Source: an uncultured bacterium
GTDB taxonomy: Bacteria; Patescibacteriota; Minisyncoccia; Phycocordibacterales; UBA9973
NCBI GenBank assembly: GCA_903892035.1
Contig: CAITGV010000001.1
Span: forward strand, 419,310-483,309
Length of the DNA: 64,000 nt
Direction: 5' to 3'
In this document: in pieces, positions 1 through 64,000 of the stretch
How the letters are laid out: every line of letters starts with the position of its first letter
How positions within the stretch are numbered: the stretch's first letter is position 1
Program-made: the position numbers and the translations under genes
The notes under the pieces: model-generated
Database searches by the model: none
The model's input: only the letters and a program-made list of their open reading frames with translations
Told to the model about the DNA's origin: nothing

Positions 1-1
1 A

Positions 2-793
2 TCTTTAGTTTTCAATGCAGATGGAGCAAAACTCTTTGAAGATATCACAAAAGCAAATATTGGAAAATCTGTAGCAATATTTTTAGATGGTTCACCAATT
101 TCTACTCCAGTTGTACGTGAAGCAATTTCTGGCGGTCAGGCACAAATTTCAGGAAGCTTCACTCCAGACGAAGCAAAACAACTTGTTGGTCGCCTAAACT
201 CAGGAGCTCTTCCAGTTCCAATATCTCTCATTTCAACTCAAACAATCGGTGCAACTCTTGGAGCAAAAGCAATCAATGCTGGCGTGAAAGCTGGAATCAT
301 TGGCCTTCTTGTTATCGCACTCTTTCTTATTTTTTGGTACCGTTTTCCTGGACTCATTGCTGTCATCGCACTTTCAATTTACATTGCAATAATGCTTGCA
401 TTGTTTAAGCTCTTCGGTGTCACTATCACAGCTCCTGGTATTGCTGGTTTTATTATTTCCATCGGTATTGCTGTGGATGCAAATGTTCTTATTTTCGAAC
501 GTATCAAAGAAGAAATTCGTTTGGGTCACAAAGTTGCAGATGGCGTTGCGCAAGGATTTTCTCGAGCGTGGTCATCTATTCGCGATTCCAACATTTCAAG
601 TTTCATTACAGCAATAATTCTTTTCTGGTTCGGAACATCTCTAATCAAAGGATTTGCTTTGACACTTATGATGGGAGTTTTGGTTTCAATGTTCTCAGCT
701 ATCACTGTCAGCCGAATATTTATTCGTGCAAGCAATTTCTGGAAAGAAGGTAAGGTCGCAAGATTTTTATTTAGTTCAGGTTTCAGCAAATAA
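2..793 (+). CDS. secD: Protein translocase subunit SecD (5'-truncated by window)
   Basis: Frame open from position 2; motifs LNSGALPVP, GIAVDANVLIFERIKEE, SIRDSN, IKGFALTL; followed by secF. Confidence 0.96.
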   Translation, partial: SLVFNADGAKLFEDITKANIGKSVAIFLDGSPISTPVVREAISGGQAQISGSFTPDEAKQLVGRLNSGALPVPISLISTQTIGATLGAKAINAGVKAGIIGLLVIALFLIFWYRFPGLIAVIALSIYIAIMLALFKLFGVTITAPGIAGFIISIGIAVDANVLIFERIKEEIRLGHKVADGVAQGFSRAWSSIRDSNISSFITAIILFWFGTSLIKGFALTLMMGVLVSMFSAITVSRIFIRASNFWKEGKVARFLFSSGFSK

Positions 794-798
794 ATTAT

Positions 799-1704
799 AT
801 GTTTATCATCAATCATAAAAAAATATTTATCGGAATTTCAGTTGCTCTTGTTTTGATTTCTGTAATTTTCATTTCAACTTTTGGTTTGAAATTGGGAATT
901 GATTTTAAGGGTGGAGCAATAATGGAAGTTGCTTATACTACCACAGCTCCAGATACAGTCACTTTACAAAATGCAATCAAGCCTCTTGACCTAGGTGGTG
1001 CATTGGTTCAGCCAACAGGGGACACAGGCTATATCATAAAGACTCGTGACCTTACAGAAACAGAAAGAAGTAATTTATTGAAAGCACTTTCTTTGGACAA
1101 TAAATATACGCTTGAAGAAAAGAGTTTTAACTCCATTGGTCCGTCAGTCGGAAGTGAATTAAAACGTAAAGCAATCATTGCTATCATTTTGGTTTCACTT
1201 GCTATCATTATTTTTATTGCTTTTGCTTTCCGAAAAGTTTCAAAACCAGTTTCATCTTGGAGATACGGTTTCATTGCTATTGTGACTTTGCTTCACGACG
1301 TAATGATTCCAATAGGAATTTTTACTGTGCTTTCGCATTTCTACGGCGCTGAAGTTGATACACTTTTCGTAGTCGCTGTGCTTACCGTACTTGGTCTCTC
1401 TGTTTCTGATACTATCGTTGTTTTCGATCGTATTCGAGAAAATTTGAAGAGCCACGTAGGAAAAGATTTTTCTGAAACAGTCGGAACAAGTATCAAACAA
1501 GTTTACACTCGATCAATAAATACATCTCTTACTGTTATTCTTGTACTCCTTTGTTTGTTCTTCTTTGGACCAGTAAGTACAAAATATTTCGCTCTTATGA
1601 TGACAGCCGGAATGTTTTTCGGAACGTATTCTTCAATTTTCCTAGCGAGTCCTTTACTCGTAGCTGTAGAAGGTTGGCAAAAAAATAAAACAAAAAAGAA
1701 GTAA
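799..1704 (+). CDS. secF: Protein translocase subunit SecF
   Basis: LGIDFKGG, IGPSVGSEL, DTIVVFDRIREN, GTYSSIFLASP. Confidence 0.97.
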   Translation: MFIINHKKIFIGISVALVLISVIFISTFGLKLGIDFKGGAIMEVAYTTTAPDTVTLQNAIKPLDLGGALVQPTGDTGYIIKTRDLTETERSNLLKALSLDNKYTLEEKSFNSIGPSVGSELKRKAIIAIILVSLAIIIFIAFAFRKVSKPVSSWRYGFIAIVTLLHDVMIPIGIFTVLSHFYGAEVDTLFVVAVLTVLGLSVSDTIVVFDRIRENLKSHVGKDFSETVGTSIKQVYTRSINTSLTVILVLLCLFFFGPVSTKYFALMMTAGMFFGTYSSIFLASPLLVAVEGWQKNKTKKK

Positions 1705-1725
1705 TTATTAATTAATAATTTATTT

Positions 1726-2721
1726 ATGAATAAAAAAAATTCGTTCATAGTGCTCGCAGTGGTTGTGGTAGCGCTTCTTGTGTGTGGAGTAACTGGTGTA
1801 TTTGCAAATTTTCAATCACCTAGTACAGTGCTTAAAAAAATGGCAGCAAATATGAGTAAGGTAAATGCCAAGACAGAAAATATCGATGCAGAACTTGCGA
1901 TGGATATTTCTACAGCTTCAAAAAAAGCTGGCGGAGCTCCAACGACAGTTAAACTTACTGGTTCATTTGTAGGCAAGGTTGATAGTAATGATGAAAAGAA
2001 TCCAAAAATGGATTCAGTACTTACTATAAATGTTACGAGTCCAGATTTTGGTGCAGTTAGCGGTACTTTTGATTTTAAAAGTATTGCTGATGCAACTTAT
2101 ATAAAAGTTGAAGATGCACATTTGCCAGCTTTTCTTCCAATAGATATTACTCCACTAAAAGGAGTATGGATGAAACTCGATACTGCAGATTTAAAGAAAT
2201 TACCTAGTGGAGCTGATTCGTTGGCAAGTAAAATTACACCAGAAGAAAAACAACAAGTTCTAGATTTATTTAAGGATCAAAAAATATTTACAAATTTAAC
2301 TCGTCTTCCAAGTGAAAAAATTGATGGAATAAATACTTTCCATTTCCAATTTGGAATTGATAAAGAAGCTTTAAAGGCGTTAATTTTGAAAATTACGGAA
2401 TTACAAAAGGCACATGCAAGTGCTACAGATAAAACACCAATTCCTACTGCTGATGAAATGAATAAAACTTTCGACGGTGTAACATTCAACAAAGGAGAAT
2501 TTTGGATTGGGAAAAATGATTATATGCCGTACAAAGCATCAATCGACTTTTCTATCGCAGATCCAAAGTCACCAGGAGATAGTGGTCACTTTGTTGTAAG
2601 TCTTTCTATGAAAGATTTTGGAAAGCCAGTAACAATTGAAGCTCCTACTGATGCAAAAGATTTCAAGACAGTTTTTGGAAACTTTATGGCGGGACTTGGA
2701 ATGGGCGCACCAACTAGATAA
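1726..2721 (+). CDS. Membrane-anchored exported protein (possible LppX/LolA-like beta fold)
   Basis: N-terminal hydrophobic anchor; C-terminal DFGKPVTIEAP pattern typical of this kind of protein. Confidence 0.55.
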   Translation: MNKKNSFIVLAVVVVALLVCGVTGVFANFQSPSTVLKKMAANMSKVNAKTENIDAELAMDISTASKKAGGAPTTVKLTGSFVGKVDSNDEKNPKMDSVLTINVTSPDFGAVSGTFDFKSIADATYIKVEDAHLPAFLPIDITPLKGVWMKLDTADLKKLPSGADSLASKITPEEKQQVLDLFKDQKIFTNLTRLPSEKIDGINTFHFQFGIDKEALKALILKITELQKAHASATDKTPIPTADEMNKTFDGVTFNKGEFWIGKNDYMPYKASIDFSIADPKSPGDSGHFVVSLSMKDFGKPVTIEAPTDAKDFKTVFGNFMAGLGMGAPTR

Positions 2722-2794
2722 TAAAATATTTTTGTGGTATAATAGTGACACTGCTGTAAAAGGTAGTGTTACTATTAATTTATACTAAAAATAT

Positions 2795-3370
2795 ATGATG
2801 ATTCCACTTATAATTCTCGCAGTCTTAGTTCTCTATGTTATTTTTTCTTTCAATGGTCTGGTCACACTTCGCAATCGCGCAAAAGAAGCATGGGCAGATA
2901 TAGATGTTCAGCTTAAGCGCCGTTATGATTTGATTCCAAATTTGGTGAATACAATCAAAGGTTCAACAAATTTTGAACAAGAAACACTTACTCGTGTCGT
3001 AGAAGCTCGCGCAAAAGCAACTTCAATACAAGTTGATCCAAGTAAAGTAGATGCAAATACAATGAAAATGCTCTCTGCTTCACAGGGTGAACTTTCTAGT
3101 GCCCTTGGTCGCCTTATGGTTGTGTCTGAACAATATCCAGATTTAAAATCAAGTGCAAATTTCTTGGCTCTTCAAAACGAACTTTCAGATACAGAAAATA
3201 AAATTCAAGCTGCTCGCCGTTTTTACAATGGCAATGTTCGTGACCTAAACACAAAGACAGAAGTTTTCCCTTCAAATGTAATTGCAAATATGTTTAATTT
3301 TACAAAAATGGAATTCTTTGACCTCGGCACCGACGACGCAGCAAAGAATCCTGTCGAAGTTAAATTCTAA
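2795..3370 (+). CDS. lemA: LemA family protein
   Basis: AWADIDVQLKRRYDLIPNLV, YPDLKS, ARRFYNGNV, FPSNVIA. Confidence 0.96.
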   Translation: MMIPLIILAVLVLYVIFSFNGLVTLRNRAKEAWADIDVQLKRRYDLIPNLVNTIKGSTNFEQETLTRVVEARAKATSIQVDPSKVDANTMKMLSASQGELSSALGRLMVVSEQYPDLKSSANFLALQNELSDTENKIQAARRFYNGNVRDLNTKTEVFPSNVIANMFNFTKMEFFDLGTDDAAKNPVEVKF

Positions 3371-3382
3371 TTAAAAAATTTT

Positions 3383-4147
3383 ATGGATATATTAATGTAT
3401 GTAATCATAGCAGCCGTAGTTATATTATTTAGTTCACTTCGTATTTTAAAAGAATACGAAAGGGGAGTTGTTTTCTTTTTGGGAAAAGCAACAGGTGTTC
3501 GCGGTCCGGGTCTTATAATTCTCGTTCCAATTTTTGAAAAGATGACCAGAGTGATGCTTCGCACAGTCACAATGAACATTCCATCACAGAAAATTATTAC
3601 CAAAGACAATGTGTCTATCGACATCGCTGCTGTAGCTTACTATCACGTCGTGGATTCAATGAAAGCTGTTATTTCTATCGAAGACGTTTACAGTGCAGTA
3701 AATCAAATTAGTCAGACGACAGTGCGAAATATTGTCGGACAATTTAGTCTAGATCAATTGCTTTCACAAACATCTGATATCAATACTCAAATTAAAAATG
3801 TCATCGATGCGCACACAGAGCCATGGGGAGCAGAGGTGACTGCTGTAGAAATAAAAGACATTACTCTTCCAGACAATATGCAACGTGCAATGGCTAAAGA
3901 AGCCGAAGCAGAGCGTGAACGTCGCGCGAAGATAGTCGCAGCAGAAGGTGAATTTCAAGCTGCAGTGAAGCTTGGAGAGGCTGCAGACATCATCTCACAG
4001 CACCCTGTCGCTCTTCAGCTTCGCACACTTCAGACAATGTCTGAAATTGCTACAGAAAAAAATTCAACAATTATTTTCCCTGCGCAATTTATGACTACAG
4101 TTCAAGAAGCAATGAAGATGATTAAAACAGATAATATAAATAAATAA
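3383..4147 (+). CDS. SPFH/band 7 (slipin, stomatin-like) protein
   Basis: [41 protein letters not shown]. Confidence 0.93.
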
Positions 4148-4148
4148 T

Positions 4149-4640
4149 ATGAAAAATAATTCAAATAAAATAATAATAGGTTTGTTGGTTGTGGTAATAA
4201 TAATTCTTGCTTATGTGGCATTTAGTAGAAATGCGCAAGCACCAGAAAATGGTGAAAATAATGTGGCAATCACTCCACCAGTAAATGAAATAATGCCAAA
4301 AGATGGAGTGTTGGGAAATAAAGATGATTTAATTTCTTTTTCTACTTGGCCAGGTTCAAAAGTTTCAGGAATTTTGTCATACAGAGGAGTATTGCAAGGC
4401 GGGTACTTTTTTGAAGGAAATGTTGTAGTTAAAATATTAGATGCAAATAAAAATGTTTTAAAGACAAGCAATGCAGTTGCGAAAAGTGATTGGATGTCAT
4501 CTGGACCAGTAAATTTCGAAGGAAATATTGATTTTACAGGTCTTGCAAAAGGTCTAGGATTTATTGAAATTCATAATGACAATCCTTCTGGACTTCCACA
4601 AAATGATAAAAGTATTTTGATTCCAGTTGTTATACAGTAA
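4149..4640 (+). CDS. Membrane-anchored protein with Gmad2-like Ig domain
   Basis: N-terminal TM; YFFEG..V.ILD, DWM, DNPSGLP motifs. Confidence 0.7.
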   Translation: MKNNSNKIIIGLLVVVIIILAYVAFSRNAQAPENGENNVAITPPVNEIMPKDGVLGNKDDLISFSTWPGSKVSGILSYRGVLQGGYFFEGNVVVKILDANKNVLKTSNAVAKSDWMSSGPVNFEGNIDFTGLAKGLGFIEIHNDNPSGLPQNDKSILIPVVIQ

Positions 4641-4644
4641 ATAA

Positions 4645-5538
4645 ATGGCGACGCTATATACTCACCAAAGTGAAAATGTGCACAAGACCTGGATGCTAAT
4701 GACCATGTTTTTTATCCTTACCATAGCGCTCGGTTGGGTATTTTCAATGTACTTTCATAATACTTTAATACTCGTCGTCTTTGTCGCAATTTCAGTAGTA
4801 ATGAATGTCGTATCGTATTGGTATTCAGACAAAGTTGTCATTAGTCTTTCTGGTGCGACTTCTGCCGATGGCGCTCAATATCTAGAGCTAAATCGTATTG
4901 TTGAAAATCTTTGCATTACTGCTGGACTTCCAAAACCAAAAGTCTATGTGATAGAGGATCCCGCTCCAAATGCTTTCGCAACAGGTAGAGATAAAAATCA
5001 CTCTGCTCTCGCTGTGACAACAGGGCTTCTTGAAATAATGGATAAAAATGAACTTGAGGGTGTCATTTCTCACGAGCTTTCGCATGTGGGAAATCGCGAT
5101 ATGCTTGTGTCCACTGTTGCCGTCGTTCTTGCAGGAACAATATCGATTGCTTCGCAATTTTTTCTTCGCTCTTTAATTTTTGGTGGTAGACGAAGTAATG
5201 ATAGGGAAGAAGGTGGTGGAGTTTTTATGATTGTCGGAATTGTTCTTGCAATTCTTGCGCCAATTTTTGCAATGCTTGCTCAGTTTGCAATTTCCCGCAA
5301 ACGTGAATTTCTCGCCGATGCTTCCGGCGCACTCCTTACTCGCTACCCCGAAGGCCTCGCTTCTGCTCTCGCGAAGCTCGGCAAATACAGCGCTCCAATG
5401 CAACGTCAGTCATCAGCCATCGCTCATCTCTACATCGCCGATCCCTCAGGTGGTGAAAAAATCCCATGGGCGACAAAACTTTTCATGACCCACCCGCCGA
5501 TAGCGGATAGAATTGCAGCATTGACTGGAAAACGGTAG
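4645..5538 (+). CDS. htpX: M48 family zinc metalloprotease HtpX
   Basis: PNAFATG, HELSH zinc motif, SRKREFLAD, THPP. Confidence 0.95.
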   Translation: MATLYTHQSENVHKTWMLMTMFFILTIALGWVFSMYFHNTLILVVFVAISVVMNVVSYWYSDKVVISLSGATSADGAQYLELNRIVENLCITAGLPKPKVYVIEDPAPNAFATGRDKNHSALAVTTGLLEIMDKNELEGVISHELSHVGNRDMLVSTVAVVLAGTISIASQFFLRSLIFGGRRSNDREEGGGVFMIVGIVLAILAPIFAMLAQFAISRKREFLADASGALLTRYPEGLASALAKLGKYSAPMQRQSSAIAHLYIADPSGGEKIPWATKLFMTHPPIADRIAALTGKR

Positions 5539-5550
5539 TATAAAATATTT

Positions 5551-5637
5551 GGAGGATTCGCATAGCGGTCTAGTGCGCACGCTTGGAAAGCGTGTGTGGG
5601 TAAAACCACCAGGAGTTCGAATCTCCTATCCTCCGCC
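5551..5637 (+). tRNA. tRNA-Ser(GGA)
   Basis: Acceptor GGAGGAT/ATCCTCC, anticodon arm CACGC-TTGGAAA-GCGTG, long variable arm, TTCGAAT T-loop. Confidence 0.95.
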
Positions 5638-5671
5638 CTCGCTTATAATAAGATATTGAACTAGAAAAATT

Positions 5672-6136
5672 ATGACCACATACAAACACACTCAAATTGG
5701 ATACCTGATGTTATTTATTACGCTAATTCTTTGTGTAATTTTTGGATGGATTTACATTTCTGCTTCAAATGAATTTCCGTCAATAAATTCGGGTCCAAAT
5801 TTTGTTTTTTCTACAATAATGGTATTGATATTATTTATTCTTATATCTTTCTCTACTCTCACTGTTTCACTCGATGAGAAAAATATCCGTATAAAATTTG
5901 GTTATGGAATTTTTAGCAGGAATTTTGAATTGAATCAAATAGCTTCAGCTCACGCAGTAAAAAATCATTGGTATTATGGATGGGGAATAAGATTTTGGCT
6001 TTGGCCAAAAATGTGGATTTATAATGTTTCAGGTTTTGATGCAGTTGAAATAATTATGAAAAACGGAAAAGTGTATCGCATAGGCATCGACACCCCAAAA
6101 GAACTCGAAACTGCACTTAAGAAATCTATACAATAA
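5672..6136 (+). CDS. Hypothetical membrane protein (two TM helices plus soluble domain)
   Basis: ORF track; hydrophobic N-half, YGWGIR motif. Confidence 0.75.
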   Translation: MTTYKHTQIGYLMLFITLILCVIFGWIYISASNEFPSINSGPNFVFSTIMVLILFILISFSTLTVSLDEKNIRIKFGYGIFSRNFELNQIASAHAVKNHWYYGWGIRFWLWPKMWIYNVSGFDAVEIIMKNGKVYRIGIDTPKELETALKKSIQ

Positions 6137-6176
6137 AAAAGAGCAAGCCATTTCTGACTTGCCCTTAATTTTTAAT

Positions 6177-6368
6177 TCAGTACCACCACATTAATGGAGT
6201 TCGATTTTGATTTTCAAGAAATGATTTCTTCTCCATCTCTTTTGTAAGTTTGATAAAGCAATATTTACAATATGGTAATGTTGCCTCTCTTTTTTTATCG
6301 ATACTGTCTTCCATTCTTGGGTAAACCCATTCATGTTTACTTGTTTGCGATTTTTTACATTCTTCCAT
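6177..6368 (-). CDS. Small hypothetical protein with C/H..CxxC
   Basis: 63-aa ORF, A-rich leader, HEW and CKYC. Confidence 0.5.
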   Translation of the reverse strand: MEECKKSQTSKHEWVYPRMEDSIDKKREATLPYCKYCFIKLTKEMEKKSFLENQNRTPLMWWY

Positions 6369-6439
6369 TTTCTAATTTATTTAATTATTTATTTATATTT
6401 TTTTAAAGAACTTTTCCTACTAATGACGAAAAATAGTTT

Positions 6440-6471
6440 CTGAAGGTGAAAGTATTTCATTTCACCTTCAG
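6440..6471. terminator. Stem-loop between two small minus-strand ORFs
   Basis: CTGAAGGTGAAA ... TTTCACCTTCAG inverted repeat. Confidence 0.55.
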
Positions 6472-6484
6472 TGCTATTTACCAC

Positions 6485-6718
6485 TTAGCAGTGATCACCG
6501 GAAGTATTTCCTAAATAAGGAACAACTTCTTTAATCACTACAACATTCATTTCTGAACCGGGACAAATTTTATCCCGTACATTTCTAAAATGAACATTTT
6601 CATCGCGATCTATAAAACTTGTTACTTTATGTTTAACAAATTTAAATAAACCACTTTTGTTTTCAGTTTCCTGAATTTCAACTCTTTGTCCACATTCTGG
6701 ACACTTATATTCCTTCAT
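6485..6718 (-). CDS. Small zinc-ribbon-like hypothetical protein
   Basis: CPECG ... H ... CPGS. Confidence 0.6.
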   Translation of the reverse strand: MKEYKCPECGQRVEIQETENKSGLFKFVKHKVTSFIDRDENVHFRNVRDKICPGSEMNVVVIKEVVPYLGNTSGDHC

Positions 6719-6838
6719 TTTATTTTTTCCAGCGCTCGCGATAGCAAGCTTTCCCGTCCTTTGGCGGTTGATATACTGGATATTTTTTTAATGAACAAAT
6801 TAATTTTGTTTACGATTTTGAAATAGGTACGTAAACTT

Positions 6839-6872
6839 AAAACCCCTTCGCCCGAGCGGGGAAGGGGTTTTC
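6839..6872 (-). terminator. Intrinsic terminator downstream of yerC-like gene
   Basis: AAACCCCTTC-GCCCGAGCGGG-GAAGGGGTTT hairpin with A/T tails. Confidence 0.7.
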
Positions 6873-6886
6873 TTCGAAATGTATAT

Positions 6887-7273
6887 TTACGAATACAAAG
6901 ACAACCCTTTCCCAGCTGGAGCGTGGATATGGGTATGATGCCCGCCTGCAGAAGTATTTCGGGCAGGTATGCGATTTAATACTAAGCGGTAGCCACCAAG
7001 AGGCCCTTTGAGCCACTTTGCAATGCGGGCGATAGTAGTAGAAGAAAGGCCAGTTTTGTCGCTTATAGAGCTGTATTGAGCGTCACGCGAGAGAAGGCGA
7101 GCGGCTTCGAGTCGATTGCCAAATTCATTGATTTCTTGGGGTGTCATAAGGTCGCGCATAAAAATCTTTGCTTCACCGGCATTTTTAAGAGAAAGAAGGG
7201 CGTCGACAAGTTGCCTTGCTTCTTTGCCATTCCAATTGATTTCTATAGTTTTTTTCTCGTTTTTATCTGACAT
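6887..7273 (-). CDS. YerC/YecD (TrpR-related, HisR-like) transcriptional regulator
   Basis: FMRDLMTPQEI...RLEAARLL...Y..I...TGLSSTTIARIAKWL...GGY. Confidence 0.9.
   Translation of the reverse strand: MSDKNEKKTIEINWNGKEARQLVDALLSLKNAGEAKIFMRDLMTPQEINEFGNRLEAARLLSRDAQYSSISDKTGLSSTTIARIAKWLKGPLGGYRLVLNRIPARNTSAGGHHTHIHAPAGKGLSLYS
6938..6970 (-). repeat. In-frame palindromic element in yerC-like gene (IPARNTSAGGH)
   Basis: Minus strand ATACCTGCCCGAAATACTTCTGCAGGCGGGCAT, GC-rich and self-complementary, just after the conserved domain. Confidence 0.55.
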
Positions 7274-7278
7274 ATCTC

Positions 7279-7316
7279 GACTTTAGCAAACTAAAGTACT
7301 TTAGTCAAGTAAAGTA
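7279..7316. promoter_or_regulatory. Two overlapping palindromic operators ACTTTA-N6-TAAAGT upstream of the yerC-like gene
   Basis: GACTTTAGCAAACTAAAGTA (7279-7298) and TACTTTAGTCAAGTAAAGTA (7297-7316), starting 5 nt upstream of the ATG. Confidence 0.75.
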
Positions 7317-7371
7317 GAAAGATACCTGTGGATAAATTGTTTTTAGCTAGTGATTGGACTATAATATAAAG

Positions 7372-8457
7372 ATGCCTCTACGTAAGACTTTTATCATATT
7401 TTCCCTAGTAATATTTTTTGCATTTGGGAATGTTGGATATACATTTGCAGATGTAAGTTTAAAGCCAGACGAAATGGTAAAGATTTTTTACTATGTGGAA
7501 ACAAATAGTGCTTATAAATCACTTAGAGATAATATTTCCAAGGTCTCAGTGGTGGCGCCTCAAGCATATTCAATAAATGCTTATGGTACTTTTTCTGGTT
7601 TACTTTCAAAACGATTGAAAAAACTTTTGGCCGACAATCCAAATGTGAAAGTGATGCCCCTAGTGATGAATAGCAATTTCAATCAAAACAGCGTTCATTT
7701 ATTTTTGAAAAATAATAAAGCAGAAGATTTGGCAATTAGTAAAATGGTGGCCTTTGCGCAAAAAAATAATTTTTCAGGTTTTCAATTAGACTTTGAACAT
7801 ATGAGTTTTTCAGATCGTGATGCTTATTCTACGTTTGTAGAAAAAGTTGGAAGTGCGTTTCATCAAAACAATCTTACTCTGTCTGTTGCCGTTGCTCCAA
7901 GGCAATCTGAAAAACCTGCAGATTATCCAAAAAATTCTTTTGCAAATTGGAGCGGAGTTTTTGATTATAAAAGAATAGGAGACGCGGCTGACTTCGTCAC
8001 GCTAATGGCTTACGATGAACCAAATGTAAATGGACCAGTGGCTTCAATTGGTTGGGTACGTCAGTCTGTGGATTATGTGCTCTCATTTATTGATGCAAAA
8101 AAAGTTTCTCTCGGGCTTCCGTTTTATGCGTGGACTTGGCATGAAAGTACAGGAAAACGAATCGCAATTTCTGGATGGAAAAATGTCGCAAATATTTTAG
8201 CAAAAAATAAAACAAAATCAGGTTGGGACAGTGAGCTTGGAACTTCATGGATTACTTACAATGGAGCACGAGGAAAATATAAAATTTGGTATGAAGATTA
8301 TAAAAGTTTTGATGCAAAATTGGCTTTAGTTCAAGAAAAAAAGTTGCAAGGTTTTTCGGCTTGGATGCTTGGTCTTGAGGATCCAAAAATTTGGACTGCG
8401 ATGGATTCTACAAATGTTGCGACATTTCCTATTGCACTCGCGGAAAACACTCGATAA
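7372..8457 (+). CDS. Glycoside hydrolase family 18 protein, exported
   Basis: Signal peptide; GFQLDFE catalytic motif, LMAYDE, GLPFY, AWMLGLED; start moved to ATG 7372, 6 nt after TATAAT. Confidence 0.88.
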   Translation: MPLRKTFIIFSLVIFFAFGNVGYTFADVSLKPDEMVKIFYYVETNSAYKSLRDNISKVSVVAPQAYSINAYGTFSGLLSKRLKKLLADNPNVKVMPLVMNSNFNQNSVHLFLKNNKAEDLAISKMVAFAQKNNFSGFQLDFEHMSFSDRDAYSTFVEKVGSAFHQNNLTLSVAVAPRQSEKPADYPKNSFANWSGVFDYKRIGDAADFVTLMAYDEPNVNGPVASIGWVRQSVDYVLSFIDAKKVSLGLPFYAWTWHESTGKRIAISGWKNVANILAKNKTKSGWDSELGTSWITYNGARGKYKIWYEDYKSFDAKLALVQEKKLQGFSAWMLGLEDPKIWTAMDSTNVATFPIALAENTR

Positions 8458-8472
8458 TAGTATAATAGTTTG

Positions 8473-9111
8473 ATGTATTTATTGGCCATTTTAAAAGGCA
8501 TTTTTGCAGGCTTTCTCATAAGCTTACCCACAGGTCCTGCTGCATTTCTTACAATAAAACGCACAATTTCAAGTGGTTTTAAGACCGGAATGGTTTCAGC
8601 TTTGGGTTGTATGGCATCGGATATGGCATACGGAAGTGTGGTTATTTTTGGACTTAGTTCAATAGCGCTTTTTATGTTGCATTGGCAACAACATATTCGT
8701 TTCGCTGGAGGAATATTATTGCTTTATGTCGGTATCACGACATATCACAGTATTAAAAGACAAGATTGGGGAAAGAAAATTCTCGGTAATAAAAATTTTG
8801 GAGATTTTGCTAGTGCTTTTTTTCTCACTGTTACAAATCCAATTCAAATTTTGACTTTCGCAATTGTCTTTGGAAGTGTCGGCGCAATTTCTGGAAGTCA
8901 TTTGATGTCTTCATTGTTTATCGGTGGATTACTTTTTGGTGCTTTGCTTTGGTGGATTATTACAAATGCTTTCATTTCAAAATATGCACGACACTGGAGT
9001 GAACATACTCAAACAATTATAAACAAAATTGCAGGAGCAGTAATAAGCATCACAGGTGTCGTGGCGCTTGTAAGTGTTATCTGTTACTTTATAAATACAC
9101 ATTGGAGATAA
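8473..9111 (+). CDS. LysE family translocator
   Basis: LPTGP, G...SD..YG, FFLTVTNP; multiple TM helices. Confidence 0.88.
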   Translation: MYLLAILKGIFAGFLISLPTGPAAFLTIKRTISSGFKTGMVSALGCMASDMAYGSVVIFGLSSIALFMLHWQQHIRFAGGILLLYVGITTYHSIKRQDWGKKILGNKNFGDFASAFFLTVTNPIQILTFAIVFGSVGAISGSHLMSSLFIGGLLFGALLWWIITNAFISKYARHWSEHTQTIINKIAGAVISITGVVALVSVICYFINTHWR

Positions 9112-9112
9112 T

Positions 9113-9940
9113 ATGAAAAAACTAATAAATAATAAAGCAAAAATCGGAATATTTGATTCAGGGCTTGGGGGGCTTTTTACCATGAAGGCTATTGCAAAAG
9201 AATTGCCGGAATATGACTATGTGTATTTGGGAGATACAAAAAGACTTCCATACGGTTCTCGCTCTCACGAAGTCATTTACCAATTTCTCAAAGAAGGTGT
9301 AGATTTTCTTTTTTCAAAAGATTGCGCAATCATTATCGTTGCGTGCAATACGGCCTCAGCTGAAGCTTTGCGACAAATTCAAAAAGAATATTTACCAAAA
9401 GCGTATCCAGACAGAAAAGTTTTAGGTATGATCGTGCCAATGACAGAAGCATGTAATGAATTTAAAAATGTCGGTCTTGTGGCTACTGGTGCGACAATTG
9501 CTTCTGGTGCATACCCGCGCGAATTTAAAAAAAGAAATCCAAAAACAAAAATTATAGGTCTCGCTACTCCGCTTCTTGTACCAATAGTTGAATCAGGTGA
9601 GAAAAAATGGATTAAGCCAGTTCTTGCCGAATATATGAAATTTTTAAAAAATAAAAAAATTGATGCTTTACTTTTGGGTTGTACGCATTATGCAATTTTT
9701 AAAAAAGAATTTAGTGTATTGTTGCCCAAAGGTGTAACTATAATTTCTCAAGATGTTGTTGTTCCAAAAAAGGTAAAAAACTACCTTTCTCGCCATAAAG
9801 AAATTTCTGACATTCTTTCGTTTACTAAGCATGGCGGAAAAATGGAATTCTATGTTACAGACACAACTACAAATTTTCAAAAGATGGCAAACCTCTGGTT
9901 TGGCAAGAAAATATCTATAAAAAAAGTCGTTATCGAATAA
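9113..9940 (+). CDS. murI: Glutamate racemase
   Basis: IFDSGLGG, PYG, VACNTAS, LGCTHY. Confidence 0.97.
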   Translation: MKKLINNKAKIGIFDSGLGGLFTMKAIAKELPEYDYVYLGDTKRLPYGSRSHEVIYQFLKEGVDFLFSKDCAIIIVACNTASAEALRQIQKEYLPKAYPDRKVLGMIVPMTEACNEFKNVGLVATGATIASGAYPREFKKRNPKTKIIGLATPLLVPIVESGEKKWIKPVLAEYMKFLKNKKIDALLLGCTHYAIFKKEFSVLLPKGVTIISQDVVVPKKVKNYLSRHKEISDILSFTKHGGKMEFYVTDTTTNFQKMANLWFGKKISIKKVVIE

Positions 9941-9965
9941 TTAACCCTTATGTTAAAATAGGCTT

Positions 9966-11264
9966 ATGAACAAGTACGCCCATATTTTTAAGGGTAAAAA
10001 GGTCACAATAATGGGTCTTGGGCTCCTCGGTAAAGGTTTGGGAGACGCTATTTTTCTAGCGAAAGCTGGTGCAATTTTGACTATTACAGATTTGAAAAAT
10101 GAAAAAGAATTGGCACCATCTTTGGATAAATTAAAAAAATATAAAAATATAAAGTATGTTTTAGGTAAACATGAAATTTCAGATTTTGAAAATTGCGATT
10201 TTGTTCTAAAAGCTCAAGGTGTACCGCTAAATTCTCCATACATTGAGCATGCAAGAAAAAGTAAAATTCCAATAAGAATGGATGATGAATTATTTATTTC
10301 TTTACTACCCAAAAATGTAAAAGTTGTCGGTGTGACTGGCACAAGAGGGAAGACAACTGTAGCATCTTTAATTTTTCACATTTTAAAAAGTTCAGGTAAA
10401 AAAGCTCATCTTGGTGGAAATATTCGTGGTCTCGCTACTCTTTCACTTTTGCCAAAAATAAAGTCTGGAGATATTGTTGTGCTCGAGCTTTCTTCGTGGC
10501 AACTGCAAGGTTTTCATGAGCAAAAAATTTCTCCAAATATTTCTGTGTTTACAAATTTTATGGATGATCATATGAATTATTATTCTTCACGAAAGGAATA
10601 TTATTACGACAAATCTGCAATTTATGCCTACCAGAAAAAAGGCGATATTTGCGTTGTTGGTAGTTCACTTGGTAGTTTCACTACCAAGTCGAAGAAAATT
10701 ATTGCAGAATCCAATGATGTGCCAAAAAATTGGAAATTACCTTTGGTTGGAGAACATAATTTAGAAAATATTTCTTTGTCTGTTGCAGTTGTGAAAGCGT
10801 TAAGAATACCAATAATAAAAATAAAAAAAGGAGTAGAGAGTTTTAAGGCTGTCGAAGGACGATTGCAATTAGTGAAAAAAATAAAAGGTGTGGGAATTTA
10901 CAATGACAACAATTCTACAACACCAGAAGCCACAGTCGCAGCGCTCAAAGCATTTCCAAATAAAAATATAATTTTAATTATGGGCGGAGCAGATAAAGGT
11001 CTTGATACAAAAGAATTAATAAAGACTATTTTAAAATATACAAAAAAAGTTATTTTGCTTCCAGGAACTGGCACTGAGACATTACCCACACTCACACGAA
11101 CCGTTCTTGCGAGTAGTTTACAAGATGCAGTAAAGAAAGCATTGGAATTTGCAGAAAAAGGAGATGTGATTTTATTTTCACCAGCTTTTGCTTCATTTGG
11201 TTTATTTAAAAATGAATATGATAGAAATGATCAATTTATGAATATTATTAAAAAATTAAAATAA
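9966..11264 (+). CDS. murD: UDP-MurNAc-L-Ala--D-Glu ligase
   Basis: GVTGTRGKTT, LGGNI, ELSSWQL, SPAFASF. Confidence 0.95.
   Translation: MNKYAHIFKGKKVTIMGLGLLGKGLGDAIFLAKAGAILTITDLKNEKELAPSLDKLKKYKNIKYVLGKHEISDFENCDFVLKAQGVPLNSPYIEHARKSKIPIRMDDELFISLLPKNVKVVGVTGTRGKTTVASLIFHILKSSGKKAHLGGNIRGLATLSLLPKIKSGDIVVLELSSWQLQGFHEQKISPNISVFTNFMDDHMNYYSSRKEYYYDKSAIYAYQKKGDICVVGSSLGSFTTKSKKIIAESNDVPKNWKLPLVGEHNLENISLSVAVVKALRIPIIKIKKGVESFKAVEGRLQLVKKIKGVGIYNDNNSTTPEATVAALKAFPNKNIILIMGGADKGLDTKELIKTILKYTKKVILLPGTGTETLPTLTRTVLASSLQDAVKKALEFAEKGDVILFSPAFASFGLFKNEYDRNDQFMNIIKKLK
11090..11114 (+). repeat. Degenerate in-frame hairpin in murD (TLTRTVLAS)
   Basis: ACTCACACGAA-CCG-TTCTTGCGAGT, 9 of 11 pairs, CCG loop as in the RAYT-flanking hairpins. 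Confidence 0.4.
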
Positions 11265-11265
11265 T

Positions 11266-12516
11266 ATGGAACTCGACCTTACTAAAATCAAAAAAGTATT
11301 TTTTATCGGTATTGGTGGTATTGGTATTTCAGCATTGGCAAAACTCGCAATTTCTAGAGGAATTGAGGTTGTTGGATTAAATGATGATGAAAGCAAGGAA
11401 ACACTTGAGCCTTTAAGACAGCAAGGTGTAGAAATATTTTTTTTGAAAGATTTTAAAGAATTACCCCAAGCAAATATGTATGTGTACAGTGATGCTTGGC
11501 TTTTTCGAGGACCAGAAATAATTGAAAATGCTAAAAAAACTGGTACGCCAGTACTTAGTTATTTTGAAGCGCTTGCAGAATTTGCAAAAAATTATAAAGT
11601 GCTTGCAATTTCTGGCACACACGGTAAGACGACTACTACTGCAATGGTTGCTGAAATTTTGGTGAGTGCTGGGCTCGACCCGACTGTTATTGTCGGCTCT
11701 TTTGTAAAAAGTTTTGGAAGTAATTTTAGGTCTGGCAAAGGTGAGTACTTAGTAGTGGAGGCAGATGAATTTGCACGTCATATGCTTTTCTTTAAGCCTT
11801 ATGTTGGTGCAGTTACAAATATTGAAGTAGATCACCTCGACACCTATAAGGATTTGGAAGATATTAAAAATACTTTTGCCAAGTTTCTTTCACAAAGCGA
11901 AATAAAAATTTCAGAAAATGATTATGAAAAATTTTTACCACTTGTACCTAAACTGCAAGTTCCTGGTGAGCACAATCGTAAAAATGCCGCGTGTGCATTT
12001 GCTGTCGCTCAAATCCTCGGCATCGACGATCACGTTACGAGCCTCGCGTTACACAACTTTGCCGGCACTTGGCGCCGTTTGGAAAATAGGGGAACTCTTG
12101 CATCTGGTACGATAGTCTATGATGATTATGCGCATCATCCAAGCGAGATACGCGCAAGCTTACAAGCTTTACGAGAACTGTATCCAAAAGGAGAGAAAAA
12201 AATTTACGTCCTTTTCCAACCGCATATGTACAACCGTACAAAAGCATTTTTCAAAGAGTTTTCTGAGAGCTTTGTGCTTGCAGACGAAGTAGGATTTCTG
12301 CCAATTTTTTATGCACGAGAAGCTCCCGATCCAGAAGTGTCGAGCGAAAAACTTTCAAACGAAGTGGAGAAATTTCAGGGTAATTCACATTATTTACCAG
12401 ATTTTGATTCTGCAGAAAAATATTTCCGTGAAGCAAATTTTGGTCCAGATGATATTTTCGTTACCATGGGTGCTGGTCTTGCCTATAAAGTGGGGGATAA
12501 TTTAATGAAAATATAA
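11266..12516 (+). CDS. murC: UDP-MurNAc--L-Ala ligase (shortened)
   Basis: IGIGGIGISALA, GTHGKTTT, VEADE, DDYAHHP, FQPH, MGAG. Confidence 0.95.
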   Translation: MELDLTKIKKVFFIGIGGIGISALAKLAISRGIEVVGLNDDESKETLEPLRQQGVEIFFLKDFKELPQANMYVYSDAWLFRGPEIIENAKKTGTPVLSYFEALAEFAKNYKVLAISGTHGKTTTTAMVAEILVSAGLDPTVIVGSFVKSFGSNFRSGKGEYLVVEADEFARHMLFFKPYVGAVTNIEVDHLDTYKDLEDIKNTFAKFLSQSEIKISENDYEKFLPLVPKLQVPGEHNRKNAACAFAVAQILGIDDHVTSLALHNFAGTWRRLENRGTLASGTIVYDDYAHHPSEIRASLQALRELYPKGEKKIYVLFQPHMYNRTKAFFKEFSESFVLADEVGFLPIFYAREAPDPEVSSEKLSNEVEKFQGNSHYLPDFDSAEKYFREANFGPDDIFVTMGAGLAYKVGDNLMKI

Positions 12517-12539
12517 AAATTCAGGCTTAAAAGATTTCT

Positions 12540-13115
12540 CTAATAAGCCTGAATGTTTTCTTTTACAAAAAATTTTTGAAGGGAGATTTTAATCTCGCTT
12601 TCGACTGATTCTTGGTCATCGGATACAATGAGTGTATATTTCCCAAGTGATAGATTTTCAAAAAAACCATTATCACTTGTTTGAAAATATTCATCGTCTC
12701 CAAATAATTCAAAATCATAGTCACCATTTCCTCCTTGCGCATTTACATAAAGTGCTACATAATTTATGCATTCATTTAAAGAATCATAAATAATATTGTT
12801 TAGAAAAACTTTAAAATAAATATGCTGGTGAATAGTTACTTTTACTATTTTGCTTTGATTTCCTAAGTCATCTTTTAAAATGACATAGTAGTTACCTGAA
12901 TCTAGATCATTGAAAAAAAGTTCAGGTGAGAAGTTTTTACCACTATCGATAGAGGTGAGATAGTGGGAGTAGTTGTCAGCAGGAGAAATTTGAATATAAC
13001 CCCTATTTCCATTTTTCATCAGATTGCCTGTTGCAATACTGAAGTTAATTTCTTGAGCCTTGGAAATGGTATTAAATAATACCAACATCAAAGCAATTTT
13101 TAGTACTTTTATCAT
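12540..13115 (-). CDS. Secreted protein with two SprB-like repeats
   Basis: Signal peptide ending SKAQ; F.NL..G.Y.V...D pattern twice; GGNGDY. Confidence 0.65.
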   Translation of the reverse strand: MIKVLKIALMLVLFNTISKAQEINFSIATGNLMKNGNRGYIQISPADNYSHYLTSIDSGKNFSPELFFNDLDSGNYYVILKDDLGNQSKIVKVTIHQHIYFKVFLNNIIYDSLNECINYVALYVNAQGGNGDYDFELFGDDEYFQTSDNGFFENLSLGKYTLIVSDDQESVESEIKISLQKFFVKENIQAY

Positions 13116-13228
13116 TGGTTTATTTAATTGTTAATAGATAGTTCTTTTTTATAATTATACAAAATTTGAACTTTATATCATAGTTTCTGAAAGGTTGTCT
13201 TTATTCTAATATAAGTTAACATAAGTAT

Positions 13229-16219
13229 ATGAATTTTAATGAAGGATATAAAAAATTAAACAAAGCACAAAAGGAGGCAGTTGATACTATCGATGGTCCG
13301 GTCATGGTTGTGGCGGGGCCGGGGACGGGTAAGACTCAGATATTGGCACTGCGTATTGCAAATATTTTACAAAAAACTGATACACCAGCTTCGGGGATTT
13401 TGTGTCTGACTTTTACAAACTCTGGAGTGAAAGCAATGCGAAGTCGTCTCGAGGCATATATTGGCACGCGAGCAAGAGAAGTAAAGATAATGACATTTCA
13501 CAGCTTCGCACTTTCGCTTATTGAAAAATATTATATCTATCTAGATTTTCCTATTGAGCCGAAATTGCTCGATGACGGAGAAGCAGTTTTGATTGCCGAT
13601 GAATTGCTTCATGGCAATGATTGGGAATATTTGCGACCACGTAGCAATCCCACAATGTATTTCCGTGATATAAAAAATCTCATTTCAAATCTAAAAAGAG
13701 ATGGTGTTAAACCTTTGGACTTTTGTGCAATTATCGATGCAGAAATTGAAAATATAAAAAATGATGAAAATAGTATTTCAAGTCGTGGAGAGACAAAGGG
13801 ACAATTGAAAAAAGAAGTTGAGAAAAAAATAGAATCACTAATGCGTACTCGTGAGGTGGTGAGTTTTTATGAAAAATATGAAGAAATAAAAAAAGAGAAA
13901 TGTGTAATTGACTATGACGATGTTCTCGAACTTCTTGTTACTCTTGTTGAGACCTCAGAAGATGTACGTTCAGAAATGCAAGAAGAAAATTTATATGTGC
14001 TTGTAGACGAACATCAAGATTCATCTGGAATACAAAATAAGTTTTTGCAGGCAGTTTGGAAAGGCGAAGAACAGCCAAATATTTTTGTTGTGGGAGATGA
14101 TCGCCAGCTTATATATGGATTCTCAGGAGCATCTGTTTCGTATTTTGAAGAATTTGCGCATATGTTTGGTGATGCAAAATGTATAACACTCACTGAGAAT
14201 TATCGCTCAACTGGAAAAATTTTAGCTCTTGCGGATGACTTACTCACAAGTACTGTGGCAAAAGCGAAATTGCATAGCAATAAAATGGGGGACATTGCAC
14301 CCGAGCTTTCAGAATACACTTATCCTCGTGATGAAATAATTGGCGCTGGTTTGTATTTTAAAAAGAAAATAGCGGAAGGTGTATCGCCATCTGAATGTGC
14401 AATACTTTTGCCAAAAAATAAACACGTACGTACAGCTTCAAATATTTTACGAGATATGGGCATACCAGTATTGTCTGAAAAAAATACAGCACTTTTTTCT
14501 TGCCCTGAAACTCAAAGTGTTTTGAAAGTTTTGCGAATAATGATTTCACCTTATGATGATATTTTAATTTCAAATATCATTCTCGATGATGCAAGTGGTA
14601 TACCATCTTTGATTGCACATAAATTTTTGAAAAGTCTTGGTTATGAAAAATGTACTCTCGAGCATTTAGTAAAAGCAGGAAGTGGTGACGGACTTTTTGT
14701 GGAATCAAATCCAATTGCAAATTTTGGCAAAAAAATAATGTCGTGGACAGAGCTTTTGTCACATGAAAGAATTTCAGCAATTGTGGCAACAGTAGGAAAT
14801 GAGCTCTTGATTGATACAGTAAAAGATCATGAGCAACTAATTCGCAGAGTTGAAATAGTTCGCAGTCTTATTCACGCAGGTATTTCTTGGGAAGAAAAAA
14901 ATCCGCGAGGAACCCTTGCTGAATTTTTGGAATATTTTTCGCGCCTCGAAGTTTATGACAATATTATAGAGCTTGCGAGTCTCGGTGGTGCAAAGGGTGT
15001 TTCTGTAATGACTCTTCATAAATCAAAAGGTCTCGAATTTGAGTACGTTTGGGTAGCGCATATGAATGAAGAGATTGTAATGTCTGAAAAGAAAAATAAT
15101 TTTACTCTTCCAGAAAAGATAAAAGGAATGGTTGAAAAAAGAGATGAGCTCACAGCCAAAAGGGAATTATACGTTGCTATTACTCGCGCAAAGAGTGAGT
15201 GTACGGTATCGTATGCAGAAAAAGGTTACAATGGAAGTGAAATGACCCTCGCTAGTATTGTTGAAGATATACCAAAAGAACATTTTGTAAAAGTGTCTTC
15301 TAGTGAAAACGAAGAGTTAATACTTTCTGATACTCCAGTGCACTATATTGCCAAGCCAGTAGAAAATGTTTCGACTGATAATATGGAGAAAGTAAAAGAA
15401 TTTGTATGTGAACGTTATGGCGAGACAAAAGTTTCTGTTACACTTTTGAATAATTTTTTTGAATGTCCATGGAAGTGGTATTTTAGGAATTTCTTGCGAT
15501 TACCTGATATGAAAACCGTTTCTCTTTCACTCGGTTCTGCTGTGCATGCAACTCTAGAATTTATTCTCAAAGACCTGTCTGCGCAGGCAGGAAAAGAACT
15601 TCCTAGTGAAGAAAAGATAAATGAAAAAATTGTAGAAGAATTGATAAAAAATCAAGTAAAAGACGATAAAGAAATAACACGTCTTACAAAAGATGGTTTG
15701 AAAGCAGTAATGAATTGGGTGGATGTTTATTACAAAAATTTGGCAAAAGAATATTTCACCGAACGCTCTATTTCATATAGAGATCAAGTTTTTCCAAATC
15801 TGACAATGTATGGAAAAATTGACCTTACTGAAAAATATCCAGACGGCACATATATGGTGACAGATTTTAAAACTGGTTCATCGAAAACTACAGGAATGAT
15901 AGAGAAAATTTCTGAAGAGGGAAGACTTTCAGATTTAATGCGTCAGCTCGCAATGTATTCATATCTCATAGCTGGTGCCGAGAAAGGCAAACACGTGAGT
16001 GTATCGCGCCTGCTTTTCCTTGAAGCACCCAAGACTGATAAAAATGCTGTATATGGCACTCACGTAGACAATGAGAAAATAGACTTACTAAAAAAAGATA
16101 TTAGTGAATACGATGAATTACTTAAATCTGGTGAGTGGACAAATCGACCTTGTAACTTTAATTCTTACGGAAAAAATACTGAATGCGAATATTGTGCACT
16201 GGCTAGTAAAATATATTAG
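13229..16219 (+). CDS. UvrD/PcrA-like SF1 helicase fused to PD-(D/E)XK nuclease (AddA/AdnAB-like)
   Basis: AGPGTGKT, LVDEHQD, VGDDRQ, ENYRS, TLHKSKGLEF, YVAITRA; C-terminal GKID..DFKTG, QLAMY and Cys cluster. Confidence 0.92.
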   Translation: MNFNEGYKKLNKAQKEAVDTIDGPVMVVAGPGTGKTQILALRIANILQKTDTPASGILCLTFTNSGVKAMRSRLEAYIGTRAREVKIMTFHSFALSLIEKYYIYLDFPIEPKLLDDGEAVLIADELLHGNDWEYLRPRSNPTMYFRDIKNLISNLKRDGVKPLDFCAIIDAEIENIKNDENSISSRGETKGQLKKEVEKKIESLMRTREVVSFYEKYEEIKKEKCVIDYDDVLELLVTLVETSEDVRSEMQEENLYVLVDEHQDSSGIQNKFLQAVWKGEEQPNIFVVGDDRQLIYGFSGASVSYFEEFAHMFGDAKCITLTENYRSTGKILALADDLLTSTVAKAKLHSNKMGDIAPELSEYTYPRDEIIGAGLYFKKKIAEGVSPSECAILLPKNKHVRTASNILRDMGIPVLSEKNTALFSCPETQSVLKVLRIMISPYDDILISNIILDDASGIPSLIAHKFLKSLGYEKCTLEHLVKAGSGDGLFVESNPIANFGKKIMSWTELLSHERISAIVATVGNELLIDTVKDHEQLIRRVEIVRSLIHAGISWEEKNPRGTLAEFLEYFSRLEVYDNIIELASLGGAKGVSVMTLHKSKGLEFEYVWVAHMNEEIVMSEKKNNFTLPEKIKGMVEKRDELTAKRELYVAITRAKSECTVSYAEKGYNGSEMTLASIVEDIPKEHFVKVSSSENEELILSDTPVHYIAKPVENVSTDNMEKVKEFVCERYGETKVSVTLLNNFFECPWKWYFRNFLRLPDMKTVSLSLGSAVHATLEFILKDLSAQAGKELPSEEKINEKIVEELIKNQVKDDKEITRLTKDGLKAVMNWVDVYYKNLAKEYFTERSISYRDQVFPNLTMYGKIDLTEKYPDGTYMVTDFKTGSSKTTGMIEKISEEGRLSDLMRQLAMYSYLIAGAEKGKHVSVSRLLFLEAPKTDKNAVYGTHVDNEKIDLLKKDISEYDELLKSGEWTNRPCNFNSYGKNTECEYCALASKIY
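15574..15591 (+). repeat. In-frame 18-bp palindrome in helicase-nuclease (DLSAQAG)
   Basis: CCTGTCTG-CG-CAGGCAGG, GC-rich island in an AT-rich gene. Confidence 0.6.
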
Positions 16220-16296
16220 TTTATTCACATATTTTTTCTGTTTTAAGTATAAAAAATGCTATAATATTAGTGCGTTTTCTACCAAAACCACTTTAA

Positions 16297-19200
16297 ATGA
16301 AAGATTTTTTTATCAAAACAATTAAATTAATTAAGAGGCATAAAATGTTGCTAGGTTCTCTTGTTTTTTTGATGATTTTTTCTGTTGCTACTTATGCTCT
16401 TGCCACTCCACTTTATAATCCAGGTCAGACACTAAATCCTAGTTGTGTTCCTGGTAGCACAGATTGTACTGTGAATCTCGGTGCAGTAGATTTGGTGACC
16501 CGCACTATCACGAGTAATTTTACAATTGATTCTCTTGGCCATGACGACATTATTTATGCAGATACAAGTGCAGCAAATGATATTACAATTTCTCTTCCAG
16601 CAATTTCATCGATTAAGCGTGATTTATATTTTATTAAAACTGCCGCATCTCATACTGTGGTGATTTCACCAAATGGTATTGAGACTATAAATGGCGGAAC
16701 GTCTATTCAACTTACAGATATAAATCAATCAGTACATTTAGAAAGTTTGCAGACAGGTGGCTGGAGTGCGACTTACAATTTTCTTGATAATAATCGAGTT
16801 TCACCGATTGATGTAAAGGCTACAACGACAGCAGATCTTGGTACGGTGACTTATTACAATGGAATTTCTGACGATGGTGTTGGTGCTACAATTACAAATG
16901 CAGGTACTCTTCAAGCTTTTCCAAATCAAGATGGAATACCATTGAGTATAAACAATCGTGTATTGGTTCAGTATCAAACAGATCAAAGACAAAATGGCGT
17001 ATATGAACTTTCAACAGTTGGAGATGGTGCGACCCCCTGGGTTTTAACTCGTACAACTGACTCTGATCAAACTTCCGAACTTGATCCACAAATTGTAATT
17101 CCAACTCTTGGAACACAAGCCGGTGTTCAATTTACTCAGACGACGTTGCAACCAAGTATCGGTCCAGATGCAAATGGAATTGGTGATAATATTATTTACA
17201 CTGTTACAGTTGCGGCTTCACCAAATTTAAATGTTACCCAATCTTCAGCGGGTACTCAAGTTGCAAATCAAATTCCCGTATGGAATAGCACCACAAGGCA
17301 ACTAACAAAAGGAAGTGCAAATTTTACATTCAACGAAGCAGCACCAGCAAAAGTTTTGACAATTGGTGGCACTGACAATGGCGCGGGGCAAATAAATCTT
17401 GCAGGCCGAGTTTTTGCAAGACAGTGGGGTACAAAAGGAAATATTGCGGTAGGTCCTCTTTCTGGAAATCCAGCATATGGTCTCGACAATACTTTTATGG
17501 GTTATGGATCTGGAAATTCAGCTGCTACTTCAAATTCAATGAATTACAATAGTTTTTACGGAGCTCTTACTGGGCAAAATATTACATCAGGGACAAATAA
17601 TGTTTTAATTGGTTATCATTCTGGTACAAATGTTGCGTATGGAAATACAAATACATTTACTACGGCAAATAATAATACATTGATTGGATCTAGTACAACG
17701 TCTTGTTCAAATAATATGGTGTTGGGAGGAGAGTCATTTGATTATTATGCCACCGATCTACCTTATCCTCATGGGCTCGGTCAGACGTCATCAAGTAATT
17801 GTTTTATTCAAGATCATCAACCAAAATATTCTATAGCTTTAGGTTCGGGTGCAAATATTACCGATAGTAATGAATTAGTTATTGGTTCAAATACAAATTC
17901 TACAACAACAAATTCTGTACCATCAAATAAAAATGGACAAATTATTGAAGCGTATCTTGGTGCAGGTGTAGCAGCTCCAAATATTCAAGTTGGTGACTAT
18001 GTGCGCCTTCAGTCATCTAGTGGGCTAACTGATGATAGTGGTTTTGGTCCTGGAATATTAAGTTCAGATCAAAACGGTGAAGATTTCTATTTAGCTGCTG
18101 GTAGATCGACTGGTGCAGGAACGGGTGGAAAATTGGTTTTTCAAACTAGTAATCAAATGAATATTCATCCGATGCCAAATCCATTGGTTAATAGATTTAT
18201 TATTTACCCAAACAATAGTGGCAATACAGCTACCAGTGGACAAGTTGCCGTAACAGGAAGCAAATTTGGAATAAACGGATTGAATTATATTTGGCCATCA
18301 TCACAAGGTACTGATCTTACTTCTTTGTTTGATGACGGGTCCGGAAATTTATCATGGGTAAGTGCTTCTACGGCACGATCAAATCTATCTTTGGGTAGTA
18401 TAGCTTTATATAATGTTTTACCGATTGCCCAAGGTGGCACTGGAACATCAAGTTTTAGTAATTTTGGCGATAGCGGATCTTTTTTGGGAAGTAGTGGAGA
18501 GCGAATGAATAGCGTAGGAAGTGTTGTAAGTTCTGCTATCTACTCTGTTGATCCTAGTACTAATTCTTGCGCTGTGATTTCTGGAAATGGTATCGGTAGT
18601 CCACTATCAATAAGTACTTCTTCTCAAACATTTGCACTAAATAGTGGGGTTTCTATTACTTTTGGAGCAAATACTGGACATACCAAGGGAGATTCCTGGA
18701 CCTTTTCTGCTACTTCAAGTATTGGTTCTACAACTTTTACTGGAAGTGGTCTTAATGATATGACTACAAGTGGAACTTATACTGGAACTGGAACAACAAC
18801 TTATATAGTAAATATTCTTACAACAGGAGTGAATGATACTTTTAGTGTAAGCATTAGCAATAATGGTCTTATTTATGGTTCAGGGGCAACATGCCAATTG
18901 GTTATAACGAGCCACCAGATTAGTGCTGTAAATATTTTTGATTCAGTAGCTACTGGAGGTAATGGTTACTCATCTTTACATCCGCCGATTATATTAGTTA
19001 CTTCAGGTACAGTAAGTTCTGGTACAACTAACCTAGTTCCAATTTTTGGTTCTAGTGTTGCAAGTGTCAATGTCAATAGCTCAGCAACATATTCTGTCGA
19101 CCCAACAACTTGTTCTATTACTGCTGGTCAATCAGGACAAGGTGCAACTTGTACAGTTTCTGTTGCTAACCATAAGATTATTGCAATCAATGTAACAAAT

Positions 19201-20997
19201 GGTGGTAGTGGATATTCAAATAACAGTATCGATTCAGTTACAATATCTGACGGAACTATTAGTTCTGGGACAAATAGTTTTACTATATATTATGGATCTG
19301 GTGTAATGGTAAATCGATTATTAACGTTTACAAATGCAAATGGATTAGCAACAAATGTCGGTGGAACTTTAACTGCTCCCAATCTTGGTATCATTTCAAC
19401 AAATACTAAGCTTGATTTCAATATTCCAATGGCTGGTGCTAGTTTAACTTTTAATGCTGATGCAGGTAGTGGTGGTAGTTCAACATCGACAGTATTTCCA
19501 GTTGCTACAGCAGGATTGATTAGTACTGGAACTCAAACATTTGTCGGAAATAAATATTTCTGTGCAGCAAATGGATTGAATTCAAATGGTACTGCTTGTT
19601 CTACAAATTTCAATGGTGATGTGAACTTTAACTTCGGAGGTGGAAATTCAAGTGTGAATATGTCACATTCAGCAGTAGCCACAAACAATGGTGTAACTTT
19701 AGCTTGGGGTGCGACGACAGGCCACACTGCAGGCGACTCATGGACATTTACAGCTTCGTCTGGAGGAATCAATACTGCTACTGCAAATGGAAGTAATTTA
19801 GGTCCAGATGATTTGACGACAGGGGGAACTTTTTCTGGGTCAGGAACTGTGAGCTATGTTGTCACTGTTGTGTGTACGGCGGGTCATTCACCTTGTTCTG
19901 GTGTAGATAAATTTAGTTGGGCAACAAATGGAAGTAATGTTGTAAACTTTGCTGGAGCCACAGTAAACTTTTCTGCAAGTACGGTAAACTATACTGGTGC
20001 ATCACTAAATCTTTTGAGTACAAATCTTAATTTTGGTGATGGAAGTCACATTAACAATTTAACTGTAAATGATAGTGCGACATTCAGTGGACCTTCGTTT
20101 ATACTACAATCAGCAGTTACTAATTTTAATGGAGGGGGTATTAGTTTTGGAAATAGCGCTGATATTACTTTTGCAAATAATGGATTTAATGTAGTTTTTG
20201 GAACTCCATCTTTTTTCAATAATCAAATGTTTGCGACAAATTTGACGCCATCGTCGGCGGGGCAGTCGGCGCTTTGTTTGGATCCTGGGACATTTGAAGT
20301 CACACAGGATGCTTCTGGAATTTGTACGCCATCATCAGAGCGATTTAAACATGATATAAATTCTTTGACTGGTGCAAATGGGGGAACAAGCCTCGATACT
20401 ATTTTAGCTCTTCGACCAGTTTCATATCGTTACAACAATCTTGATCCAAACAATACAAAAAATCCTCGCCTTGGTTTAATTGCAGAAGAAGTAATAAATG
20501 TTGATCCACGTTTAGTTTCTTTTGAAGAAGATGGCACTACACCTCACGGAGTAAATTATTTTGATTTGACTGCAGTGCTTACAAAAGCGCTTCAGGAAGA
20601 AGATGTGAAAGTAAATAGTATTAGTGACTTGAGTCTTACAGATGGAAATTCATTTGGTGGAAAATTGCGAGCGTGGTTGGGAAGTGCGACAAATGGAATC
20701 ACATCACTTTTTGCTGACAAAGTTACAACAAAACAATTATGTTTGGAAGATGTCTGTGTGACAAAATCTCAATTACAAACATTGTTGCAAAATTCTGGCG
20801 GTGGGAACAGTGGGGGAGGAAATGTAAATCCTGCACCTACTCCAGATCCTACACCAGTTCCAGACCCAGTACTAACACCAACTCCAGACCCAACTCCGAC
20901 ACCAGATCCAGTGCCAAGCCCAAATCCTACTCCGGATCCGTCTCCAAATCCTTCACCTTCGCCAGACCCAACTCCTGACCCAATACCAGCTCCTTAG
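16297..20997 (+). CDS. Large surface/tail-fibre-like protein with peptidase S74-type chaperone domain and Pro-rich tail
   Basis: N-terminal TM; G/S/T/N-rich repeats; SSERFKHDI...LRPVSY...GLIAEEV...VNY motifs; PTPDP repeats. Confidence 0.8.
20830..20994 (+). repeat. Coding Pro-Thr/Asp/Ser low-complexity tandem repeat
   Basis: [13 protein letters not shown]...PDPIPAP. Confidence 0.85.
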
Positions 20998-21024
20998 TTA
21001 TCAAAGGTTTATCCACAATTGCTA

Positions 21025-21053
21025 TTGACCTAAAATAGAAAATAGGGTATATT
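21025..21053 (+). promoter_or_regulatory. Sigma70-type promoter with upstream DnaA box (TTATCCACA at 21009-21017)
   Basis: TTGACC-17 nt-TATATT. Confidence 0.55.
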
Positions 21054-21166
21054 TAAATTAGACTGATAAGTCTGCCCTTTGTCAAATATTATTTGTTTAA
21101 CCTTGGAAATTAAAGGTGGTTTTTGAGGTTAAACAAATAATAATAAAAAATAAATACTTACAGAAA

Positions 21167-23011
21167 ATGGAAAAAATCTTGAAACTAGTAAGAACACTCC
21201 TGCTGGTTGCAGGATTATGTTCAGCGCATTTATCTGCGCAAACCCTGAGCGTGAATTCTCACGCTTATGGAACTTCTGCGAATGATGTAATTGGTTCGCC
21301 ATTGTTTACATCTACATCGTCGGTAATTAAAACTGCTGATGATAATGTTGTCATCGTTGGTACGATGGGAACCAAAGCATTTCTAAAAAAAATTGATACA
21401 AGTGGAAATGTTTTATTTACTACCCTAATTGGGGGTAATTCAAGTACTACATTTGGTACCAGTATTGTTCAAACGTCAGATAGTGGTTATGTAATCTCTG
21501 GTTACACATTGTGTGGTGACGGAGATTTTACAGGAAGTGGTTATCACTCAGGTAACTACGACGCGTTTCTTGCACGTTTTGATGTAAATGGAAGTTTGTT
21601 GTGGACGAAGTGTTATGGAGCAAGCCTTGACGACAAGGCAATAAAGCTTATAAAAACTTCAGATGGTGGTTTTGCCTTTGTTGGTGAAACAAACGATACA
21701 ACAAATATTTCAGGACCTGCTTGGTCTGGTGCTTTGTATCCAAATTATGATTTCTATGTGGTTAAAACTGACAGTACTGGAAATTTGGTTTGGCAAAAAC
21801 GTTTTGGAAGTAAAGGTGTCGATATTGCATTTGATATGACACAACGATCAGACGGTGGTTATGTATTGACTGGAAATACTGGAAGCAACACAACGAACTC
21901 TGGCAATATGACTGGATGTCATGGCGGTGGAGATGGTTGGGCTGTTTGGATTGATTCAGTTGGGACATTTGAGCAGCAGCAATGTTATGGTAGTAATTTA
22001 GCGGATGCAACCAATGGAATGTTTATACTTCCAATGGCTGGCAACAGATATGCACTACTAACAGACGCAACAAATTCAAATACTGGAACTTTTGGAAGTT
22101 TTACGCAATATGGTATGAAAAATATCATTTATTGCGTAATAGACAACACGGGTGCTGTTTTGAATGGACGTAGTTTTGGAAGCGATAGTATCGATGTTGC
22201 TTCCTCATTTCAAATGCTCAGTGATAGTAGTATGATTATTGCTGGAAAAACAAAAGCAGTGAACAGTCAACAGTTTACGGGAGGTCATGGGTTATATGAT
22301 GCATTTATAATGAATGTTAATAAAGCATTTACTCTTTCCTGGCAGAGACTAATTGGAGGAAGTGGTGATGATATTGGGGTTTCACTTATTCCTTATGGTG
22401 ACAGTGTGTATTTCCTTGTAGGGAATACATGGAGTCAGGATTATGATATTCCTCCAAATCAAGGTACTTCAATTAATTCGCTTGATATCTTTTTATCAAG
22501 AATCGAATTAATGCCTGATCATTCTCTTCCAGTCGAACTTACTAATTTTACAGCTTATGTTGTAAATGAAAAAAAAGTTCAGTGCAATTGGACAACTACA
22601 AGTGAAATCAATAATGATCATTTTACAATTCAAAGAACTGTAGATGGTATTCATTATGAAGATCTTGGGAAAATAGCTGGAGCTGGGAACAGTAACAGTT
22701 ATCGCAACTATGTTTTTTATGACGATGCGCCACTTTACGGAGTGTCATATTATCGTTTAAAGCAAACCGATTTTAATGGGCAATCAGAAATATTTAATCT
22801 GGTGCCCGTTGAAATTGGTTCTACTGCCACTACATTTAATGTTTGGCAGACCAATGGAGAACTTCATTGTTCTCCCGATGCGCACATAATCTTGATTACC
22901 GATATTCTAGGTAATCAGATTGATAATTTAACGGTACCAGGAATATACTTCATTACGTTGGAGTCTTCTGATACTAAGATCACAAAGCACATTAAGTTGC
23001 TTTGTAGATAA
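21167..23011 (+). CDS. Secreted beta-propeller-repeat protein with Bacteroidetes T9SS-cargo-like C-terminus
   Basis: Signal peptide ending LSAQ; repeated D..G...W....GG..DD...I..T.DGG; LPVELTNFTA, WTTTSEINNDHF, YYRLKQTDFNG, PGIYFI; start moved to ATG 21167. Confidence 0.8.
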   Translation: MEKILKLVRTLLLVAGLCSAHLSAQTLSVNSHAYGTSANDVIGSPLFTSTSSVIKTADDNVVIVGTMGTKAFLKKIDTSGNVLFTTLIGGNSSTTFGTSIVQTSDSGYVISGYTLCGDGDFTGSGYHSGNYDAFLARFDVNGSLLWTKCYGASLDDKAIKLIKTSDGGFAFVGETNDTTNISGPAWSGALYPNYDFYVVKTDSTGNLVWQKRFGSKGVDIAFDMTQRSDGGYVLTGNTGSNTTNSGNMTGCHGGGDGWAVWIDSVGTFEQQQCYGSNLADATNGMFILPMAGNRYALLTDATNSNTGTFGSFTQYGMKNIIYCVIDNTGAVLNGRSFGSDSIDVASSFQMLSDSSMIIAGKTKAVNSQQFTGGHGLYDAFIMNVNKAFTLSWQRLIGGSGDDIGVSLIPYGDSVYFLVGNTWSQDYDIPPNQGTSINSLDIFLSRIELMPDHSLPVELTNFTAYVVNEKKVQCNWTTTSEINNDHFTIQRTVDGIHYEDLGKIAGAGNSNSYRNYVFYDDAPLYGVSYYRLKQTDFNGQSEIFNLVPVEIGSTATTFNVWQTNGELHCSPDAHIILITDILGNQIDNLTVPGIYFITLESSDTKITKHIKLLCR

Positions 23012-23018
23012 CACATTG

Positions 23019-23057
23019 CAGTCCGCTTTTTCGAAAGAGAAAGTGGGCTGTTTTTTT
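23019..23057 (+). terminator. Intrinsic terminator
   Basis: CAGTCCGCTTT...AAAGTGGGCTG followed by T7. Confidence 0.7.
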
Positions 23058-23082
23058 ATGTATTTTAGTGTAATATGGTTAT

Positions 23083-23814
23083 ATGGAACAAGAACAAAAA
23101 GGACAATTACACCCGCTTACAATCCTTGCAAATGAGGCCATGGAAGTATTTTCTGAGATGGGCTTTGAGGTGGCTACGGGGCCTGAGCTTGAAACCGAGT
23201 GGTACAACTTCGACGTATTAAATGTTTCAAAAAATCATCCTGCTCGTGATATGCAAGATACATTTTGGATTAAACCCTCTCCTTTACAAGGAGAGGGTGA
23301 AGGGAGAGGTGAATTCGTTCTCCGTACTCACACAACTAGTGTTACGGCTCGAGCAATAGAGCAAGCCGGAAAAGATGGACGTATTCCTTGCGCTTTTATT
23401 TCTATCGGAAAAGTTTTTCGTAATGAATCGACAGATGCAACACATGAAATGCAATTTTTTCAGATTGATGGTGCGATGATTGGCGAAAATATAAATCTCG
23501 CAAATATGAAAGCAGTATTAATTAAATTTTATAAAAAAGCTCTTGGTGAAGATATTGAAATAGAATTTCGACCAAGTTTTTTTCCTTTTACAGAACCATC
23601 AGTCGAAGTCCATGCCAAATTTAATGGTAAATGGCTCGAGATGATGGGTGGAGGAATGATTCATCCACAAGTTTTAAAAAATCTTGGAATTGATTCAGAA
23701 AAATATCAAGGCTTTGCTTTTGGTGGAGGACTCGACCGTATCGCAATGATTCGCTGGAATATTCCCGATGTCCGTCTTTTTTATCAAGGTGATCTTCGTC
23801 TTAATCAATTTTAA
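23083..23814 (+). CDS. pheS: Phenylalanine--tRNA ligase alpha subunit (lacks N-terminal coiled coil)
   Basis: HPARDMQDTF, LRTHT, FRNE..DATH, FPFTEPS, GLDRIAM. Confidence 0.96.
   Translation: MEQEQKGQLHPLTILANEAMEVFSEMGFEVATGPELETEWYNFDVLNVSKNHPARDMQDTFWIKPSPLQGEGEGRGEFVLRTHTTSVTARAIEQAGKDGRIPCAFISIGKVFRNESTDATHEMQFFQIDGAMIGENINLANMKAVLIKFYKKALGEDIEIEFRPSFFPFTEPSVEVHAKFNGKWLEMMGGGMIHPQVLKNLGIDSEKYQGFAFGGGLDRIAMIRWNIPDVRLFYQGDLRLNQF
23274..23310 (+). repeat. Family A in-frame element in pheS (PSPLQGEGEGRG)
   Basis: ACCCTCTCCTT-TAC-AAGGAGAGGGT-GAAGGGAGAGGT between DTFWI and LRTHT. Confidence 0.9.
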
Positions 23815-23817
23815 CTT

Positions 23818-25743
23818 ATGAAAATTTCTTACAATTGGCTCAAATGGTATACACCCGACGCACCTACTCCAGAAAAACTGGCGGATATTTTTACATATCA
23901 TTTGACGGAAGTCGAGTCCGTCACCCCCTCGCCTTTACAAGGAGAGGCCGTAGACAGGAGTCTATCAATTTCAGATAGACGGGCAGGGGGAGAGGTAATT
24001 TTTGATTTAAATATTTTACCAAACCGAGCTCACGATTTGCTTTCACATCAGGGCATAGCACGTGAACTTGCAGGACAATTGGAAATTCCTTTCAATGACC
24101 CAACTTCTAAATACAAGATCCCCGCCGTCGCTAAAGCTTTGGTGGGCAAGCAAGAATTAAATATTAATATTCAAACTCCAAATTGTCGCCGTTATATGGG
24201 GCGTATTGTTCGTGGAATAAAAGTCGGTCCTTCACCAGACTGGGTTGTAAAACATCTGGAATCAATTGGCCAGCGAAGTATAAACAACATCGTCGATGCG
24301 ACAAATATTGTAATGTTTGACTGCGGACAGCCATGTCATGCTTTTGATTTGCGCAAAATAAAAGATTCAAAAATTGAAGTTGGACCTGCTCAAGATGGAA
24401 AAGAATTGGAATTACTTGGTTCAGAGAAAATTGTTGCGAAACTAAAAAATACCGATACGGTGATTGCAACTCCCTCGCCTTTACAAGGAGAGGGTCGGGG
24501 AGAGGTGCTTGCTCTTGCTGGTGTGAAGGGTGGTACAAATTCTGGTATTGCCCTAGATACAACTGAAATAGTTCTTGAAGTCGCAAATTTTGATTCGACA
24601 GCAGTGCGCAAGACTGCACGTAGGCTTGGAATTCTTTCTGATGCAGCAAAAAGATTTGAAAATGATTTATCTCCAGAGCTTTGTGATTTTGCAATGCTTG
24701 AACTTTCAGCTTTGATCGCGGAAGTTGCCTGTCCTGAGCGACCGGAGGGAGTCGAATGGGAAGAAATTATAGATGAGTATCCTGTAAAACAAACAGAAAG
24801 AAAAATAGAAATTTCTACAGAATTAATAAATAAAAAACTTGGTACAGATTTTAGTATAGATGAAATTGAAAATGTTTGGAAGAGATATAATTTTAAATAT
24901 GAAAAAAATGAAAGTTCTTTTACTATCACTCCATCAGCGTTACGCCTTGATTTAGTAATTCCAGAAGATTTAGTCGAAGAAGTGGGAAGAATTTTAGGCT
25001 ATGACAAAGTTGTGCCAGTACTTCCTAAAATTAATTTTACCCCTAAAATAAATGAAACTTGGACAAAGATTGCAAGTGCTCGCAACAAACTTATCGCTGA
25101 CGGATATAGAGAAGTGATGACTTATGCTTTTACTGACAAAGGTGATGTACAAGTACTTGCAAGTGCGAGTGATAAAAAATATTTGAGAACAAATATTTCT
25201 GAAGGTTTGAAAAAAAGTATTGCACTCAATCAGATCAACGCACCTTTGCTTGGTATAGATAAAGTAAAAGTTTTTGAAATTGGAACAGTTTTTTCTAAAG
25301 GTAAAGAAATTGTAAATTTAGCATATGGAGATAAAAAAAATGTGACTGAAGTTACCCTAGATGAATATATAAATACAACCCCACCTAACCTCCCCTTGTC
25401 AGGGAAGGAAACTGCTGTGCATTCTATTCCCCCTGATAAGAGGGATAAAGGGGGTTTTTTCAAAATGTGGAGCGCCTTCCCATTCATTTCTCGAGACATT
25501 GCTCTCTGGGTTCCAGCAGACACGAGTGCAGAAAGTGTTGCTGAAGTTATCAATAAAGATATTGGCGACTTGCTCGTAAAAGGTCCCGACATGTTTGACC
25601 AGTTCAAAAAGGAAGACAAGCAAAGCTATGCTTTTCGTCTCGTTTTCCAATCCTTCGACCGCACGCTGACCGACGAAGAAATCAATCCTATAATGGAATC
25701 TATTACCAAAAGAATAGGGGAAAATGGTTGGATGGTGCGCTAA
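23818..25743 (+). CDS. pheT: Phenylalanine--tRNA ligase beta subunit (shortened, with five insertion sites)
   Basis: PNRAHDLLSHQGIARE, INNIVDATN, GQPCHAFD, DLVEEVGRI.GYD, RDIA, RTLTDEEI. Confidence 0.95.
   Translation: MKISYNWLKWYTPDAPTPEKLADIFTYHLTEVESVTPSPLQGEAVDRSLSISDRRAGGEVIFDLNILPNRAHDLLSHQGIARELAGQLEIPFNDPTSKYKIPAVAKALVGKQELNINIQTPNCRRYMGRIVRGIKVGPSPDWVVKHLESIGQRSINNIVDATNIVMFDCGQPCHAFDLRKIKDSKIEVGPAQDGKELELLGSEKIVAKLKNTDTVIATPSPLQGEGRGEVLALAGVKGGTNSGIALDTTEIVLEVANFDSTAVRKTARRLGILSDAAKRFENDLSPELCDFAMLELSALIAEVACPERPEGVEWEEIIDEYPVKQTERKIEISTELINKKLGTDFSIDEIENVWKRYNFKYEKNESSFTITPSALRLDLVIPEDLVEEVGRILGYDKVVPVLPKINFTPKINETWTKIASARNKLIADGYREVMTYAFTDKGDVQVLASASDKKYLRTNISEGLKKSIALNQINAPLLGIDKVKVFEIGTVFSKGKEIVNLAYGDKKNVTEVTLDEYINTTPPNLPLSGKETAVHSIPPDKRDKGGFFKMWSAFPFISRDIALWVPADTSAESVAEVINKDIGDLLVKGPDMFDQFKKEDKQSYAFRLVFQSFDRTLTDEEINPIMESITKRIGENGWMVR
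23923..23996 (+). repeat. Family A element in pheT interrupted by a second hairpin element (nested)
   Basis: CCCTCGCCTTTACAAGGAGAGG [CCGTAGACAGGA-GTCTATC-AATTTCA-GATAGAC-GG] GCAGGGGGAGAGGT. Confidence 0.85.
24121..24150 (+). repeat. Family C in-frame element in pheT (PAVAKALVGK)
   Basis: CCCGCCGTCGCTAAAGCTTTGGTGGGCAAG; 22/27 identical to the gyrB copy at 27673. Confidence 0.8.
24469..24506 (+). repeat. Family A in-frame element in pheT (TPSPLQGEGRGEV)
   Basis: ACTCCCTCGCCTTTACAAGGAGAGGGTCGGGGAGAGGT. Confidence 0.9.
24727..24759 (+). repeat. Family B in-frame element in pheT (ACPERPEGVEW)
   Basis: GCCTGTCCTGAGCGA-CCGGAGGG-AGTCGAATGG; matches the reverse complement of the kbl copy at 37128. 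Confidence 0.75.
25377..25456 (+). repeat. Inverted doublet of family A-like (CCCCT-GATAAG-GGG) elements in pheT
   Basis: AACCCCACCTAACCTCCCCTTGTCAGGGAAGGA ... TTCCCCCTGATAAGAGGGATAAAGGGGGTT, encoding PPNLPLSGKE...IPPDKRDKGG. Confidence 0.75.
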
Positions 25744-25800
25744 AATAAGTTATTTTAGCCCTTTCTTTACGTACATTTTTTTGCTATAATAGACACATAA

Positions 25801-27936
25801 ATGGCTAAAGATAATTCAAAAAACGACACTAAAAAAGCCCCTAAGAAAGAGGGCTCTTATGGTGCAGATGAGATTTCAGTTTTGGAAGGCTTGGAGCCGG
25901 TGCGCAAGCGCCCTGGAATGTATATTGGTTCTACTGGTCCAGATGGTTTGCACCATTTGATATGGGAAATTTTCGACAACTCGCGCGATGAAGCGATGGG
26001 AGGTTTTTGTGATCGTATAGAAGTCACAATTCTTCCAGGTGACACTGTACGCGTCGTGGACAACGGTCGCGGTATTCCAGTAGATATTCATTCAAAAACA
26101 AAAGTTTCTGCCCTCGAAACTGTCATGACGACACTGCACGCAGGAGGAAAATTTGGTGGTGAGGGTTCTGGTTATAAAGTTTCAGGAGGACTTCATGGCG
26201 TGGGAGCATCTGTTGTAAATGCACTTTCAATTTATACAAAAGCAGAAATTCATCGTGATGGTGGAAAATTTATTCAAGAATATTCTCAAGGAAAAAAGAA
26301 AGCAAATGTGAAAAAAATTGGTTCATCGAAACTTCACGGTACTATCATTACTTTCAAACCAGATGCAGAAATTTTTAAAGAGGGAACAACTTTCAATTGG
26401 AATACTATTGTTGGTCATTTGCGACAACAAGCATATTTGGTAAAAGGTTTGAAAATTACAATAATTGATGCTCGTGAAATTGATCCAAAAGTTTTACTAG
26501 GGGGCAAAGGTATGGAGAGTCTCGATGAAGTATTTTATTTTTCAGAAATGAATCTCGAAGTTCCTTCATATTCATTTTATTTTGAAGGGGGACTCGTATC
26601 TCTAGTAGCTTTTTACAATAAAGGACAAAAGGCAGTTCAAGATACAATTTTTTATGTTGAAAAAGAAGTCGATGGTGTTGGTGTAGAAGTCGCACTTCAA
26701 TATATAGATGATATTTCTACAAAGATAGTTCCATTTGCAAACAATATTTACAATCCCGAAGGTGGTACACACGTCACAGGTTTCAAGACTGCGCTCACTC
26801 GTCTTCTAAATACTTACGGCAAGAAAAATAATTTTATAAAAGAATCCGACGGTGGTTTTACTGGAGATGATGTGCTCGAAGGACTCACTGCTGTTATTTC
26901 TGTGAAGCTTCGTGAAATTCAATTTGAAGGCCAGACAAAAGCAAAATTGGGTTCTATGGAAGCGCAGGGTGCAACAGCTACAGCATTTGGTGATGCTTTC
27001 GCATCATTCCTAGAAGAGAATCCAGATGAAGCAAAACAAATTGTAAACAAAGCAATTCTTGCAGTGCGTGCTCGCAAAGCCGCAAAGGCTGCAAAGGATT
27101 CAATACTACGCAAAGGAGCGCTAGAAGGAATGACTCTTCCTGGAAAGCTTGCCGACTGTCAAACAAAAAATGCTGAAGAATCTGAAGTCTTCATCGTTGA
27201 GGGAGATTCTGCTGGAGGTACTGCAAAGACTGGGCGTGATCGTCGCACACAAGCGATACTTCCACTTCGTGGAAAAATTCTAAACATTGAGCGCGCGCGT
27301 CTAGACAAAATGCTCGCTTCAGAACAAATTAAAAATTTGGTTATTGCAATGGGAACAGCAATAGGCGACACTTTTGATATTTCAAAACTCCGCTATCATA
27401 AAATAATAATAGCGACAGATGCCGACGTGGACGGAGCGCACATTCGTACTCTTATTTTGACTTTGCTTTACAGATATTTCAAACCAATTATCGATGGCGG
27501 ATATATCTACATTGCCCAACCACCACTTTATAAAATAAAGAAAGGTAAAGAAATTATGTACGCTTACTCTGATGAAGAGCGTGACAAATTTATAGGTAAA
27601 GATGGTCCAAGTTTGGAAGAATTACTTTCACAATCTGAAGAAGACGAAATAGAAGCTGAAAATACTGACGAACCCGCCTCCGCTAAAGCTTCGACGGGCG
27701 AAGGAAAAGCAAAGACTGCAAAGATTCACATTCAACGTTACAAAGGTCTCGGAGAAATGAATGCCGAAGAACTTTGGGAAACAACAATGGACCCTGCTCG
27801 CCGAATTCTCAAGCAAGTCAACATAGATGACGCTGTTGAAGCCGACAAAGTTTTTGATATGCTAATGGGCTCCGACGTCGCTCCTCGTAAATCTTTCATT
27901 CAAACTCACGCTAAGATGGCAGAGATTGATATCTAG
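25801..27936 (+). CDS. gyrB: DNA gyrase subunit B
   Basis: VRKRPGMYIG, GGLHGVGASVVNALS, VEGDSAGG, PLRGK, DADVDG, QRYKGLGEM. Confidence 0.97.
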   Translation: MAKDNSKNDTKKAPKKEGSYGADEISVLEGLEPVRKRPGMYIGSTGPDGLHHLIWEIFDNSRDEAMGGFCDRIEVTILPGDTVRVVDNGRGIPVDIHSKTKVSALETVMTTLHAGGKFGGEGSGYKVSGGLHGVGASVVNALSIYTKAEIHRDGGKFIQEYSQGKKKANVKKIGSSKLHGTIITFKPDAEIFKEGTTFNWNTIVGHLRQQAYLVKGLKITIIDAREIDPKVLLGGKGMESLDEVFYFSEMNLEVPSYSFYFEGGLVSLVAFYNKGQKAVQDTIFYVEKEVDGVGVEVALQYIDDISTKIVPFANNIYNPEGGTHVTGFKTALTRLLNTYGKKNNFIKESDGGFTGDDVLEGLTAVISVKLREIQFEGQTKAKLGSMEAQGATATAFGDAFASFLEENPDEAKQIVNKAILAVRARKAAKAAKDSILRKGALEGMTLPGKLADCQTKNAEESEVFIVEGDSAGGTAKTGRDRRTQAILPLRGKILNIERARLDKMLASEQIKNLVIAMGTAIGDTFDISKLRYHKIIIATDADVDGAHIRTLILTLLYRYFKPIIDGGYIYIAQPPLYKIKKGKEIMYAYSDEERDKFIGKDGPSLEELLSQSEEDEIEAENTDEPASAKASTGEGKAKTAKIHIQRYKGLGEMNAEELWETTMDPARRILKQVNIDDAVEADKVFDMLMGSDVAPRKSFIQTHAKMAEIDI
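27673..27703 (+). repeat. Family C in-frame element in gyrB (PASAKASTGE)
   Basis: CCCGCCTCCGCTAAAGCTTCGACGGGCGAAG in the variable linker before QRYKG. Confidence 0.8.
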
Positions 27937-27955
27937 GTTTTTAGTTAATTTTTTC

Positions 27956-27974
27956 CCACAGGCCTTGCCTGTGG
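27956..27974. repeat. REP-like hairpin upstream of the Y1 transposase
   Basis: CCACAGGC-CTT-GCCTGTGG, compensatory variant of the two copies at 28267 and 28672. Confidence 0.7.
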
Positions 27975-28000
27975 TTTTGTGTATGTAATATAATATCATT

Positions 28001-28678
28001 ATGAGTATTCGAAATACACCTTTTGTTTCAGGTGAGTATTATCATATATATAATCGTGGTAATGGAAAACACGAAATATTTTTAGATGATGAAGATTATG
28101 ATCGATTTATAAAATTACTTTATGTTTGTAACTCTGAAAAGAAATTTGTGTTTAGAGATTCAATAACAGATATTGGTATTGATGCTTTTGATTTTGAAAG
28201 GGAAGAACCTCTTGTTTCGATTATATCTTGGGTACTCATGCCAAATCATTTCCATATATTTCTTATTTCCCATAGGTCCGACCTATGGGAAGAAGATTAT
28301 AATCCGATTACAGAATTTATGAGAAAGTTATCAACTGCGTATGCTATGTATTTTAATAAAAAATATGGGAGGTCGGGGTCTTTGTTTGAAGGGAAATTTA
28401 AATCGAAACATGTTGAACAGGATAGTTATTTTAATTATCTTTTTGCTTACATACATCTGAATCCAATAAAATTGATTCAGTCAGACTGGAAAGAAAAGGG
28501 TATTAAAAATCCACAACAGGCGAGAGAATATTTATCAGAATATAAATATTCTAGTTTTCAAGATTATTTTGGTAAAGAAAGAAAAGAAGGAAAAATAATT
28601 GACATGAAAAATATTACAAAAGAAATCCAAAATGCTCACATAAAAGAACTTTTTGAGTGGATTGCTATTTCCCCATAG
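28001..28678 (+). mobile_element. REP-associated tyrosine transposase (RAYT/TnpA-REP, Y1 HUH family)
   Basis: YHIYNRG, LMPNHFH (HUH), GSLFEGKF, YIHLNP (catalytic Tyr), YKYSS; flanked by and containing hairpins. Confidence 0.9.
28267..28291. repeat. REP-like hairpin in frame inside the transposase (SHRSDLWE)
   Basis: TTCCCATAGGT-CCG-ACCTATGGGAA. Confidence 0.9.
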
Positions 28679-28694
28679 GTCCGACCTATGGGAA
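28672..28694. repeat. REP-like hairpin supplying the transposase stop codon
   Basis: CCCATAGGT-CCG-ACCTATGGGAA, identical core to 28269-28291; TAG at 28676-28678. Confidence 0.9.
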
Positions 28695-28695
28695 T

Positions 28696-30432
28696 TTACA
28701 AACTTCTGTTTTTTATTTCAGTTTCAAGTCGTTCGATAAATTGTTCGATAGAGATATCGACGAGTTTTTCGGTGCGAGTTTCGACGGTGAGGGCACCGGA
28801 AGCAATTTCTTTGTCACCGAGCACGATGACGTAGGGGACTTTTTGCGCTTTTGCACCGTTGATGCGCTTGCCAAGAGAATCTTTGCCCGCGTCGAGTTTT
28901 GCGCGTATGCCTTTTTCCTTGAGAGCGGAAAGCATTTTTTGTCCGTAGTCTTCGTGATTCTCGCGAACCGGTACTATTGCAACCTGGGTCGGGCAAAGCC
29001 AAACAGGGAAAAGGCCGGCAAGGTGTTCAATGAGTGTCGACATGAAGCGCTCGATGGAGCCCATGATTGCGGCATGAATCATTACAACTTGTTCTTTCTC
29101 GCCCTTTTCATTTACACAGGTGAGCCCAAAGTTTTTTGGTTGATTGAAGTCGAGTTGAATAGTTGCAACTTGTAGAACTCTTCCAATTGAATCTTTTGCA
29201 ATGAAGTCTATCTTTGGTCCGTAAAATGCAGCTTCGCCGAGCCCATCGATCCATGTTACTCCTTTACCTTCCATTAGTTTTTGGAGCGCATATTCTGCTT
29301 TTTCCCAAGATGCGGGGTCACCCAAATATTTTTCCGGAGTTTTTGGATCATGGCGAGAAAAACGTACCTGAAGATTGAATCCAAATGTTCCATAAAATTT
29401 TTCAATTATATCCCAAATTGCAAGAGCCTCATTCTCAATTTGATTTTCACGACAGAAAACGTGAGCATCATCTTGTGTAATAGAAAGAACACGTGAAAGC
29501 CCAGAAAGTTCACCTGACTGTTCATCACGGTATACCATTGTGGTTTCCGCATAACGCTGTGGCATATCTCTATAACTTCGAAGTTCACTATCAAATATTT
29601 GTGTGTGGTGCGGGCAATTCATTGGCTTCATTGCGTAAAGATGGTCTTCACGTGTGTGAATTTTAAATAAATCATCAGCATATTTTGCCCAGTGTCCAGA
29701 TGTTTCGTAAAGTTCCTTTTTTGTTATATGAGGAATTGTAACTTTTTCATATCCGCGTTCACGACGAAGTTCCCAAACAAAATCATTTAGTGCTTCGCGA
29801 ATCATTGTTCCTTTTGGAGTCCAAAGTGGAAGTCCGGGACCAACGAGTTCAGAAAAAACAAAAAGACCAAGTTCTTTTCCAATTTTTCTATGGTCGCGTT
29901 TTTTTGCTTCTTCTTGTTGAGTGATATATGCGTCGAGTTCTGCTTGGGTGGGAAATGCAAGACCATAAACACGAGTCAGCATTTTATTTTTCTCACTTCC
30001 ACGCCAATATGCACCTGCGACACGTTCGAGTTTCCAACCAATATTTTTCAAATCTTCTGCAGGATTTTCACTGTGTCCACCTTTACATAAATCTGTAAAA
30101 TTTCCCGCGCTGTATGCTGTAAGACCCGAATCTTTGTGTTCATTAATTAATTCAAGTTTGTATTCATTTTCGGCAAACATTTTCTGTGCTTCTTCTAAGG
30201 AAATATCATTGCCAGACATACTAGTCCAACTAGTTAGCATTTCACGCATTTTTTTCTCGATTTTTACCAAGTCTTCATCTGTGATTTTTCCAGCAACATC
30301 GGTGTCATAGTAAAAACCATTATCAATTGCAGGACCTAGTGTGAGTTTTGAATTTGGGTAGAGCTCTAGAATGGCTGCACCTAAAAGATGGGCAAGAGTA
30401 TGGCGATTTGCTTGTAATTGTTCAGGGATCAT
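28696..30432 (-). CDS. thrS: Threonine--tRNA ligase
   Basis: RHTLAHLL, DLCKGGH, RDHRKIG, KPMNCPHH, AFYGPKIDF, GSIERF; start moved to ATG 30432 because the longer ORF overlaps a tRNA. Confidence 0.97.
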   Translation of the reverse strand: MIPEQLQANRHTLAHLLGAAILELYPNSKLTLGPAIDNGFYYDTDVAGKITDEDLVKIEKKMREMLTSWTSMSGNDISLEEAQKMFAENEYKLELINEHKDSGLTAYSAGNFTDLCKGGHSENPAEDLKNIGWKLERVAGAYWRGSEKNKMLTRVYGLAFPTQAELDAYITQQEEAKKRDHRKIGKELGLFVFSELVGPGLPLWTPKGTMIREALNDFVWELRRERGYEKVTIPHITKKELYETSGHWAKYADDLFKIHTREDHLYAMKPMNCPHHTQIFDSELRSYRDMPQRYAETTMVYRDEQSGELSGLSRVLSITQDDAHVFCRENQIENEALAIWDIIEKFYGTFGFNLQVRFSRHDPKTPEKYLGDPASWEKAEYALQKLMEGKGVTWIDGLGEAAFYGPKIDFIAKDSIGRVLQVATIQLDFNQPKNFGLTCVNEKGEKEQVVMIHAAIMGSIERFMSTLIEHLAGLFPVWLCPTQVAIVPVRENHEDYGQKMLSALKEKGIRAKLDAGKDSLGKRINGAKAQKVPYVIVLGDKEIASGALTVETRTEKLVDISIEQFIERLETEIKNRSL

Positions 30433-30520
30433 AAGTCGTATCGTATCATAAAAGGCTTTTAAATTAAAGTCACGGACACCAATAAGCTTGCTTTTATCTA
30501 TATTTTTGGTATGGTAAGTG

Positions 30521-30592
30521 TGCGGGGAAGTGTACCGGTTGCACGCGAGGCTCATAACCTTGTAGTAGTAGGTTCGATTCCTACACCCGCAA
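30521..30592 (+). tRNA. tRNA with CAT anticodon (Met), atypical
   Basis: TGCGGGG/ACCCGCA acceptor with one mismatch, CGAGG-CTCATAA-CCTTG, GTAGG-TTCGATT-CCTAC; A at position 8. Confidence 0.7.
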
Positions 30593-30641
30593 CAATCGGC
30601 ATGTGACAGACGCCAAATCTGTCTTTAATGCCGAAATATAT

Positions 30642-30715
30642 GTCGGTGTAGTTCAATGGTAGAACGAAGGACTCATAAGCCTTAGACAGTGGTCCGATTC
30701 CACTCATCGACACCA
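30642..30715 (+). tRNA. tRNA with CAT anticodon (Met or Ile2), atypical
   Basis: GTCGGTG/CATCGAC, AAGGA-CTCATAA-GCCTT, T-loop TCCGATT, encoded CCA. Confidence 0.78.
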
Positions 30716-30761
30716 TCGGGTTCTACCCGATATGAAATGTGATAGTAGTCGCAATTAAATT

Positions 30762-30835
30762 GCGATCGTAGCTCAACTGGTTAGAGCACTCGCCTGTCAC
30801 GCGAGAGGTTGCCGGTTCAAGTCCGGTCGGTCGCG
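30762..30835 (+). tRNA. tRNA-Asp(GTC)
   Basis: GCGATCG/CGGTCGC, CTCGC-CTGTCAC-GCGAG, TTCAAGT T-loop, G discriminator. Confidence 0.95.
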
Positions 30836-30885
30836 CATAAAGAAAAAGCCACAGTAATGTGGCTTTTTCTTTATGCGCGACCGAC
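30826..30885. repeat. Perfect 28-bp inverted repeat including the tRNA-Asp 3' end (terminator-like core)
   Basis: GTCGGTCGCGCATAAAGAAAAAGCCACA-GTAA-TGTGGCTTTTTCTTTATGCGCGACCGAC. Confidence 0.92.
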
Positions 30886-30941
30886 TAAAAGCGTAGCCGA
30901 TAAATATTCCGGTCGGGTAAAATAACTGATATAATACCTTT

Positions 30942-31598
30942 ATGCAAAAAACTATTTTTTATAATTTATTTAAAAATATTGCAAGTCTATATAAAGGAAA
31001 AAATCTGTTGTGGCAATTCTTTTTTATTTTTCTAACTTTTGTTTTGGTAATGAGAGGTTTTGATTGGTACTATTTCGAAGCGACGCGAGGCATCTCTGTT
31101 TCTGTCTGGATGTGGGCAGGAATTTTGGGTTTTATGGTTCCAGTTTTTTTACCACTTCTAATGCTTGCTTTTGGTTTTTATAAAAAAAATAAAAGGACGA
31201 TAAATAGTGCGTATGCAATAATTCAAGCTGGACTCTTGGGCTTAGGTGTATCTTCATTCTATAAAGTTTTTACAGGACGAGTCGGACTTCCTCACATAGC
31301 ATTGAGTATTGATACTAGTAAAATTTTTCAATTTGGATTTTTGCGTGGCGGTGCTTTTCAGGGCTGGCCATCATCACATACAAGTGTGGCTTTTGCTATA
31401 AGTATTGCTTTGTTTACTTTATATCCTGAGAATAAAATCATACGCTATGGAGCAGTTATTTATGCTCTATATATTGGTATCGGAGCTTCTGTCGGTTTTC
31501 ATTGGTTTTCTGATTTTGTATCAGGAATTGTACTTGGAAGCATGATAGGTATTGTGGTAGGTAAAAGTTTCTTGGAAAGATACAAGATGCTGGTATAA
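30942..31598 (+). CDS. PAP2 family membrane phosphatase
   Basis: K..TGR, WPSSH, HWFSD. Confidence 0.88.
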   Translation: MQKTIFYNLFKNIASLYKGKNLLWQFFFIFLTFVLVMRGFDWYYFEATRGISVSVWMWAGILGFMVPVFLPLLMLAFGFYKKNKRTINSAYAIIQAGLLGLGVSSFYKVFTGRVGLPHIALSIDTSKIFQFGFLRGGAFQGWPSSHTSVAFAISIALFTLYPENKIIRYGAVIYALYIGIGASVGFHWFSDFVSGIVLGSMIGIVVGKSFLERYKMLV

Positions 31599-31605
31599 TA
31601 TCTGT

Positions 31606-32106
31606 ATGGAAACATCATTTCAAAATGGAGTCTATTATAAACCAGGAAATAAAGTTTTTGTTTATTTTTTGGGCAAAAGAATTTCTATTATTATCGTCGT
31701 ATTTGTCGCACTCGCTATCGGAATTAATTATTTAGAAAAATTATTGCCGAAGATAAATATTGGTTTGCATTTAATTATCGGAATAGGATTAATTTTCTGT
31801 ATTATAAGTTTTCTTTTTTCTTGGATTAAATACGGAAGTATAAAATTTATGCTTGATGAATTTGCCTTTCATATTCAAAAAGGAATTATGGCAAAATCTG
31901 ACATTGCAATTCCATATAGACAAATTCGCAGTGTGAATCACTCACAAAGTATGAATGAAAAAATGTTTGGTATTATGCATCTTACTGTTCAGACTGTGAG
32001 CGAGACAGAAGACAAAGATGCAAGTTGGGGAATACTGCCAATTTTAGATATTCAAATTGCAATGTCACTGGAGCAAGAGATTCTAAAGAGAACAGTTGAT
32101 AAATAA
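31606..32106 (+). CDS. Membrane protein with bacterial PH (YdbS-like) domain
   Basis: Two TM helices then KGI....IPYRQI..V..Q...FG..L.V.T. Confidence 0.8.
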   Translation: METSFQNGVYYKPGNKVFVYFLGKRISIIIVVFVALAIGINYLEKLLPKINIGLHLIIGIGLIFCIISFLFSWIKYGSIKFMLDEFAFHIQKGIMAKSDIAIPYRQIRSVNHSQSMNEKMFGIMHLTVQTVSETEDKDASWGILPILDIQIAMSLEQEILKRTVDK

Positions 32107-32107
32107 T

Positions 32108-32878
32108 TTATTTAATTTTTTGAGCCAAGAAATAAATACTTGGGCCGAACCACGCACTAGCTAGAGGTTTTTGAAGATGCTTTTCAACGCCTGCCAAGAA
32201 TTTTGCTGGGAATATTTTTTTCAATGTTTGTGAACGGAAATTTGAAACACTTAAAATATTTATTATTTTGAAATTATTTTTCTCTAAAAGTTTTTTTATT
32301 GTAGCAGGGTGGTGATTTACGAAAGTCACATCCTTATGAAGCTCTGCAATGTCCACTGGATTTTCTGATGTAATATTTTTTGTATTTTTTTTGAAAATTG
32401 AAAGTATTCTGTTTTTGAAATGAAATTTATTTGGAATTTCTAAAACCAAATATCCACCCGGTGCAAGTACACGATTCATTTCGTGAATCACATCATCAGG
32501 ATTTTTTATATAGTGGAAAAGTCGCACAGAAAGCATCGCATCACAAGTACCGTCTTCGATATTCATATGATCTGCAAGACTGTGTATTGTTGTAATATTT
32601 TCTTTTAAATATTCAGCTTTAATGTCGTCGAGTTGTTTTTTTGAAGAATCAAGAATAACAAATTCTTTCCAAAGATTTTTATACATTGGAATCATTCGGC
32701 CCATTCCTCCGCCGACGTCGATTATTTTTTTGTGTGGACCATCTATCTGAGCAAAAAGTCTTTTGACTGCAATTTCATCAGCATAATTTTCATAATTTCT
32801 TTCTTCCCAAAATTTTGAGTAATCGTATTTGTCGTAGCCTGTAGGTGGAACTGGATGTGCACTTTCTTTGTGTTGCAT
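32108..32878 (-). CDS. Class I SAM-dependent methyltransferase
   Basis: IIDVGGGMGR, EMNRVLAPGG. Confidence 0.9.
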   Translation of the reverse strand: MQHKESAHPVPPTGYDKYDYSKFWEERNYENYADEIAVKRLFAQIDGPHKKIIDVGGGMGRMIPMYKNLWKEFVILDSSKKQLDDIKAEYLKENITTIHSLADHMNIEDGTCDAMLSVRLFHYIKNPDDVIHEMNRVLAPGGYLVLEIPNKFHFKNRILSIFKKNTKNITSENPVDIAELHKDVTFVNHHPATIKKLLEKNNFKIINILSVSNFRSQTLKKIFPAKFLAGVEKHLQKPLASAWFGPSIYFLAQKIK

Positions 32879-33037
32879 AATTAATTTAAATTTTATTTTT
32901 TAATATTTAGTATTGTTTCAGTGTAGACTACAGAGAACTTGCTGTCAAATTTTGCCTTATTTTACTGACTTTTTGCACTTTTGCGAGGTGCAGGTCTAAG
33001 TGCTATGATGAGGTAGTTAAACAATTTTTTATATATT

Positions 33038-34873
33038 ATGTGTGGAATTATTGGATACATTGGTAAAAAAGAGGCGAGTCCGATACTAATTTCGGGTTTA
33101 CGTCGTTTGGAATACCGCGGATATGACTCTGCGGGTGTTTCGGTGTGGAATGGAAGAGATTTGGTAAATGTAAAACGCACTGGGCGCATTTCTGTTCTCT
33201 CAGACGCAATTGACGAAAAAAGACCAGTAGGTTCTTTGGGTATAGCTCACACACGCTGGGCTACACACGGAGCGCCGTCTGAAGAAAATGCTCATCCACA
33301 TTCTGATTGTAGTGGAAAAGTAGCAGTGGTGCACAATGGTATTATTGAAAATTTCGTATCTTTAAAAAAATCTTTACTCTCTGAAGGTCATAAATTTATT
33401 TCTGAAACAGATACAGAGGTCATAGCTCATATGATTGAGAAATATATGAAAGTAGAAGATTTTGAATCTGCTGTCGTAAGTACGTTGAAACTTTTGGAAG
33501 GAGCATATGGACTCGTGGCAATTTCTGCTGATGAGCCAGATAAAATAATTGTTGCAAAAAAAGGAAGTCCATTGGTGATTGGTATCGGAGATGGAGAATA
33601 TTTTGTCGCATCAGACACGTCTGCAATTTTGGATCATACAAAAAATGTAATTTATCTCGACGATGGAGAAGTCGGAGTTGTGGAAAGTGGAGGATATAGA
33701 GTTTTCAATTTACACGACAACAGTGTTGCTGACAAAATGATCGAGGAAGTCAGCGCAAATATGGATGCTATTGAAAAAGGTGGCTTCGATACTTTTATGT
33801 TGAAAGAAATATTTGAACAACCAGAAAGTATTGTAAATGCAATGAGAGGTCACATCACCGAAGGAGGTAGTGTCGTGAAATTTGGCGGGCTCGAAGGTCA
33901 TGAAAAAAGATTATCCGAAATAAATAGAGTAATAATCGTCGCTTGCGGTACATCATTTCACGCAGGTCTTGTAGCAAGGTGGATGATGGAAGAACTTGTA
34001 AAAATTCCTGTAGAAGTTGAGTACGCATCTGAGTTTCGATATAGAAATCCTATTGTAGATGAAAATTGTTTTGTAATTGCAATTTCTCAATCTGGCGAAA
34101 CAGCTGACACTCTCGCTGCACTAAAACTTGCGAAAGAAAGAGGTGCTTTTACATACGGAGTTTGTAATGTCGTAGGATCTAGTATTGCGCGAGCAGTAGA
34201 CGCTGGAGCGTATCTTCACGCTGGACCTGAGATAAGTGTAGCATCGACAAAAGCATTTACCTCACAAATCACTGTCCTTGCTTTGCTTTCAGTATATTTT
34301 GCTCAACAATTTGGAAAAATAAATAAAAATGAGGCTCATAAAATCCTTTCACATTTGGAACAAATTCCAAATAAAGTAAAAGAGTATTTAGAAAATGTAA
34401 AAGATGTGGAAGAAATTGCGAAAGAATTTTATAATGCTACAAATATTTTATATTTAGGACGCGGTGCAAATTTCCCAGTTGCGCTCGAAGGTGCACTCAA
34501 AATGAAAGAACTCTCGTATATACACGCAGAGGGTTGCCCGGCGGCAGAAATGAAGCACGGTCCAATTGCTCTAATCGACAAAGAAATGCCGGTGATTTTT
34601 ATTGCCACAAAAGACAGTACTTACGACAAAATTGTCAGCAATATTCAAGAGGTGAAAGCTCGTGGTGGACGAGTGATAGCGATAGCAACAGTTGGTGACA
34701 ATTATCTGGAAACTTTAGTTGAGCATGTGATTTATGTTCCAGAGACTATTGAAATTTTCTCGCCACTTTTAAATGTAATTCCTATGCAACTTTTAGCATA
34801 TTATATAACCACGATGAAAGGCCACGATGTCGACAAGCCTAGAAATTTAGCAAAAAGTGTAACTGTTGAATAA
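33038..34873 (+). CDS. glmS: Glutamine--fructose-6-phosphate transaminase
   Basis: MCGI, EYRGYDSAG, HTRWATHG, SQSGETAD, PRNLAKSVTVE. Confidence 0.98.
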   Translation: MCGIIGYIGKKEASPILISGLRRLEYRGYDSAGVSVWNGRDLVNVKRTGRISVLSDAIDEKRPVGSLGIAHTRWATHGAPSEENAHPHSDCSGKVAVVHNGIIENFVSLKKSLLSEGHKFISETDTEVIAHMIEKYMKVEDFESAVVSTLKLLEGAYGLVAISADEPDKIIVAKKGSPLVIGIGDGEYFVASDTSAILDHTKNVIYLDDGEVGVVESGGYRVFNLHDNSVADKMIEEVSANMDAIEKGGFDTFMLKEIFEQPESIVNAMRGHITEGGSVVKFGGLEGHEKRLSEINRVIIVACGTSFHAGLVARWMMEELVKIPVEVEYASEFRYRNPIVDENCFVIAISQSGETADTLAALKLAKERGAFTYGVCNVVGSSIARAVDAGAYLHAGPEISVASTKAFTSQITVLALLSVYFAQQFGKINKNEAHKILSHLEQIPNKVKEYLENVKDVEEIAKEFYNATNILYLGRGANFPVALEGALKMKELSYIHAEGCPAAEMKHGPIALIDKEMPVIFIATKDSTYDKIVSNIQEVKARGGRVIAIATVGDNYLETLVEHVIYVPETIEIFSPLLNVIPMQLLAYYITTMKGHDVDKPRNLAKSVTVE

Positions 34874-35587
34874 ATGAAAAAAATAATTAAACAAAAAAAT
34901 GTTTTCGTAGGAAAAAATGTGACGGTTGAGCCAAATGTTTTTTTTGATACATCAAATGGAAAAATAGAAATTGGTGATGGGACAAAAATAAAAGCCAATG
35001 TCGCACTTCGTGGTCCACTTTCAATTGGAAAAAATTGCGTGATAAATACTTTTTCCGAAATCTCCGATTCTATAATTGGTGATGTATGTAAAATTGGAGG
35101 GGAGGTCGTGAGCTCAACTATTGGAAGTTATACAAATAAAGCGCATCATGGTTTTCTAGGTCACAGTCAAGTGGGCTCTTGGGTAAATATTGGTGGAGGC
35201 ACAAGTGTTTCAAATATGAAAAATACATATGGAAATATAAAAGTTCTAGGTGTTGATACTGGAAAAACTTTTGTCGGTTGTGTAATTGGTGACTACGTAA
35301 AGACGGCAGTAAATACAAGTATTTTTTGTGGAAAGGTTATAGGCACAGCGTCACACATTTACGGCACAGTGACAGAAGATGTACCACCATTTGTGAATCA
35401 CGTCGCTACAGGAAAACTTTTCGAGCTTCCTCTTGAAGTTGCAATAAAAGTTCAGAAAGCAATGAGTGCTCGACGAAATGTTCCATTTACAGAAGATGAT
35501 AAAAAAAATTTTGAAAAAATGTTTAAGGAAACTGCACTAGACAGAAAAAAATCTAAAGTAAAAAAAGGTAAATTATCATTTAAATAA
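34874..35587 (+). CDS. Left-handed beta-helix (GlmU C-terminal-like) acyltransferase
   Basis: Hexapeptide repeats, NKAHHGFLGHS..G.WVNIG.GT..SN.KNTY; directly after glmS. Confidence 0.8.
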   Translation: MKKIIKQKNVFVGKNVTVEPNVFFDTSNGKIEIGDGTKIKANVALRGPLSIGKNCVINTFSEISDSIIGDVCKIGGEVVSSTIGSYTNKAHHGFLGHSQVGSWVNIGGGTSVSNMKNTYGNIKVLGVDTGKTFVGCVIGDYVKTAVNTSIFCGKVIGTASHIYGTVTEDVPPFVNHVATGKLFELPLEVAIKVQKAMSARRNVPFTEDDKKNFEKMFKETALDRKKSKVKKGKLSFK

Positions 35588-35605
35588 ATATAGTAAAAAT
35601 AAAAT

Positions 35606-36556
35606 ATGAAAGAAAAAATTTTAATTATTGGTGCATGTGGGCAGATCGGAGTGGAACTTACTTTGGCTTTGCGAAAAATTTATGGTGGAGAAAATGTCAT
35701 AGCGAGTGATATTCGCGATGAGCACCCACTACTTGCAGGCACTGGTCCTTATACAACTTTAAATGCAAATGATGCAGATAATACTCGTGCAATTGTTAAA
35801 AAAGAAGGCATAACACAGATTTATCTTCTTGCTGCACTTTTGTCAGCGACCGGCGAAAAAGACCCGAAACTTTGTTGGGATTTAAATATGGGTAGTCTTC
35901 GCCAGGTACTCGACCTCGCCGTGGAAATGAAAGATGAAAGAAAAATAAAAATTTTCTGGCCAAGTTCAATTGCCGTTTTTGGTGCAACTACTCCTCGACA
36001 AAATACTCCACAGCTCACAGTGATGGAGCCGACTACGATGTACGGCGTGACCAAGTATGCAGGTGAATTGCTTTGCCAATACTACAATCGTCGCTATGGC
36101 ACCGATGTGCGCTCTGTGCGCTATCCTGGGCTCATTAGTTGGAAGTCTGTGCCAGGTGGTGGAACTACAGACTATGCAGTGGATATTTATATTCAAGCAT
36201 TGAAAGCAGGGAAGTATGAATGTTTTCTTTCTGAAAATACATATCTACCGATGATGTATATGGATGATGCAATTCGCGCAACTATCGAGCTTATGCAAGC
36301 TCCAGTTGAAAATTTAAAAACTCACATGGCTTTCAATCTTTCCGCAATGAGTTTTTCTCCGAAAGAAGTTTATGAATCAATAAAAAAAATTATTTCAAAT
36401 TTTGAAATAACTTACGCTCCCGACCACCGCCAAGCTATAGCCGACAGTTGGCCTGCAAGTATCGACGACTCCACTGCCCGCGCCGAATGGAATTGGAAAC
36501 CCAAATTTGATCTCGAAAAAATGACGACTGCAATGCTTGAGAATTTGAAGAAATAA
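35606..36556 (+). CDS. tdh: L-threonine 3-dehydrogenase (SDR/epimerase type)
   Basis: GACGQIG, LLSATGE, PSSIAVFG, YGVTK, PGGGTTDYAV, RQAIADSWP; adjacent to kbl. Confidence 0.88.
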   Translation: MKEKILIIGACGQIGVELTLALRKIYGGENVIASDIRDEHPLLAGTGPYTTLNANDADNTRAIVKKEGITQIYLLAALLSATGEKDPKLCWDLNMGSLRQVLDLAVEMKDERKIKIFWPSSIAVFGATTPRQNTPQLTVMEPTTMYGVTKYAGELLCQYYNRRYGTDVRSVRYPGLISWKSVPGGGTTDYAVDIYIQALKAGKYECFLSENTYLPMMYMDDAIRATIELMQAPVENLKTHMAFNLSAMSFSPKEVYESIKKIISNFEITYAPDHRQAIADSWPASIDDSTARAEWNWKPKFDLEKMTTAMLENLKK

Positions 36557-36561
36557 AAATT

Positions 36562-37845
36562 ATGTATAGTAAAAAAATTATTGACGATATAAATAAAGAA
36601 CTTGAAAACTTGAAGGTGCAGGGGAAGTTTAAGGTGGAAAGGGAATTGGAAGGACCGCAGGGGCCGGAGGTTTTGATTGGGGGGAAGAAGGTTTTAATGT
36701 TCGGTTCAAATAATTATTTGGGACTTTCAAATCATCCTGCACTCGTTGAAGCTAGTAATGAATATCAAAAAAAATACGGCTACGGACTTTCGTCTGTACG
36801 TTTTATTTCTGGTACGCAAAATATTCACAGAGAATTGGAAAAAAAGTTGGCAGAATTTCTAGGCACAGAAGATGCGATTTTGTATTCGACAAATTTTATG
36901 TCGAACCTTGGATTTTTTGCGAGCATTGTAAATGAGCCATTTCAGAAATTGGTAGTCGGAGTACCAATTGGTACTCCGACTACCAATTATAAAGATGCAA
37001 TATATAGTGATGCACTGAACCACGCGAGTATTATCGATGCATTTAAACTTTGTAATCGCGAGCGTCTAGAAAAAAGAATTTATCCGCACAAAGATTTGAC
37101 GACGTTGCGCCAAATGCTTGAGGAAGACACTTCGACTTCGCTCAGTGCAGGCAATTCTAAAGATATTCGAAATAAAATAATAGTGACTGACGGAGTATTT
37201 TCAATGGAAGGCGATACTGCAGACCTCGCAGAGCTTGTAAAAATTGCAGAAGAATTTGGCGCAATGCTTTTTGTCGACGATGCACATGCGGTAGGAGTAT
37301 TGGGTGAAAATGGAACAGGTACGGCTGAACATTGTGGAGTTTTTGGGAAAGTAGATGTAATTTCTGGAACATTTGGAAAAGCACTTGGTGGTGCGGTCGG
37401 CGGGTATATTGCAGGTAAAAAAGAAATTGTAGAATTTTTAAGACAAAAATCTCGCACATATATGTTTTCAAATTCTGTGCCACCTGCTGTCATAGGTGCC
37501 ACACTTCGCGCACTCGAACTTTTGAAAGAAGATAATAATTTACTTATTGCAGTAAAAGATAATGCAAAATATTTTCGAGATGGTTTGGAAAAACTTGGTT
37601 TTAAAACTCTTCCAGGGAGCCATCCTATAGTTCCACTAATGATTGGTGATGCAAAGCTGACGCAAGAGATGAGTAAAAAACTTTTGGAAAATGGAATTTA
37701 CGTCGTGGGACTTTGGTTTCCTGTTGTTCCGGAAGGTCATGCACGTTTGCGTTTTCAAATTTCCGCCGCGCATACAAAAGCTCACATCGACCAAGCTCTC
37801 ACCGTCCTCGAAAAAATTGGAAAAGAAATGGGCGTCATAAATTAA
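36562..37845 (+). CDS. kbl: 2-amino-3-ketobutyrate CoA ligase (glycine C-acetyltransferase)
   Basis: SNNYLGL, SVRFI.GT, LNHASIID, DGVFSM.G, DDAH, TFGKA, PVVP. Confidence 0.9.
   Translation: MYSKKIIDDINKELENLKVQGKFKVERELEGPQGPEVLIGGKKVLMFGSNNYLGLSNHPALVEASNEYQKKYGYGLSSVRFISGTQNIHRELEKKLAEFLGTEDAILYSTNFMSNLGFFASIVNEPFQKLVVGVPIGTPTTNYKDAIYSDALNHASIIDAFKLCNRERLEKRIYPHKDLTTLRQMLEEDTSTSLSAGNSKDIRNKIIVTDGVFSMEGDTADLAELVKIAEEFGAMLFVDDAHAVGVLGENGTGTAEHCGVFGKVDVISGTFGKALGGAVGGYIAGKKEIVEFLRQKSRTYMFSNSVPPAVIGATLRALELLKEDNNLLIAVKDNAKYFRDGLEKLGFKTLPGSHPIVPLMIGDAKLTQEMSKKLLENGIYVVGLWFPVVPEGHARLRFQISAAHTKAHIDQALTVLEKIGKEMGVIN
36947..36988. repeat. Perfect 42-bp palindrome in frame in kbl
   Basis: AATTGGTAGTCGGAGTACCAA|TTGGTACTCCGACTACCAATT. 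Confidence 0.95.
37128..37152 (-). repeat. Family B element in frame in kbl (TSTSLSAG), opposite orientation to the pheT copy
   Basis: Reverse complement GCCTGCACTGAGCGAAGTCGAAGTG. Confidence 0.75.
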
Positions 37846-37848
37846 AAA

Positions 37849-37882
37849 ACACGGAAAACTGATGTTCGTCAGTTTTCCGTGT
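37849..37882. terminator. Bidirectional terminator between convergent genes
   Basis: ACACGGAAAACTGA-TGTTCG-TCAGTTTTCCGTGT. Confidence 0.8.
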
Positions 37883-37894
37883 CTCTTTTTCTGT

Positions 37895-38323
37895 TTACTT
37901 AGTAATTAGATTGCCTGTTGTAGATAATCTAAAACCTGACGCATCATTTGACGCCCTGATACTTACTTGTGCCACATTTTCCGGTAAAGTACCTTTTTTA
38001 AGCCAAAAAAGATATTCGCCGAGTTTGTAAATTTCATAATCAGGGTCATATGGGTCAGGTTTTTTTGAAATAAAACCTAGATCCTGATTAATAAATTTAA
38101 TGAAATCTTTTTCTACGTACATTGTTTTAGGTTTTTTATACCATCCAAATATGAATGTCATAAAACCTACAAAAATTAAGCAAATAAATAAAAATGCTAA
38201 ACCTAATTGATTAGAAATGTTTGCATTAATAATTAGTATGCCAAGAATTCCGCTGGAATAAATAATTGAACCAGTCCAATATAAAATACTGGAAAATAGT
38301 TTTTTGATTAGATAATTTTGCAT
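37895..38323 (-). CDS. Hypothetical membrane protein
   Basis: 142-aa ORF, two TM segments, A-rich leader. Confidence 0.65.
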   Translation of the reverse strand: MQNYLIKKLFSSILYWTGSIIYSSGILGILIINANISNQLGLAFLFICLIFVGFMTFIFGWYKKPKTMYVEKDFIKFINQDLGFISKKPDPYDPDYEIYKLGEYLFWLKKGTLPENVAQVSIRASNDASGFRLSTTGNLITK

Positions 38324-38438
38324 GTTGTTTAAATTAAATGTTTATTAAATTGTTTAAAGAATAAGTTCATACTATAGTACAAAAATGGGGGTAAGTAAAG
38401 AGCTTTGCATTTGAGCATAAATATCATAAGATGTTTAT

Positions 38439-41333
38439 ATGATATCTCGCATTTATGTAATCCCCACAGCAAATAAGCACGTTTCAATTATTGATTCATA
38501 TACAATAGATGCGGATTTGAGTAGTGTGGAAATTGAAAAAATTGCGCAAGCTCTGAAAAATCCAGTAATTGAAAAATATTCTGTAAATAAATTTTCTTTA
38601 GATTCAAAATGTAATTTTATTATTGAAATTGGATATTTACCTGGAGTTACAGACAATGTAGCAAAGTCCGCGATGGAAATGATTGTAGATTTACTCGGCC
38701 GACCATTTAAAGATGGCGAAGCAGTTTATACTTCAAAAGTACATTTAACAAACATTAACAATGCTTCGGAACTTTACAACCCTTTAATTGAACGAGCCAG
38801 CATTTCACCCTCCCATTTACAAAGGGAGGGCAAGGGAGAGGTGAGTTTACCCCTAACTGTTCCGAAAGTTGTATTACCTAAAAAAATACCAGTAATAGAA
38901 GTTTCTTTAAATATTTCAGATGATGAATTGGTTCGTATTGGAAAAGCTGGAATTGTGGATGAGGGTGGTGCACGTGGACCTCTTGCCCTTGATTTAATGT
39001 CAATGAAAACAATTCAAGAGCATTTCAAAAAACTTGGCAGAAATCCTACAGACATCGAACTCGAATCTTTGGCGCAAACTTGGAGTGAACATTGTAAACA
39101 TACAATTTTTGCAAATCCAATAGATGAAATAAAAGATGGTTTGTATAAGACATATATAAAAGGTGCAACAAATGAAATAAGAAAAATGAAAGGCAAGAAT
39201 GATTTTTGTGTTTCAGTTTTTTCTGATAATGCTGGTGGAATAATTTTTGATGAAAAATATTTAATTACACACAAGGTTGAAACTCATAATAGTCCTTCAG
39301 CGCTTGATCCATTTGGCGGAGCCATTACAGGTATCGTCGGAGTAAATCGCGATACGATGGGTTTCGGCCTCGGTGCAAAACCAGTGGCAAATGTTTTTGG
39401 TTTTTGTTTTGGTTATCCAGACGATGTGCGCCCACTTTATCGTGATAAAAATAAAACTCAAAAAATGCTTCCACCGAAGCGTATTGTCGATGGTGTGATA
39501 AAAGGAATTAATGCGGGCGGAAATTGCTCTGGTATTCCTACTGTATCGGGTTTTATTCGCTACGATGAACGTTTTCGTGGAAAGCCTTTAGTTTTCGCTG
39601 GAACTGTCGGTCTTATTCCAAAAAAAGTTGGAGGAAGACTTTCTCATGAAAAATCTGCTCAACCGGGAGACTATATTGTAATGGCGGGTGGGCGAGTGGG
39701 TGCCGATGGAATTCATGGTGCAACATTTTCTTCTGTGGTGATGGATACTGCATCTCCTGCAACAGCTGTGCAAATTGGCGACCCAATCACTCAGAAAAAA
39801 ATGAGCGATGCAATAGTAAAAGAAGCACGCGACATGGGATTATATTCAAGCATTACTGACAACGGTGCAGGAGGAATTTCTTGTTCTGTGGCAGAGATGG
39901 CAAAAGAATGTGGTGGGCTTGTTGTAGATATTGAAAAAGTTCCACTTAAATATCCAGGGTTAACACCATGGCAAATTTGGATTTCAGAATCCCAAGAACG
40001 CATGACACTTTCTGTGCCAAAAGATAAATGGGAAAGTTTTAAAAAATTAATGGACAAACGTGGCGTAGAAGCGACAGTGATTGGCGAATTTACAAATTCT
40101 GGAAAATGCATCGTGCGGCAAAATGGAAAAATTATTATGGACTTAGCACTTTCATTTTTGCACGATGGTTTACCAAAGCGCCCATTGTTTACAAAAAAAG
40201 TTGCTCATCTTCACAAAGAACCAAAAATGCCAAATGGAATTTCTCGAACTTCTTCACTTTTGAGTTTATTGAGTGAAGGAAATATCGCAGGATTTGAATG
40301 GGTATCGGAACAATATGATCATGAAGTTCAAGCGGGCTCAGTTATAAAACCGCTCGTTGGTCGCGGAAAAATAAATTCTGAAGCTCAAGTTTTTAGACCA
40401 TTACTTTCTTCTCAAAAAGGTGTAGTGCTTTCGACTGGTGTATATCCTTCGTATTCTGACATCAGTACTTACGCAATGGCAATGTGTGCACTAGACACTG
40501 CTGTACGAAATTCTATTGCCACAGGAGGAACACTTTCACATCTCGCAATTCTTGATAATTTCTGTTGGTGTTCTTCGTATGATGAAGAACGTCTTGGTGA
40601 ACTTGTGGCATCTGTGCGAGCTTGTTACGACGGGGCTGTATTTTACGGTACTCCTTTTATTTCTGGAAAAGACAGTATGTTCAATGATTTCAAAGGTTAT
40701 GATGAAAAAGGAAATCCTGTCGCGATTTCAATTCCGCCAACGCTTCTCATTTCAGCAATTGGAGTCGTGCCAGATATAAAAAAAGTTGTAAGTCCAGATT
40801 TTAAAATTGCTGGGGATACAATATATTTAATTGGTGAGACAAATGATGAGCTTGGAGCGTCGGAATATAATAAGATGCTCGCAAAAGGTAGTGGTGCAAT
40901 AGGCAACAATGTTCCAGTTGTTAATTTAGAAAAAAATAAAAAAACATATCTCGCACTTGAAAATGCAATAAAAAAAGAATTAATTGCTTCGTCTACAGCA
41001 CTTACATCTGGTGGACTTGCTGTCGCACTTTCAAAATCTGCTGTTGCTGGCGGACTTGGTTTTTCAGTATCTCTAAAAAATATTGTGGGTAATGCAGAAA
41101 ATGTTGATGCACAGCTTTTCTCGGAAAGCCAAGGACGTATTCTAGTAACAGTTTCAAAGAAAAATATTTCAGCTTTTGAAAAGGCAATGAAAGGCGTCGC
41201 TCTTTCAAGATTGGGAACAGTATCAAAAACAAATATTTGCATCATCAGTGACAAGCAAGGCAAAAAAGCAGTAGATACAACAGTTCAAAAACTTTCAAAT
41301 TCATATCACAGTTTTAGTAAAAAAATGACATAA
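38439..41333 (+). CDS. purL: FGAM synthase subunit PurL with PurS-like N-terminal extension
   Basis: PGVTD, QTWSEHCKH, KVETHNSPS, DNGAGG, SESQERM, SGKDS. Confidence 0.95.
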   Translation: MISRIYVIPTANKHVSIIDSYTIDADLSSVEIEKIAQALKNPVIEKYSVNKFSLDSKCNFIIEIGYLPGVTDNVAKSAMEMIVDLLGRPFKDGEAVYTSKVHLTNINNASELYNPLIERASISPSHLQREGKGEVSLPLTVPKVVLPKKIPVIEVSLNISDDELVRIGKAGIVDEGGARGPLALDLMSMKTIQEHFKKLGRNPTDIELESLAQTWSEHCKHTIFANPIDEIKDGLYKTYIKGATNEIRKMKGKNDFCVSVFSDNAGGIIFDEKYLITHKVETHNSPSALDPFGGAITGIVGVNRDTMGFGLGAKPVANVFGFCFGYPDDVRPLYRDKNKTQKMLPPKRIVDGVIKGINAGGNCSGIPTVSGFIRYDERFRGKPLVFAGTVGLIPKKVGGRLSHEKSAQPGDYIVMAGGRVGADGIHGATFSSVVMDTASPATAVQIGDPITQKKMSDAIVKEARDMGLYSSITDNGAGGISCSVAEMAKECGGLVVDIEKVPLKYPGLTPWQIWISESQERMTLSVPKDKWESFKKLMDKRGVEATVIGEFTNSGKCIVRQNGKIIMDLALSFLHDGLPKRPLFTKKVAHLHKEPKMPNGISRTSSLLSLLSEGNIAGFEWVSEQYDHEVQAGSVIKPLVGRGKINSEAQVFRPLLSSQKGVVLSTGVYPSYSDISTYAMAMCALDTAVRNSIATGGTLSHLAILDNFCWCSSYDEERLGELVASVRACYDGAVFYGTPFISGKDSMFNDFKGYDEKGNPVAISIPPTLLISAIGVVPDIKKVVSPDFKIAGDTIYLIGETNDELGASEYNKMLAKGSGAIGNNVPVVNLEKNKKTYLALENAIKKELIASSTALTSGGLAVALSKSAVAGGLGFSVSLKNIVGNAENVDAQLFSESQGRILVTVSKKNISAFEKAMKGVALSRLGTVSKTNICIISDKQGKKAVDTTVQKLSNSYHSFSKKMT
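38807..38842 (+). repeat. Family A in-frame element in purL (PSHLQREGKGEV)
   Basis: ACCCTCCCATTTACAAAGGGAGGGCAAGGGAGAGGT. Confidence 0.85.
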
Positions 41334-41353
41334 AAATATGTTATATTTAAATT

Positions 41354-41710
41354 ATGGATACAAAAATCAAAATTTTAGATAAAAAGTGGAGTATTGATGA
41401 AGTGAAAACTCTTGCTGATTTATGGTATGGTTCTATGATTAAAGGTGCAGTGGATATAGAGGGTTCGCGTGTAGCTCTCGGTGGAGATTATCATATTGAA
41501 GATTCGGAGCTTTTAACTAACACTGGTTCAACATTTGAAAATGTTTGGGGTTTTAATATTCGTTTTGAAGAAAATCCTGAAGGTATTTTGGAATTTGATT
41601 CAATGGTCAACATAAAACCAAATTTTGGTAATCTTTCTAGATCAATAAATAATAAAGAAATTATCGAAAAAGCTACAGAAGTTATTTATAAATTTATAGA
41701 TTTAAAATAA
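41354..41710 (+). CDS. DUF5674-like protein
   Basis: MIKGAVDI...GGDYH...L...GS...NVWGFN...FDSMVNIKP. Confidence 0.75.
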   Translation: MDTKIKILDKKWSIDEVKTLADLWYGSMIKGAVDIEGSRVALGGDYHIEDSELLTNTGSTFENVWGFNIRFEENPEGILEFDSMVNIKPNFGNLSRSINNKEIIEKATEVIYKFIDLK

Positions 41711-41711
41711 T

Positions 41712-42005
41712 ATGGAAAAGAATTCACTTTTTTACATGGCAAATTTATATCCTGAAATAGGAAGACTTTTTACTTTTTACGATTCGGGAAAATTAGAAGC
41801 CGCAGAAAACGCAAAAATTCGAGCACTTTCAATAGTGGATAAAATACTTTCTTTTCGAGATATTATTCCGGCCGGTAGAGAAGAATGGTGTGTGATAAAA
41901 AATTTTATACTAGGATACGATAAATTAGACTCATATGAAAGAGAAATTTTAGAAAAATATAGTTACCCTTTTTCACTGAAATTTATGAAAGCATACAGTT
42001 CTTGA
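41712..42005 (+). CDS. Small helical hypothetical protein
   Basis: 97-aa ORF coupled to neighbours; MAN...EI.R pattern. Confidence 0.7.
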   Translation: MEKNSLFYMANLYPEIGRLFTFYDSGKLEAAENAKIRALSIVDKILSFRDIIPAGREEWCVIKNFILGYDKLDSYEREILEKYSYPFSLKFMKAYSS

Positions 42006-42007
42006 TT

Positions 42008-43711
42008 ATGGAAACCAGGATCTGCCAAAATTGCAAAAATGATTTTACTATCGAGCCAGAAGATTTTTTGTTTTACGAAAAAATAAAAGTTCCTGCACCG
42101 ACATTTTGTCCGAAGTGTCGCTTGTATCGGCGTTCGGTGTGGCGCAATGAGCATTTTTTATTTAAGAAAAAAGATGACCTTACTGGAAACTTAATATTTT
42201 CTACATATTCTCCATCATCAAAAATTAAAATTTTTGAGCATTCCTATTGGTGGAGCGATGAGTGGGACCCAAAATCTTTTAGTAAGGAATATGATTTCAA
42301 TACAAACTTCTTTGAGCAATTTTATGATTTACTTTACTCAGTACCACTTTGCGATAGATCAATAAAAAGTTGTGTAGAAAGTGACTACTCAAACAATGCA
42401 ACTAATATTAAAAATGCATACCTTTGCTTTAATGCAAAAAATAGTGAGAATGTTTGTTACGGGTTTCATTTTAGCGGAAGTCATGACTGTGTGGATTTTT
42501 ATCAAACTAAAGACTCCCGTCTTTGCTATGAAACCTTTTCAGTTGTTGATTCTGAGCGTATGTTTTGGTGTAGTAACTGCTCGCAATGTTATAATTTATG
42601 GTTTTCAGATAATTGTAGAAACTGCACAGATTGTTTTGGTTGTGTAAACTTAAGAAATAAAAAATACTGTATTTTTAATAAACAATATACAAAAGAAGAA
42701 TATGAAAATGAAGTTAAAAAACTTTACGACGGATCTTTTTCTTGTTTACAGGAAATACTAAAAAAGGTAAAAATTTTTGAAAAACAATTTCCTGTACAGT
42801 ATTATCATGGGAAACACAATGTCAATGTGACTGGTGATTATATTTTTAAATCAAACAATACTTTTGATTGTTTTGAAATCCACAATGTAGATAATGCAAA
42901 ATTTTCTCAATTTATTAGACACTCTAAAGATGTTTATGATTTTAGTTGTTGGGGTATTTCATCGGAATTAATTTATGAGTCTGTAAGTTGTGGAGAAAGT
43001 TCACAAAATCTAAAATTTTGTTATGAATGTTGGCCAACATCTCATGATTTAGAATACTGTGTTGATTGTCACTCATCTTCGTATTGTTTTGGTTGCGTGA
43101 GTTTAAAAAAGGGAAAATACTGTATTTTCAATAAACAATATTCTAAAGATGAGTACTTTGAGCTAAGGTCTAGAATAATTGAACAAATGAATAAAATGCC
43201 TTATATTTCAAAAAATAAACAGATATATAAATATGGTGAATTTTTTCCGACTGAATTGTCACCATTTAATTACGAAGAATGTTCAGCTTCTGATTATTTT
43301 CCAAGTAATGAATTAATAAAAGTGCCGACAAATTATAAAATTGAAATAACACCTCAAGAATTACCAGAAATTTCTATTCAGGCAGATGATTCAATTGTTT
43401 ATAAAGTAATTGAATGCCAAGATAAACAATCCTGCAATCATCGTTGTGTTGGAGCTTTTAAAATAACAGATATTGAATTAAATTTTTATAAGCGTTTCAG
43501 TATACCGATACCTAGAATATGTCCAAACTGTAGATTTTATAATAGAATGGAAAAGTTAAATTCAGTGTTATCTCGTATTGATAATTGTATGTGTATCAAT
43601 GATTTACATGGGCATATGGGTAAATGTGGCCAAGAGTTTAAAACTAATTACCCTAAAAATAAGTCTAGAATATTATATTGTGAAGGTTGTTATCAAAAAG
43701 AAGTTATTTAA
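42008..43711 (+). CDS. Cys-rich protein, copy 1 (zinc-ribbon ends, beta-helix-like core)
   Basis: CQNC, CPKC, repeated C..CFGC..L..K.YCIFNKQY, CPNC, YCE.CY. Confidence 0.85.
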   Translation: METRICQNCKNDFTIEPEDFLFYEKIKVPAPTFCPKCRLYRRSVWRNEHFLFKKKDDLTGNLIFSTYSPSSKIKIFEHSYWWSDEWDPKSFSKEYDFNTNFFEQFYDLLYSVPLCDRSIKSCVESDYSNNATNIKNAYLCFNAKNSENVCYGFHFSGSHDCVDFYQTKDSRLCYETFSVVDSERMFWCSNCSQCYNLWFSDNCRNCTDCFGCVNLRNKKYCIFNKQYTKEEYENEVKKLYDGSFSCLQEILKKVKIFEKQFPVQYYHGKHNVNVTGDYIFKSNNTFDCFEIHNVDNAKFSQFIRHSKDVYDFSCWGISSELIYESVSCGESSQNLKFCYECWPTSHDLEYCVDCHSSSYCFGCVSLKKGKYCIFNKQYSKDEYFELRSRIIEQMNKMPYISKNKQIYKYGEFFPTELSPFNYEECSASDYFPSNELIKVPTNYKIEITPQELPEISIQADDSIVYKVIECQDKQSCNHRCVGAFKITDIELNFYKRFSIPIPRICPNCRFYNRMEKLNSVLSRIDNCMCINDLHGHMGKCGQEFKTNYPKNKSRILYCEGCYQKEVI

Positions 43712-43713
43712 TT

Positions 43714-45456
43714 ATGGAAACCAGAGTCTGCCAAAATTGCAAAAATGATTTTACTATCGAGCCTGAAGATTTTTTGTTTTACGAAAAAATAAAAGTTCCA
43801 CCTCCGACTTGGTGTGCTTACTGTAGGTTTATAAGAAAAATGACTTTCGTCAATGAGAGGTCTTTGTACAAAAGACAATGTGGAAATTGTGGAACTTCCA
43901 TTATCACAATGTATAAAGATACCAATTTATTTCCAGTTTGGTGTGTGAAATGTTATTTAGCGGATTCTTGGGACCCCGTAGCCTATGGTATAGATTTGGA
44001 TTTTTCTAAAAATTTCTTTACTCAGTTTAAAGAATTGCGAGATACCGTCCCACATCGTTCACTTGATCAAAATGAGAAGAATGGTAGTGATACAGAATAT
44101 TCCAATTTTTGTTATAGCAGTAAGAATTCCTATCTTTCTTTTAATGTCACAAGTTCAGAAAATATAAAGTATAGTAAATATGTTTTAAAAAAGAATAAAA
44201 ATTGCATCGATTCTTTTATATTTGCCGACAACGATAAATGTTACGAATTAGTTCAGGCAAGCAAGAATTATAATTGCTCTTTTCTTTTAGAAAGCAGAGA
44301 GTCTATTGATTCACATTTTCTGTATGATTGTTCAAATTGTGTTAGTTGTTGCTTATCTTCAAATATCCGAAATAAAAGCTTTGTTTTTGCCAATCAACAG
44401 CTTTCGAAAGAAGATTACATGAATGCAATAAAAGGACTTGAGCTCGGGACTTATACCGGCCAAGTTCGAGCCAAGAATATTTTTAAGGAAATAGTGGAAG
44501 GCTCAATTCATAAATATGCGCATAATAAAAATGCAGTAAACGTCACGGGGGACTTTATCGAGAATTCTAAAAATATTAAATATAGTTATGGTGTTGTGGG
44601 TGGAGAAAATATGAAAAATATTTTTTTTAGCATGAATGTGGCAAAAGATTCTCATGATTTAATATTTACCGGACGAGGAGAAGAATGTTATGAACTTGCA
44701 TACGGAGGTAGGGGAATAAATAGAGTCTTTTTTTCTTTTAGTTGCGGAAGTGGTAGTAAAAATTTGTTTTATTGTGACAATTGCAAGGCTTGCATGGATT
44801 GTTTTGGGTGTGTAGGGTTGCGGAACAAACAGTATTGTATCTTTAATAAAGAGTATACAAAAGAAGAGTATTTTAAAATCACAGACAAACTAAAAAAAGT
44901 CATGACCGATATGCCGTACGTTGATAAGATCGGCAGAGTTTATGGTTTTGGAGAGTATTTTCCTACAGAAATTTCTCCATTTGCATATAATGAAACAGTA
45001 GCATTTGAAGAACTGCCATTAAGCGAAGAGGGTGTTATTAAAAATGGATTTACATGGCAGAAGGCTGAAGCGAAGTCTCACATGCCAACAATTAGCGTAG
45101 ATGATATTTTAAATAATATTGCAGATATAGATGATAGTATTTGCAATGAAATTATATCTTGTCCTAACAATGGTAGTCCAAAAACTAGTTGTTCAGGAGC
45201 TTATAAAATTTTAAAAGATGAACTTACTTTTTATAAGCAAATGCATTTACCTATACCAAGGTATTGTCCAAATTGCAGATATCACCATCGTTTGGTTTGG
45301 AAAAATCCATTTCGTTTTTATAAAAGGCAATGCATGTGTGAAAAGGAAAACCATGGGCATGAGGGATCATGTCCTAACAAGTTTGAAACCTCATATTCCC
45401 CAGAACGTCCAGAAGTGGTATATTGTGAGAAGTGTTATCAAAAAGAGGTTATATGA
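43714..45456 (+). CDS. Cys-rich protein, copy 2 (paralog of 42008-43711)
   Basis: Same architecture; 5' 89 bp 86/89 identical to copy 1. Confidence 0.85.
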   Translation: METRVCQNCKNDFTIEPEDFLFYEKIKVPPPTWCAYCRFIRKMTFVNERSLYKRQCGNCGTSIITMYKDTNLFPVWCVKCYLADSWDPVAYGIDLDFSKNFFTQFKELRDTVPHRSLDQNEKNGSDTEYSNFCYSSKNSYLSFNVTSSENIKYSKYVLKKNKNCIDSFIFADNDKCYELVQASKNYNCSFLLESRESIDSHFLYDCSNCVSCCLSSNIRNKSFVFANQQLSKEDYMNAIKGLELGTYTGQVRAKNIFKEIVEGSIHKYAHNKNAVNVTGDFIENSKNIKYSYGVVGGENMKNIFFSMNVAKDSHDLIFTGRGEECYELAYGGRGINRVFFSFSCGSGSKNLFYCDNCKACMDCFGCVGLRNKQYCIFNKEYTKEEYFKITDKLKKVMTDMPYVDKIGRVYGFGEYFPTEISPFAYNETVAFEELPLSEEGVIKNGFTWQKAEAKSHMPTISVDDILNNIADIDDSICNEIISCPNNGSPKTSCSGAYKILKDELTFYKQMHLPIPRYCPNCRYHHRLVWKNPFRFYKRQCMCEKENHGHEGSCPNKFETSYSPERPEVVYCEKCYQKEVI

Positions 45457-45484
45457 TTAAAATAAAGGCTGTAAAAAATGAGAA

Positions 45485-45800
45485 CCCCGTAGTAGATTTT
45501 TGACTCGATTATGTTCTATGTATATTGCCTAGAAAGTGAAAAATATGATGAACTTTATTTTGGTTATACCAATGATCTTAAACGTAGATTTAAAGAACAT
45601 AATCAGAAGTTAAATTTTTCAACAAAAAGATATGCACCATGGAAAATTATTTACTACGAAGCATGTTTAAACGAAAGTGATGCAAAAAGACGTGAGAAAT
45701 ATTTAAAAACTACGCAAGGTGGCAGAATGATAAAAATTAGATTAAAAGAATATTTTTATGAAAAAAGAAAAATTTAACAAGTCAAAAATTCACTACAGGG
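45485..45800 (+). mobile_element. 316-bp element: GIY-YIG gene bounded by 21-bp imperfect terminal inverted repeats, in the purQ 5' end
   Basis: Left CCCCGTAGTAGATTTTTGACT (45485-45505); reverse complement of right (45780-45800) CCCTGTAGTGAATTTTTGACT, 18/21; AGAA on both sides. Confidence 0.75.
45511..45777 (+). CDS. Small stand-alone GIY-YIG nuclease
   Basis: FYVYCL...YFGYT.DL.RR..EHN....ST....PW...YYE......A..RE..LK. Confidence 0.92.
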   Translation: MFYVYCLESEKYDELYFGYTNDLKRRFKEHNQKLNFSTKRYAPWKIIYYEACLNESDAKRREKYLKTTQGGRMIKIRLKEYFYEKRKI

Positions 45801-46606
45801 AGAAGCCCAAAGTAATTGTCCTTTCTGGATATGGTTTAAACTGCGAGGAGGAGACAAAATTCGCTTTTGAGCACGCAGGTGGAGTGGCGGATATTGTGCA
45901 TATAAATGATTTGATTGAAAATCCAAAACAACTTTTGAAATATAATATTTTGGCTTTTCCTGGCGGATTTTCTTATGGTGACGATATGGGAAGCGGAAAA
46001 GCTTTTGCGAGTAAGATAAAAAATCACTTAAAAAAAGAATTCGAGGAATTTTTGGCAGGAGATACTTTGGCAATAGGTATTTGTAATGGTTTTCAAATAA
46101 TGACGAGTTTGGGGATTTTACCCGGGGCTTTGGCGCACAATGAAGGTGGGCGATATATAGATAGGTGGGTGGATTTAGAAGTCCCACCCTCTTCCTTAAT
46201 AAGGAGAGGGCCGGGGAGAGGTTCTTCGCCATGGACCAAAGGCATTAAGAAAATTTCTCTTTCAATTGCGCATGGAGAAGGCAGATATATTACAACAGAA
46301 AAAGAATATAAAAATTTGTTGAAGGAAAATAGAATTGCATTTAAATACGTAGAAGGAGAGATGTGTAAATACCAAAATTTGAAAGCAAATCCAAATGGTG
46401 CAATGCATGCAACAGCGGGCGTTTTGGGTTATAATGGCAGAGTCCTCGGTATGATGCCTCACCCAGAGAGGGCGATGTTTTTCACACAGAGGCCAGATTG
46501 GGAATTGCAGAAGGAAGTATTGAAAAGAAAGGGTAAAAAAATTTCAGACGAAGGAGCTGGGATTTTATTGTTTAAAAATGCGGTTAGGTATTTTACAAAA
46601 GCATAA
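45758..46606 (+). CDS. purQ: FGAM synthase glutaminase subunit PurQ
   Basis: G.NCEEET, PGGFSYGD, GICNGFQ, AHGEG, NPNG, GMMPHPER. Confidence 0.95.
   Translation: MKKEKFNKSKIHYREKPKVIVLSGYGLNCEEETKFAFEHAGGVADIVHINDLIENPKQLLKYNILAFPGGFSYGDDMGSGKAFASKIKNHLKKEFEEFLAGDTLAIGICNGFQIMTSLGILPGALAHNEGGRYIDRWVDLEVPPSSLIRRGPGRGSSPWTKGIKKISLSIAHGEGRYITTEKEYKNLLKENRIAFKYVEGEMCKYQNLKANPNGAMHATAGVLGYNGRVLGMMPHPERAMFFTQRPDWELQKEVLKRKGKKISDEGAGILLFKNAVRYFTKA
46186..46222 (+). repeat. Family A in-frame element in purQ (PSSLIRRGPGRG)
   Basis: ACCCTCTTCCTTAATAAGGAGAGGGCCGGGGAGAGGT. Confidence 0.88.
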
Positions 46607-46758
46607 AGTATAGTTTTAGTAAAAAATTATAAATTATTATTTTTTACAGTCACATAATTTTCTGGTGAAAATTTGTTTAGTCTCGGCCCGTCGGCCTGCG
46701 AAACCTGTAAAAAACAACAATTCATAATTTTTTACCAACTGCTTACGATTTTATACAT

Positions 46759-48171
46759 ATGGAAGAACTTAAAGAAAAATGTGGAATATTTGGAATTTAC
46801 GGAAAAAGTGGTGCACAGGTTGCGCGCACGGCTTTTTACGGACTTTTTGCACTTCAACATCGCGGTCAAGAAGGCTCGGGTATTTGCGTTTCAGATGGTG
46901 AGAAACTTCATACACACAAAGGCACAGGCCTTGTATCACAAATTTATACAGAAGAAAGCATCGCAGGACTTAGCGGGCATATTGCAATTGGGCACAATCG
47001 TTATTCGACTTCACGTGGAGGGACAAATTCAAATTTAAATCACGTTCAACCTTTTATTTCAGAAGATGGAAATTTAGCTTTGGCACACAATGGAAATTTG
47101 CCATCTGTCGTCGCTCTGCAAAATTTTTTGAAAGGAAAAAATGTAAATACAGAAGGAGCAAATGATTCAAAATTAATGCATTTGGCAATCGAATATTATT
47201 TAAAAAATGGTTTTTCACTTTCAGATGCAGTTGAAAAAAGTTTTCCTCTTTTTACTGGAGCTTTTTCTGTTTTAGTAATGACAAAAGATACAGTCATCGC
47301 AGTGCGAGACAGCTTTGGTATGCGACCATTTTCGTATGGAAAAATAGGGGACGATACTTTTGTTTTTGCATCAGAGACTTGTGCTCTTGAAACGGTAGGA
47401 GTGACCGAACATATGGACGTAAACCCAGGAGAGATAATAATTGTTGAAAATGGAAATATGACAAAAAAACAAATTGTACAACCAACTCCGAAATTTGATA
47501 TTTTTGAATTGGTTTATTTTGCTCGACCAGATTCTGAAATTTTAAATGAGTCAGTTTACGAAGTTCGTTCAAATTTTGGTGCAGAACTTGCAAAAGAGGT
47601 AAATATTTCGGCAGACATCGTAGTGCCAGTTCCAGAGACTGCAATTCCTTGCGCAATACGATTTTCTCGCGAAACAGGAATTCCTCTTGAAATGGCTCTT
47701 ACAAAAAATCGATACATTCACCGCACGTTTATTCAACCCGATCAGCGTACACGCGAACTTGGAGTGAGATTGAAGCTCACAGCTCTTCGAGAATTAATAC
47801 AAGGCAAACGCGTCGTAGTGATAGATGACTCAATAGTGCGAGGAACTACTTCAAAAGAATTGGTAAAATTAATTTTTAACGCCGGTGCAAAAGAAGTTCA
47901 TTTTCTTGTTGCTTCTCCTCCAGTACGCTTCCCAGATTTTTATGGTATCGATACACCAAAACAAGAAGACCTTATTGCTGCACAAATGAAAGTGGAAGAT
48001 ATTGCAAAATATCTTGGTGCAACATCGCTACATTATCTTTCTGTCGATGGTATGGTGCGAGCTACAGGTGTTTCGCGAGATGTACTCTCACTTTCAGCTT
48101 TTACAGGCGAGTACCCAATTTCTCTTCTCGAGCGTGCTAGTGAAATTAATTATGATATTCCAAAAGAGTAA
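46759..48171 (+). CDS. purF: Amidophosphoribosyltransferase
   Basis: EKCGIFG, LQHRGQE, HNRYST, YFARPDS, VIDDSIVRGTT, FYGID. Confidence 0.97.
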   Translation: MEELKEKCGIFGIYGKSGAQVARTAFYGLFALQHRGQEGSGICVSDGEKLHTHKGTGLVSQIYTEESIAGLSGHIAIGHNRYSTSRGGTNSNLNHVQPFISEDGNLALAHNGNLPSVVALQNFLKGKNVNTEGANDSKLMHLAIEYYLKNGFSLSDAVEKSFPLFTGAFSVLVMTKDTVIAVRDSFGMRPFSYGKIGDDTFVFASETCALETVGVTEHMDVNPGEIIIVENGNMTKKQIVQPTPKFDIFELVYFARPDSEILNESVYEVRSNFGAELAKEVNISADIVVPVPETAIPCAIRFSRETGIPLEMALTKNRYIHRTFIQPDQRTRELGVRLKLTALRELIQGKRVVVIDDSIVRGTTSKELVKLIFNAGAKEVHFLVASPPVRFPDFYGIDTPKQEDLIAAQMKVEDIAKYLGATSLHYLSVDGMVRATGVSRDVLSLSAFTGEYPISLLERASEINYDIPKE

Positions 48172-48172
48172 A

Positions 48173-48769
48173 ATGAGATTAGCAATTTTAATTTCAAATG
48201 CAGGTACGGGTACAAATTTGCAAGCAATTATAGATGCCATAGAGAGCGGAAAATTAAATGCTTCGATTTGTGCTGTTGTTTCTGATAAAACGGAAAGCCC
48301 TGGACTCGAAAGAGCAAAGAAGCACAACTTGCCGATAGAGATATGCGCCAAAAAAGAAGATTTGAAGTCCCTTTTAGAAAAATTAAATCCTGATTATATT
48401 TGCCTTGCAGGTTGGAAACAAATAATTTTAGACGAAGTAATTTTGGCTTTTCCGGATAAGATTTTGAATCTACATCCCGGACTTATTCCAAATACTTTAG
48501 ATACTGCCGTCCAAAATCCAGATGGTAGTTATGCTCTTTGGAATGAAGGAATGCTTACAGACAAAGCGATACAAAATTTCTTGGACAAAAAATCCACATA
48601 CGCCGGCTCTTCAGTTCATTTTTTAACTCTGCATTTTGATTTTGGTCCAGTCCTCGGTCACACATTTGAAAAAATTGAATCTGACGATACTGTCGAAACT
48701 CTCTACTCACGATTGAAAGTAAAAGAAAATGTACTCTACGTGAGTGTTTTGCAAAAATTAGCTAATTAA
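48173..48769 (+). CDS. purN: Phosphoribosylglycinamide formyltransferase
   Basis: GTNLQAI, LAGW, ILNLHP, GSSVHF...D.GP; start moved to ATG 48173. Confidence 0.92.
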   Translation: MRLAILISNAGTGTNLQAIIDAIESGKLNASICAVVSDKTESPGLERAKKHNLPIEICAKKEDLKSLLEKLNPDYICLAGWKQIILDEVILAFPDKILNLHPGLIPNTLDTAVQNPDGSYALWNEGMLTDKAIQNFLDKKSTYAGSSVHFLTLHFDFGPVLGHTFEKIESDDTVETLYSRLKVKENVLYVSVLQKLAN

Positions 48770-48770
48770 T

Positions 48771-48926
48771 ATGAATGATAAAAAACAAAAAATTTTAGAT
48801 CTTAAAAAAGAAATGGATGCAAAACTACTAGTACTCCGCCTGAAAAGGAAAGATATTATTCTTAAATTTAAAAAAAAGCTTGAAGAGGTAAAAATAAATC
48901 AAATCAGAAATAAAATATCTAAATAG
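48771..48926 (+). CDS. 51-aa Lys-rich coiled-coil hypothetical protein (below ORF-track cutoff)
   Basis: MNDKKQKILDLKKEMDAKLLVLRLKRKDIILKFKKKLEEVKINQIRNKISK fills the gap between purN and the next gene. Confidence 0.6.
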   Translation: MNDKKQKILDLKKEMDAKLLVLRLKRKDIILKFKKKLEEVKINQIRNKISK

Positions 48927-48933
48927 TAAATAT

Positions 48934-51900
48934 ATGGCATCAAGAGAAGAAAAAAAGAAAATTGAGAATAAAGAAACAAAAAAAGTTGTTGCTAGTAATA
49001 AGGAGGGGAAGGAAGTATCTCAAGAAGAATTTTTAAATATTGCGAATGCAGAGAAAAGTAAATTTGAAGAAGAGACTAAAAATGCTTTACAAAATCTCAA
49101 CTCAGTTGACCTAGATGAACATACTTTTAACGAGATAAAGAATGAAAATAAAATTGAAGAAGCGTTGGGTGAAAACTTAAAAGAGGCCAATGCGGTAATT
49201 GAGAACGCAAAGAAGAGCCTAGAGGGCGCTGAATTTAACAGAGATAAGTGCCTCTATGATTTGAAGGCCAAAATTGAAAATGCCAATAGTCTCGAGGAAA
49301 TTGTGAGTGCAGTGACGATCGTACTCGAAAGTCAAAAAGACAGAGAGGACTTAAAGATGTTATTTAATAATTTTAAGTTTAAGGCATCTGAATTGACGAG
49401 CGATGGCAAGGAGAGTCTTGTTAAAGACTATTTCGGTGACATAGTCAAAACAATTACTGAATCACTGAGCGATCCTCGAAACGTAGAACAAGTAAAGAAT
49501 ACAGACTTAGTGGACATAAAAAAACAATCCATAGAAGCACTGAGTGATATTGTTCCACCTACTTTACAGGGACAAGAAAGCCCGGAGTATCTTAAAATGC
49601 TAGAGAAAATTCAGTCTAAGATTGTTGTTCCAGAATACAATTTAAGCGAATTTGTGGATTTTTTAAACCAGTATAATGAAGTGTCAAAAGGCAGGGAGGG
49701 CACGTTTGATAAATTTATCTTTAAAGATTTTCCAAAGAAAAAAGATGACTTTTTCCATGTAAAAAATGAAATTAATTATTTATTGCAAGACCCGCTTGCG
49801 CTAGAAAAAATTGACTTTATTGATAAAAGTAGCCTAAATAAAACTCTCAATCTTTTTGACGGAGATGAATTTTATAGAACTGAATATGGTGGACCGGAGA
49901 AGGCAGAGTTTCTAGAAGACAGCAACATTCTCAAGATGCCCGATTATAAAAAAGGTGTAAATATTTTTAATACTGAATACGTTCAAACAGAAAGGGCGAA
50001 CAAATTACACGGACTGTCGTTAGGGTCACTGAAACTTGCCAAAAACAACGAGTATTTTGACATTAAAACTAAGTATTCATCTGGTGCTCCAACGATAAAT
50101 CTAATCACAGAGGAAGAACTAAAGAAAATTCACGATTTTGATAGTAATCTAAAAGAATTAGATCTATATCAAATGGAATATTTCAAAGAAAATGTTGAAA
50201 ACCTACCGCAAGACATCAAAGATTTTTACCAGAAAGTTTATAACGAGCAGAATTATTCAGGTAATTTTAGCGCAGTCGCAAATAAATCTTTTTTTGAACT
50301 GGCAAAAAGTCCTGAAAACCTGAATAAAATTAAGAAATGCTTTGAGTCCAGATTGATTAGCACTATATACGATAATAATTATATCGAAAGAGTTGCGGAG
50401 TTAGATGAAAAAATCATTGATTTGATGATAGAAACTGGAGAGGGCTTGAATGCAAACATAGAATTGTTGGAAAAAGTTGCCGGCTTAAACGATCCTGACA
50501 AGGAGAAGTACAAGGAAATTGTTGCGGGGTACAGTCTTTTATCAAATTACGATAAACTTGAAACAACAGAATATGTACAGCGTATAAAGGAAATACCTGC
50601 TGAAGAAATGGACTTTTTTCTGAAATGGCAGAATACTCAGGGTAATAAGTGCTATTTTGGAATCAAAAAACTTACAGGGCCGTTGGATGACGCACTGTAT
50701 AGGAAGGAAGATTTCTCTAAACTAGTAGAGTTCCATAATAGTAGCCCAGACGCGGACTCCTTGATTTTTGATTTTTTTGCCAAGAATGATCCATACGTTT
50801 CTGATATAGTAAGAAATATTGAAACATATGGAAAAAATCCAAAAAAGTTTTTTACAGATAACCCAAAGGATGTTATTAAAAATTTTGATGAGATTCAAAA
50901 GCTTTTGGCGAGTAGGGGCGAGTCTTTAAATCAAGAAGAACTTAACTCAATATTCAATTATACTTTGAAGAGTAGTCCTCAGATGTTTCTTGAAAAAATC
51001 AGCTTCCCACTCTCACCAGAACAGCAGAAAGTTATTGATATTTTCACGAAAATTTCAAACTCGCCATCAAGTGAAATGAAAAATATGGCGCTCGAGCTCT
51101 CACTGCAGATAGTGGAGGGTGGGGATCTTTCAACCATCGATGAACGATATGAAAAGATTGATAGCATTTTTGTGCGAAACAATATCCCGTTTGTGGGAAA
51201 GCAGGCAAAGATTTGTGAAGCGCTCCACCCTCAGATAGTTACACAAAATAATTCTAGCCCAGAACTGCAATCTCTACATAGCAACAATGCTAGGCGACTT
51301 TTGATTTTCAAAGATTTGATGCTCACAAACTTTAACAGTTTGAACTCAAACTTGGAACAATATCTTTTGGTTTTCAAAAGTGGTCAGGAGGTTTTGGATA
51401 AATATGAAAGTGGTGAGCAGTTGAGCGGAGACGAAGAAGAAAAACTGAAGTATTTCTTTAAAAAGATTAACGCTCTTTCCGAAAATACCAAAAAGACTGA
51501 CAAGTTCAACAAGTTTGATTTGGAAGATTTAAGTTTGACTGAAAACTTGCAAGCGCTGAAATCAAATTTTGGTGTTGGAGAAAATCAGACAATAATCGGC
51601 AAATTTGAAGATACTTTTTTGAAAAGAATTGGTATAAGTAATTTCTCTGAAGCCCTAAAACGTTATGATGATTTACGTGAAGCAGTAAGCAACCGTAATA
51701 AGCAACTAGCGGAGAGTGGGCAGATTAATTTAGGTGAAAATGATTTAGCTAAGGGTATTTCTATTGATTATTTTGATAAAAATCTTGATCGAGGTATTTA
51801 TGCACCTGAGTTTATTGGGGCAGAAACCATTGAAGCAAAAGGTAAATCAAAAGGCAGTGATTCTACGCCATGGGATACGGATTTAATTATGGTCGGAAAT

Positions 51901-53154
51901 AGGAATACTTCAGAAATTATAGAAAAATCTACAGCTTCAGGGTATGGCGAAGCAATAATAATCATCAGAGATAGAGGCCAATTTAATCGTACGGAAAAAG
52001 GACAACCCATAGAAAAAGGTCAAGATAAATTGGAGTTATTTAAGACTCGTGCTTTGGGCGAGGACCATTATGGTATCAGGACTGGTTTTGGTTCGACCGA
52101 GATTGATGCGTTGCTGGCCAAGGATAATGTAATACAAAATAGCAAACAGCTAGATTCGCTGAAGTTCTCAATAGCGCAAAAGGGCTTCTATATACCTATC
52201 TGCGATAAAACAGGCAAGGTTATTTTTACTGCCGATGAATATGAAGAATACAAGAAAATATTTGCTGGTGTTGATAAATATCATGGTGAGGAAATCAGCT
52301 TACGGGAAGACTGGAAAAATTCTAAATTCAGCGAAGACATTAGCAAGTTTTCTCAAACTAACGAAAATCTTGATAATATTAACAAGATTAAGGATGATAT
52401 TTATTCTGATATTGAAAGTGACCTGAAAACTTTTGGAATTGAGCTTCATAAAGGACGTTACGACGATAGCGTTGTGGGAGCAAAGATAATCGATACAGGC
52501 TCTACTGGTCGTGGTGCAGCCCTCGACGAAGGATATGATCTTGACTTTGTTATTAAGGTCGACGATCGGGATGCAGATAAGATTAGTCAAATGGCTGAAA
52601 ATTTGAAAAAGAAGTATCCATATGATCAAGATTATGAAAGAGATGGCATGAGAACGTATAGGTTTAAGAGTTTTGAAAAAGATGGAAACAAAATTGACTT
52701 GGATATTAGTTTTGTCAAAAAATCAGACAGTGAAGAACTTGATGCAAATGAAGCCGTCGCGCAGAAGTACGACTCTATCAAAAAATCTTCAGGAGAAGAT
52801 AAGTTACTTGATGTTCTAACAAATGTCAGATTTGCAAAAAAGGAGTTGAAGGAAGCAGGTTGCTATAAGAAAGGAATGACTGGTAATGGAGAACAACAAG
52901 GCGGAATGGGTGGCATTGGCGTTGAAAACTGGATATTGCAAAATGGTGGAGATGCGGTGGATGCATTTAGAGATTTCAATAAAAATGCTTACCAAGATGG
53001 TGAACTCGTATCATTTAATGACTTCAAGAAAAAATACAAGATCTTCAGCGCTGGTAGCAATATACGAGGCGGAGTCAAGGCAGAAAACTTCGTTTATAAT
53101 ATGGATGAAACAGGCTATAATAAAATGGCTGAACTTTCGAAGAAGTTTATTTAG
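48934..53154 (+). CDS. Large acidic protein with C-terminal class I (pol-beta superfamily) nucleotidyltransferase domain
   Basis: IIDTGSTGRG.....YDLDFVIKV (GS + DxD), DLDISF, VRFAKK.LK..G.Y, GGMGGIGVE..I. Confidence 0.75.
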   Translation: MASREEKKKIENKETKKVVASNKEGKEVSQEEFLNIANAEKSKFEEETKNALQNLNSVDLDEHTFNEIKNENKIEEALGENLKEANAVIENAKKSLEGAEFNRDKCLYDLKAKIENANSLEEIVSAVTIVLESQKDREDLKMLFNNFKFKASELTSDGKESLVKDYFGDIVKTITESLSDPRNVEQVKNTDLVDIKKQSIEALSDIVPPTLQGQESPEYLKMLEKIQSKIVVPEYNLSEFVDFLNQYNEVSKGREGTFDKFIFKDFPKKKDDFFHVKNEINYLLQDPLALEKIDFIDKSSLNKTLNLFDGDEFYRTEYGGPEKAEFLEDSNILKMPDYKKGVNIFNTEYVQTERANKLHGLSLGSLKLAKNNEYFDIKTKYSSGAPTINLITEEELKKIHDFDSNLKELDLYQMEYFKENVENLPQDIKDFYQKVYNEQNYSGNFSAVANKSFFELAKSPENLNKIKKCFESRLISTIYDNNYIERVAELDEKIIDLMIETGEGLNANIELLEKVAGLNDPDKEKYKEIVAGYSLLSNYDKLETTEYVQRIKEIPAEEMDFFLKWQNTQGNKCYFGIKKLTGPLDDALYRKEDFSKLVEFHNSSPDADSLIFDFFAKNDPYVSDIVRNIETYGKNPKKFFTDNPKDVIKNFDEIQKLLASRGESLNQEELNSIFNYTLKSSPQMFLEKISFPLSPEQQKVIDIFTKISNSPSSEMKNMALELSLQIVEGGDLSTIDERYEKIDSIFVRNNIPFVGKQAKICEALHPQIVTQNNSSPELQSLHSNNARRLLIFKDLMLTNFNSLNSNLEQYLLVFKSGQEVLDKYESGEQLSGDEEEKLKYFFKKINALSENTKKTDKFNKFDLEDLSLTENLQALKSNFGVGENQTIIGKFEDTFLKRIGISNFSEALKRYDDLREAVSNRNKQLAESGQINLGENDLAKGISIDYFDKNLDRGIYAPEFIGAETIEAKGKSKGSDSTPWDTDLIMVGNRNTSEIIEKSTASGYGEAIIIIRDRGQFNRTEKGQPIEKGQDKLELFKTRALGEDHYGIRTGFGSTEIDALLAKDNVIQNSKQLDSLKFSIAQKGFYIPICDKTGKVIFTADEYEEYKKIFAGVDKYHGEEISLREDWKNSKFSEDISKFSQTNENLDNINKIKDDIYSDIESDLKTFGIELHKGRYDDSVVGAKIIDTGSTGRGAALDEGYDLDFVIKVDDRDADKISQMAENLKKKYPYDQDYERDGMRTYRFKSFEKDGNKIDLDISFVKKSDSEELDANEAVAQKYDSIKKSSGEDKLLDVLTNVRFAKKELKEAGCYKKGMTGNGEQQGGMGGIGVENWILQNGGDAVDAFRDFNKNAYQDGELVSFNDFKKKYKIFSAGSNIRGGVKAENFVYNMDETGYNKMAELSKKFI

Positions 53155-53168
53155 ATTAACCAACATAT

Positions 53169-54479
53169 ATGCAAAAACAGAAAATTTTAATAATAGGTGG
53201 AGGAGGACGTGAGCATGCGGTCGGGTGGAAAGTGGCGCAGTCGCCGAGAGCGGGTGAGCTGTTTTTTGCGCCCGGCAATGCGGGTACTGCGACACTTGGT
53301 ACAAACGTACCTATTTCTGCTACAGATATTCCTGCACTTATTAATTTTGCAAAAAAAGAAAATATTGATTTAACCTTGGCTTTGCCGGATGATCCACTTT
53401 CACTCGGTATTGTTGATCAGTTTAATGCCGAAGGTCTACGAATCTGGGGACCAACAAAAGCTGCCGCTCAACTTGAATCTTCGAAAGCTTATGCAAAAGA
53501 TTTTATGAAAAGGCACAATTTGCCTACAGCAAAATTTGAAACATTTACTGATTTTGAAAAAGCAAAAGAATATGTAGCAAATGGGTCGTTGCCAGTCGTA
53601 ATCAAAGCAAGTGGTTTGGCGCTCGGGAAAGGTGTGGTTATTTGTGAGACTCTCAATCAAGCAAATGAAGCATTGGAAAATATGCTCGTGAAAAAAGTTT
53701 TTGGCGAATCTGGTGCGACTGTCGTGATTGAAGAGTTTTTATTAGGTCCAGAAATTTCCATTCATGCATTTTGTGACGGAGAAAATTATAAAATATTTCC
53801 TTCCGCTCAAGATCATAAAAGAGTAGGTGTTGGGGACACAGGACCCAATACTGGCGGAATGGGTACAGTTGCACCAGTGCCATTTGCATCCACTGAATTA
53901 ATGAAAAAAATTGAAGAGAGTATTGTCGCTCCGACTTTGCGCGCAATGGTTGCGGACGGAATCCCATTTCAAGGTGTTCTTTTTCCAGGACTGATGCTGA
54001 CAAAAGATGGTCCTAAGATTTTGGAATTTAATGCACGCTTTGGCGACCCAGAAACACAATCTTTTATGCGTTTACTCGACACTGACCTGATTGAAATTAT
54101 TGAAGCGACACTCGATCATAAACTTAATGAAATAGAAATAAAATGGAAACCTTTATTCGCCTGCAACATTGTACTTGCATCTCTAGGCTATCCAGGGAAT
54201 TATGAAAAGGGGAAAGTGATTACGGGACTTGAGAAGTTTCCTCCCCTTGATAAGGGGGAGGTGCCAGAGGCGGAGGGGGTTGTATTATTTCATGCTGGTA
54301 CAAAGGCAGAAAATGGAGAACTTTTAACCAATGGCGGGCGGGTGCTCGGTGTATCAGCCACAGGAAATACACTTCCTGAAGCCCTAGAGAAAGCTTATAA
54401 AGCAATTGAGAGCATTAATTTCGATGGTATGCAATATCGCAAAGATATTGGAAAAAATGCGATGAAAATGCTAGAGTAA
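53169..54479 (+). CDS. purD: Phosphoribosylamine--glycine ligase
   Basis: GGGGREHA, APGNAG, KASGLALGKGV, GPNTGGMG, EFNARFGDPE, GGRVL. Confidence 0.98.
   Translation: MQKQKILIIGGGGREHAVGWKVAQSPRAGELFFAPGNAGTATLGTNVPISATDIPALINFAKKENIDLTLALPDDPLSLGIVDQFNAEGLRIWGPTKAAAQLESSKAYAKDFMKRHNLPTAKFETFTDFEKAKEYVANGSLPVVIKASGLALGKGVVICETLNQANEALENMLVKKVFGESGATVVIEEFLLGPEISIHAFCDGENYKIFPSAQDHKRVGVGDTGPNTGGMGTVAPVPFASTELMKKIEESIVAPTLRAMVADGIPFQGVLFPGLMLTKDGPKILEFNARFGDPETQSFMRLLDTDLIEIIEATLDHKLNEIEIKWKPLFACNIVLASLGYPGNYEKGKVITGLEKFPPLDKGEVPEAEGVVLFHAGTKAENGELLTNGGRVLGVSATGNTLPEALEKAYKAIESINFDGMQYRKDIGKNAMKMLE
54240..54281 (+). repeat. Family A-like in-frame element in purD (PPLDKGEVPEAEGV)
   Basis: CCTCCCCTT-GAT-AAGGGGGAGG-TGCCAGAGGCGGAGGGGGTT before the conserved FHAGT. 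Confidence 0.8.
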
Positions 54480-54483
54480 ACTT

Positions 54484-55005
54484 ATGAAAAAAATTAAAAC
54501 ACAAGTTAAAATATTGATGGGGTCAGATTCCGATTTAGAAGTAATGTCAGATGCAGCAAAGGTGTTTGAGGATTTTGGAGTAGCACACGAAATAATCGTT
54601 GCTTCTGCTCATCGAAGTCCAGAATTTGTGCATAAGCATATTTCAAATGCAAAAACCCAAGGTGTGCAAGTAATTATTGCGGGTGCTGGTGGAGCAGCGC
54701 ATTTGGCTGGAGTGTGTGCATCTCTCACAACTCTTCCCGTCATTGGTGTGCCAGTGAAAGCAAAAACTCTCGACGGTTTGGATTCACTTCTTTCAACTGT
54801 GGGAATGCCACCCGGAGTACCTGTTGCAACTGTCGGCATCAATTCTTCAAAAAATGCAGGCCTTCTTGCTGTACAAATTCTCGCGCTTTCTGATGTGATA
54901 CTTTCAAAAAAAATGATTGAATATAAAAAAAAGATGGCAATAGAAATTGAAAACAAAGCTGAAAAACTTTCAAAGTTGGGTTATAAAAAATATCTCGGAC
55001 AATAA
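54484..55005 (+). CDS. purE: N5-CAIR mutase
   Basis: MGSDSD, SAHR, AGGAAHL, PVIGVP, MPPGVPVATV. Confidence 0.97.
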   Translation: MKKIKTQVKILMGSDSDLEVMSDAAKVFEDFGVAHEIIVASAHRSPEFVHKHISNAKTQGVQVIIAGAGGAAHLAGVCASLTTLPVIGVPVKAKTLDGLDSLLSTVGMPPGVPVATVGINSSKNAGLLAVQILALSDVILSKKMIEYKKKMAIEIENKAEKLSKLGYKKYLGQ

Positions 55006-55008
55006 TTT

Positions 55009-56046
55009 ATGTCTGATCTTTACAAACAATCTGGAGTTTCGATTGACGATGGAAATGCTGTCGTCGCAAATATAAAAGACGTCGTTGCCAAAACGCATTC
55101 TTCTTCTGTGCTTGTGGGTATCGGAAGTTTTGGCGCTTTGTATGATTTATCCGAAGTATTAAAAAAATATAAAAACCCTGTTCTTGTGCAAAGTGTGGAC
55201 GGTGTGGGTACAAAGCTTATGGTTGCGAAAATGGCAAATGACTATTCTAAAGTCGGTGCCGACATCGTGAACCACAGTGCAAATGACATCGTATGCATGG
55301 GTGCCGAACCGCTGACATTTCTAGATTATGTCGCTCATGAAAAATTGGAAAAAGATGTAATGAATGAAATTATTCGTGGCATGGCGGATGCTTGCGTGGA
55401 AGGAAAAATTTCTCTCATTGGTGGTGAGACTGCAGAAATGCCTGGTGTGTATGTGAAAGGTGAGCACGATATTGCAGGAGCTATCACTGGAGTTGTGGAG
55501 CGTGAAAAAATAATTACAGGAGAAAAAATTGAAGTCGGAGATGCTGTTATTGGACTTTCATCTTCGGGACTGCACACAAATGGTTATTCTCTTGCTCGTA
55601 AAGCATTTTTTGATATTGGAAAATTTGGTGTGAATGATACACCAGAAGGACTCGATGGCACAGTCGGTGAAGTTCTTCTTCGCGCACATTTAAATTATTC
55701 TCCAGCAGTTTTAAATTTAATTTCTCAAAATATACAAATCAACGGTATTGCACATTTGACTGGTGGAGGTTTTGTAGAAAATATTCCACGCATATTGCCA
55801 AAAAATGTAAATGTAAAAATAAACAAAGGCTCATGGCCTGTGCTTCCAGTGTTTTCTACAATTGCGCGTATTGCGAATGTTTCAGAAGATGAATGCTATC
55901 GTGCTTTTAACATGGGAATTGGTATGATTCTTGTCGTCCCTCAGTCTGAAAAAGCTCGCGTATTGGAAATCTTATCCTCAGAACAAAAGTTTAAAGCTTA
56001 CGAAATAGGGGAAATTATCTCTGGAAACGGTGTAGTTGTATTCTAA
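55009..56046 (+). CDS. purM: AIR synthase
   Basis: DGVGTK, GGETAEMPG, SSGLHTNGYSL, AHLTGGG, FNMGIG. Confidence 0.97.
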   Translation: MSDLYKQSGVSIDDGNAVVANIKDVVAKTHSSSVLVGIGSFGALYDLSEVLKKYKNPVLVQSVDGVGTKLMVAKMANDYSKVGADIVNHSANDIVCMGAEPLTFLDYVAHEKLEKDVMNEIIRGMADACVEGKISLIGGETAEMPGVYVKGEHDIAGAITGVVEREKIITGEKIEVGDAVIGLSSSGLHTNGYSLARKAFFDIGKFGVNDTPEGLDGTVGEVLLRAHLNYSPAVLNLISQNIQINGIAHLTGGGFVENIPRILPKNVNVKINKGSWPVLPVFSTIARIANVSEDECYRAFNMGIGMILVVPQSEKARVLEILSSEQKFKAYEIGEIISGNGVVVF

Positions 56047-56070
56047 TAAGTTTTGCCGTAATATTAGACT

Positions 56071-57039
56071 ATGTTAAACATACAAGAAATAAAAGACCAC
56101 ATGGACTACGTTATAAGTAGTACAGATTTTACTAATTTAGGTGAGAAAAAAGTCGGCAAGGTTCGAGATATTTATTTACAAAATGACAAGATAATTTTAG
56201 TAGCTACAGATCGCTACAGTGCTTTTGATCGCAACCTCGCCCTCGTGCCACACAAAGGAAGTGTGCTTACTGGTACAAGTTTATTTTGGTTTGAAAATAC
56301 AAAAGACATTGTTCAAAATCACATCATCAGTAGTCCTGACCCAAGTGTCGTAGTCGCAAAGAAATGTTCTGTGATTCCTATTGAGGTTGTCGTCCGCGGA
56401 TACATCACTGGTGTGACTGGTACTGCACTTTGGACACTTTATCAAAAAGGCGAGAGAGACTTCGGAAGCTTCACTCTTCCAGAAGGAATGAAGAAAAATC
56501 AAAAATTGGAAACTCCAGTTCTTACTCCTACTACAAAATCTGACGAACATGACAAACCTCTTACAGAAAAAGAAATTGTGGACGAAGGCCACGTGCGCGA
56601 AGATTTGTGGCAAGAAGTTCGCACGACAGCTTTAAAGCTTTTTGCTCGTGGACAGGAAATTGCATCACAGCGTGGACTAATACTTGTGGATACAAAATAT
56701 GAATTTGGTTTGGACGACAAAGGTAAACTTACATTGATTGATGAAATCCACACTCCCGACTCTTCTCGCTATTGGAAACTCGCAACATACAATGAACGTT
56801 TTGAAAAAGGCGAAGAACCAGAATATTTCGACAAAGAATTTGTCCGTATGTGGTTCAAAGGGCATTGCGATCCCTACAATGACGCCGTTCTACCCGAAGC
56901 TCCAGCTGACCTCATCGCCGAGCTTTCCCGCCGTTACATCGAAATCTACGAAACCATCACCGGCAAAACTTTCACCGCCGACTTCAACCAACCAATTGGT
57001 GAACGCATAGAAAATAACCTAAAAAGTTTTCAAATATAA
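56071..57039 (+). CDS. purC: SAICAR synthetase
   Basis: GKVRD, TDRYSAFD, EVVVRGY, LVDTKYEFG, DEIHTPDSSRYW. Confidence 0.97.
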   Translation: MLNIQEIKDHMDYVISSTDFTNLGEKKVGKVRDIYLQNDKIILVATDRYSAFDRNLALVPHKGSVLTGTSLFWFENTKDIVQNHIISSPDPSVVVAKKCSVIPIEVVVRGYITGVTGTALWTLYQKGERDFGSFTLPEGMKKNQKLETPVLTPTTKSDEHDKPLTEKEIVDEGHVREDLWQEVRTTALKLFARGQEIASQRGLILVDTKYEFGLDDKGKLTLIDEIHTPDSSRYWKLATYNERFEKGEEPEYFDKEFVRMWFKGHCDPYNDAVLPEAPADLIAELSRRYIEIYETITGKTFTADFNQPIGERIENNLKSFQI

Positions 57040-57078
57040 AACGTTGCAAAAAGGGGTTAAATCCACTATAATCTCCAC

Positions 57079-58446
57079 ATGATTGATGCGATAAATCCGC
57101 TGGATGGGAGATATAAAGATAAGGTTAAACCTTTGGCGGAATACTTCGGCGAGTACGCTCTGATGAAATATCGAGTGATGATGGAATGTGAATTTTTGGT
57201 ATGTTTGGCTGATTCTAAAATTACAACACTACGAAAATTAAGTACTGCAGAAATCGCTCTACTTCGAAACCTTTACAACAATTTTTCCGAGAAATCTTAC
57301 AACGCAATAAAGAAATTTGAAGCCACAACAAATCACGACGTAAAAGCCGTGGAATATTTCATAAAAGACGCACTTAAAGGTACGAGTTTAAAAGACGCTA
57401 TGGAATGGGTGCATTTCGGTTTGACTTCGGAAGACACGAATAACTGTGCAAATGCTCTGATGCTTTCGCTTGGTTCTCGCAATGTAATACTCCCCGCAAT
57501 AGTTGGCATTGAAAACATGCTCCGCACTTTTGCAAAAGAATATAAAAATCTTCCAATGCTTGCTCGCACGCACGGACAGAGCGCAAGCCCGACAACTCTC
57601 GGAAAAGAATTTGCAGTTTTCACAGCGCGCATAAAACGCCAGCGTGAGCAAATGGCAAAATATAAAATTTTGATAAAGTTAAATGGCGCGACGGGGAATT
57701 ACAATGCTTTTGTTTCCGCATATCCAAAAGCAGACTGGCTTGGTTTTACAAAAAAGTTTACAAAGCACCTCGCAGAAATTTCCGGAGCAGAACTTGAAGC
57801 GAATTTAATTACAACGCAAATTGAAAGTCACGACACATATGCCGAGCTTTTCGATATGATGCGCCGAGCAAATACGATAATGCTTGATTTGAATCAAGAT
57901 ATTTGGCGCTATATAAGTGATGGGTATTTGAGTCAGAAAACAAAAGCTGGGGAAGTTGGATCTTCGACGATGCCACACAAAGTGAACCCAATTGATTTTG
58001 AAAATAGTGAAGGCAACTTGGGAATCGCAAATTCTTTATTTGAATTCTTTGCACGAAAGCTTCCTATTTCTCGACTTCAGCGCGACCTTTCCGACTCGAC
58101 AGTCGAGCGTGCTTTCGGTACAGCATTTGGGCATTCATACTTGGCATATGTATCGCTGGAAAAAGGTTTGGGTAAAATCGGCGTGAATGAAAATAAAATA
58201 AAAGAAGATTTACTCGCTCACCCAGAAGTCGTCGCAGAAGCGATTCAGACAGTGCTTCGTCGTGAAGGCTATCCGATACCATATGAAGCACTGAAAGGCC
58301 TCACGCGTGGCAAGGTGGTGACAATGGAGGACTTCGCAGTATTTATCGACGGACTCGATGTAAATAAAAATATTAAAATAGAATTGAAAAAATTCACTCC
58401 ACAAAGTTATATCGGTCTCGCAGGAAAAATCGCCGGCATGGCGTAA
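57079..58446 (+). CDS. purB: Adenylosuccinate lyase
   Basis: PLDGRY, TNHDVKAVEY, RTHGQ, GSSTMPHKVNPIDFE, SRLQRDL. Confidence 0.98.
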   Translation: MIDAINPLDGRYKDKVKPLAEYFGEYALMKYRVMMECEFLVCLADSKITTLRKLSTAEIALLRNLYNNFSEKSYNAIKKFEATTNHDVKAVEYFIKDALKGTSLKDAMEWVHFGLTSEDTNNCANALMLSLGSRNVILPAIVGIENMLRTFAKEYKNLPMLARTHGQSASPTTLGKEFAVFTARIKRQREQMAKYKILIKLNGATGNYNAFVSAYPKADWLGFTKKFTKHLAEISGAELEANLITTQIESHDTYAELFDMMRRANTIMLDLNQDIWRYISDGYLSQKTKAGEVGSSTMPHKVNPIDFENSEGNLGIANSLFEFFARKLPISRLQRDLSDSTVERAFGTAFGHSYLAYVSLEKGLGKIGVNENKIKEDLLAHPEVVAEAIQTVLRREGYPIPYEALKGLTRGKVVTMEDFAVFIDGLDVNKNIKIELKKFTPQSYIGLAGKIAGMA

Positions 58447-58453
58447 AATACAA

Positions 58454-58528
58454 GCCATCATAGCTTAGTGGCAAAGCACTCCCTTGGTAAGGGAGAGACC
58501 GTGAGTCCGATTCTCACTGATGGCTCCA
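58454..58528 (+). tRNA. tRNA-Thr(GGT)
   Basis: GCCATCA/TGATGGC, CTCCC-TTGGTAA-GGGAG, T-loop TCCGATT, TCCA end. Confidence 0.93.
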
Positions 58529-60017
58529 GAATCAAACAGGACGGGTTTTGAGAAAAATTTTGGCGGGCAGAGCGAAGCTCTGCCCAAGGATTTAAAGGGT
58601 TTCCGAATGCTTCTCGTTTTTGGAGGGTGAGGCTCGAGCCGAAGATTTTTTGGAGGGAGATTTTTTTGGAGGGGAGGTCGTTCGTATTGGCGATTTCATC
58701 CAGTATTAAAGCGTCTTTTATCCATTCTCGCGTCGGTTCGATCCATGCGGAGGGGGTTCGCAAAAGTCGCTGTATTTTTTCCTCAACAGACTTTTTATCG
58801 GACATGAAAGAACGACGCCTTTCGAGGTAGTCGTCTCGTTCGATATCTTGAGAAACATAGACATCTGTAAGTCTGGTGAGGTTTTTTGAAATGTTTTGTT
58901 CTTCTTCTCGCAATTCCAACACAGCTTCTGATGCAGTATGTTTATTTTTCTGTTCTTCAACATCCAACATTTCAAAAAGTTTTGTCGCCCATGCTTTAGG
59001 CATCATATATTCAACAAGTATTGCTGAAAGCTGGCGATCCAGTTCTTCGCCTCGCACGCAAGGCTCAAAACATTTTTGCGTTTTGGATTTCTTTGAGCAG
59101 TGATAATAGGTGTATAAATGTTTTGTGCCATTCTTTTGTCGTTTGATTTTTAGCTCTCCCGTTATTCCCATGCCACAATTCCCGCACGACATAAGCCCGC
59201 AAAATGGTCTCGGGTCAGTTTTCTTGTCGGGCGTTCGACCGCGACCTCGCAATACAGCGTTTGCTTTATCAAAAAGTTCTTTGGAAATAATCGGTTCATG
59301 TTTACCCTCGTATATTTCCCCTGCGTGGCGAAAATGTCCGTAGTAGATAGGGTTGCAAATAATATGCGATATTCTCGAAACATGGACACGATTATTATTT
59401 TTTGATTTTATTTCCGAGTTTTCCAAAATCACAGCGAGGTCTTCAAGTCGCACATTTCCTGTGGCGTAAAGTTCAAATATTTTCTTCACGAGTTTCGCAT
59501 TTTTTTGATGAAGTGCAATTTTCTTGATTGCGGGATTGTTGATATAGCCGAACGGAGCAAGACTGGGGAAGTCGCCATTTCGTGCCTTTTGTCGCAGTCC
59601 GCGAGCGGTATTTTCGCTGAGTTGTCGGACATATTCATTAGCCATTCCTAGCTCCACAGACATCATCAACACATTGTCATTTGGAAAATGACTTTGTCCG
59701 TGAGTTTGGATATGTTGGATTATGTTTTGCTGGAGCATCCATTGGATTTTTCCGCTATCTACTGGATTACGAGATAAGCGATCAATTTTCCAGCAAACAA
59801 TTCCTTGCGCTTCTTCATTCTGAACACGCGAAAGCATTTCATTAAAAATTGGTCTGCCTGGAATTTTCGCAGAACGCTTTTCTATAAACTCATCGGCGAT
59901 TGATAGATTTTCACGCTTGGCAAGCTCGCGCAATTCGGTGAGCTGTGCCTCGATAGATAGGATTTGTTTATCCTCCACATCTGTTGATTTGCGAGCGTAT
60001 AAAAAGTATTTAAGCAT
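58458..60017 (-). CDS. Large serine recombinase; its 3' end reads through the tRNA-Thr antisense
   Basis: YARKS catalytic Ser, SAK..GRP.F, DRLSRN, PFGY, Zn ribbon CGNC..YYHC..C, coiled coil; start moved to ATG 60017. Confidence 0.93.
   Translation of the reverse strand: MLKYFLYARKSTDVEDKQILSIEAQLTELRELAKRENLSIADEFIEKRSAKIPGRPIFNEMLSRVQNEEAQGIVCWKIDRLSRNPVDSGKIQWMLQQNIIQHIQTHGQSHFPNDNVLMMSVELGMANEYVRQLSENTARGLRQKARNGDFPSLAPFGYINNPAIKKIALHQKNAKLVKKIFELYATGNVRLEDLAVILENSEIKSKNNNRVHVSRISHIICNPIYYGHFRHAGEIYEGKHEPIISKELFDKANAVLRGRGRTPDKKTDPRPFCGLMSCGNCGMGITGELKIKRQKNGTKHLYTYYHCSKKSKTQKCFEPCVRGEELDRQLSAILVEYMMPKAWATKLFEMLDVEEQKNKHTASEAVLELREEEQNISKNLTRLTDVYVSQDIERDDYLERRRSFMSDKKSVEEKIQRLLRTPSAWIEPTREWIKDALILDEIANTNDLPSKKISLQKIFGSSLTLQKREAFGNPLNPWAELRSARQNFSQNPSCLILEPSVRIGLTVSPLPRECFATKL
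58524..58681. repeat. Left copy of ~160-bp inverted repeat
   Basis: 58542-58632 is the exact reverse complement of 61121-61211 (91 bp). Confidence 0.93.
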
Positions 60018-60077
60018 GGTTGTATTATACCACAACGGATGGCGTAAAATACAACCAAAGAGTATAATCCGTGGATA

Positions 60078-60281
60078 ATGAATGAATCAGAGAAACTGGG
60101 TGAAAATTTAAAGCGTATCAGGACAGCCAAAGAAATATCGCAAGGCGAGATTAGCCGTATTCTCGGCGTGGATAAAAGTTTTGTGAGTAATATAGAAAAT
60201 GGCAAGACAAACCCGACACTTGCAACGATTGCAAAAATTGCGAAAGCGATCGGAGTTTCGGTTGGGGAGTTAATGAAATAA
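60078..60281 (+). CDS. XRE family HTH transcriptional regulator
   Basis: LKRIR...ISQ....ILGVDKSFVSNIENGKTNPTL; divergent from the recombinase. Confidence 0.93.
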   Translation: MNESEKLGENLKRIRTAKEISQGEISRILGVDKSFVSNIENGKTNPTLATIAKIAKAIGVSVGELMK

Positions 60282-60284
60282 AAT

Positions 60285-60980
60285 ATGACAAGAAAAAACG
60301 ACATAGAAGCTCTTTTAGAAAGAGTAGGAAAAGCAGAACCAAAGATTATTGAAGAATATAACAAATCACTTCACGATAAAACGATTGGAAATAATTTGAA
60401 AATTGATATTAAAGATTATTTTAGTCATCTTCGCTCTGTGTTGGATTATTTAGCTCATGATATTGTGGAAAAAAATTGCCCAAATGTTGACCCGAAAGAT
60501 AGGTTATATTTTCCTATTGGTTCAGACCAAAGTTCGTTTGAAGGAATAATGAAAAAATCATATCCTGATCTTAGTACAAATTCTATAAAAGTTTATAGTA
60601 TCCTAGAAAATATTCAACCATATAAGAAATCAGAAAATTTGTGGCTCAGTTCTTTCAATAAAATTAATAACGAAAATAAACACGAGCAGTTAACTCCTCA
60701 AAAAAGAACAGAAACAAAGAGGATAAATGTACAAGCTAATAACGGAGCTTCTGTTTCTTGGAATCCTTCTTCCGTTCGATTTGGTTCGGGTGTTTCAATT
60801 GCTGGAGTACCTGTAAATCCTAGTACGCAAATGCCAGTACCTTCAAATATTCAAACAGTAACGATTGAAACTTGGGTAGATTTTCAGTTTGAGGGTACGG
60901 GAGTATCAGCAATTTGGTTAGTAAAAGAAAGTCTCAAAAATGTAAAGGAAATTTTTAATGATTTGAAAAATTATATTTAA
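60285..60980 (+). CDS. Hypothetical cargo protein (possible HEPN-like helical fold)
   Basis: HLRSVLDY, YFP, QPY, N.NKH motifs. Confidence 0.6.
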   Translation: MTRKNDIEALLERVGKAEPKIIEEYNKSLHDKTIGNNLKIDIKDYFSHLRSVLDYLAHDIVEKNCPNVDPKDRLYFPIGSDQSSFEGIMKKSYPDLSTNSIKVYSILENIQPYKKSENLWLSSFNKINNENKHEQLTPQKRTETKRINVQANNGASVSWNPSSVRFGSGVSIAGVPVNPSTQMPVPSNIQTVTIETWVDFQFEGTGVSAIWLVKESLKNVKEIFNDLKNYI

Positions 60981-61061
60981 ATTAGGGAGTTTGACGATTT
61001 ACTAATCGGCAAAATTTTTAACACGCGCACGGGTGGGTGGGGCAAGTGTTATCTGAATTGC

Positions 61062-61274
61062 ACGACCTCCCCTCCAAAAAAATCTTCCCTCCAAAAATCT
61101 TGGGCTTTTGAATTTTTGAACCTCACCCTCCAAAAACGAGAAGCATTCGGAAACCCTTTAAATCCTTGGGCAGAGCTTCGCTCTGCCCGCCAAAATTTTT
61201 CTCAAAACCCGCCCGTTTTAATTCTGGAGTCCCTCTTAAACAAGGCTCGAACCTACTTTAGCAAAAATTCGTAA
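61062..61274 (+). pseudogene. Inverted copy of the recombinase 3' end with an alternative C-terminus (right inverted repeat 61062-61229)
   Basis: Reads ...ELRSARQNFSQNPPVLILESLLNKARTYFSKNS-stop (TAA 61272-61274); indels in the 5' part. Confidence 0.8.
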
Positions 61275-61562
61275 GAGTACAAACAATGCTAAGTGGTACG
61301 CTCCACGACCGTCGTTCATCCGAGTTACCACTACGCTCGCACTCTGTGCTAATTCTGTCGCCCGCTTCTCATCGGGAGTACCCTCACGATGTCCGCCCCT
61401 CTCCCGCATCGCTTTTCCATTCTTCTTTGAGTCGGCGGGGTTTCTTTTTGATTCGTATGGGCGATGCGGGAGGGGCGGGCGAGATCTAGAAAATTTTGAC
61501 TAAAATATATAATAATGTTATTATGTATAAAAATAAATTTGTTCACTTAAAACGTATTAAAA

Positions 61563-62588
61563 ATGGAAGATAAGAAATTAGATAAACAAGTCGCTGGCAT
61601 TTCTGCCGTAGCTCATTACGTTCCGCAGTTAATTAGAACTAGCGAGGATGTAGAAAAGTTGATTAATGCTCACTTAAAGCCAGAAATACAAACTGGCAGT
61701 ATTGAACGCCTTTCAGGTATTATCACTCGACACATTTCTCGTGAAGATGAATACAATTCTACCTTGGCGATAGGAGCATGTCGCATTCTTTTTGAAAAAG
61801 AAAAAATAAATCCAAGTGATATTGATTTATTGATTTTTGCTTCAACTGGTCAAGACATACTCGAACCTGCAACTGCACACATTGTGCAGGCAGAAATTGG
61901 CACGCATTGTAGAGTAATGGATATTAAAAATGCATGCAATGGATTTATTGATGCTTTTGATGTTGCGGTTTCTCTTATTGAAACGGGTAGACATAAAAAG
62001 GTACTAATTGCTACAGGTGAAGTGCCAAGCAAAGCTGCAAAGTTTGAAGTCCCCGATCGTGATTTACTACAGCAATATCTTGTAGGACACACCTTTGGTG
62101 ATTGCGGTACTGCGGTACTGATTACAGAAAAACCTAAGATTGCTACTGTAATAGATTCTTTCTTTTTTTCGGATAGTAGTAATTGGGATGTCGCAATGTT
62201 TCCAGGAGGTGGATCACGTTTTTTAAACCAACGAGATGCCTATTTCTTTAGAGGAGACGCAACTGCTCTCATGGAACCATTTTTCGTCCACACAAAAAGG
62301 CTACTTGAAGACTTTTTGAAACGAAACAATATTTCTCTGTCTAACATTGATCATATCTTCGTACACCAAGTTGCAGAATTTGTTTTAGATAGAATTTGTA
62401 ATGATTTACAAATTCCAAAAGCAAAGATACAGGTTACGATCAAAGAATATGGAAATGTAGCGGCAGCGAGTTTACCACTTGCCCTTGATTTACGCTTAAA
62501 AAGCCAGATTATTTTTTCTGGAACTTATGGGTTGTTTATCGGATTTGCAGGTGGCTTCAGTATTGGGTTTACGCTGGTTAAGTTTTAG
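61563..62588 (+). CDS. 3-oxoacyl-ACP synthase III family / OleA-like condensing enzyme
   Basis: EPATA, NAC, HQV, GNV..AS (Cys-His-Asn triad). Confidence 0.85.
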   Translation: MEDKKLDKQVAGISAVAHYVPQLIRTSEDVEKLINAHLKPEIQTGSIERLSGIITRHISREDEYNSTLAIGACRILFEKEKINPSDIDLLIFASTGQDILEPATAHIVQAEIGTHCRVMDIKNACNGFIDAFDVAVSLIETGRHKKVLIATGEVPSKAAKFEVPDRDLLQQYLVGHTFGDCGTAVLITEKPKIATVIDSFFFSDSSNWDVAMFPGGGSRFLNQRDAYFFRGDATALMEPFFVHTKRLLEDFLKRNNISLSNIDHIFVHQVAEFVLDRICNDLQIPKAKIQVTIKEYGNVAAASLPLALDLRLKSQIIFSGTYGLFIGFAGGFSIGFTLVKF

Positions 62589-62609
62589 TTGTCCTTCGGA
62601 AAAATTTTC

Positions 62610-62642
62610 AAAATCTGCACCAGAAATGGTGCAGATTTTTTT
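62610..62642 (+). terminator. Stem-loop with T tail
   Basis: AAAATCTGCACCA-GAAA-TGGTGCAGATTTT. Confidence 0.65.
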
Positions 62643-62673
62643 ACGCAAAATTGCTATAATCATACAGCACGAT

Positions 62674-64000
62674 ATGAAATACACTCTTTATTCGAACATT
62701 ATTTTAAATAGTTTAAAAACCACACTTTCAAGCACAGAAAGTGCTCTTATTTTTGATCATAAAAATCGGAACATTACGGGAGTACAAATTTTAGAATCTA
62801 TAGACAAAATTGCTCTAGAACTTATTGGCGAAGGAATAAAAAGAAATGATAGGATTATCTTTTTAGTTAGACCGTCTATAGAATCTATAATCTATTTTTT
62901 TGCTCTACTGCGTGCAGGAGTTGTTGTTGTTCTTGTTGACCCTGAAATGGGACAAGAGAATTTTGTCAGCCGAATCAAATTTTCAAAAGCTCATTTTATC
63001 TTACAAGATAAAATTTTAGAGAAAATTGAAAAGTATTCTTTTATTAAACCTTTACTTAGATTTTTAAATATATGGTTTCCTGATAATTTACCAATTCCTA
63101 CTCAAAATAGAATTACGGTAAAAAATCTTGAATTCATATTACAACGAAATACCGCAGGTATTATTGATGAAAAAGTAGTTGATGCAAGTGAAGATATGGT
63201 AATTATATTTACTTCTGGGACAGTCAATAAACCTAAAGGGGTTGTGCATTCTTACTCATCTTTATTTAATGCACTTAATATAATTTCTTCTGAAATATCA
63301 ATTTCAAAAAGCGATTTTCTATACGCTTCACAATTCTACTTCTTACTCATTGGACTTATGGTTTCTGCTCGGACTTACATTCCAAAAAATAAAACTTTTA
63401 GTCCTGAAAGTTTTTTAAAAATTGGTTTAAAATTCAAGATAACAAGTGCTTTTCTTTTGCCGTATGAGGGCGAGCTTATTTATAAATATTGCACAAAAAA
63501 TAAAATAATCCTTCCTAATTCTTTTAAAACGATCTTATTCGGCTCTGCTCCAGTTACAAAAGGTTTTTTGTCACGATTTTCAAATATATGTAATCTATCA
63601 TTAAAAGTTTACGGTGTTTACGGGGCAACTGAAATGTTGCCAATTTCACTAGTGGAAATGCAGGAAAAAATAAATTATAAAGGCAAGGGAGATTTACTTG
63701 GTAAGCCAACAAAAGGAGTGGAAATAAAAATTTCAGAAGATAAAGAAATTCTTGTTTCTGGCTCTCAATTATTTGTTAAGTATCTAGGCGACAATGAAAA
63801 AGCGAAATATTTTTACTCGGGAGATTTAGGTGAAATTGACAATGAGGGCAACATCATATTATTAGGACGGAAAAAAGATATGATTATTCGGAAAGGATTT
63901 AACATCTATCCAACTTTATTTGAAGTAAGTATTAGTAAAATGCCTGAAATTATTGAGTGTAGTATTGTTGGTGTATATGACGACAAAACAGAAGACGAAA
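62674..64000 (+). CDS. AMP-binding (ANL) enzyme, OleC-like (3'-truncated by window, absent from ORF track)
   Basis: Hand translation: MKYTLYS...VLVDPEMG...IIFTSGTVNKPKGV...GSAP...YGATE...SGDLG...GRKKDMIIR. Confidence 0.88.
   Translation, partial: MKYTLYSNIILNSLKTTLSSTESALIFDHKNRNITGVQILESIDKIALELIGEGIKRNDRIIFLVRPSIESIIYFFALLRAGVVVVLVDPEMGQENFVSRIKFSKAHFILQDKILEKIEKYSFIKPLLRFLNIWFPDNLPIPTQNRITVKNLEFILQRNTAGIIDEKVVDASEDMVIIFTSGTVNKPKGVVHSYSSLFNALNIISSEISISKSDFLYASQFYFLLIGLMVSARTYIPKNKTFSPESFLKIGLKFKITSAFLLPYEGELIYKYCTKNKIILPNSFKTILFGSAPVTKGFLSRFSNICNLSLKVYGVYGATEMLPISLVEMQEKINYKGKGDLLGKPTKGVEIKISEDKEILVSGSQLFVKYLGDNEKAKYFYSGDLGEIDNEGNIILLGRKKDMIIRKGFNIYPTLFEVSISKMPEIIECSIVGVYDDKTEDE

Follow-up and report, generated by a model that had tools for sequence, protein, structure and literature searches.

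Fifteen short palindromes lie inside conserved genes of a 64,000-nucleotide stretch of DNA (the whole stretch analysed, hereafter the window) from an uncultured CPR bacterium. Are they insertions, and if so, what put them there? The sites are as follows.

6939..6968, minus strand: in-frame palindrome of family J near the C-terminus of a yerC-like protein, +10 aa.
10667..10689, plus strand: murD, perfect 23-nt palindrome of family D, a variant of the REP of the RAYT at G000:C2:21098.
15574..15591, plus strand: UvrD/PD-(D/E)XK helicase-nuclease gene, 18-nt palindrome of family G, +6 aa.
23275..23310, plus strand: pheS, BoxC/triplex-motif-like hairpin with a G-rich tail, family A, about +9 aa, matching a DUF559 flank.
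23923..23997, plus strand: pheT site 1, family A element enclosing another palindrome, about +17 aa.
24121..24148, plus strand: pheT site 2, family I palindrome, about +5 aa, partner not found.
24469..24507, plus strand: pheT site 3, family A.
24727..24756, plus strand: pheT site 4, degenerate family H palindrome, about +5 aa.
25375..25455, plus strand: pheT site 5, inverted dimer of family B, the type found on both sides of the DUF559 gene at G000:C1:171210.
27673..27702, plus strand: gyrB, family I palindrome in a variable acidic loop.
36947..36988, plus strand: kbl site 1, perfect inverted dimer of family D, the REP of the RAYT at G000:C2:21098, about +10 aa.
37129..37152, plus strand: kbl site 2, degenerate family H, +8 aa.
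38805..38843, plus strand: purL, family A, mostly substituting for a variable loop.
46184..46225, plus strand: purQ, family A, in a loop with an insert in 14 of 77 aligned proteins.
54240..54281, plus strand: purD, double hairpin of family B2, in a loop where 8 of 65 aligned proteins have a longer insert.

A sequence-only reading had described palindromic segments that keep the frame in named core genes. This was borne out: all 15 sites (five in pheT, two in kbl and one in each of the other eight genes) are located in uninterrupted ORFs, and the host gene names are backed by Pfam/NCBIfam. With short flanks, the folding energies of the 15 sites lie between -6 and -34 kcal/mol, with weak folding at kbl site 2, gyrB and the helicase site. 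Strong coding hairpins (score ≥23) numbered 18, against 0 after synonymous-codon shuffling. At a score of ≥19 the numbers were 50 and 9.

The same reading took the segments for insertions, and alignment with orthologs upheld this for 12 of the 15 sites. Empty alleles exist: the site is empty in pheT of 21 relatives, in 22 pheS sequences covering it, and in 76 purQ, 65 purD, 78 purL (covering the site), 5 kbl, 12 helicase and 4 yerC orthologs. The other three sites did not fit as well. The murD palindrome substitutes for native codons and adds no length compared with 10 orthologs, purL gains fewer than 4 residues, and the gyrB site is an acidic loop of variable length among 24 orthologs. The inserts were placed in loops by ortholog length variation and by gaps against solved structures. 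The view that several unrelated mini-elements occupy variable protein loops is supported. Contigs from two other runs in the same study span the inserts of pheS, pheT sites 1, 2, 4 and 5, and gyrB with 0-1 differences, so these inserts are not assembly artefacts. Among the contigs of all three runs, from which rare variants are dropped, no empty allele was found.

A genome scan with the families, proposed in the sequence-only reading, detected 111 elements, with about 11 matches expected by chance. That reading saw no copies between genes. This holds for its listed families in the window; genome-wide, 58 of the 111 elements are intergenic. The genome is 92% coding, and element density is 0.89 per kb in intergenic DNA versus 0.071 per kb in ORFs, a 12-fold difference. 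The idea of a coding-specific system is thus contradicted. Coding copies fold no worse than intergenic copies (p=0.23 and 0.27). They occur in both orientations with uneven use of frames (26 copies, chi-square p=0.006), and in relatives both orientations and 5 of 6 frames are in use. The chosen frame was less hydrophobic than other open frames in 17 of 26 cases (p=0.17), and selection for less hydrophobic frames is not significantly supported. An Rfam scan of the window returned tRNAs only. A de novo search of intergenic DNA in relatives' loci gave only tRNA-like or ortholog-shared pieces, with a gene caller that may over-call ORFs. A four-helix-bundle gene was also observed at G000:C1:281322.

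To trace the families, we compared them with the flanks of small nuclease and transposase genes. Seven of the 15 sites match hairpins that flank DUF559 nuclease genes and are a variant of the E. coli BoxC/triplex motif. Two of 15 match the REP of a RAYT located on a different contig, and the remainder are GIY-YIG-linked or have no partner found. DUF559 is the partner of the largest family, and both DUF559 genes of the genome, at G000:C1:386104 and G000:C1:171210, are outside the window. The window itself contains one candidate gene of each of the other two classes:

27956..27974, plus strand: intergenic palindrome of family L upstream of the RAYT.
28001..28678, plus strand: RAYT-like Y1 transposase, one of five in the genome.
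28267..28291, plus strand: the RAYT's own REP, family E, in frame inside the RAYT gene.
45485..45801, plus strand: GIY-YIG cassette, a small GIY-YIG gene (45511-45777) flanked on both sides by inverted repeats of its own, each ~21 nt.

An origin from nuclease or transposase genes had been proposed, with these two genes as examples. The general proposal stands in that most families adjoin such genes; the examples do not, as the palindromes of RAYT 28001 and GIY-YIG 45511 match 0 of the 15 sites. Family E has a second copy at the RAYT stop (28672-28692) and a dimer in uvrB (G000:C1:8340-8397). A dimer of the family L palindrome lies in frame in recG (G000:C1:155138), and the copy at 27956..27974 may have an additional role as the gyrB terminator. 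The right repeat of the GIY-YIG cassette falls within an N-terminal extension of the purQ ORF, and in relatives the cassette is found at different loci.

In this genome, the gene's own palindrome brackets 2 of 2 DUF559 genes and 5 of 5 RAYTs, and is present at 2 of 3 small GIY-YIGs. In relatives, a family A/B match lies within 200 nt of 15 of 26 DUF559 loci, compared with 1 of 26 control windows. Among 60 relatives, family A was found in 16 and DUF559 in 10; of the 10 that have DUF559, 9 also have family A, compared with 7 of the 50 others, though kin are not independent in these counts. One of the seven relatives in which family A was found without DUF559 carries 16 copies. The notion that coding copies are fossils left after nuclease loss found no support, either in the coding share (12/32 without DUF559 versus 17/52 with, p=0.81) or in the folding comparison above. 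The GIY-YIG at G000:C1:160440 and its ortholog in L079 both have family H upstream, and a near-identical relative of family G, judged by eye, lies upstream of tRNA-embedded GIY-YIG genes in relatives. REP copies are in frame in kbl, atpG (the same family D dimer as kbl site 1), argS, ligA and uvrB. A check of flanking genes thus gave DUF559, RAYT and GIY-YIG partners; none was found for family I, for family J, which is a single copy in the genome census, or for the abundant family C. One DUF559 gene has 9 of the 36 family A/B copies within 30 kb of it (p=0.001). This sign of local spread is weak, because the other DUF559 gene has only 3 of 36 nearby and 11 of 71 other elements fall in the stretch around the first.

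In E. coli K-12, the DUF559 gene ycjD shares 42% identity with the DUF559 of the genome, and a triplex motif lies ~170 nt downstream of it. A relaxed three-block pattern gave 19 matches (18 distinct) in the genome and 0 in the control, and the reversed pattern gave 0 matches in 61 genomes. These results bear on the reading that no mobile element is involved, the palindromes being local template-switch mutations in variable loops or chance runs of GC-rich codons. The census matches expected by chance, the small or absent length gain in murD, purL and gyrB, and the weak folding at several sites would suit it. Near-identical repeats, however, occur in unrelated genes, in intergenic DNA and in other genomes, they adjoin specific nuclease genes, and a close variant exists in E. 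coli. We therefore regard this reading as very improbable overall; for families A, B, D, E and H the data largely rule it out, and it may apply to single-copy sites.

How do these elements compare with known systems? The comparison follows the available portions of the cited papers. Like the Rickettsia palindromic elements (RPE) and intragenic REPs, they are palindromes in frame in housekeeping genes, with several families per genome, partly coding and partly intergenic and probably tolerated in loops (PMC10969869, PMC3733652). The hallmark of the RPE type was found here: palindromes in many scattered copies that keep the frame of conserved genes, alongside orthologs that lack them. They differ from RPE, which we compared by description, in being 18-80 nt rather than ~150-nt units that encode one conserved peptide in a single frame, in having a CPR host and unrelated sequences, and in that candidate enzymes adjoin most families. 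Lineage-wide reuse of loops sets them apart from both; in the available text of PMC3733652, loop reuse is described only for recB of two Xanthomonas species.

With BoxC, PIT and TMECO they share a C-rich arm, a short loop, a G-rich arm and a second G-rich tail, and the occurrence of singles and inverted dimers (PMC4666352). As in that account, there is no replication-strand bias: an apparent bias of 16 forward versus 3 reverse became 9 versus 9 when set against GC skew (hand count). The strict TMECO consensus has 0 matches in the genome at ≤1 mismatch, so that the repeat here is a close variant. Of the 39 copies in this genome 14 are coding, as are 29 of the 84 that were classified in relatives, whereas 23 of 23 copies of the triplex motif in E. 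coli K-12 are intergenic (PMC4666352). DUF559 adjoins the motif here and likewise in E. coli; in the available text of PMC4666352 no mobilising gene was found and the origin is called unanswered.

The RAYTs resemble REPtrons and TnpA-REP systems, as Y1 HUH genes flanked by their own palindrome (5/5) and with copies inside the transposase gene as in subclass 2.4 (PMC6006769). By eye, no GTAG/GTGG 5' foot was seen on the REP flanks. The window RAYT scored 43.4 bits versus the NCBIfam REP-transposase cut-off of 80, and the other four gave no match. The GIY-YIG genes resemble Ssn with its NTS/SRM hairpins, a small single-domain gene in its own hairpins with dispersed copies (PMC11893778). The SRM pattern is unlike these families; a search with the first variable gap fixed at 1, which covers part of the pattern space, gave one genome match, away from all GIY-YIG genes. 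NTS lie inside genes in only 2% of cases (PMC11893778). The dominant partner here is instead the PD-(D/E)XK protein DUF559, which has been grouped with Vsr (PMC3424549).

To follow single loops through the lineage, we examined 80 relatives. In PurQ, PurD and PurL, individual loops hold inserts in taxa dispersed across the tree, and these inserts often belong to different families. GC-rich hairpins account for 75 of 171 sporadic inserts in PurL, PurQ, PurD and PurF, compared with 102 of 865 length-matched coding segments (12% background); for PurF alone, 0 of 24 inserts were hairpin-like. On the PurL tree, changes versus carriers at six sites were 13/14, 8/8, 13/15, 9/9, 6/6 and 11/11, gain and loss being indistinguishable in these counts. 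Carriers have empty sister taxa with high support. The loop of pheT site 3 in relative G003 also holds family A, in reversed orientation.

Some loops favour one family. Matches to DUF559 flanks make up 8/8 inserts at PurD~358, 12/15 at PurL~580 and 0/9 at PurL~875, and matches to GIY-YIG flanks 5/6 at PurL~491. Such preference counts against survival in tolerant loops as the full explanation, because tolerance alone does not predict it. It would fit site-directed insertion or in-place turnover, in which a family-specific short host target, or an older element acting as a landing site by nesting or gene conversion, matters beyond loop tolerance. The nested palindrome of pheT site 1 points the same way, as do four PurD sequences of one clade with a normal-length replacement of the same family. 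A search for relatives of the nested palindrome gave none above the reversed-sequence control. Yet PurQ~143 accepts several families, with DUF559-flank matches in only 5/14, and the carriers' sister taxa are empty. On balance we think this rather unlikely.

The host genes raise another alternative, that the host keeps the nucleases and core-gene hairpins as a domesticated signal, modulating uptake or recombination of incoming ssDNA as for Ssn/NTS in Neisseria, or as mRNA structures. By hand count, 30 of 42 host genes encode soluble core enzymes of replication, repair, translation and metabolism, versus 15 of 42 length-matched controls, and SsnA modulates transformation (PMC11893778). However, the patchy presence of family A and DUF559 among relatives, the failure of sister taxa to conserve sites and the depletion of copies in genes argue against it, and the enrichment could reflect the long residence of core genes. 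We consider a domesticated signal improbable.

We favour the reading that the inserts are probably non-autonomous copies from selfish nuclease-hairpin pairs, surviving in frame in tolerant loops. It builds on five observations: hairpin families pair with particular genes, their copies are dispersed, orthologs without the inserts exist, coding DNA is depleted of copies, and the same loops are used repeatedly. Mobilisation of the hairpins we infer. Each mini-element would comprise a small gene for a single-domain DNA-cutting enzyme (DUF559, HUH/Y1 RAYT or GIY-YIG) with its own hairpin on either side. Its enzyme would cut ssDNA at that hairpin, as Ssn GIY-YIG nucleases do at their flanking hairpins (PMC11893778). 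The hairpin would then be copied to new sites via repair or template switching, often with loss of a few host codons. As the genome is 92% coding, most landings would fall in genes, and selection would spare a copy only where it keeps the frame and falls in a tolerant loop of a soluble core enzyme. The added peptides would be tolerated passengers rather than adaptations.

A bolder extension, which we offer tentatively, is that DUF559/YcjD proteins are unrecognised hairpin- or triplex-specific nucleases that spread BoxC-type repeats, a third class beside RAYT and Ssn. In Paceibacteria, these three unrelated nuclease classes together might then be a main supplier of new loop sequence to core enzymes. 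Families would differ in where they prefer to land, and the same loops would be rewritten repeatedly lineage-wide.

Our literature search, which covered the main text of mostly open-access papers, returned no account of CPR or DUF559 in this role, and overlapping families may be present in Additional file 3 of PMC3733652 or the supplementary data of PMC11893778. The novelty is that of a variant of Rickettsia-type coding palindromes in a CPR host. For the E. coli triplex motif, a long-known orphan repeat, the K-12 DUF559 gene with its adjacent motif suggests a testable origin. In CPR core enzymes, selfish hairpins would represent a large share of lineage-specific loop insertions, by the count in the four purine enzymes. 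The candidate sequence- or structure-specific nucleases are of interest as tools, and the inserts bear on protein evolution in compact genomes and provide a map of natural insertion-tolerant sites.

The window spans positions 419310–483309 of contig C1 in G000, the host genome, which has 807 kb and 36% GC; our own gene caller predicted 790 genes and 92% coding DNA. Because its PurL relatives are mostly Nomurabacteria/Paceibacterota records, we assigned it to the CPR (Patescibacteria). The palindromes that the sequence-only reading had described inside conserved genes were confirmed: 15 sites lie within open frames, one each in yerC, murD, the helicase-nuclease gene, pheS, gyrB, purL, purQ and purD, two in kbl and five in pheT. 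With the stricter score, 18 strong hairpins were observed in coding DNA, compared with 0 after synonymous-codon shuffling. Alignment revealed empty sites: the window's peptides are absent from orthologs of pheT (21 relatives), pheS (22), purQ (76), purD (65), kbl (5), the helicase (12) and yerC (4). Twelve of the 15 sites are net insertions relative to orthologs. The murD site has zero length gain against 10 orthologs, the purL site gains fewer than 4 residues, and the gyrB site is within a variable acidic loop. By reading of the sequence, PurQ, Kbl and PheS seem to retain their catalytic motifs. Three runs of one study, one of them the likely source, carry the pheS, pheT and gyrB inserts with 0–1 differences. 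In-frame hairpin repeats in core genes of G000 are real.

At 243 aa and 641 aa, the PheS and PheT encoded in the window are of a short type. Many relatives (loci L026–L030 and other family members) have no PheT match and encode a 380–395 aa single-chain PheRS-like protein with a C-terminal anticodon domain, as in the mitochondrial type. A weak hairpin lies in a possible short insert of murI (window 9815–9842), with a similar stretch in the relative locus L051.

In a genome-wide census, hand-made patterns matched 111 elements, of which 58 are intergenic, 49 within ORFs and 4 near ORF starts; from shuffled genomes, about 11 matches would be expected by chance. The patterns were derived from the copies themselves, which makes singletons circular, and they missed three window sites (pheT 1, pheT 4 and purL). 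The earlier impression that no copies lie between genes was a window effect; density is 0.89 per kb in intergenic DNA versus 0.071 per kb in genes. Further hosts by pattern match include uvrB, ligA, recG, ruvC, topA, ftsK, tgt, pyrG, argS, alaS, ileS, gatB, atpG, tsaD and rsmH. In a hand count that includes three hosts without a domain scan (one is presumably leuS), soluble core enzymes made up 30 of 42 host genes versus 15 of 42 length-matched controls. Family C is abundant and mostly intergenic, with ten copies on contig C1 (e.g. 78977, 121792, 152814) and one at C2:120334; a search of G000 found no nuclease gene beside its copies.

G000 carries five Y1/RAYT genes, three small GIY-YIG genes and two DUF559 genes, and each RAYT and each DUF559 gene is bracketed by its own palindrome. 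The DUF559 flanks match seven window sites (pheS, pheT 1, pheT 3, pheT 5, purL, purQ and purD). Site 1 of kbl is a dimer of the REP belonging to the RAYT on contig 2, and the murD site is a REP variant resembling the REP of that RAYT's ortholog in locus L099. Site 2 of kbl and pheT site 4 are similar to a hairpin upstream of a GIY-YIG gene outside the window. In 3 of 29 relative loci, a GIY-YIG gene is lodged at a tRNA 5′ end, and the palindrome upstream of it is similar to the helicase-site family. For families I and J, a search for a partner nuclease gene found none. The window's own RAYT and GIY-YIG genes, proposed earlier as sources, have repeats that match 0 of the 15 sites; the REP of this RAYT occurs in frame in uvrB and within the RAYT gene itself.

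Other features of the window and its relatives were as follows.
Window 45485–45801: GIY-YIG cassette with inverted repeats, recurring at unrelated loci L245, L253 and L259; the right repeat extends into the purQ N-terminus here, and stops at the next gene's start codon in L253, L259 and a related cassette in L268.
L256, L258 and L262 (similarly L079 and L252): small GIY-YIG gene between a palindrome-interrupted duplicate tRNA 5′ fragment and the intact tRNA.
G000:C1:400177–402044: RAYT, then two PemK/MazF-like genes, with a copy of one shared 30-nt palindrome ahead of each.
Window 42002–45456: two tandem paralogous Cys-rich proteins (~570–590 aa) between purL and purQ; a paralog family recurs in 30 of 80 purL loci.
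Window 58454–61229: serine recombinase island beside a tRNA, with long inverted repeats.
Window 30826–30885: perfect 28-bp inverted repeat, its left arm overlapping a tRNA gene 3′ end.

DUF559, a putative nuclease, is classed with Vsr-like PD-(D/E)XK nucleases in PMC3424549. In a set of 60 same-family relatives, DUF559 was present in 10, family A in 16 and both in 9. A strict-pattern match lay within 200 nt of 15/26 DUF559 loci versus 1/26 controls; by eye, most of the remaining DUF559 loci have related hairpins. Like the E. coli triplex motif (TMECO), family A is built of three blocks, but it does not fit the strict TMECO consensus. E. coli K-12 ycjD is a DUF559 gene whose product is 42% identical to that of G000. 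TMECO copy 9 lies about 170 nt beyond ycjD on the downstream side, and the 3′ end of the gene carries a degenerate copy.

In the relatives, 29 of 84 classified matches were coding (114 in total, the unclassified being DUF559-flanking copies, overlapping duplicates, dimer partners, a cluster in genome G015, genome G021 and a few others). The idea that coding copies are fossils left after nuclease loss was not supported, since their share did not depend on DUF559 presence; where DUF559 is present, that share is inflated by the exclusion of the flanking copies.

Across 80 purL loci, extra residues occur at one loop each in 14/77 PurQ, 8/65 PurD and 15/80 PurL sequences. Carriers are scattered on a PurL tree (FastTree, insert columns removed), with 13, 8 and 13 changes, respectively, as raw counts that combine gains and losses. 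The PurQ loop received inserts from several families, the PurD and PurL~580 loops mostly DUF559-type inserts and the PurL~491 loop GIY-YIG-type inserts. GC-rich hairpins formed 75/171 sporadic inserts versus 102/865 matched segments; in PurF they formed 0/24. Coding copies occur in both orientations and use frames unevenly (26 copies, 3 orthologous duplicates dropped; p=0.006); a hydrophobicity test on the frame used by these 26 copies was not significant. Family preference by site, together with a nested element in pheT site 1, suggests that landing is not purely random.

Coding palindromes are described for Rickettsia in PMC10969869, and intragenic REPs for several species in PMC3733652. As separate systems, RAYT/REP, Ssn/SRM and the triplex motif are already known. 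Our literature search, which covered few subscription journals, found no CPR account and no DUF559–repeat link. This work adds family-by-family pairing in one genome, presence/absence counts, a hot-spot and site-preference analysis, and a fossil idea that failed its test.

The hairpins are paired with nuclease genes, dispersed, absent at empty sites, depleted in genes and repeatedly found in the same loops. The nuclease would cut at its hairpin, repair would copy the hairpin to new sites, and the extra peptides would be neutral. As precedents, Ssn cleaves ssDNA at flanking hairpins (PMC11893778) and TnpA-REP is specific for REP (PMC6006769). On balance we favor a model in which the inserts are probably copies from selfish nuclease–hairpin pairs, surviving in frame in tolerant loops.

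Follow-up and report, generated by a model that had tools for sequence, protein, structure and literature searches.

The window, a stretch of 64,000 nucleotides from a genome of 807 kb, carries a purine operon in the order purL, two short genes, two cysteine-rich ORFs, a GIY-YIG gene, purQ, purF and purN. The name purQ is based on database matches; purL, purF and purN were read from their translations. The two cysteine-rich ORFs are arranged in tandem (42002-43711 and 43687-45456; 569 and 589 aa), often adjoin purQ in relatives and gave no match in Pfam. Downstream follows a unit of 316 bp (45485-45800), in which an intact single-domain GIY-YIG nuclease gene of 88 aa (45511-45777; identified by Pfam, fold model and family alignment) is enclosed by 21-bp inverted repeats. 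The arms, at 45485-45505 (left) and 45780-45800 (right), were delimited by inverted-repeat search and family arm alignment; they match at 18 of 21 positions and constitute the longest inverted repeat in 45000-46500. By flank comparison, AGAA is found on both sides (45481-45484 and 45801-45804), and the repeat would be GAGAA, 5 bp, if the terminal G of the right arm belonged to the target. The uninterrupted body of purQ, encoding the glutaminase subunit of FGAM synthase according to the ORF list and a domain match, covers 45803-46606. The right arm is on the reverse strand, all other features are on the forward strand. A preceding sequence-only reading had described the 88-aa ORF, the repeats at 18/21 and the flanking AGAA, all of which are present, the ORF matching Pfam PF01541 with an E value of 1.3e-16. 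The three arm mismatches, at positions 4, 10 and 11, are those conserved in the family, and the purQ copy is therefore intact. Its own genome has this single copy, with no gene-less hairpin and no further arm pair, and encodes two other, unrelated GIY-YIG genes. Relatives of the nuclease, among them near-identical proteins (P0123-P0125), are mostly found in records titled Nomurabacteria, Paceibacterota, Patescibacteria or Saccharibacteria.

In the nuclease family the residues Y5, Y16, G18, R26, H30 and E62 are invariant, and a median dN/dS of 0.16 (181 unsaturated pairs, 46 genes) indicates purifying selection. The predicted structure (pLDDT 95) matches UPF0213, Slx1 and HIGLE domains. Sequence and fold searches of Pfam, NCBIfam and the PDB gave GIY-YIG-type matches only and no DDE, HUH, serine or DEDD transposase. 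Modeling supports a homodimer formed via strand 47-54 and the C-terminal helices, with a score of 0.60 compared to 0.02 for the best control, agreement of the runs in 100% of contacts and pLDDT values of 81 or more; the mark applied is reached by 20 of 30 solved homodimers and by one of 23 monomers.

The family set comprises 81 loci, i.e., the best 80 relatives, which are of Patescibacteria type, and the purQ locus. Paired arms were found at 69 loci and thus bound 68 of the best 80 relatives, showing that the inverted repeat at purQ is more than a chance occurrence. Twelve loci, several of them truncated, masked or with one-base arm indels, were dropped before duplications were counted, six for being without both cores and six for falling below 14/21. 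The elements are mostly 296-321 bp long, their flanks form 59 clusters on each side and 54 merged locus groups, and several genomes have two copies on different contigs or at different sites. The expectation that GIY-YIG genes with such ends should occur at unrelated loci was thereby confirmed. Direct repeats of 3-5 bp flank 49 of the 69 elements (4 bp in 33, 3 bp in 11 and 5 bp in 5) vs. about 10% for mismatched flanks of different loci, and 20 elements are without such a duplication. At three loci (L057, L066, L075) the target in the right flank continues past the duplication with the first bases of the left arm; judged from these sequences, targets may resemble the end of the element.

Landing on start codons, absent from the sequence-only reading, is the main habit of the family. 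An ATG or GTG at the right end that opens an ORF of at least 60 aa is present in 38 of 69 elements and in 35 of 54 locus groups, for which a crude gene call in the genome of the purQ element gives an expectation of about 1.6%. These ORFs always run in the direction of the nuclease; the reversed arrangement was found in 0 of 69. A single site at the 3' end of a gene read as rny is occupied by seven copies; in all six that were checked, the final codons and the stop codon are supplied by the left arm. At sites a few codons into a gene, an ATG in the end of the element is often in frame: an ATG 43 nt before the end opens a long ORF in L001, L013, L015 and L054 (three loci besides purQ), an ATG in the arm does so in L011 and L020, and L010 is a further case by its frame. 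Read-through ORFs starting from an ATG of the element were observed at 6 of 31 non-start sites vs. 1 of 38 start sites. As the ATG at -43 is present in only 8 of 69 elements, it is a trait of a subfamily that selection has used, and no family-wide device. L054 and L031 are insertions at one and the same position in two genomes; L054 has ACG in place of the start codon at its right end and a stop in its nuclease gene, and its internal ATG leads in frame into an ORF of 839 aa.

The history of purQ can be reconstructed from the flanking duplication. Deletion of the 316 nt from 45485 to 45800 gives a 270-aa ORF from ATG 45478, as had been claimed, but it is not the precise removal it was taken for, as both AGAA copies are left. 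Removal of 320 nt, i.e., of the element and one AGAA, puts ATG 45478 out of frame with 5 codons only, while ATG 45453 comes in frame with purQ, resulting in 277 aa with ten residues before the motif KPKV. As AGAA is the target duplication, the pre-insertion allele would have been without 320 nt and not 316, with the purQ start at ATG 45453; judged from the sequence, the insertion site is codon 10 of purQ, with a 4-bp duplication. The original start and leader (45453-45503) overlap the stop of the upstream ORF as ATGA, and this 4-nt overlap is the commonest in the genome (20 cases). With the element in place, ATG 45453 opens a leader of 16 codons, which ends within the left arm at TGA 45501-45503, 7 nt upstream of the nuclease ATG; this stop, at the same 7-nt distance, recurs in 18 of 35 left-flank ATG cases. 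The closest PurQ proteins in the protein collection (81%) have a lysine-rich head of six or ten residues before KPKV and no element-derived residues, the member P0121 with ten residues matching the 320-nt reconstruction. The upstream ORF directly precedes purQ, with no nuclease gene, at 35 of 86 purQ loci. The search for empty purQ alleles in relatives was successful in this respect but gave no clean junction at the nucleotide level, and none of the purQ loci with DNA context is above 72% identity. In two loci (L133, L139) a GIY-YIG gene without the arm motif of the element is positioned just upstream of purQ, and in four others (L127, L136, L138, L160) an arm-like motif is found near the purQ start.

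At five loci where the insertion lies within or directly behind the first codons of a gene and the duplication measures 4-5 bp (L013, L021, L022, L061, L065), the ORF is likewise restored from an upstream ATG when the element is removed together with one duplication copy, whereas removal of the element alone does not restore it; at L036, with a 3-bp duplication, either removal restores the ORF. The rule that one copy leaves together with the element is further backed by L013, a sister insertion five codons into tmk, for which a same-genus genome has an empty allele that aligns ungapped across the junction and has one duplication copy. This is the one clean empty allele at the nucleotide level, at a locus other than purQ; none that is clean was found for L065 and L050 (one same-genus genome each), for L019 (two genomes) or for L201 (81 genomes, in which flanks were found with one gapped junction alignment). 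Since the reconstructed ancestral allele has ATG 45478 out of frame, since the empty tmk allele has one copy and since five of six loci are not restored by removal of the element only, the in-frame 316-nt join at purQ is, on these sequence comparisons, likely a coincidence.

A look for junctions in DNA data had been proposed as a check. In contigs of four sequencing runs no joint skipping 316 or 320 nt was found; one contig of a possible source run spans the stretch without a break, and in a second sample of the same study a contig of 151 nt is identical across the right junction. A contig from another study joins 45462 to 45830 with the intervening bases undefined and 82% likeness, and was given no weight. 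As judged from these runs, the element is fixed in the sampled population.

The replacement start claimed for purQ is supported. An ATG inside the nuclease gene (45758-45760), 43 nt before the element end, is in frame with purQ via the right arm and opens a PurQ of 282 aa; the other in-frame starts, at codons 28 and 32, would both cut the conserved N-terminus. As no other start keeps PurQ whole and no alternative allele is present in the sampled contigs, it is likely from the sequence that PurQ starts at 45758. Shine-Dalgarno reasoning was dropped for this question: in the genome (G000) such motifs precede 32 of 774 called genes (4%) vs. a background of 7%. This is no enrichment, so that ribosome-site arguments favor none of the purQ starts and translation appears to start by another route. 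For annotation this means that the PurQ N-terminus called at 45758 is element-derived.

Within an element the arms pair at 91-100% at positions 13-20 and at 96-99% at positions 17-20, while arms of different elements match at 33-60% at positions 17-20 (values without L010, the right arm of which was mis-assigned). Among the changes in 55 nearest-neighbor pairs, 142 are compensatory vs. 55 one-sided and 22 unpaired double changes. In 16 elements pairing amounts to 96.7%, a value reached by 0 of 500 shuffles, with slid controls at 32-52%. The AG/GA mismatch at positions 10-11 is kept in 66 of 68 elements in either orientation to the gene (44 and 22). Covariation of the arms and conservation of this mismatch in either orientation point to recognition of a single-strand stem, beyond that of two duplex sites. 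Each arm alone folds with -0.2 and 0.0 kcal/mol, the arms together with -32 kcal/mol, and the whole element folds as RNA and as DNA with z near -4 (RNA: z = -3.8), with the start codon of the nuclease paired in the folded RNA.

Gene-less hairpins that share these ends and the loop occur in 53 of 201 family genomes with up to 11 per genome (reversed-pattern control: 8). They are present in 13 of 17 genomes that also encode a close nuclease and in 40 of 183 that do not. Inspection of 29 of them, the first match per genome, revealed a 3-5-bp duplication in seven; two, both doubtful, are located in ORFs of at least 120 aa, the copies being mostly outside genes. The longer gene-less arm pairs measure about 50-135 nt. 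The element had been suggested as a parent of coding palindromes: its ends are indeed common to short gene-less palindromes, but "coding" fits only the two doubtful cases. In-frame palindromes are present in the window in purQ (46183-46225) and purL (about 38800-38850) and belong to an unrelated family of the type CCCTCTCC...GGAGAGGG, with 30 genome copies by a loose pattern, the insertion in purQ being common to the closest PurQ proteins. The coding palindromes of this genome are thus of the CCCTCTCC...GGAGAGGG family and not GIY-YIG arms.

The enzyme is tied to the hairpin by two further layouts. In L216, L217 and L218 nucleases nested in the element clade have no enclosing arms and a whole hairpin with the same ends just upstream, a layout that is REP/RAYT-like or Ssn-like and perhaps domesticated. 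Sister nuclease groups share the layout of the purQ element but differ from it in arm sequence, i.e., the elements L219, L221, L225, L226, L220, L295 and L288 of 274-288 bp with different arms, several of which also lie on start codons with a short duplication.

The nearest published system, which the sequence-only reading did not name, is Ssn with its NTS/SRM hairpin repeats, a group of small GIY-YIG enzymes cleaving ssDNA next to the hairpin that belongs to them; the main text of that report raises an IS-like layout NTS-ssnA-NTS as a hypothesis and demonstrates no transposition, and the words "duplication", "Patescibacteria" and "CPR" do not occur in it (Chenal et al., 2025, PMC11893778). 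Both systems, as far as this text describes Ssn, have a GIY-YIG protein that is about 90 aa long, comprises this domain only and keeps Tyr/Tyr/Glu intact, together with a hairpin repeat family that also occurs gene-free, and the catalytic spacing matches (Y6/Y17/E64 in Ssn, Y5/Y16/E62 in the purQ element). In contrast to the SRMs described there, each of which is a whole hairpin, the arms of the purQ element fold only together, with the gene in the loop. No SRM motif was found beside 53 CPR GIY-YIG genes scanned. With two NTS-flanked proteins from viral contigs as stand-ins for the Ssn clade (cd10448), these fell outside the element clade (99/97 support, only 88 columns), and the one alignable NTS-flanked protein shows 36% identity to the element clade over 66 aa. 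In one locus (L232, G234:C3) a nuclease gene is interrupted by NTS/SRM-like repeats.

Like insertion sequences and MITEs, the elements have terminal inverted repeats, a short target duplication, one gene, scattered copies and gene-less derivatives with the same ends. Unlike insertion sequences they measure about 300-320 bp in all, encode no recognized transposase class, have arms selected for mutual pairing with a fixed 2x2 mismatch, show a duplication varying from 3 to 5 bp and have a strong start-codon bias in one orientation. REP/REPIN-RAYT systems and TIRtrons likewise combine hairpin repeats with a small nuclease gene, which in TIRtrons lies between long inverted repeats, but their enzyme is an HUH tyrosine transposase, whereas the gene enclosed here is GIY-YIG; in the accessible text of the publication GIY-YIG is not mentioned (Di Nocera et al., 2013, PMC3733652). 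With GIY-YIG homing genes the family shares a selfish GIY-YIG gene, but it is without a DNA-binding domain, an intron or a single homing site. In CPR rRNA genes, GIY-YIG insertions unlike introns were described, scattered over poorly conserved sites, in an article the accessible text of which contains no mention of inverted repeats or duplications (Tsurumaki et al., 2024, PMC11270868). No published description of an element with TIRs and TSDs and a GIY-YIG gene was found, and subscription journals or the Ssn supplements could hold these proteins.

Taken together, the unit is a real and intact miniature mobile element. The sequence-only reading was right on the minimal element with inverted-repeat ends, which is borne out by the arms, the unrelated loci and the empty sites in relatives, and on the replacement start, and wrong on the excision product. 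The explanation we favor, with a probability of roughly 0.65, is that the unit belongs to miniature insertion elements widespread in Patescibacteria, with the GIY-YIG nuclease as the only gene and likely mover, and that purQ was kept functional via the internal ATG. From comparison of the loci it is almost certain that the unit is mobile; that the nuclease drives its movement is probable. In its furthest form, the 88-residue GIY-YIG dimer would be a new transposase class that recognizes its own hairpin, moves the element and its gene-less offspring and aims at gene starts, a proposal for which we consider the chances to be even. GIY-YIG enzymes hydrolyze DNA, and none is known to join strands.

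Mechanistically, the arms would pair when the element becomes single-stranded, on the lagging strand or during transcription, resulting in a stem with a fixed 2x2 internal loop. Bound to this stem, the predicted dimer of the nuclease would introduce a nick at the foot, comparable to SsnA nicking beside its hairpin, and staggered target nicks 3-5 nt apart, followed by joining and fill-in by host repair enzymes, would create the variable duplication. As compact genomes would keep only harmless insertions, copies would remain on start or stop codons or a few codons into a gene: on start codons the ATG would be duplicated, on stop codons the left arm would rebuild the end, as in rny, and copies a few codons into a gene would persist when an ATG in the end of the element is in frame. 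At purQ, translation would begin at 45453, end in the left arm and resume on the nuclease gene, with PurQ initiated at 45758. The start-codon bias may reflect targeting or host selection. Selection could also account for the orientation bias, as ribosomes passing through the element would unfold the stem ahead of the host gene.

Among the alternatives, the one that survives best, yet in our view unlikely, is that of a REP/REPIN- or MITE-like hairpin moved in trans by another transposase, e.g., a Y1/RAYT-type HUH enzyme that recognizes the GTAG of the arms, with the GIY-YIG gene as a passenger in the loop that is maintained for a different function, for example cleavage of incoming single-stranded DNA. 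HUH enzymes perform strand transfer on ssDNA hairpins, and Y1 genes, present in 104 of 201 family genomes and with five matches in the genome studied here, co-occur with gene-less hairpins (43 of 103 vs. 10 of 97 genomes). The odds ratio is 6.2 for Y1 vs. 11.6 for the nuclease, each association holding within the strata of the other and both being overstated as the genomes are related; 10 of 53 hairpin-positive genomes, which are incomplete, have no Y1 match. IS200/IS605 enzymes are not known to make variable 3-5-bp duplications. GTAG, described as a tag of RAYT-associated REPs (PMC3733652), is found in both arms; here, however, it is inside the stem on both arms and no unpaired tag is present at one end. 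Also against movement in trans, the nuclease clade remains linked to this hairpin in either of two layouts, and arm sequences change from one nuclease subgroup to the next.

Less probable still is a homing-like spread, in which the nuclease nicks the target and repair copies the element in, the choice of target being linked to where genes begin and end; it differs from the favored explanation in the joining step only. Nick-and-copy is performed by GIY-YIG homing endonucleases and Penelope nucleases, and the seven copies at one rny 3'-end site and the variable duplication length would fit. Homing needs homologous flanks and makes no duplication, whereas the elements occupy 54 unrelated locus groups with no common flanking homology. 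The CPR rRNA study, as far as its text was accessible, also placed its GIY-YIG insertions outside homing (PMC11270868).

We consider it very improbable that mRNA or DNA loses the element by removal between the paired ends, with both AGAA kept and ATG 45478 joined to purQ. The join is in frame and the arms pair in folded RNA (z = -3.8), but as a general rule such removal, suggested earlier at the RNA level, would result in a frameshift at five of six comparable loci, the empty tmk allele has one copy, and ATG 45478 was out of frame ancestrally. Rfam found one tRNA only over 10 loci, with nothing on the element and no self-splicing intron fold. A fixed host nuclease gene with a regulatory-RNA inverted repeat, to which the paired nuclease start and the fixation in the sampled population would correspond, is practically refuted by the unrelated loci, the duplications, the empty alleles (tmk, purQ-adjacent) and the gene-less copies.

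With relatives at dozens of unrelated sites in ultra-small bacteria, the element is possibly a very small kind of jumping gene, and its movement may be due to an enzyme for which no such role is known. If the nuclease mobilizes it, a bacterial transposase class with an element of about 300 bp is missing from insertion-sequence classification, and in the furthest form of the proposal the element would rank with the smallest autonomous transposons and give rise to new N-termini of genes. The Ssn/NTS insertion-sequence hypothesis would gain a testable case with duplications and empty sites, and the 88-aa hairpin-guided nuclease, for which nature offers numerous arm variants, is easily tested and may serve as a tool. 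For Patescibacteria, the favored explanation would account for their many small GIY-YIG genes and hairpin repeats and would show that mobile DNA persists in very compact genomes via rebuilt gene starts and ends.

Follow-up and report, generated by a model that had tools for sequence, protein, structure and literature searches.

Does a serine recombinase gene that ends within a tRNA gene, with an inverted copy of its own 3' part lying beyond the other end of the gene, allow the enzyme to exchange its own C-terminus by flipping the DNA between the two copies? A first-pass annotation had proposed either a self-switching invertible element of this kind or an unusual integration mechanism that generates inverted repeats at tRNA ends. 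We examined the window, i.e. the whole stretch of 64,000 nucleotides (positions 419310-483309 of contig C1), the 807 kb genome, which is assembled in five contigs, and the relatives of the recombinase; the host records of its close relatives are mostly Patescibacteria.

The recombinase gene, its two arms and its two endings

Comparing both strands of the segment, we recovered the inverted repeats that the annotation had placed at 58524-58681 and 61062-61229, with an identical core of 91 nt that is the longest identical run between the arms. The repeats align as an outer pair of 112 nt (58524-58635/61118-61229; 96% identity) and an inner pair of 45 nt (58637-58681/61062-61106; 89% identity); joined, the two pairs give 169 columns at 88.8% identity with a 10-nt gap (E ~1e-57 against the genome). 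Besides this gap the arms differ at four positions near the core. We refer to the repeated coding arm as P1 and to the sequence past the right arm (61230-61481) as P2. As annotated, each P1 arm carries three CCCTCCAAAAA boxes and a GAA-loop hairpin (58565-58585 and 61168-61188).

The target is a tRNA-Thr(GGT) gene (58454-58528, forward strand; ARAGORN and Rfam), whose final CA comes from the element and whose T-loop, GTCCGA (58505-58510), holds the attB-side motif. The attL crossover core, CTC (58524-58526, forward strand), corresponds to tRNA C72-U73-C74 and to a Glu codon (GAG) of the recombinase, and is common to attL, the internal attP and attR. Across it runs the gene of the large serine recombinase (LSR; 58458-60017, reverse strand), which in the split state encodes 519 aa including a 20-aa tRNA-antisense tail; the coding P1 arm (58527-58681, reverse strand), with its C-GAA-G hairpin, spans about the last 52 recombinase codons before the core. 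Divergent from the recombinase lies an XRE-type HTH gene (60078-60281, forward strand; Pfam HTH_3, E 1e-16), likely its repressor, and then, still inside the recombinase module, a passenger ORF of 231 aa (60285-60980, forward strand) that matched no Pfam family. Just inside the spare arm is a G-rich non-coding motif, AACAC..GGGTGGGTGGG..GTGTT (61020-61050, forward strand), found with nine of the 11 Thr-clade spare arms listed. The spare, non-coding P1 copy (61062-61226, forward strand), which has a 10-nt insertion near its inner end, leads to the core GAG of an internal, inverted and complete attP (61227-61229, forward strand; matching the attL/attR core). The forward-strand P2 arm follows with codons SLLNKARTYFSKNS and a stop (61230-61274), TCGAAC at 61247-61252 and then structured GC-rich DNA; a second inverted pair starts at 61230, directly beyond the right arm. 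The cargo begins with a FabH-like synthase and an AMP-binding ligase (61563-64000, forward strand; Pfam) and continues past the window with an NAD-dependent epimerase-family gene, a cyclase and an AurF-like oxygenase. An Rfam scan of loci L001 and L002 returned nothing besides the tRNA.

As assembled, the recombinase ORF ends in LILEPSVRIGLTVSPLPRECFATKL, which is tRNA antisense, while the right arm reads LILESLLNKARTYFSKNS followed by a stop, going on past the core in the recombinase frame as SLLNKARTYFSKNS; both endings described in the annotation are read in frame. The native recombinase gene extends 14 codons past the crossover point, and the inverted attP carries a spare copy of this end. 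The recombination site is located inside the enzyme's own gene, which is split upon integration.

The protein consists of a Resolvase catalytic domain followed by Recombinase and zinc-ribbon domains (Pfam Resolvase, Recombinase and Zn_ribbon_recom), with invariant Y7, R9 and S11 and four Cys residues in alignment A1. The model of an intact natural homologue, P0020 (pLDDT 83, pTM 0.43), has a final helix, residues 493-511, that spans the crossover, and its best Foldseek matches are serine integrases (E 3e-22; 9Y66 first, also 4KIS, 9RAH and 9IU2). By its predicted fold, coiled coil included, the enzyme belongs to the large serine recombinases, and the tail completes the predicted helix 493-511. 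Among 49 distinct P2 sequences, the tail had a pN/pS of 0.32 when read in the recombinase frame, whereas the other sense frames gave 0.70 and 1.54 and the antisense frame with the same codon positions 0.37; stops within the first 11 tail codons occurred in 0/49 in the recombinase frame versus 21/49 and 30/49 in the other frames, these values being descriptive and no formal test because the P2 sequences are related. Judging from this substitution pattern, the tail, ending in ARTYF, is under protein selection. The annotated view that a flip would give this C-terminus and an intact tRNA was right. By comparison, tRNA-derived tails of split enzymes range from 2 to 67 residues and are unconstrained. 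The annotation had suggested checking homologues for the ARTYF end: with a query that carried the tRNA tail, it was present in 10 of the 109 classifiable representatives listed, the other 99 having mostly tRNA-like tails (best 120 of 142, of which 11 were unclassifiable). The split enzyme, which lacks 14 residues, is predicted to be weak or inactive.

The complete element, its att sites and its relatives

The direct att half that had been taken to be missing is present as attR at C3:33392, on another contig. P2 copies are found inverted at the end of C1 and, as related copies, at the end of C3 and at C3:33392, where the copy is preceded by host-like DNA and the same GAG core. When the flank at C3:33392 is attached to the tRNA end, tRNA-Thr comes to lie just before rpmF. 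A tRNA-Thr gene lies within 1.5 kb upstream of rpmF in 6 of 30 rpmF loci of the family; in genome G011 (L150) the end of tRNA-Thr(GGT) is 55 nt before the rpmF match, which represents the empty site, and in G024 (L126) the order is purB-Thr-Thr-rpmF. Because the joined flank gives the tRNA-Thr–rpmF arrangement of the relatives, C3:33392 was identified as attR, and the element is therefore an ordinary integration outcome in which the inverted copy is an extra, inherited attP. attL and attR are direct and have a short common core, with an empty attB in relatives; the link between C1 and C3 would run across an assembly gap. The layout of the element is tRNA/attL – LSR – inverted complete attP – cargo – attR, and its size is at least 14 kb, with an unassembled gap between the ends of C1 and C3; P2 copies are also where the genome assembly is broken. 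This genome contains the layout three times, each time at a tRNA, the further P1 pairs being at tRNA-Leu (C5; 161 nt, 98.8%) and tRNA-Ala (C1; 124 nt, 100%).

In a midpoint-rooted FastTree phylogeny of 142 recombinases (duplicates and proteins of <400 aa dropped), one clade of 118 LSRs (support 1.0) holds all 92 members with an inverted arm. The rest of this clade comprises 21 members with too little flank and five that were scored armless, two of which reach the contig edge before the position of the arm. The arm was found in 0/10 testable members of a sister clade of 17 recombinases, which mostly also end at tRNAs, and a simple exact search upstream of the sister-clade genes found no direct repeats. 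A close relative of the recombinase (E ≤ 1e-90) is present in 71/401 genomes of the host class, the armless sister clade counted in. The targets are Thr, Ser, Ala, Leu, Gly, Lys, Arg and other tRNAs, and tmRNA. We further analyzed 25 complete elements with the order attR – cargo – inverted attP – recombinase – attL, one of them in the single-contig genome G006; all 25, having been picked for both repeat pairs, keep a complete inverted attP in the integrated form. Their P1 pairs measure 46-175 nt, their P2 pairs 68-383 nt and their cargo 0.8-8 kb. The cargo is mostly unrelated between elements and includes type I restriction-modification systems, methylases, S49 proteases and reverse transcriptase; among the 62 cargo proteins scanned, many had no family, biosynthetic genes were present and no match was to a replication gene. 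No phage or conjugation genes were seen in the elements. A search for the free form gave two matches of 27-28% in IMG/VR, and none with the alignment as query; plasmids gave distant recombinases, all <60% (~24-31% among the 12 matches listed). Having no virion or replication genes and being absent from these viral and plasmid collections, the elements could not be classed as prophages or plasmids. Many have no ORF of at least 55 aa between the arms besides the recombinase. Recombination directionality factors are not recognisable by sequence.

The two P1 arms of an element resemble each other more than they resemble those of other elements. Over the first 100 nt, spare and own coding arm were 90-100% identical (at least 96% in 10 of the 11 arms listed), versus 73% between the arms of different Thr-clade elements; in 65 elements the mismatch between arms was ~1% over the first 80 nt from the core and rose past ~100 nt. 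This pattern argues that the non-coding spare arm is actively maintained by homogenisation with its own coding arm. The 10-nt insertion at the inner end is common to 8 of the 11 Thr-clade spare arms listed, and the inner part of the spare arm is therefore inherited. Repeats made anew at each integration are disfavoured by this 10-nt insertion, inherited across the Thr clade. C-GNA-G triloop hairpins were found in 39/65 P1 arms, where shuffled sequences gave 0.1 and the gene body 0.2, and in 11/41 P2 arms, where shuffling gave 0.2; they hint at a single-stranded or cruciform phase and are unexplained by the model that we favour below.

attL and attR overlap by 3-8 nt in 21/24 complete elements, centred on tRNA C72-N73-C74. 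A TCGAAC-like motif is separated from the core by 17 nt in P2 (46/47) and by 12-14 nt in the tRNA T-loop (47/47), a shift of 4 nt for GAG and GTG cores and of 5 nt for CGG cores. The motif was not found in P1 and was found in 0/21 downstream flanks, which hold no sequence information, and P1 and P2, when tested for symmetry with each other, could not be placed in a clear register. Specific reading would be limited to the P2 and tRNA halves. With the motif on these halves only, a P2 half would meet a tRNA half in attB x attP, in attL x attR and in attL x internal attP, but not in internal attP x attR. According to the accessible part of PMC3783163, the zinc-ribbon motif of LI integrase sites occupies attP positions 16-24 and is 5 bp closer in attB, and canonical serine integrases do not recombine attL with attP. 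The P2/tRNA spacing is reminiscent of this attP/attB shift.

Orientation of the recombinase module and competing explanations

Among the 92 arm-bearing loci, the recombinase's own arm was at the tRNA (split) in 80 and the spare arm (reversed) in one, L044, and 11 were unassigned; the other junction of L044 enters unrelated GC-rich DNA at a contig end and looks chimeric. The annotation had also called for reads to be mapped for both orientations; we examined the reads as Logan contigs, in which rare variants are invisible. In run X1 a single contig covers 58603-61150 with zero differences at depth 89, and the X1 contigs (depth ~90) contained no strand-switch joint. Run X2 does contain a strand-switch joint, at depth 7, but this joint runs through the identical core, whose 91 letters fit both sides, so that phasing is impossible; as the flanking contigs also end early (depth 4-5), we did not take it as a flip. 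The loose end in X2 matches no contig end of the genome, and its first 21 letters have a single match, at C5:40146, past which the two sequences diverge. Runs X3 and X4 cover the stretch patchily or by relatives.

Searching JGI metagenomes for the exact pattern of the intact Thr-clade junction, we found two contigs, neither with a tRNA on the spare arm. One, L119, ends 326 nt upstream of the gene; in the other, L120, the gene is joined to a P2 copy and the structured element normally found at attR, as would be expected of a circle junction or of an assembly error. In L157 and L227 the gene is joined to a P2-like arm from another element, and intact proteins at repeats could be assembly errors. 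The cargo genes point away from the internal attP in 18/25 complete elements, towards it in 6/25 and both ways in 1/25. A marker block adjoins attR in L041, L047, L048, L063 and this genome and the internal attP in L058, from which it follows that the cargo was reversed at least once. The 80:1 bias, the lack of a joint in X1 and the unphaseable joint in X2 make free phase variation unlikely. The self-switching element proposed at the outset would hold in the form of a rare, one-way flip, which we consider likely, and not as a free switch; among the reads seen here there was no flip or circle.

We give about an even chance to a one-way self-switch, in which the intact enzyme would flip or excise itself into a stable split state and would only rarely be re-armed from the spare tail. 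The element would excise as a circle bearing two inverted attP sites and integrate by ordinary attP x attB recombination at tRNA C72-N73-C74. Since the two attP copies are identical far beyond the binding site, either could be used. Use of the gene's own attP would split the enzyme and leave a stable island, whereas use of the other would leave an intact enzyme that would bring about the split state by flipping the module (attL x attP) or by excision. Without any directionality factor, the tail may be restored and the island mobilised again, either when the 100-170-nt arms on rare occasions recombine or through an intact enzyme acting in trans. As the attP copies in the circle are alike by sequence, the 80:1 ratio requires either a filter after integration or a strand-specific route; we favour the post-integration filter. 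Further points in favour of the model are the intact forms present in assemblies, the reversed locus L044 and the oppositely placed cargo block of L058; against it stand the chimeric look of the other L044 junction, the failure of canonical serine integrases to recombine attL with attP and the lack of a free form in IMG/VR and among plasmids.

An alternative is that the inverted sites serve the circle only, isomerising or amplifying it or keeping attP repaired, and that the chromosomal module never flips. A circle in which an inverted repeat of 200-500 nt, with its crossover in the middle, parts two unique segments would suit this role, as would arms that evolve in concert and the 80:1 orientation, and L120 joins the recombinase to an attR-type P2 as a circle junction would. 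However, the 62 cargo proteins gave no match to a replication gene, the near-absence of integration via the second attP is left unexplained, and L044 and L058 show other orientations; we hold a circle-only role to be unlikely. It is also conceivable, though quite doubtful, that the repeats build a double-stranded attP on one strand, folded into a dumbbell, and that one strand is inserted at the tRNA end. One-strand exchange predicts exactly the observed layout and its fixed polarity, folding would homogenise the arms, and the C-GNA-G hairpins in P1 and P2 arms and the uninformative downstream flanks agree with it, but the enzyme has a canonical fold and domains, and the inherited 10-nt insertion argues against re-copying in each cycle. 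Serine recombinases cut both strands and then rotate.

A freely reversible, phase-variable segment that toggles the enzyme's C-terminus appears very improbable. A flip would recreate the same two sites and an in-frame conserved tail, and the ARTYF end does occur in 10 of the 109 classifiable representatives listed; these points are set against the orientation of 80 versus 1, the absence of a joint in X1, the mere two intact-junction contigs in JGI metagenomes, neither with the tRNA on the spare arm, and the direction of the cargo genes (away from the internal attP in 18 of 25 elements, towards it in 6, mixed in 1). The annotation had also allowed for a misassembly, or for a right copy left over from a second, independent insertion. 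This could be argued from the four near-core differences and the 10-nt gap, and from the assembly breaks at P2 copies. We regard this explanation as practically ruled out, given the recurrence of the layout at three tRNAs of the genome and clade-wide, the tail pN/pS of 0.32, a spare arm that tracks its own coding arm (90-100% identity within an element versus 73% between elements) and X1 contigs that reproduce the assembled inner segment.

Relation to known systems and meaning for the family

Compared with the large serine integrases (LI/A118, phiC31, Bxb1), the enzyme is alike in its catalytic, recombinase, zinc-ribbon and coiled-coil domains, and the element in its short core and direct attL/attR. 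The yeast 2-micron plasmid (Flp/FRT) has inverted recombination sites as well, with a tyrosine recombinase on an autonomous, non-integrative replicon; the circle predicted here would similarly have two unique segments and long inverted repeats centred on the recombination site. In invertons, Hin/Gin-type switches and shufflons, a segment between inverted sites flips and swaps a protein C-terminus, whereas here it is the recombinase gene whose end would be swapped, the inverted sites are att junctions of an integrated element and one orientation is by far the more common. Integron cassettes and CTXphi use folded single-strand att sites, tyrosine recombinases and single-strand exchange. Like these, the inverted repeats here could fold into a one-strand duplex site, and the cargo is small and variable. 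The motif nearer the core in attB than in attP, on the P2/tRNA side, may be a further likeness to the large serine integrases, the shift being 4-5 nt here and 5 bp in the accessible part of PMC3783163. Unlike theirs, the attP here lies inside the 3' end of the gene, the element retains a second, inverted attP, just one of the half-sites has the motif, and many tRNA and tmRNA 3' ends are targeted.

A parallel in gene disruption is that of the archaeal suicidal tyrosine integrases (SSV1, pTN3, pT26-2), in which, as described in the accessible part of PMC8371274 (see also PMC7253208), the site is within the integrase gene, the gene is broken at a tRNA and excision is thought to need an intact copy. 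The own-gene site and the split at a tRNA are alike here; unlike the SSV family, our enzymes use serine chemistry in a bacterial host, lose 14 residues and have an inverted spare tail in cis. We found no description of this layout in the literature searched, which mostly excluded subscription papers and database supplements, and the available sections of PMC12884075 mention neither Patescibacteria nor inverted sites. The element is a real variant of serine-integrase elements and apparently undescribed; its integration outcome is canonical, and the new part is the second, inverted attP.

Recognition of the tRNA T-arm, together with a 3-nt core and freedom in the downstream flank, could make these enzymes useful as integration tools, and the family makes control of directionality without an accessory factor open to direct testing. 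Self-disrupting recombinases are called exclusively archaeal in a review (PMC8371274, in the part available); on that description, self-disrupting integrases extend to bacterial serine enzymes. Few mobile elements have been described in Patescibacteria. It is possible, although we put this forward tentatively, that these recombinases form a self-disarming bacterial serine-integrase family in which directionality comes from DNA architecture rather than from an accessory protein: they would recombine one type of half-site pair, have their last helix cut off by integration or by a flip of their own gene, and be re-armed from an inverted spare attP that gene conversion keeps identical, possibly in a folded single-stranded dumbbell marked by the GNA hairpins, and in this way they may be a main means of cassette delivery in Patescibacteria.

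Target tRNAs and the recombinase spacer

Examining the tRNAs targeted by the element family, we found that ARAGORN missed several of them (loci L057, L060, L061 and L214). The target tRNAs of L057 and L061 carry long insertions after the T-arm side, which look like introns. At L055 (9594-9669), ARAGORN assigned the target tRNA a TTA (stop) anticodon, which could reflect a suppressor tRNA or a sequencing error. In the window, an inverted repeat, GGTTGTATT..AATACAACC (60018-60056), that is a likely operator lies in the intergenic spacer separating the recombinase gene from the HTH gene. Sixteen nucleotides of this repeat recur directly before the tRNA (58438-58453), possibly by chance.

Related recombinases and their junctions

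The source genome (G000) also carries, on contig C1 (150484-152165), a sister-clade recombinase without an inverted arm, whose end lies in a tRNA-Ser with anticodon ACT. At L227, L011/L187 and L201, the recombinase arms join a second type of sequence (..LxDVRT..) resembling P2, the arm beyond the core of attP, and a tRNA is absent nearby. These junctions suggest either a related subfamily or insertion into the site of another element.

Cargo and a conserved non-coding element

A cargo gene at L155 (433-1455) matches the Pfam ADP-ribosyltransferase exoenzyme family (E 5e-11). At L119 (2108-10499), the gene block between the P2 arms, located after an intact recombinase, is what we take to be an operon for histidine biosynthesis together with a TrpR-like gene, the names coming from reading the sequences and not from a database. 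A non-coding element of ~240 nt, 71-87% conserved and without a match in Rfam, adjoins one P2 arm in G000 (C3:33600-33915 and C1:487270-487504) as well as in L041, L048, L058, L061 and L120; in many cases a small conserved gene comes next.

A derivative element and facing cargo blocks in the source genome

Locus L004 (G000 C3:6816-9471) is a derivative of the element family without a recombinase: the 3' half of a tRNA-Thr(TGT) is duplicated, a 34-nt stub replaces the recombinase module, and inverted P2 arms, 87% identical, enclose 2 kb of cargo. The same 141 nt of P2 terminate both C1 (488074) and C3 (37472), and two cargo blocks are therefore opposed across an unassembled gap, where a cassette array or a tandem arrangement is possible.
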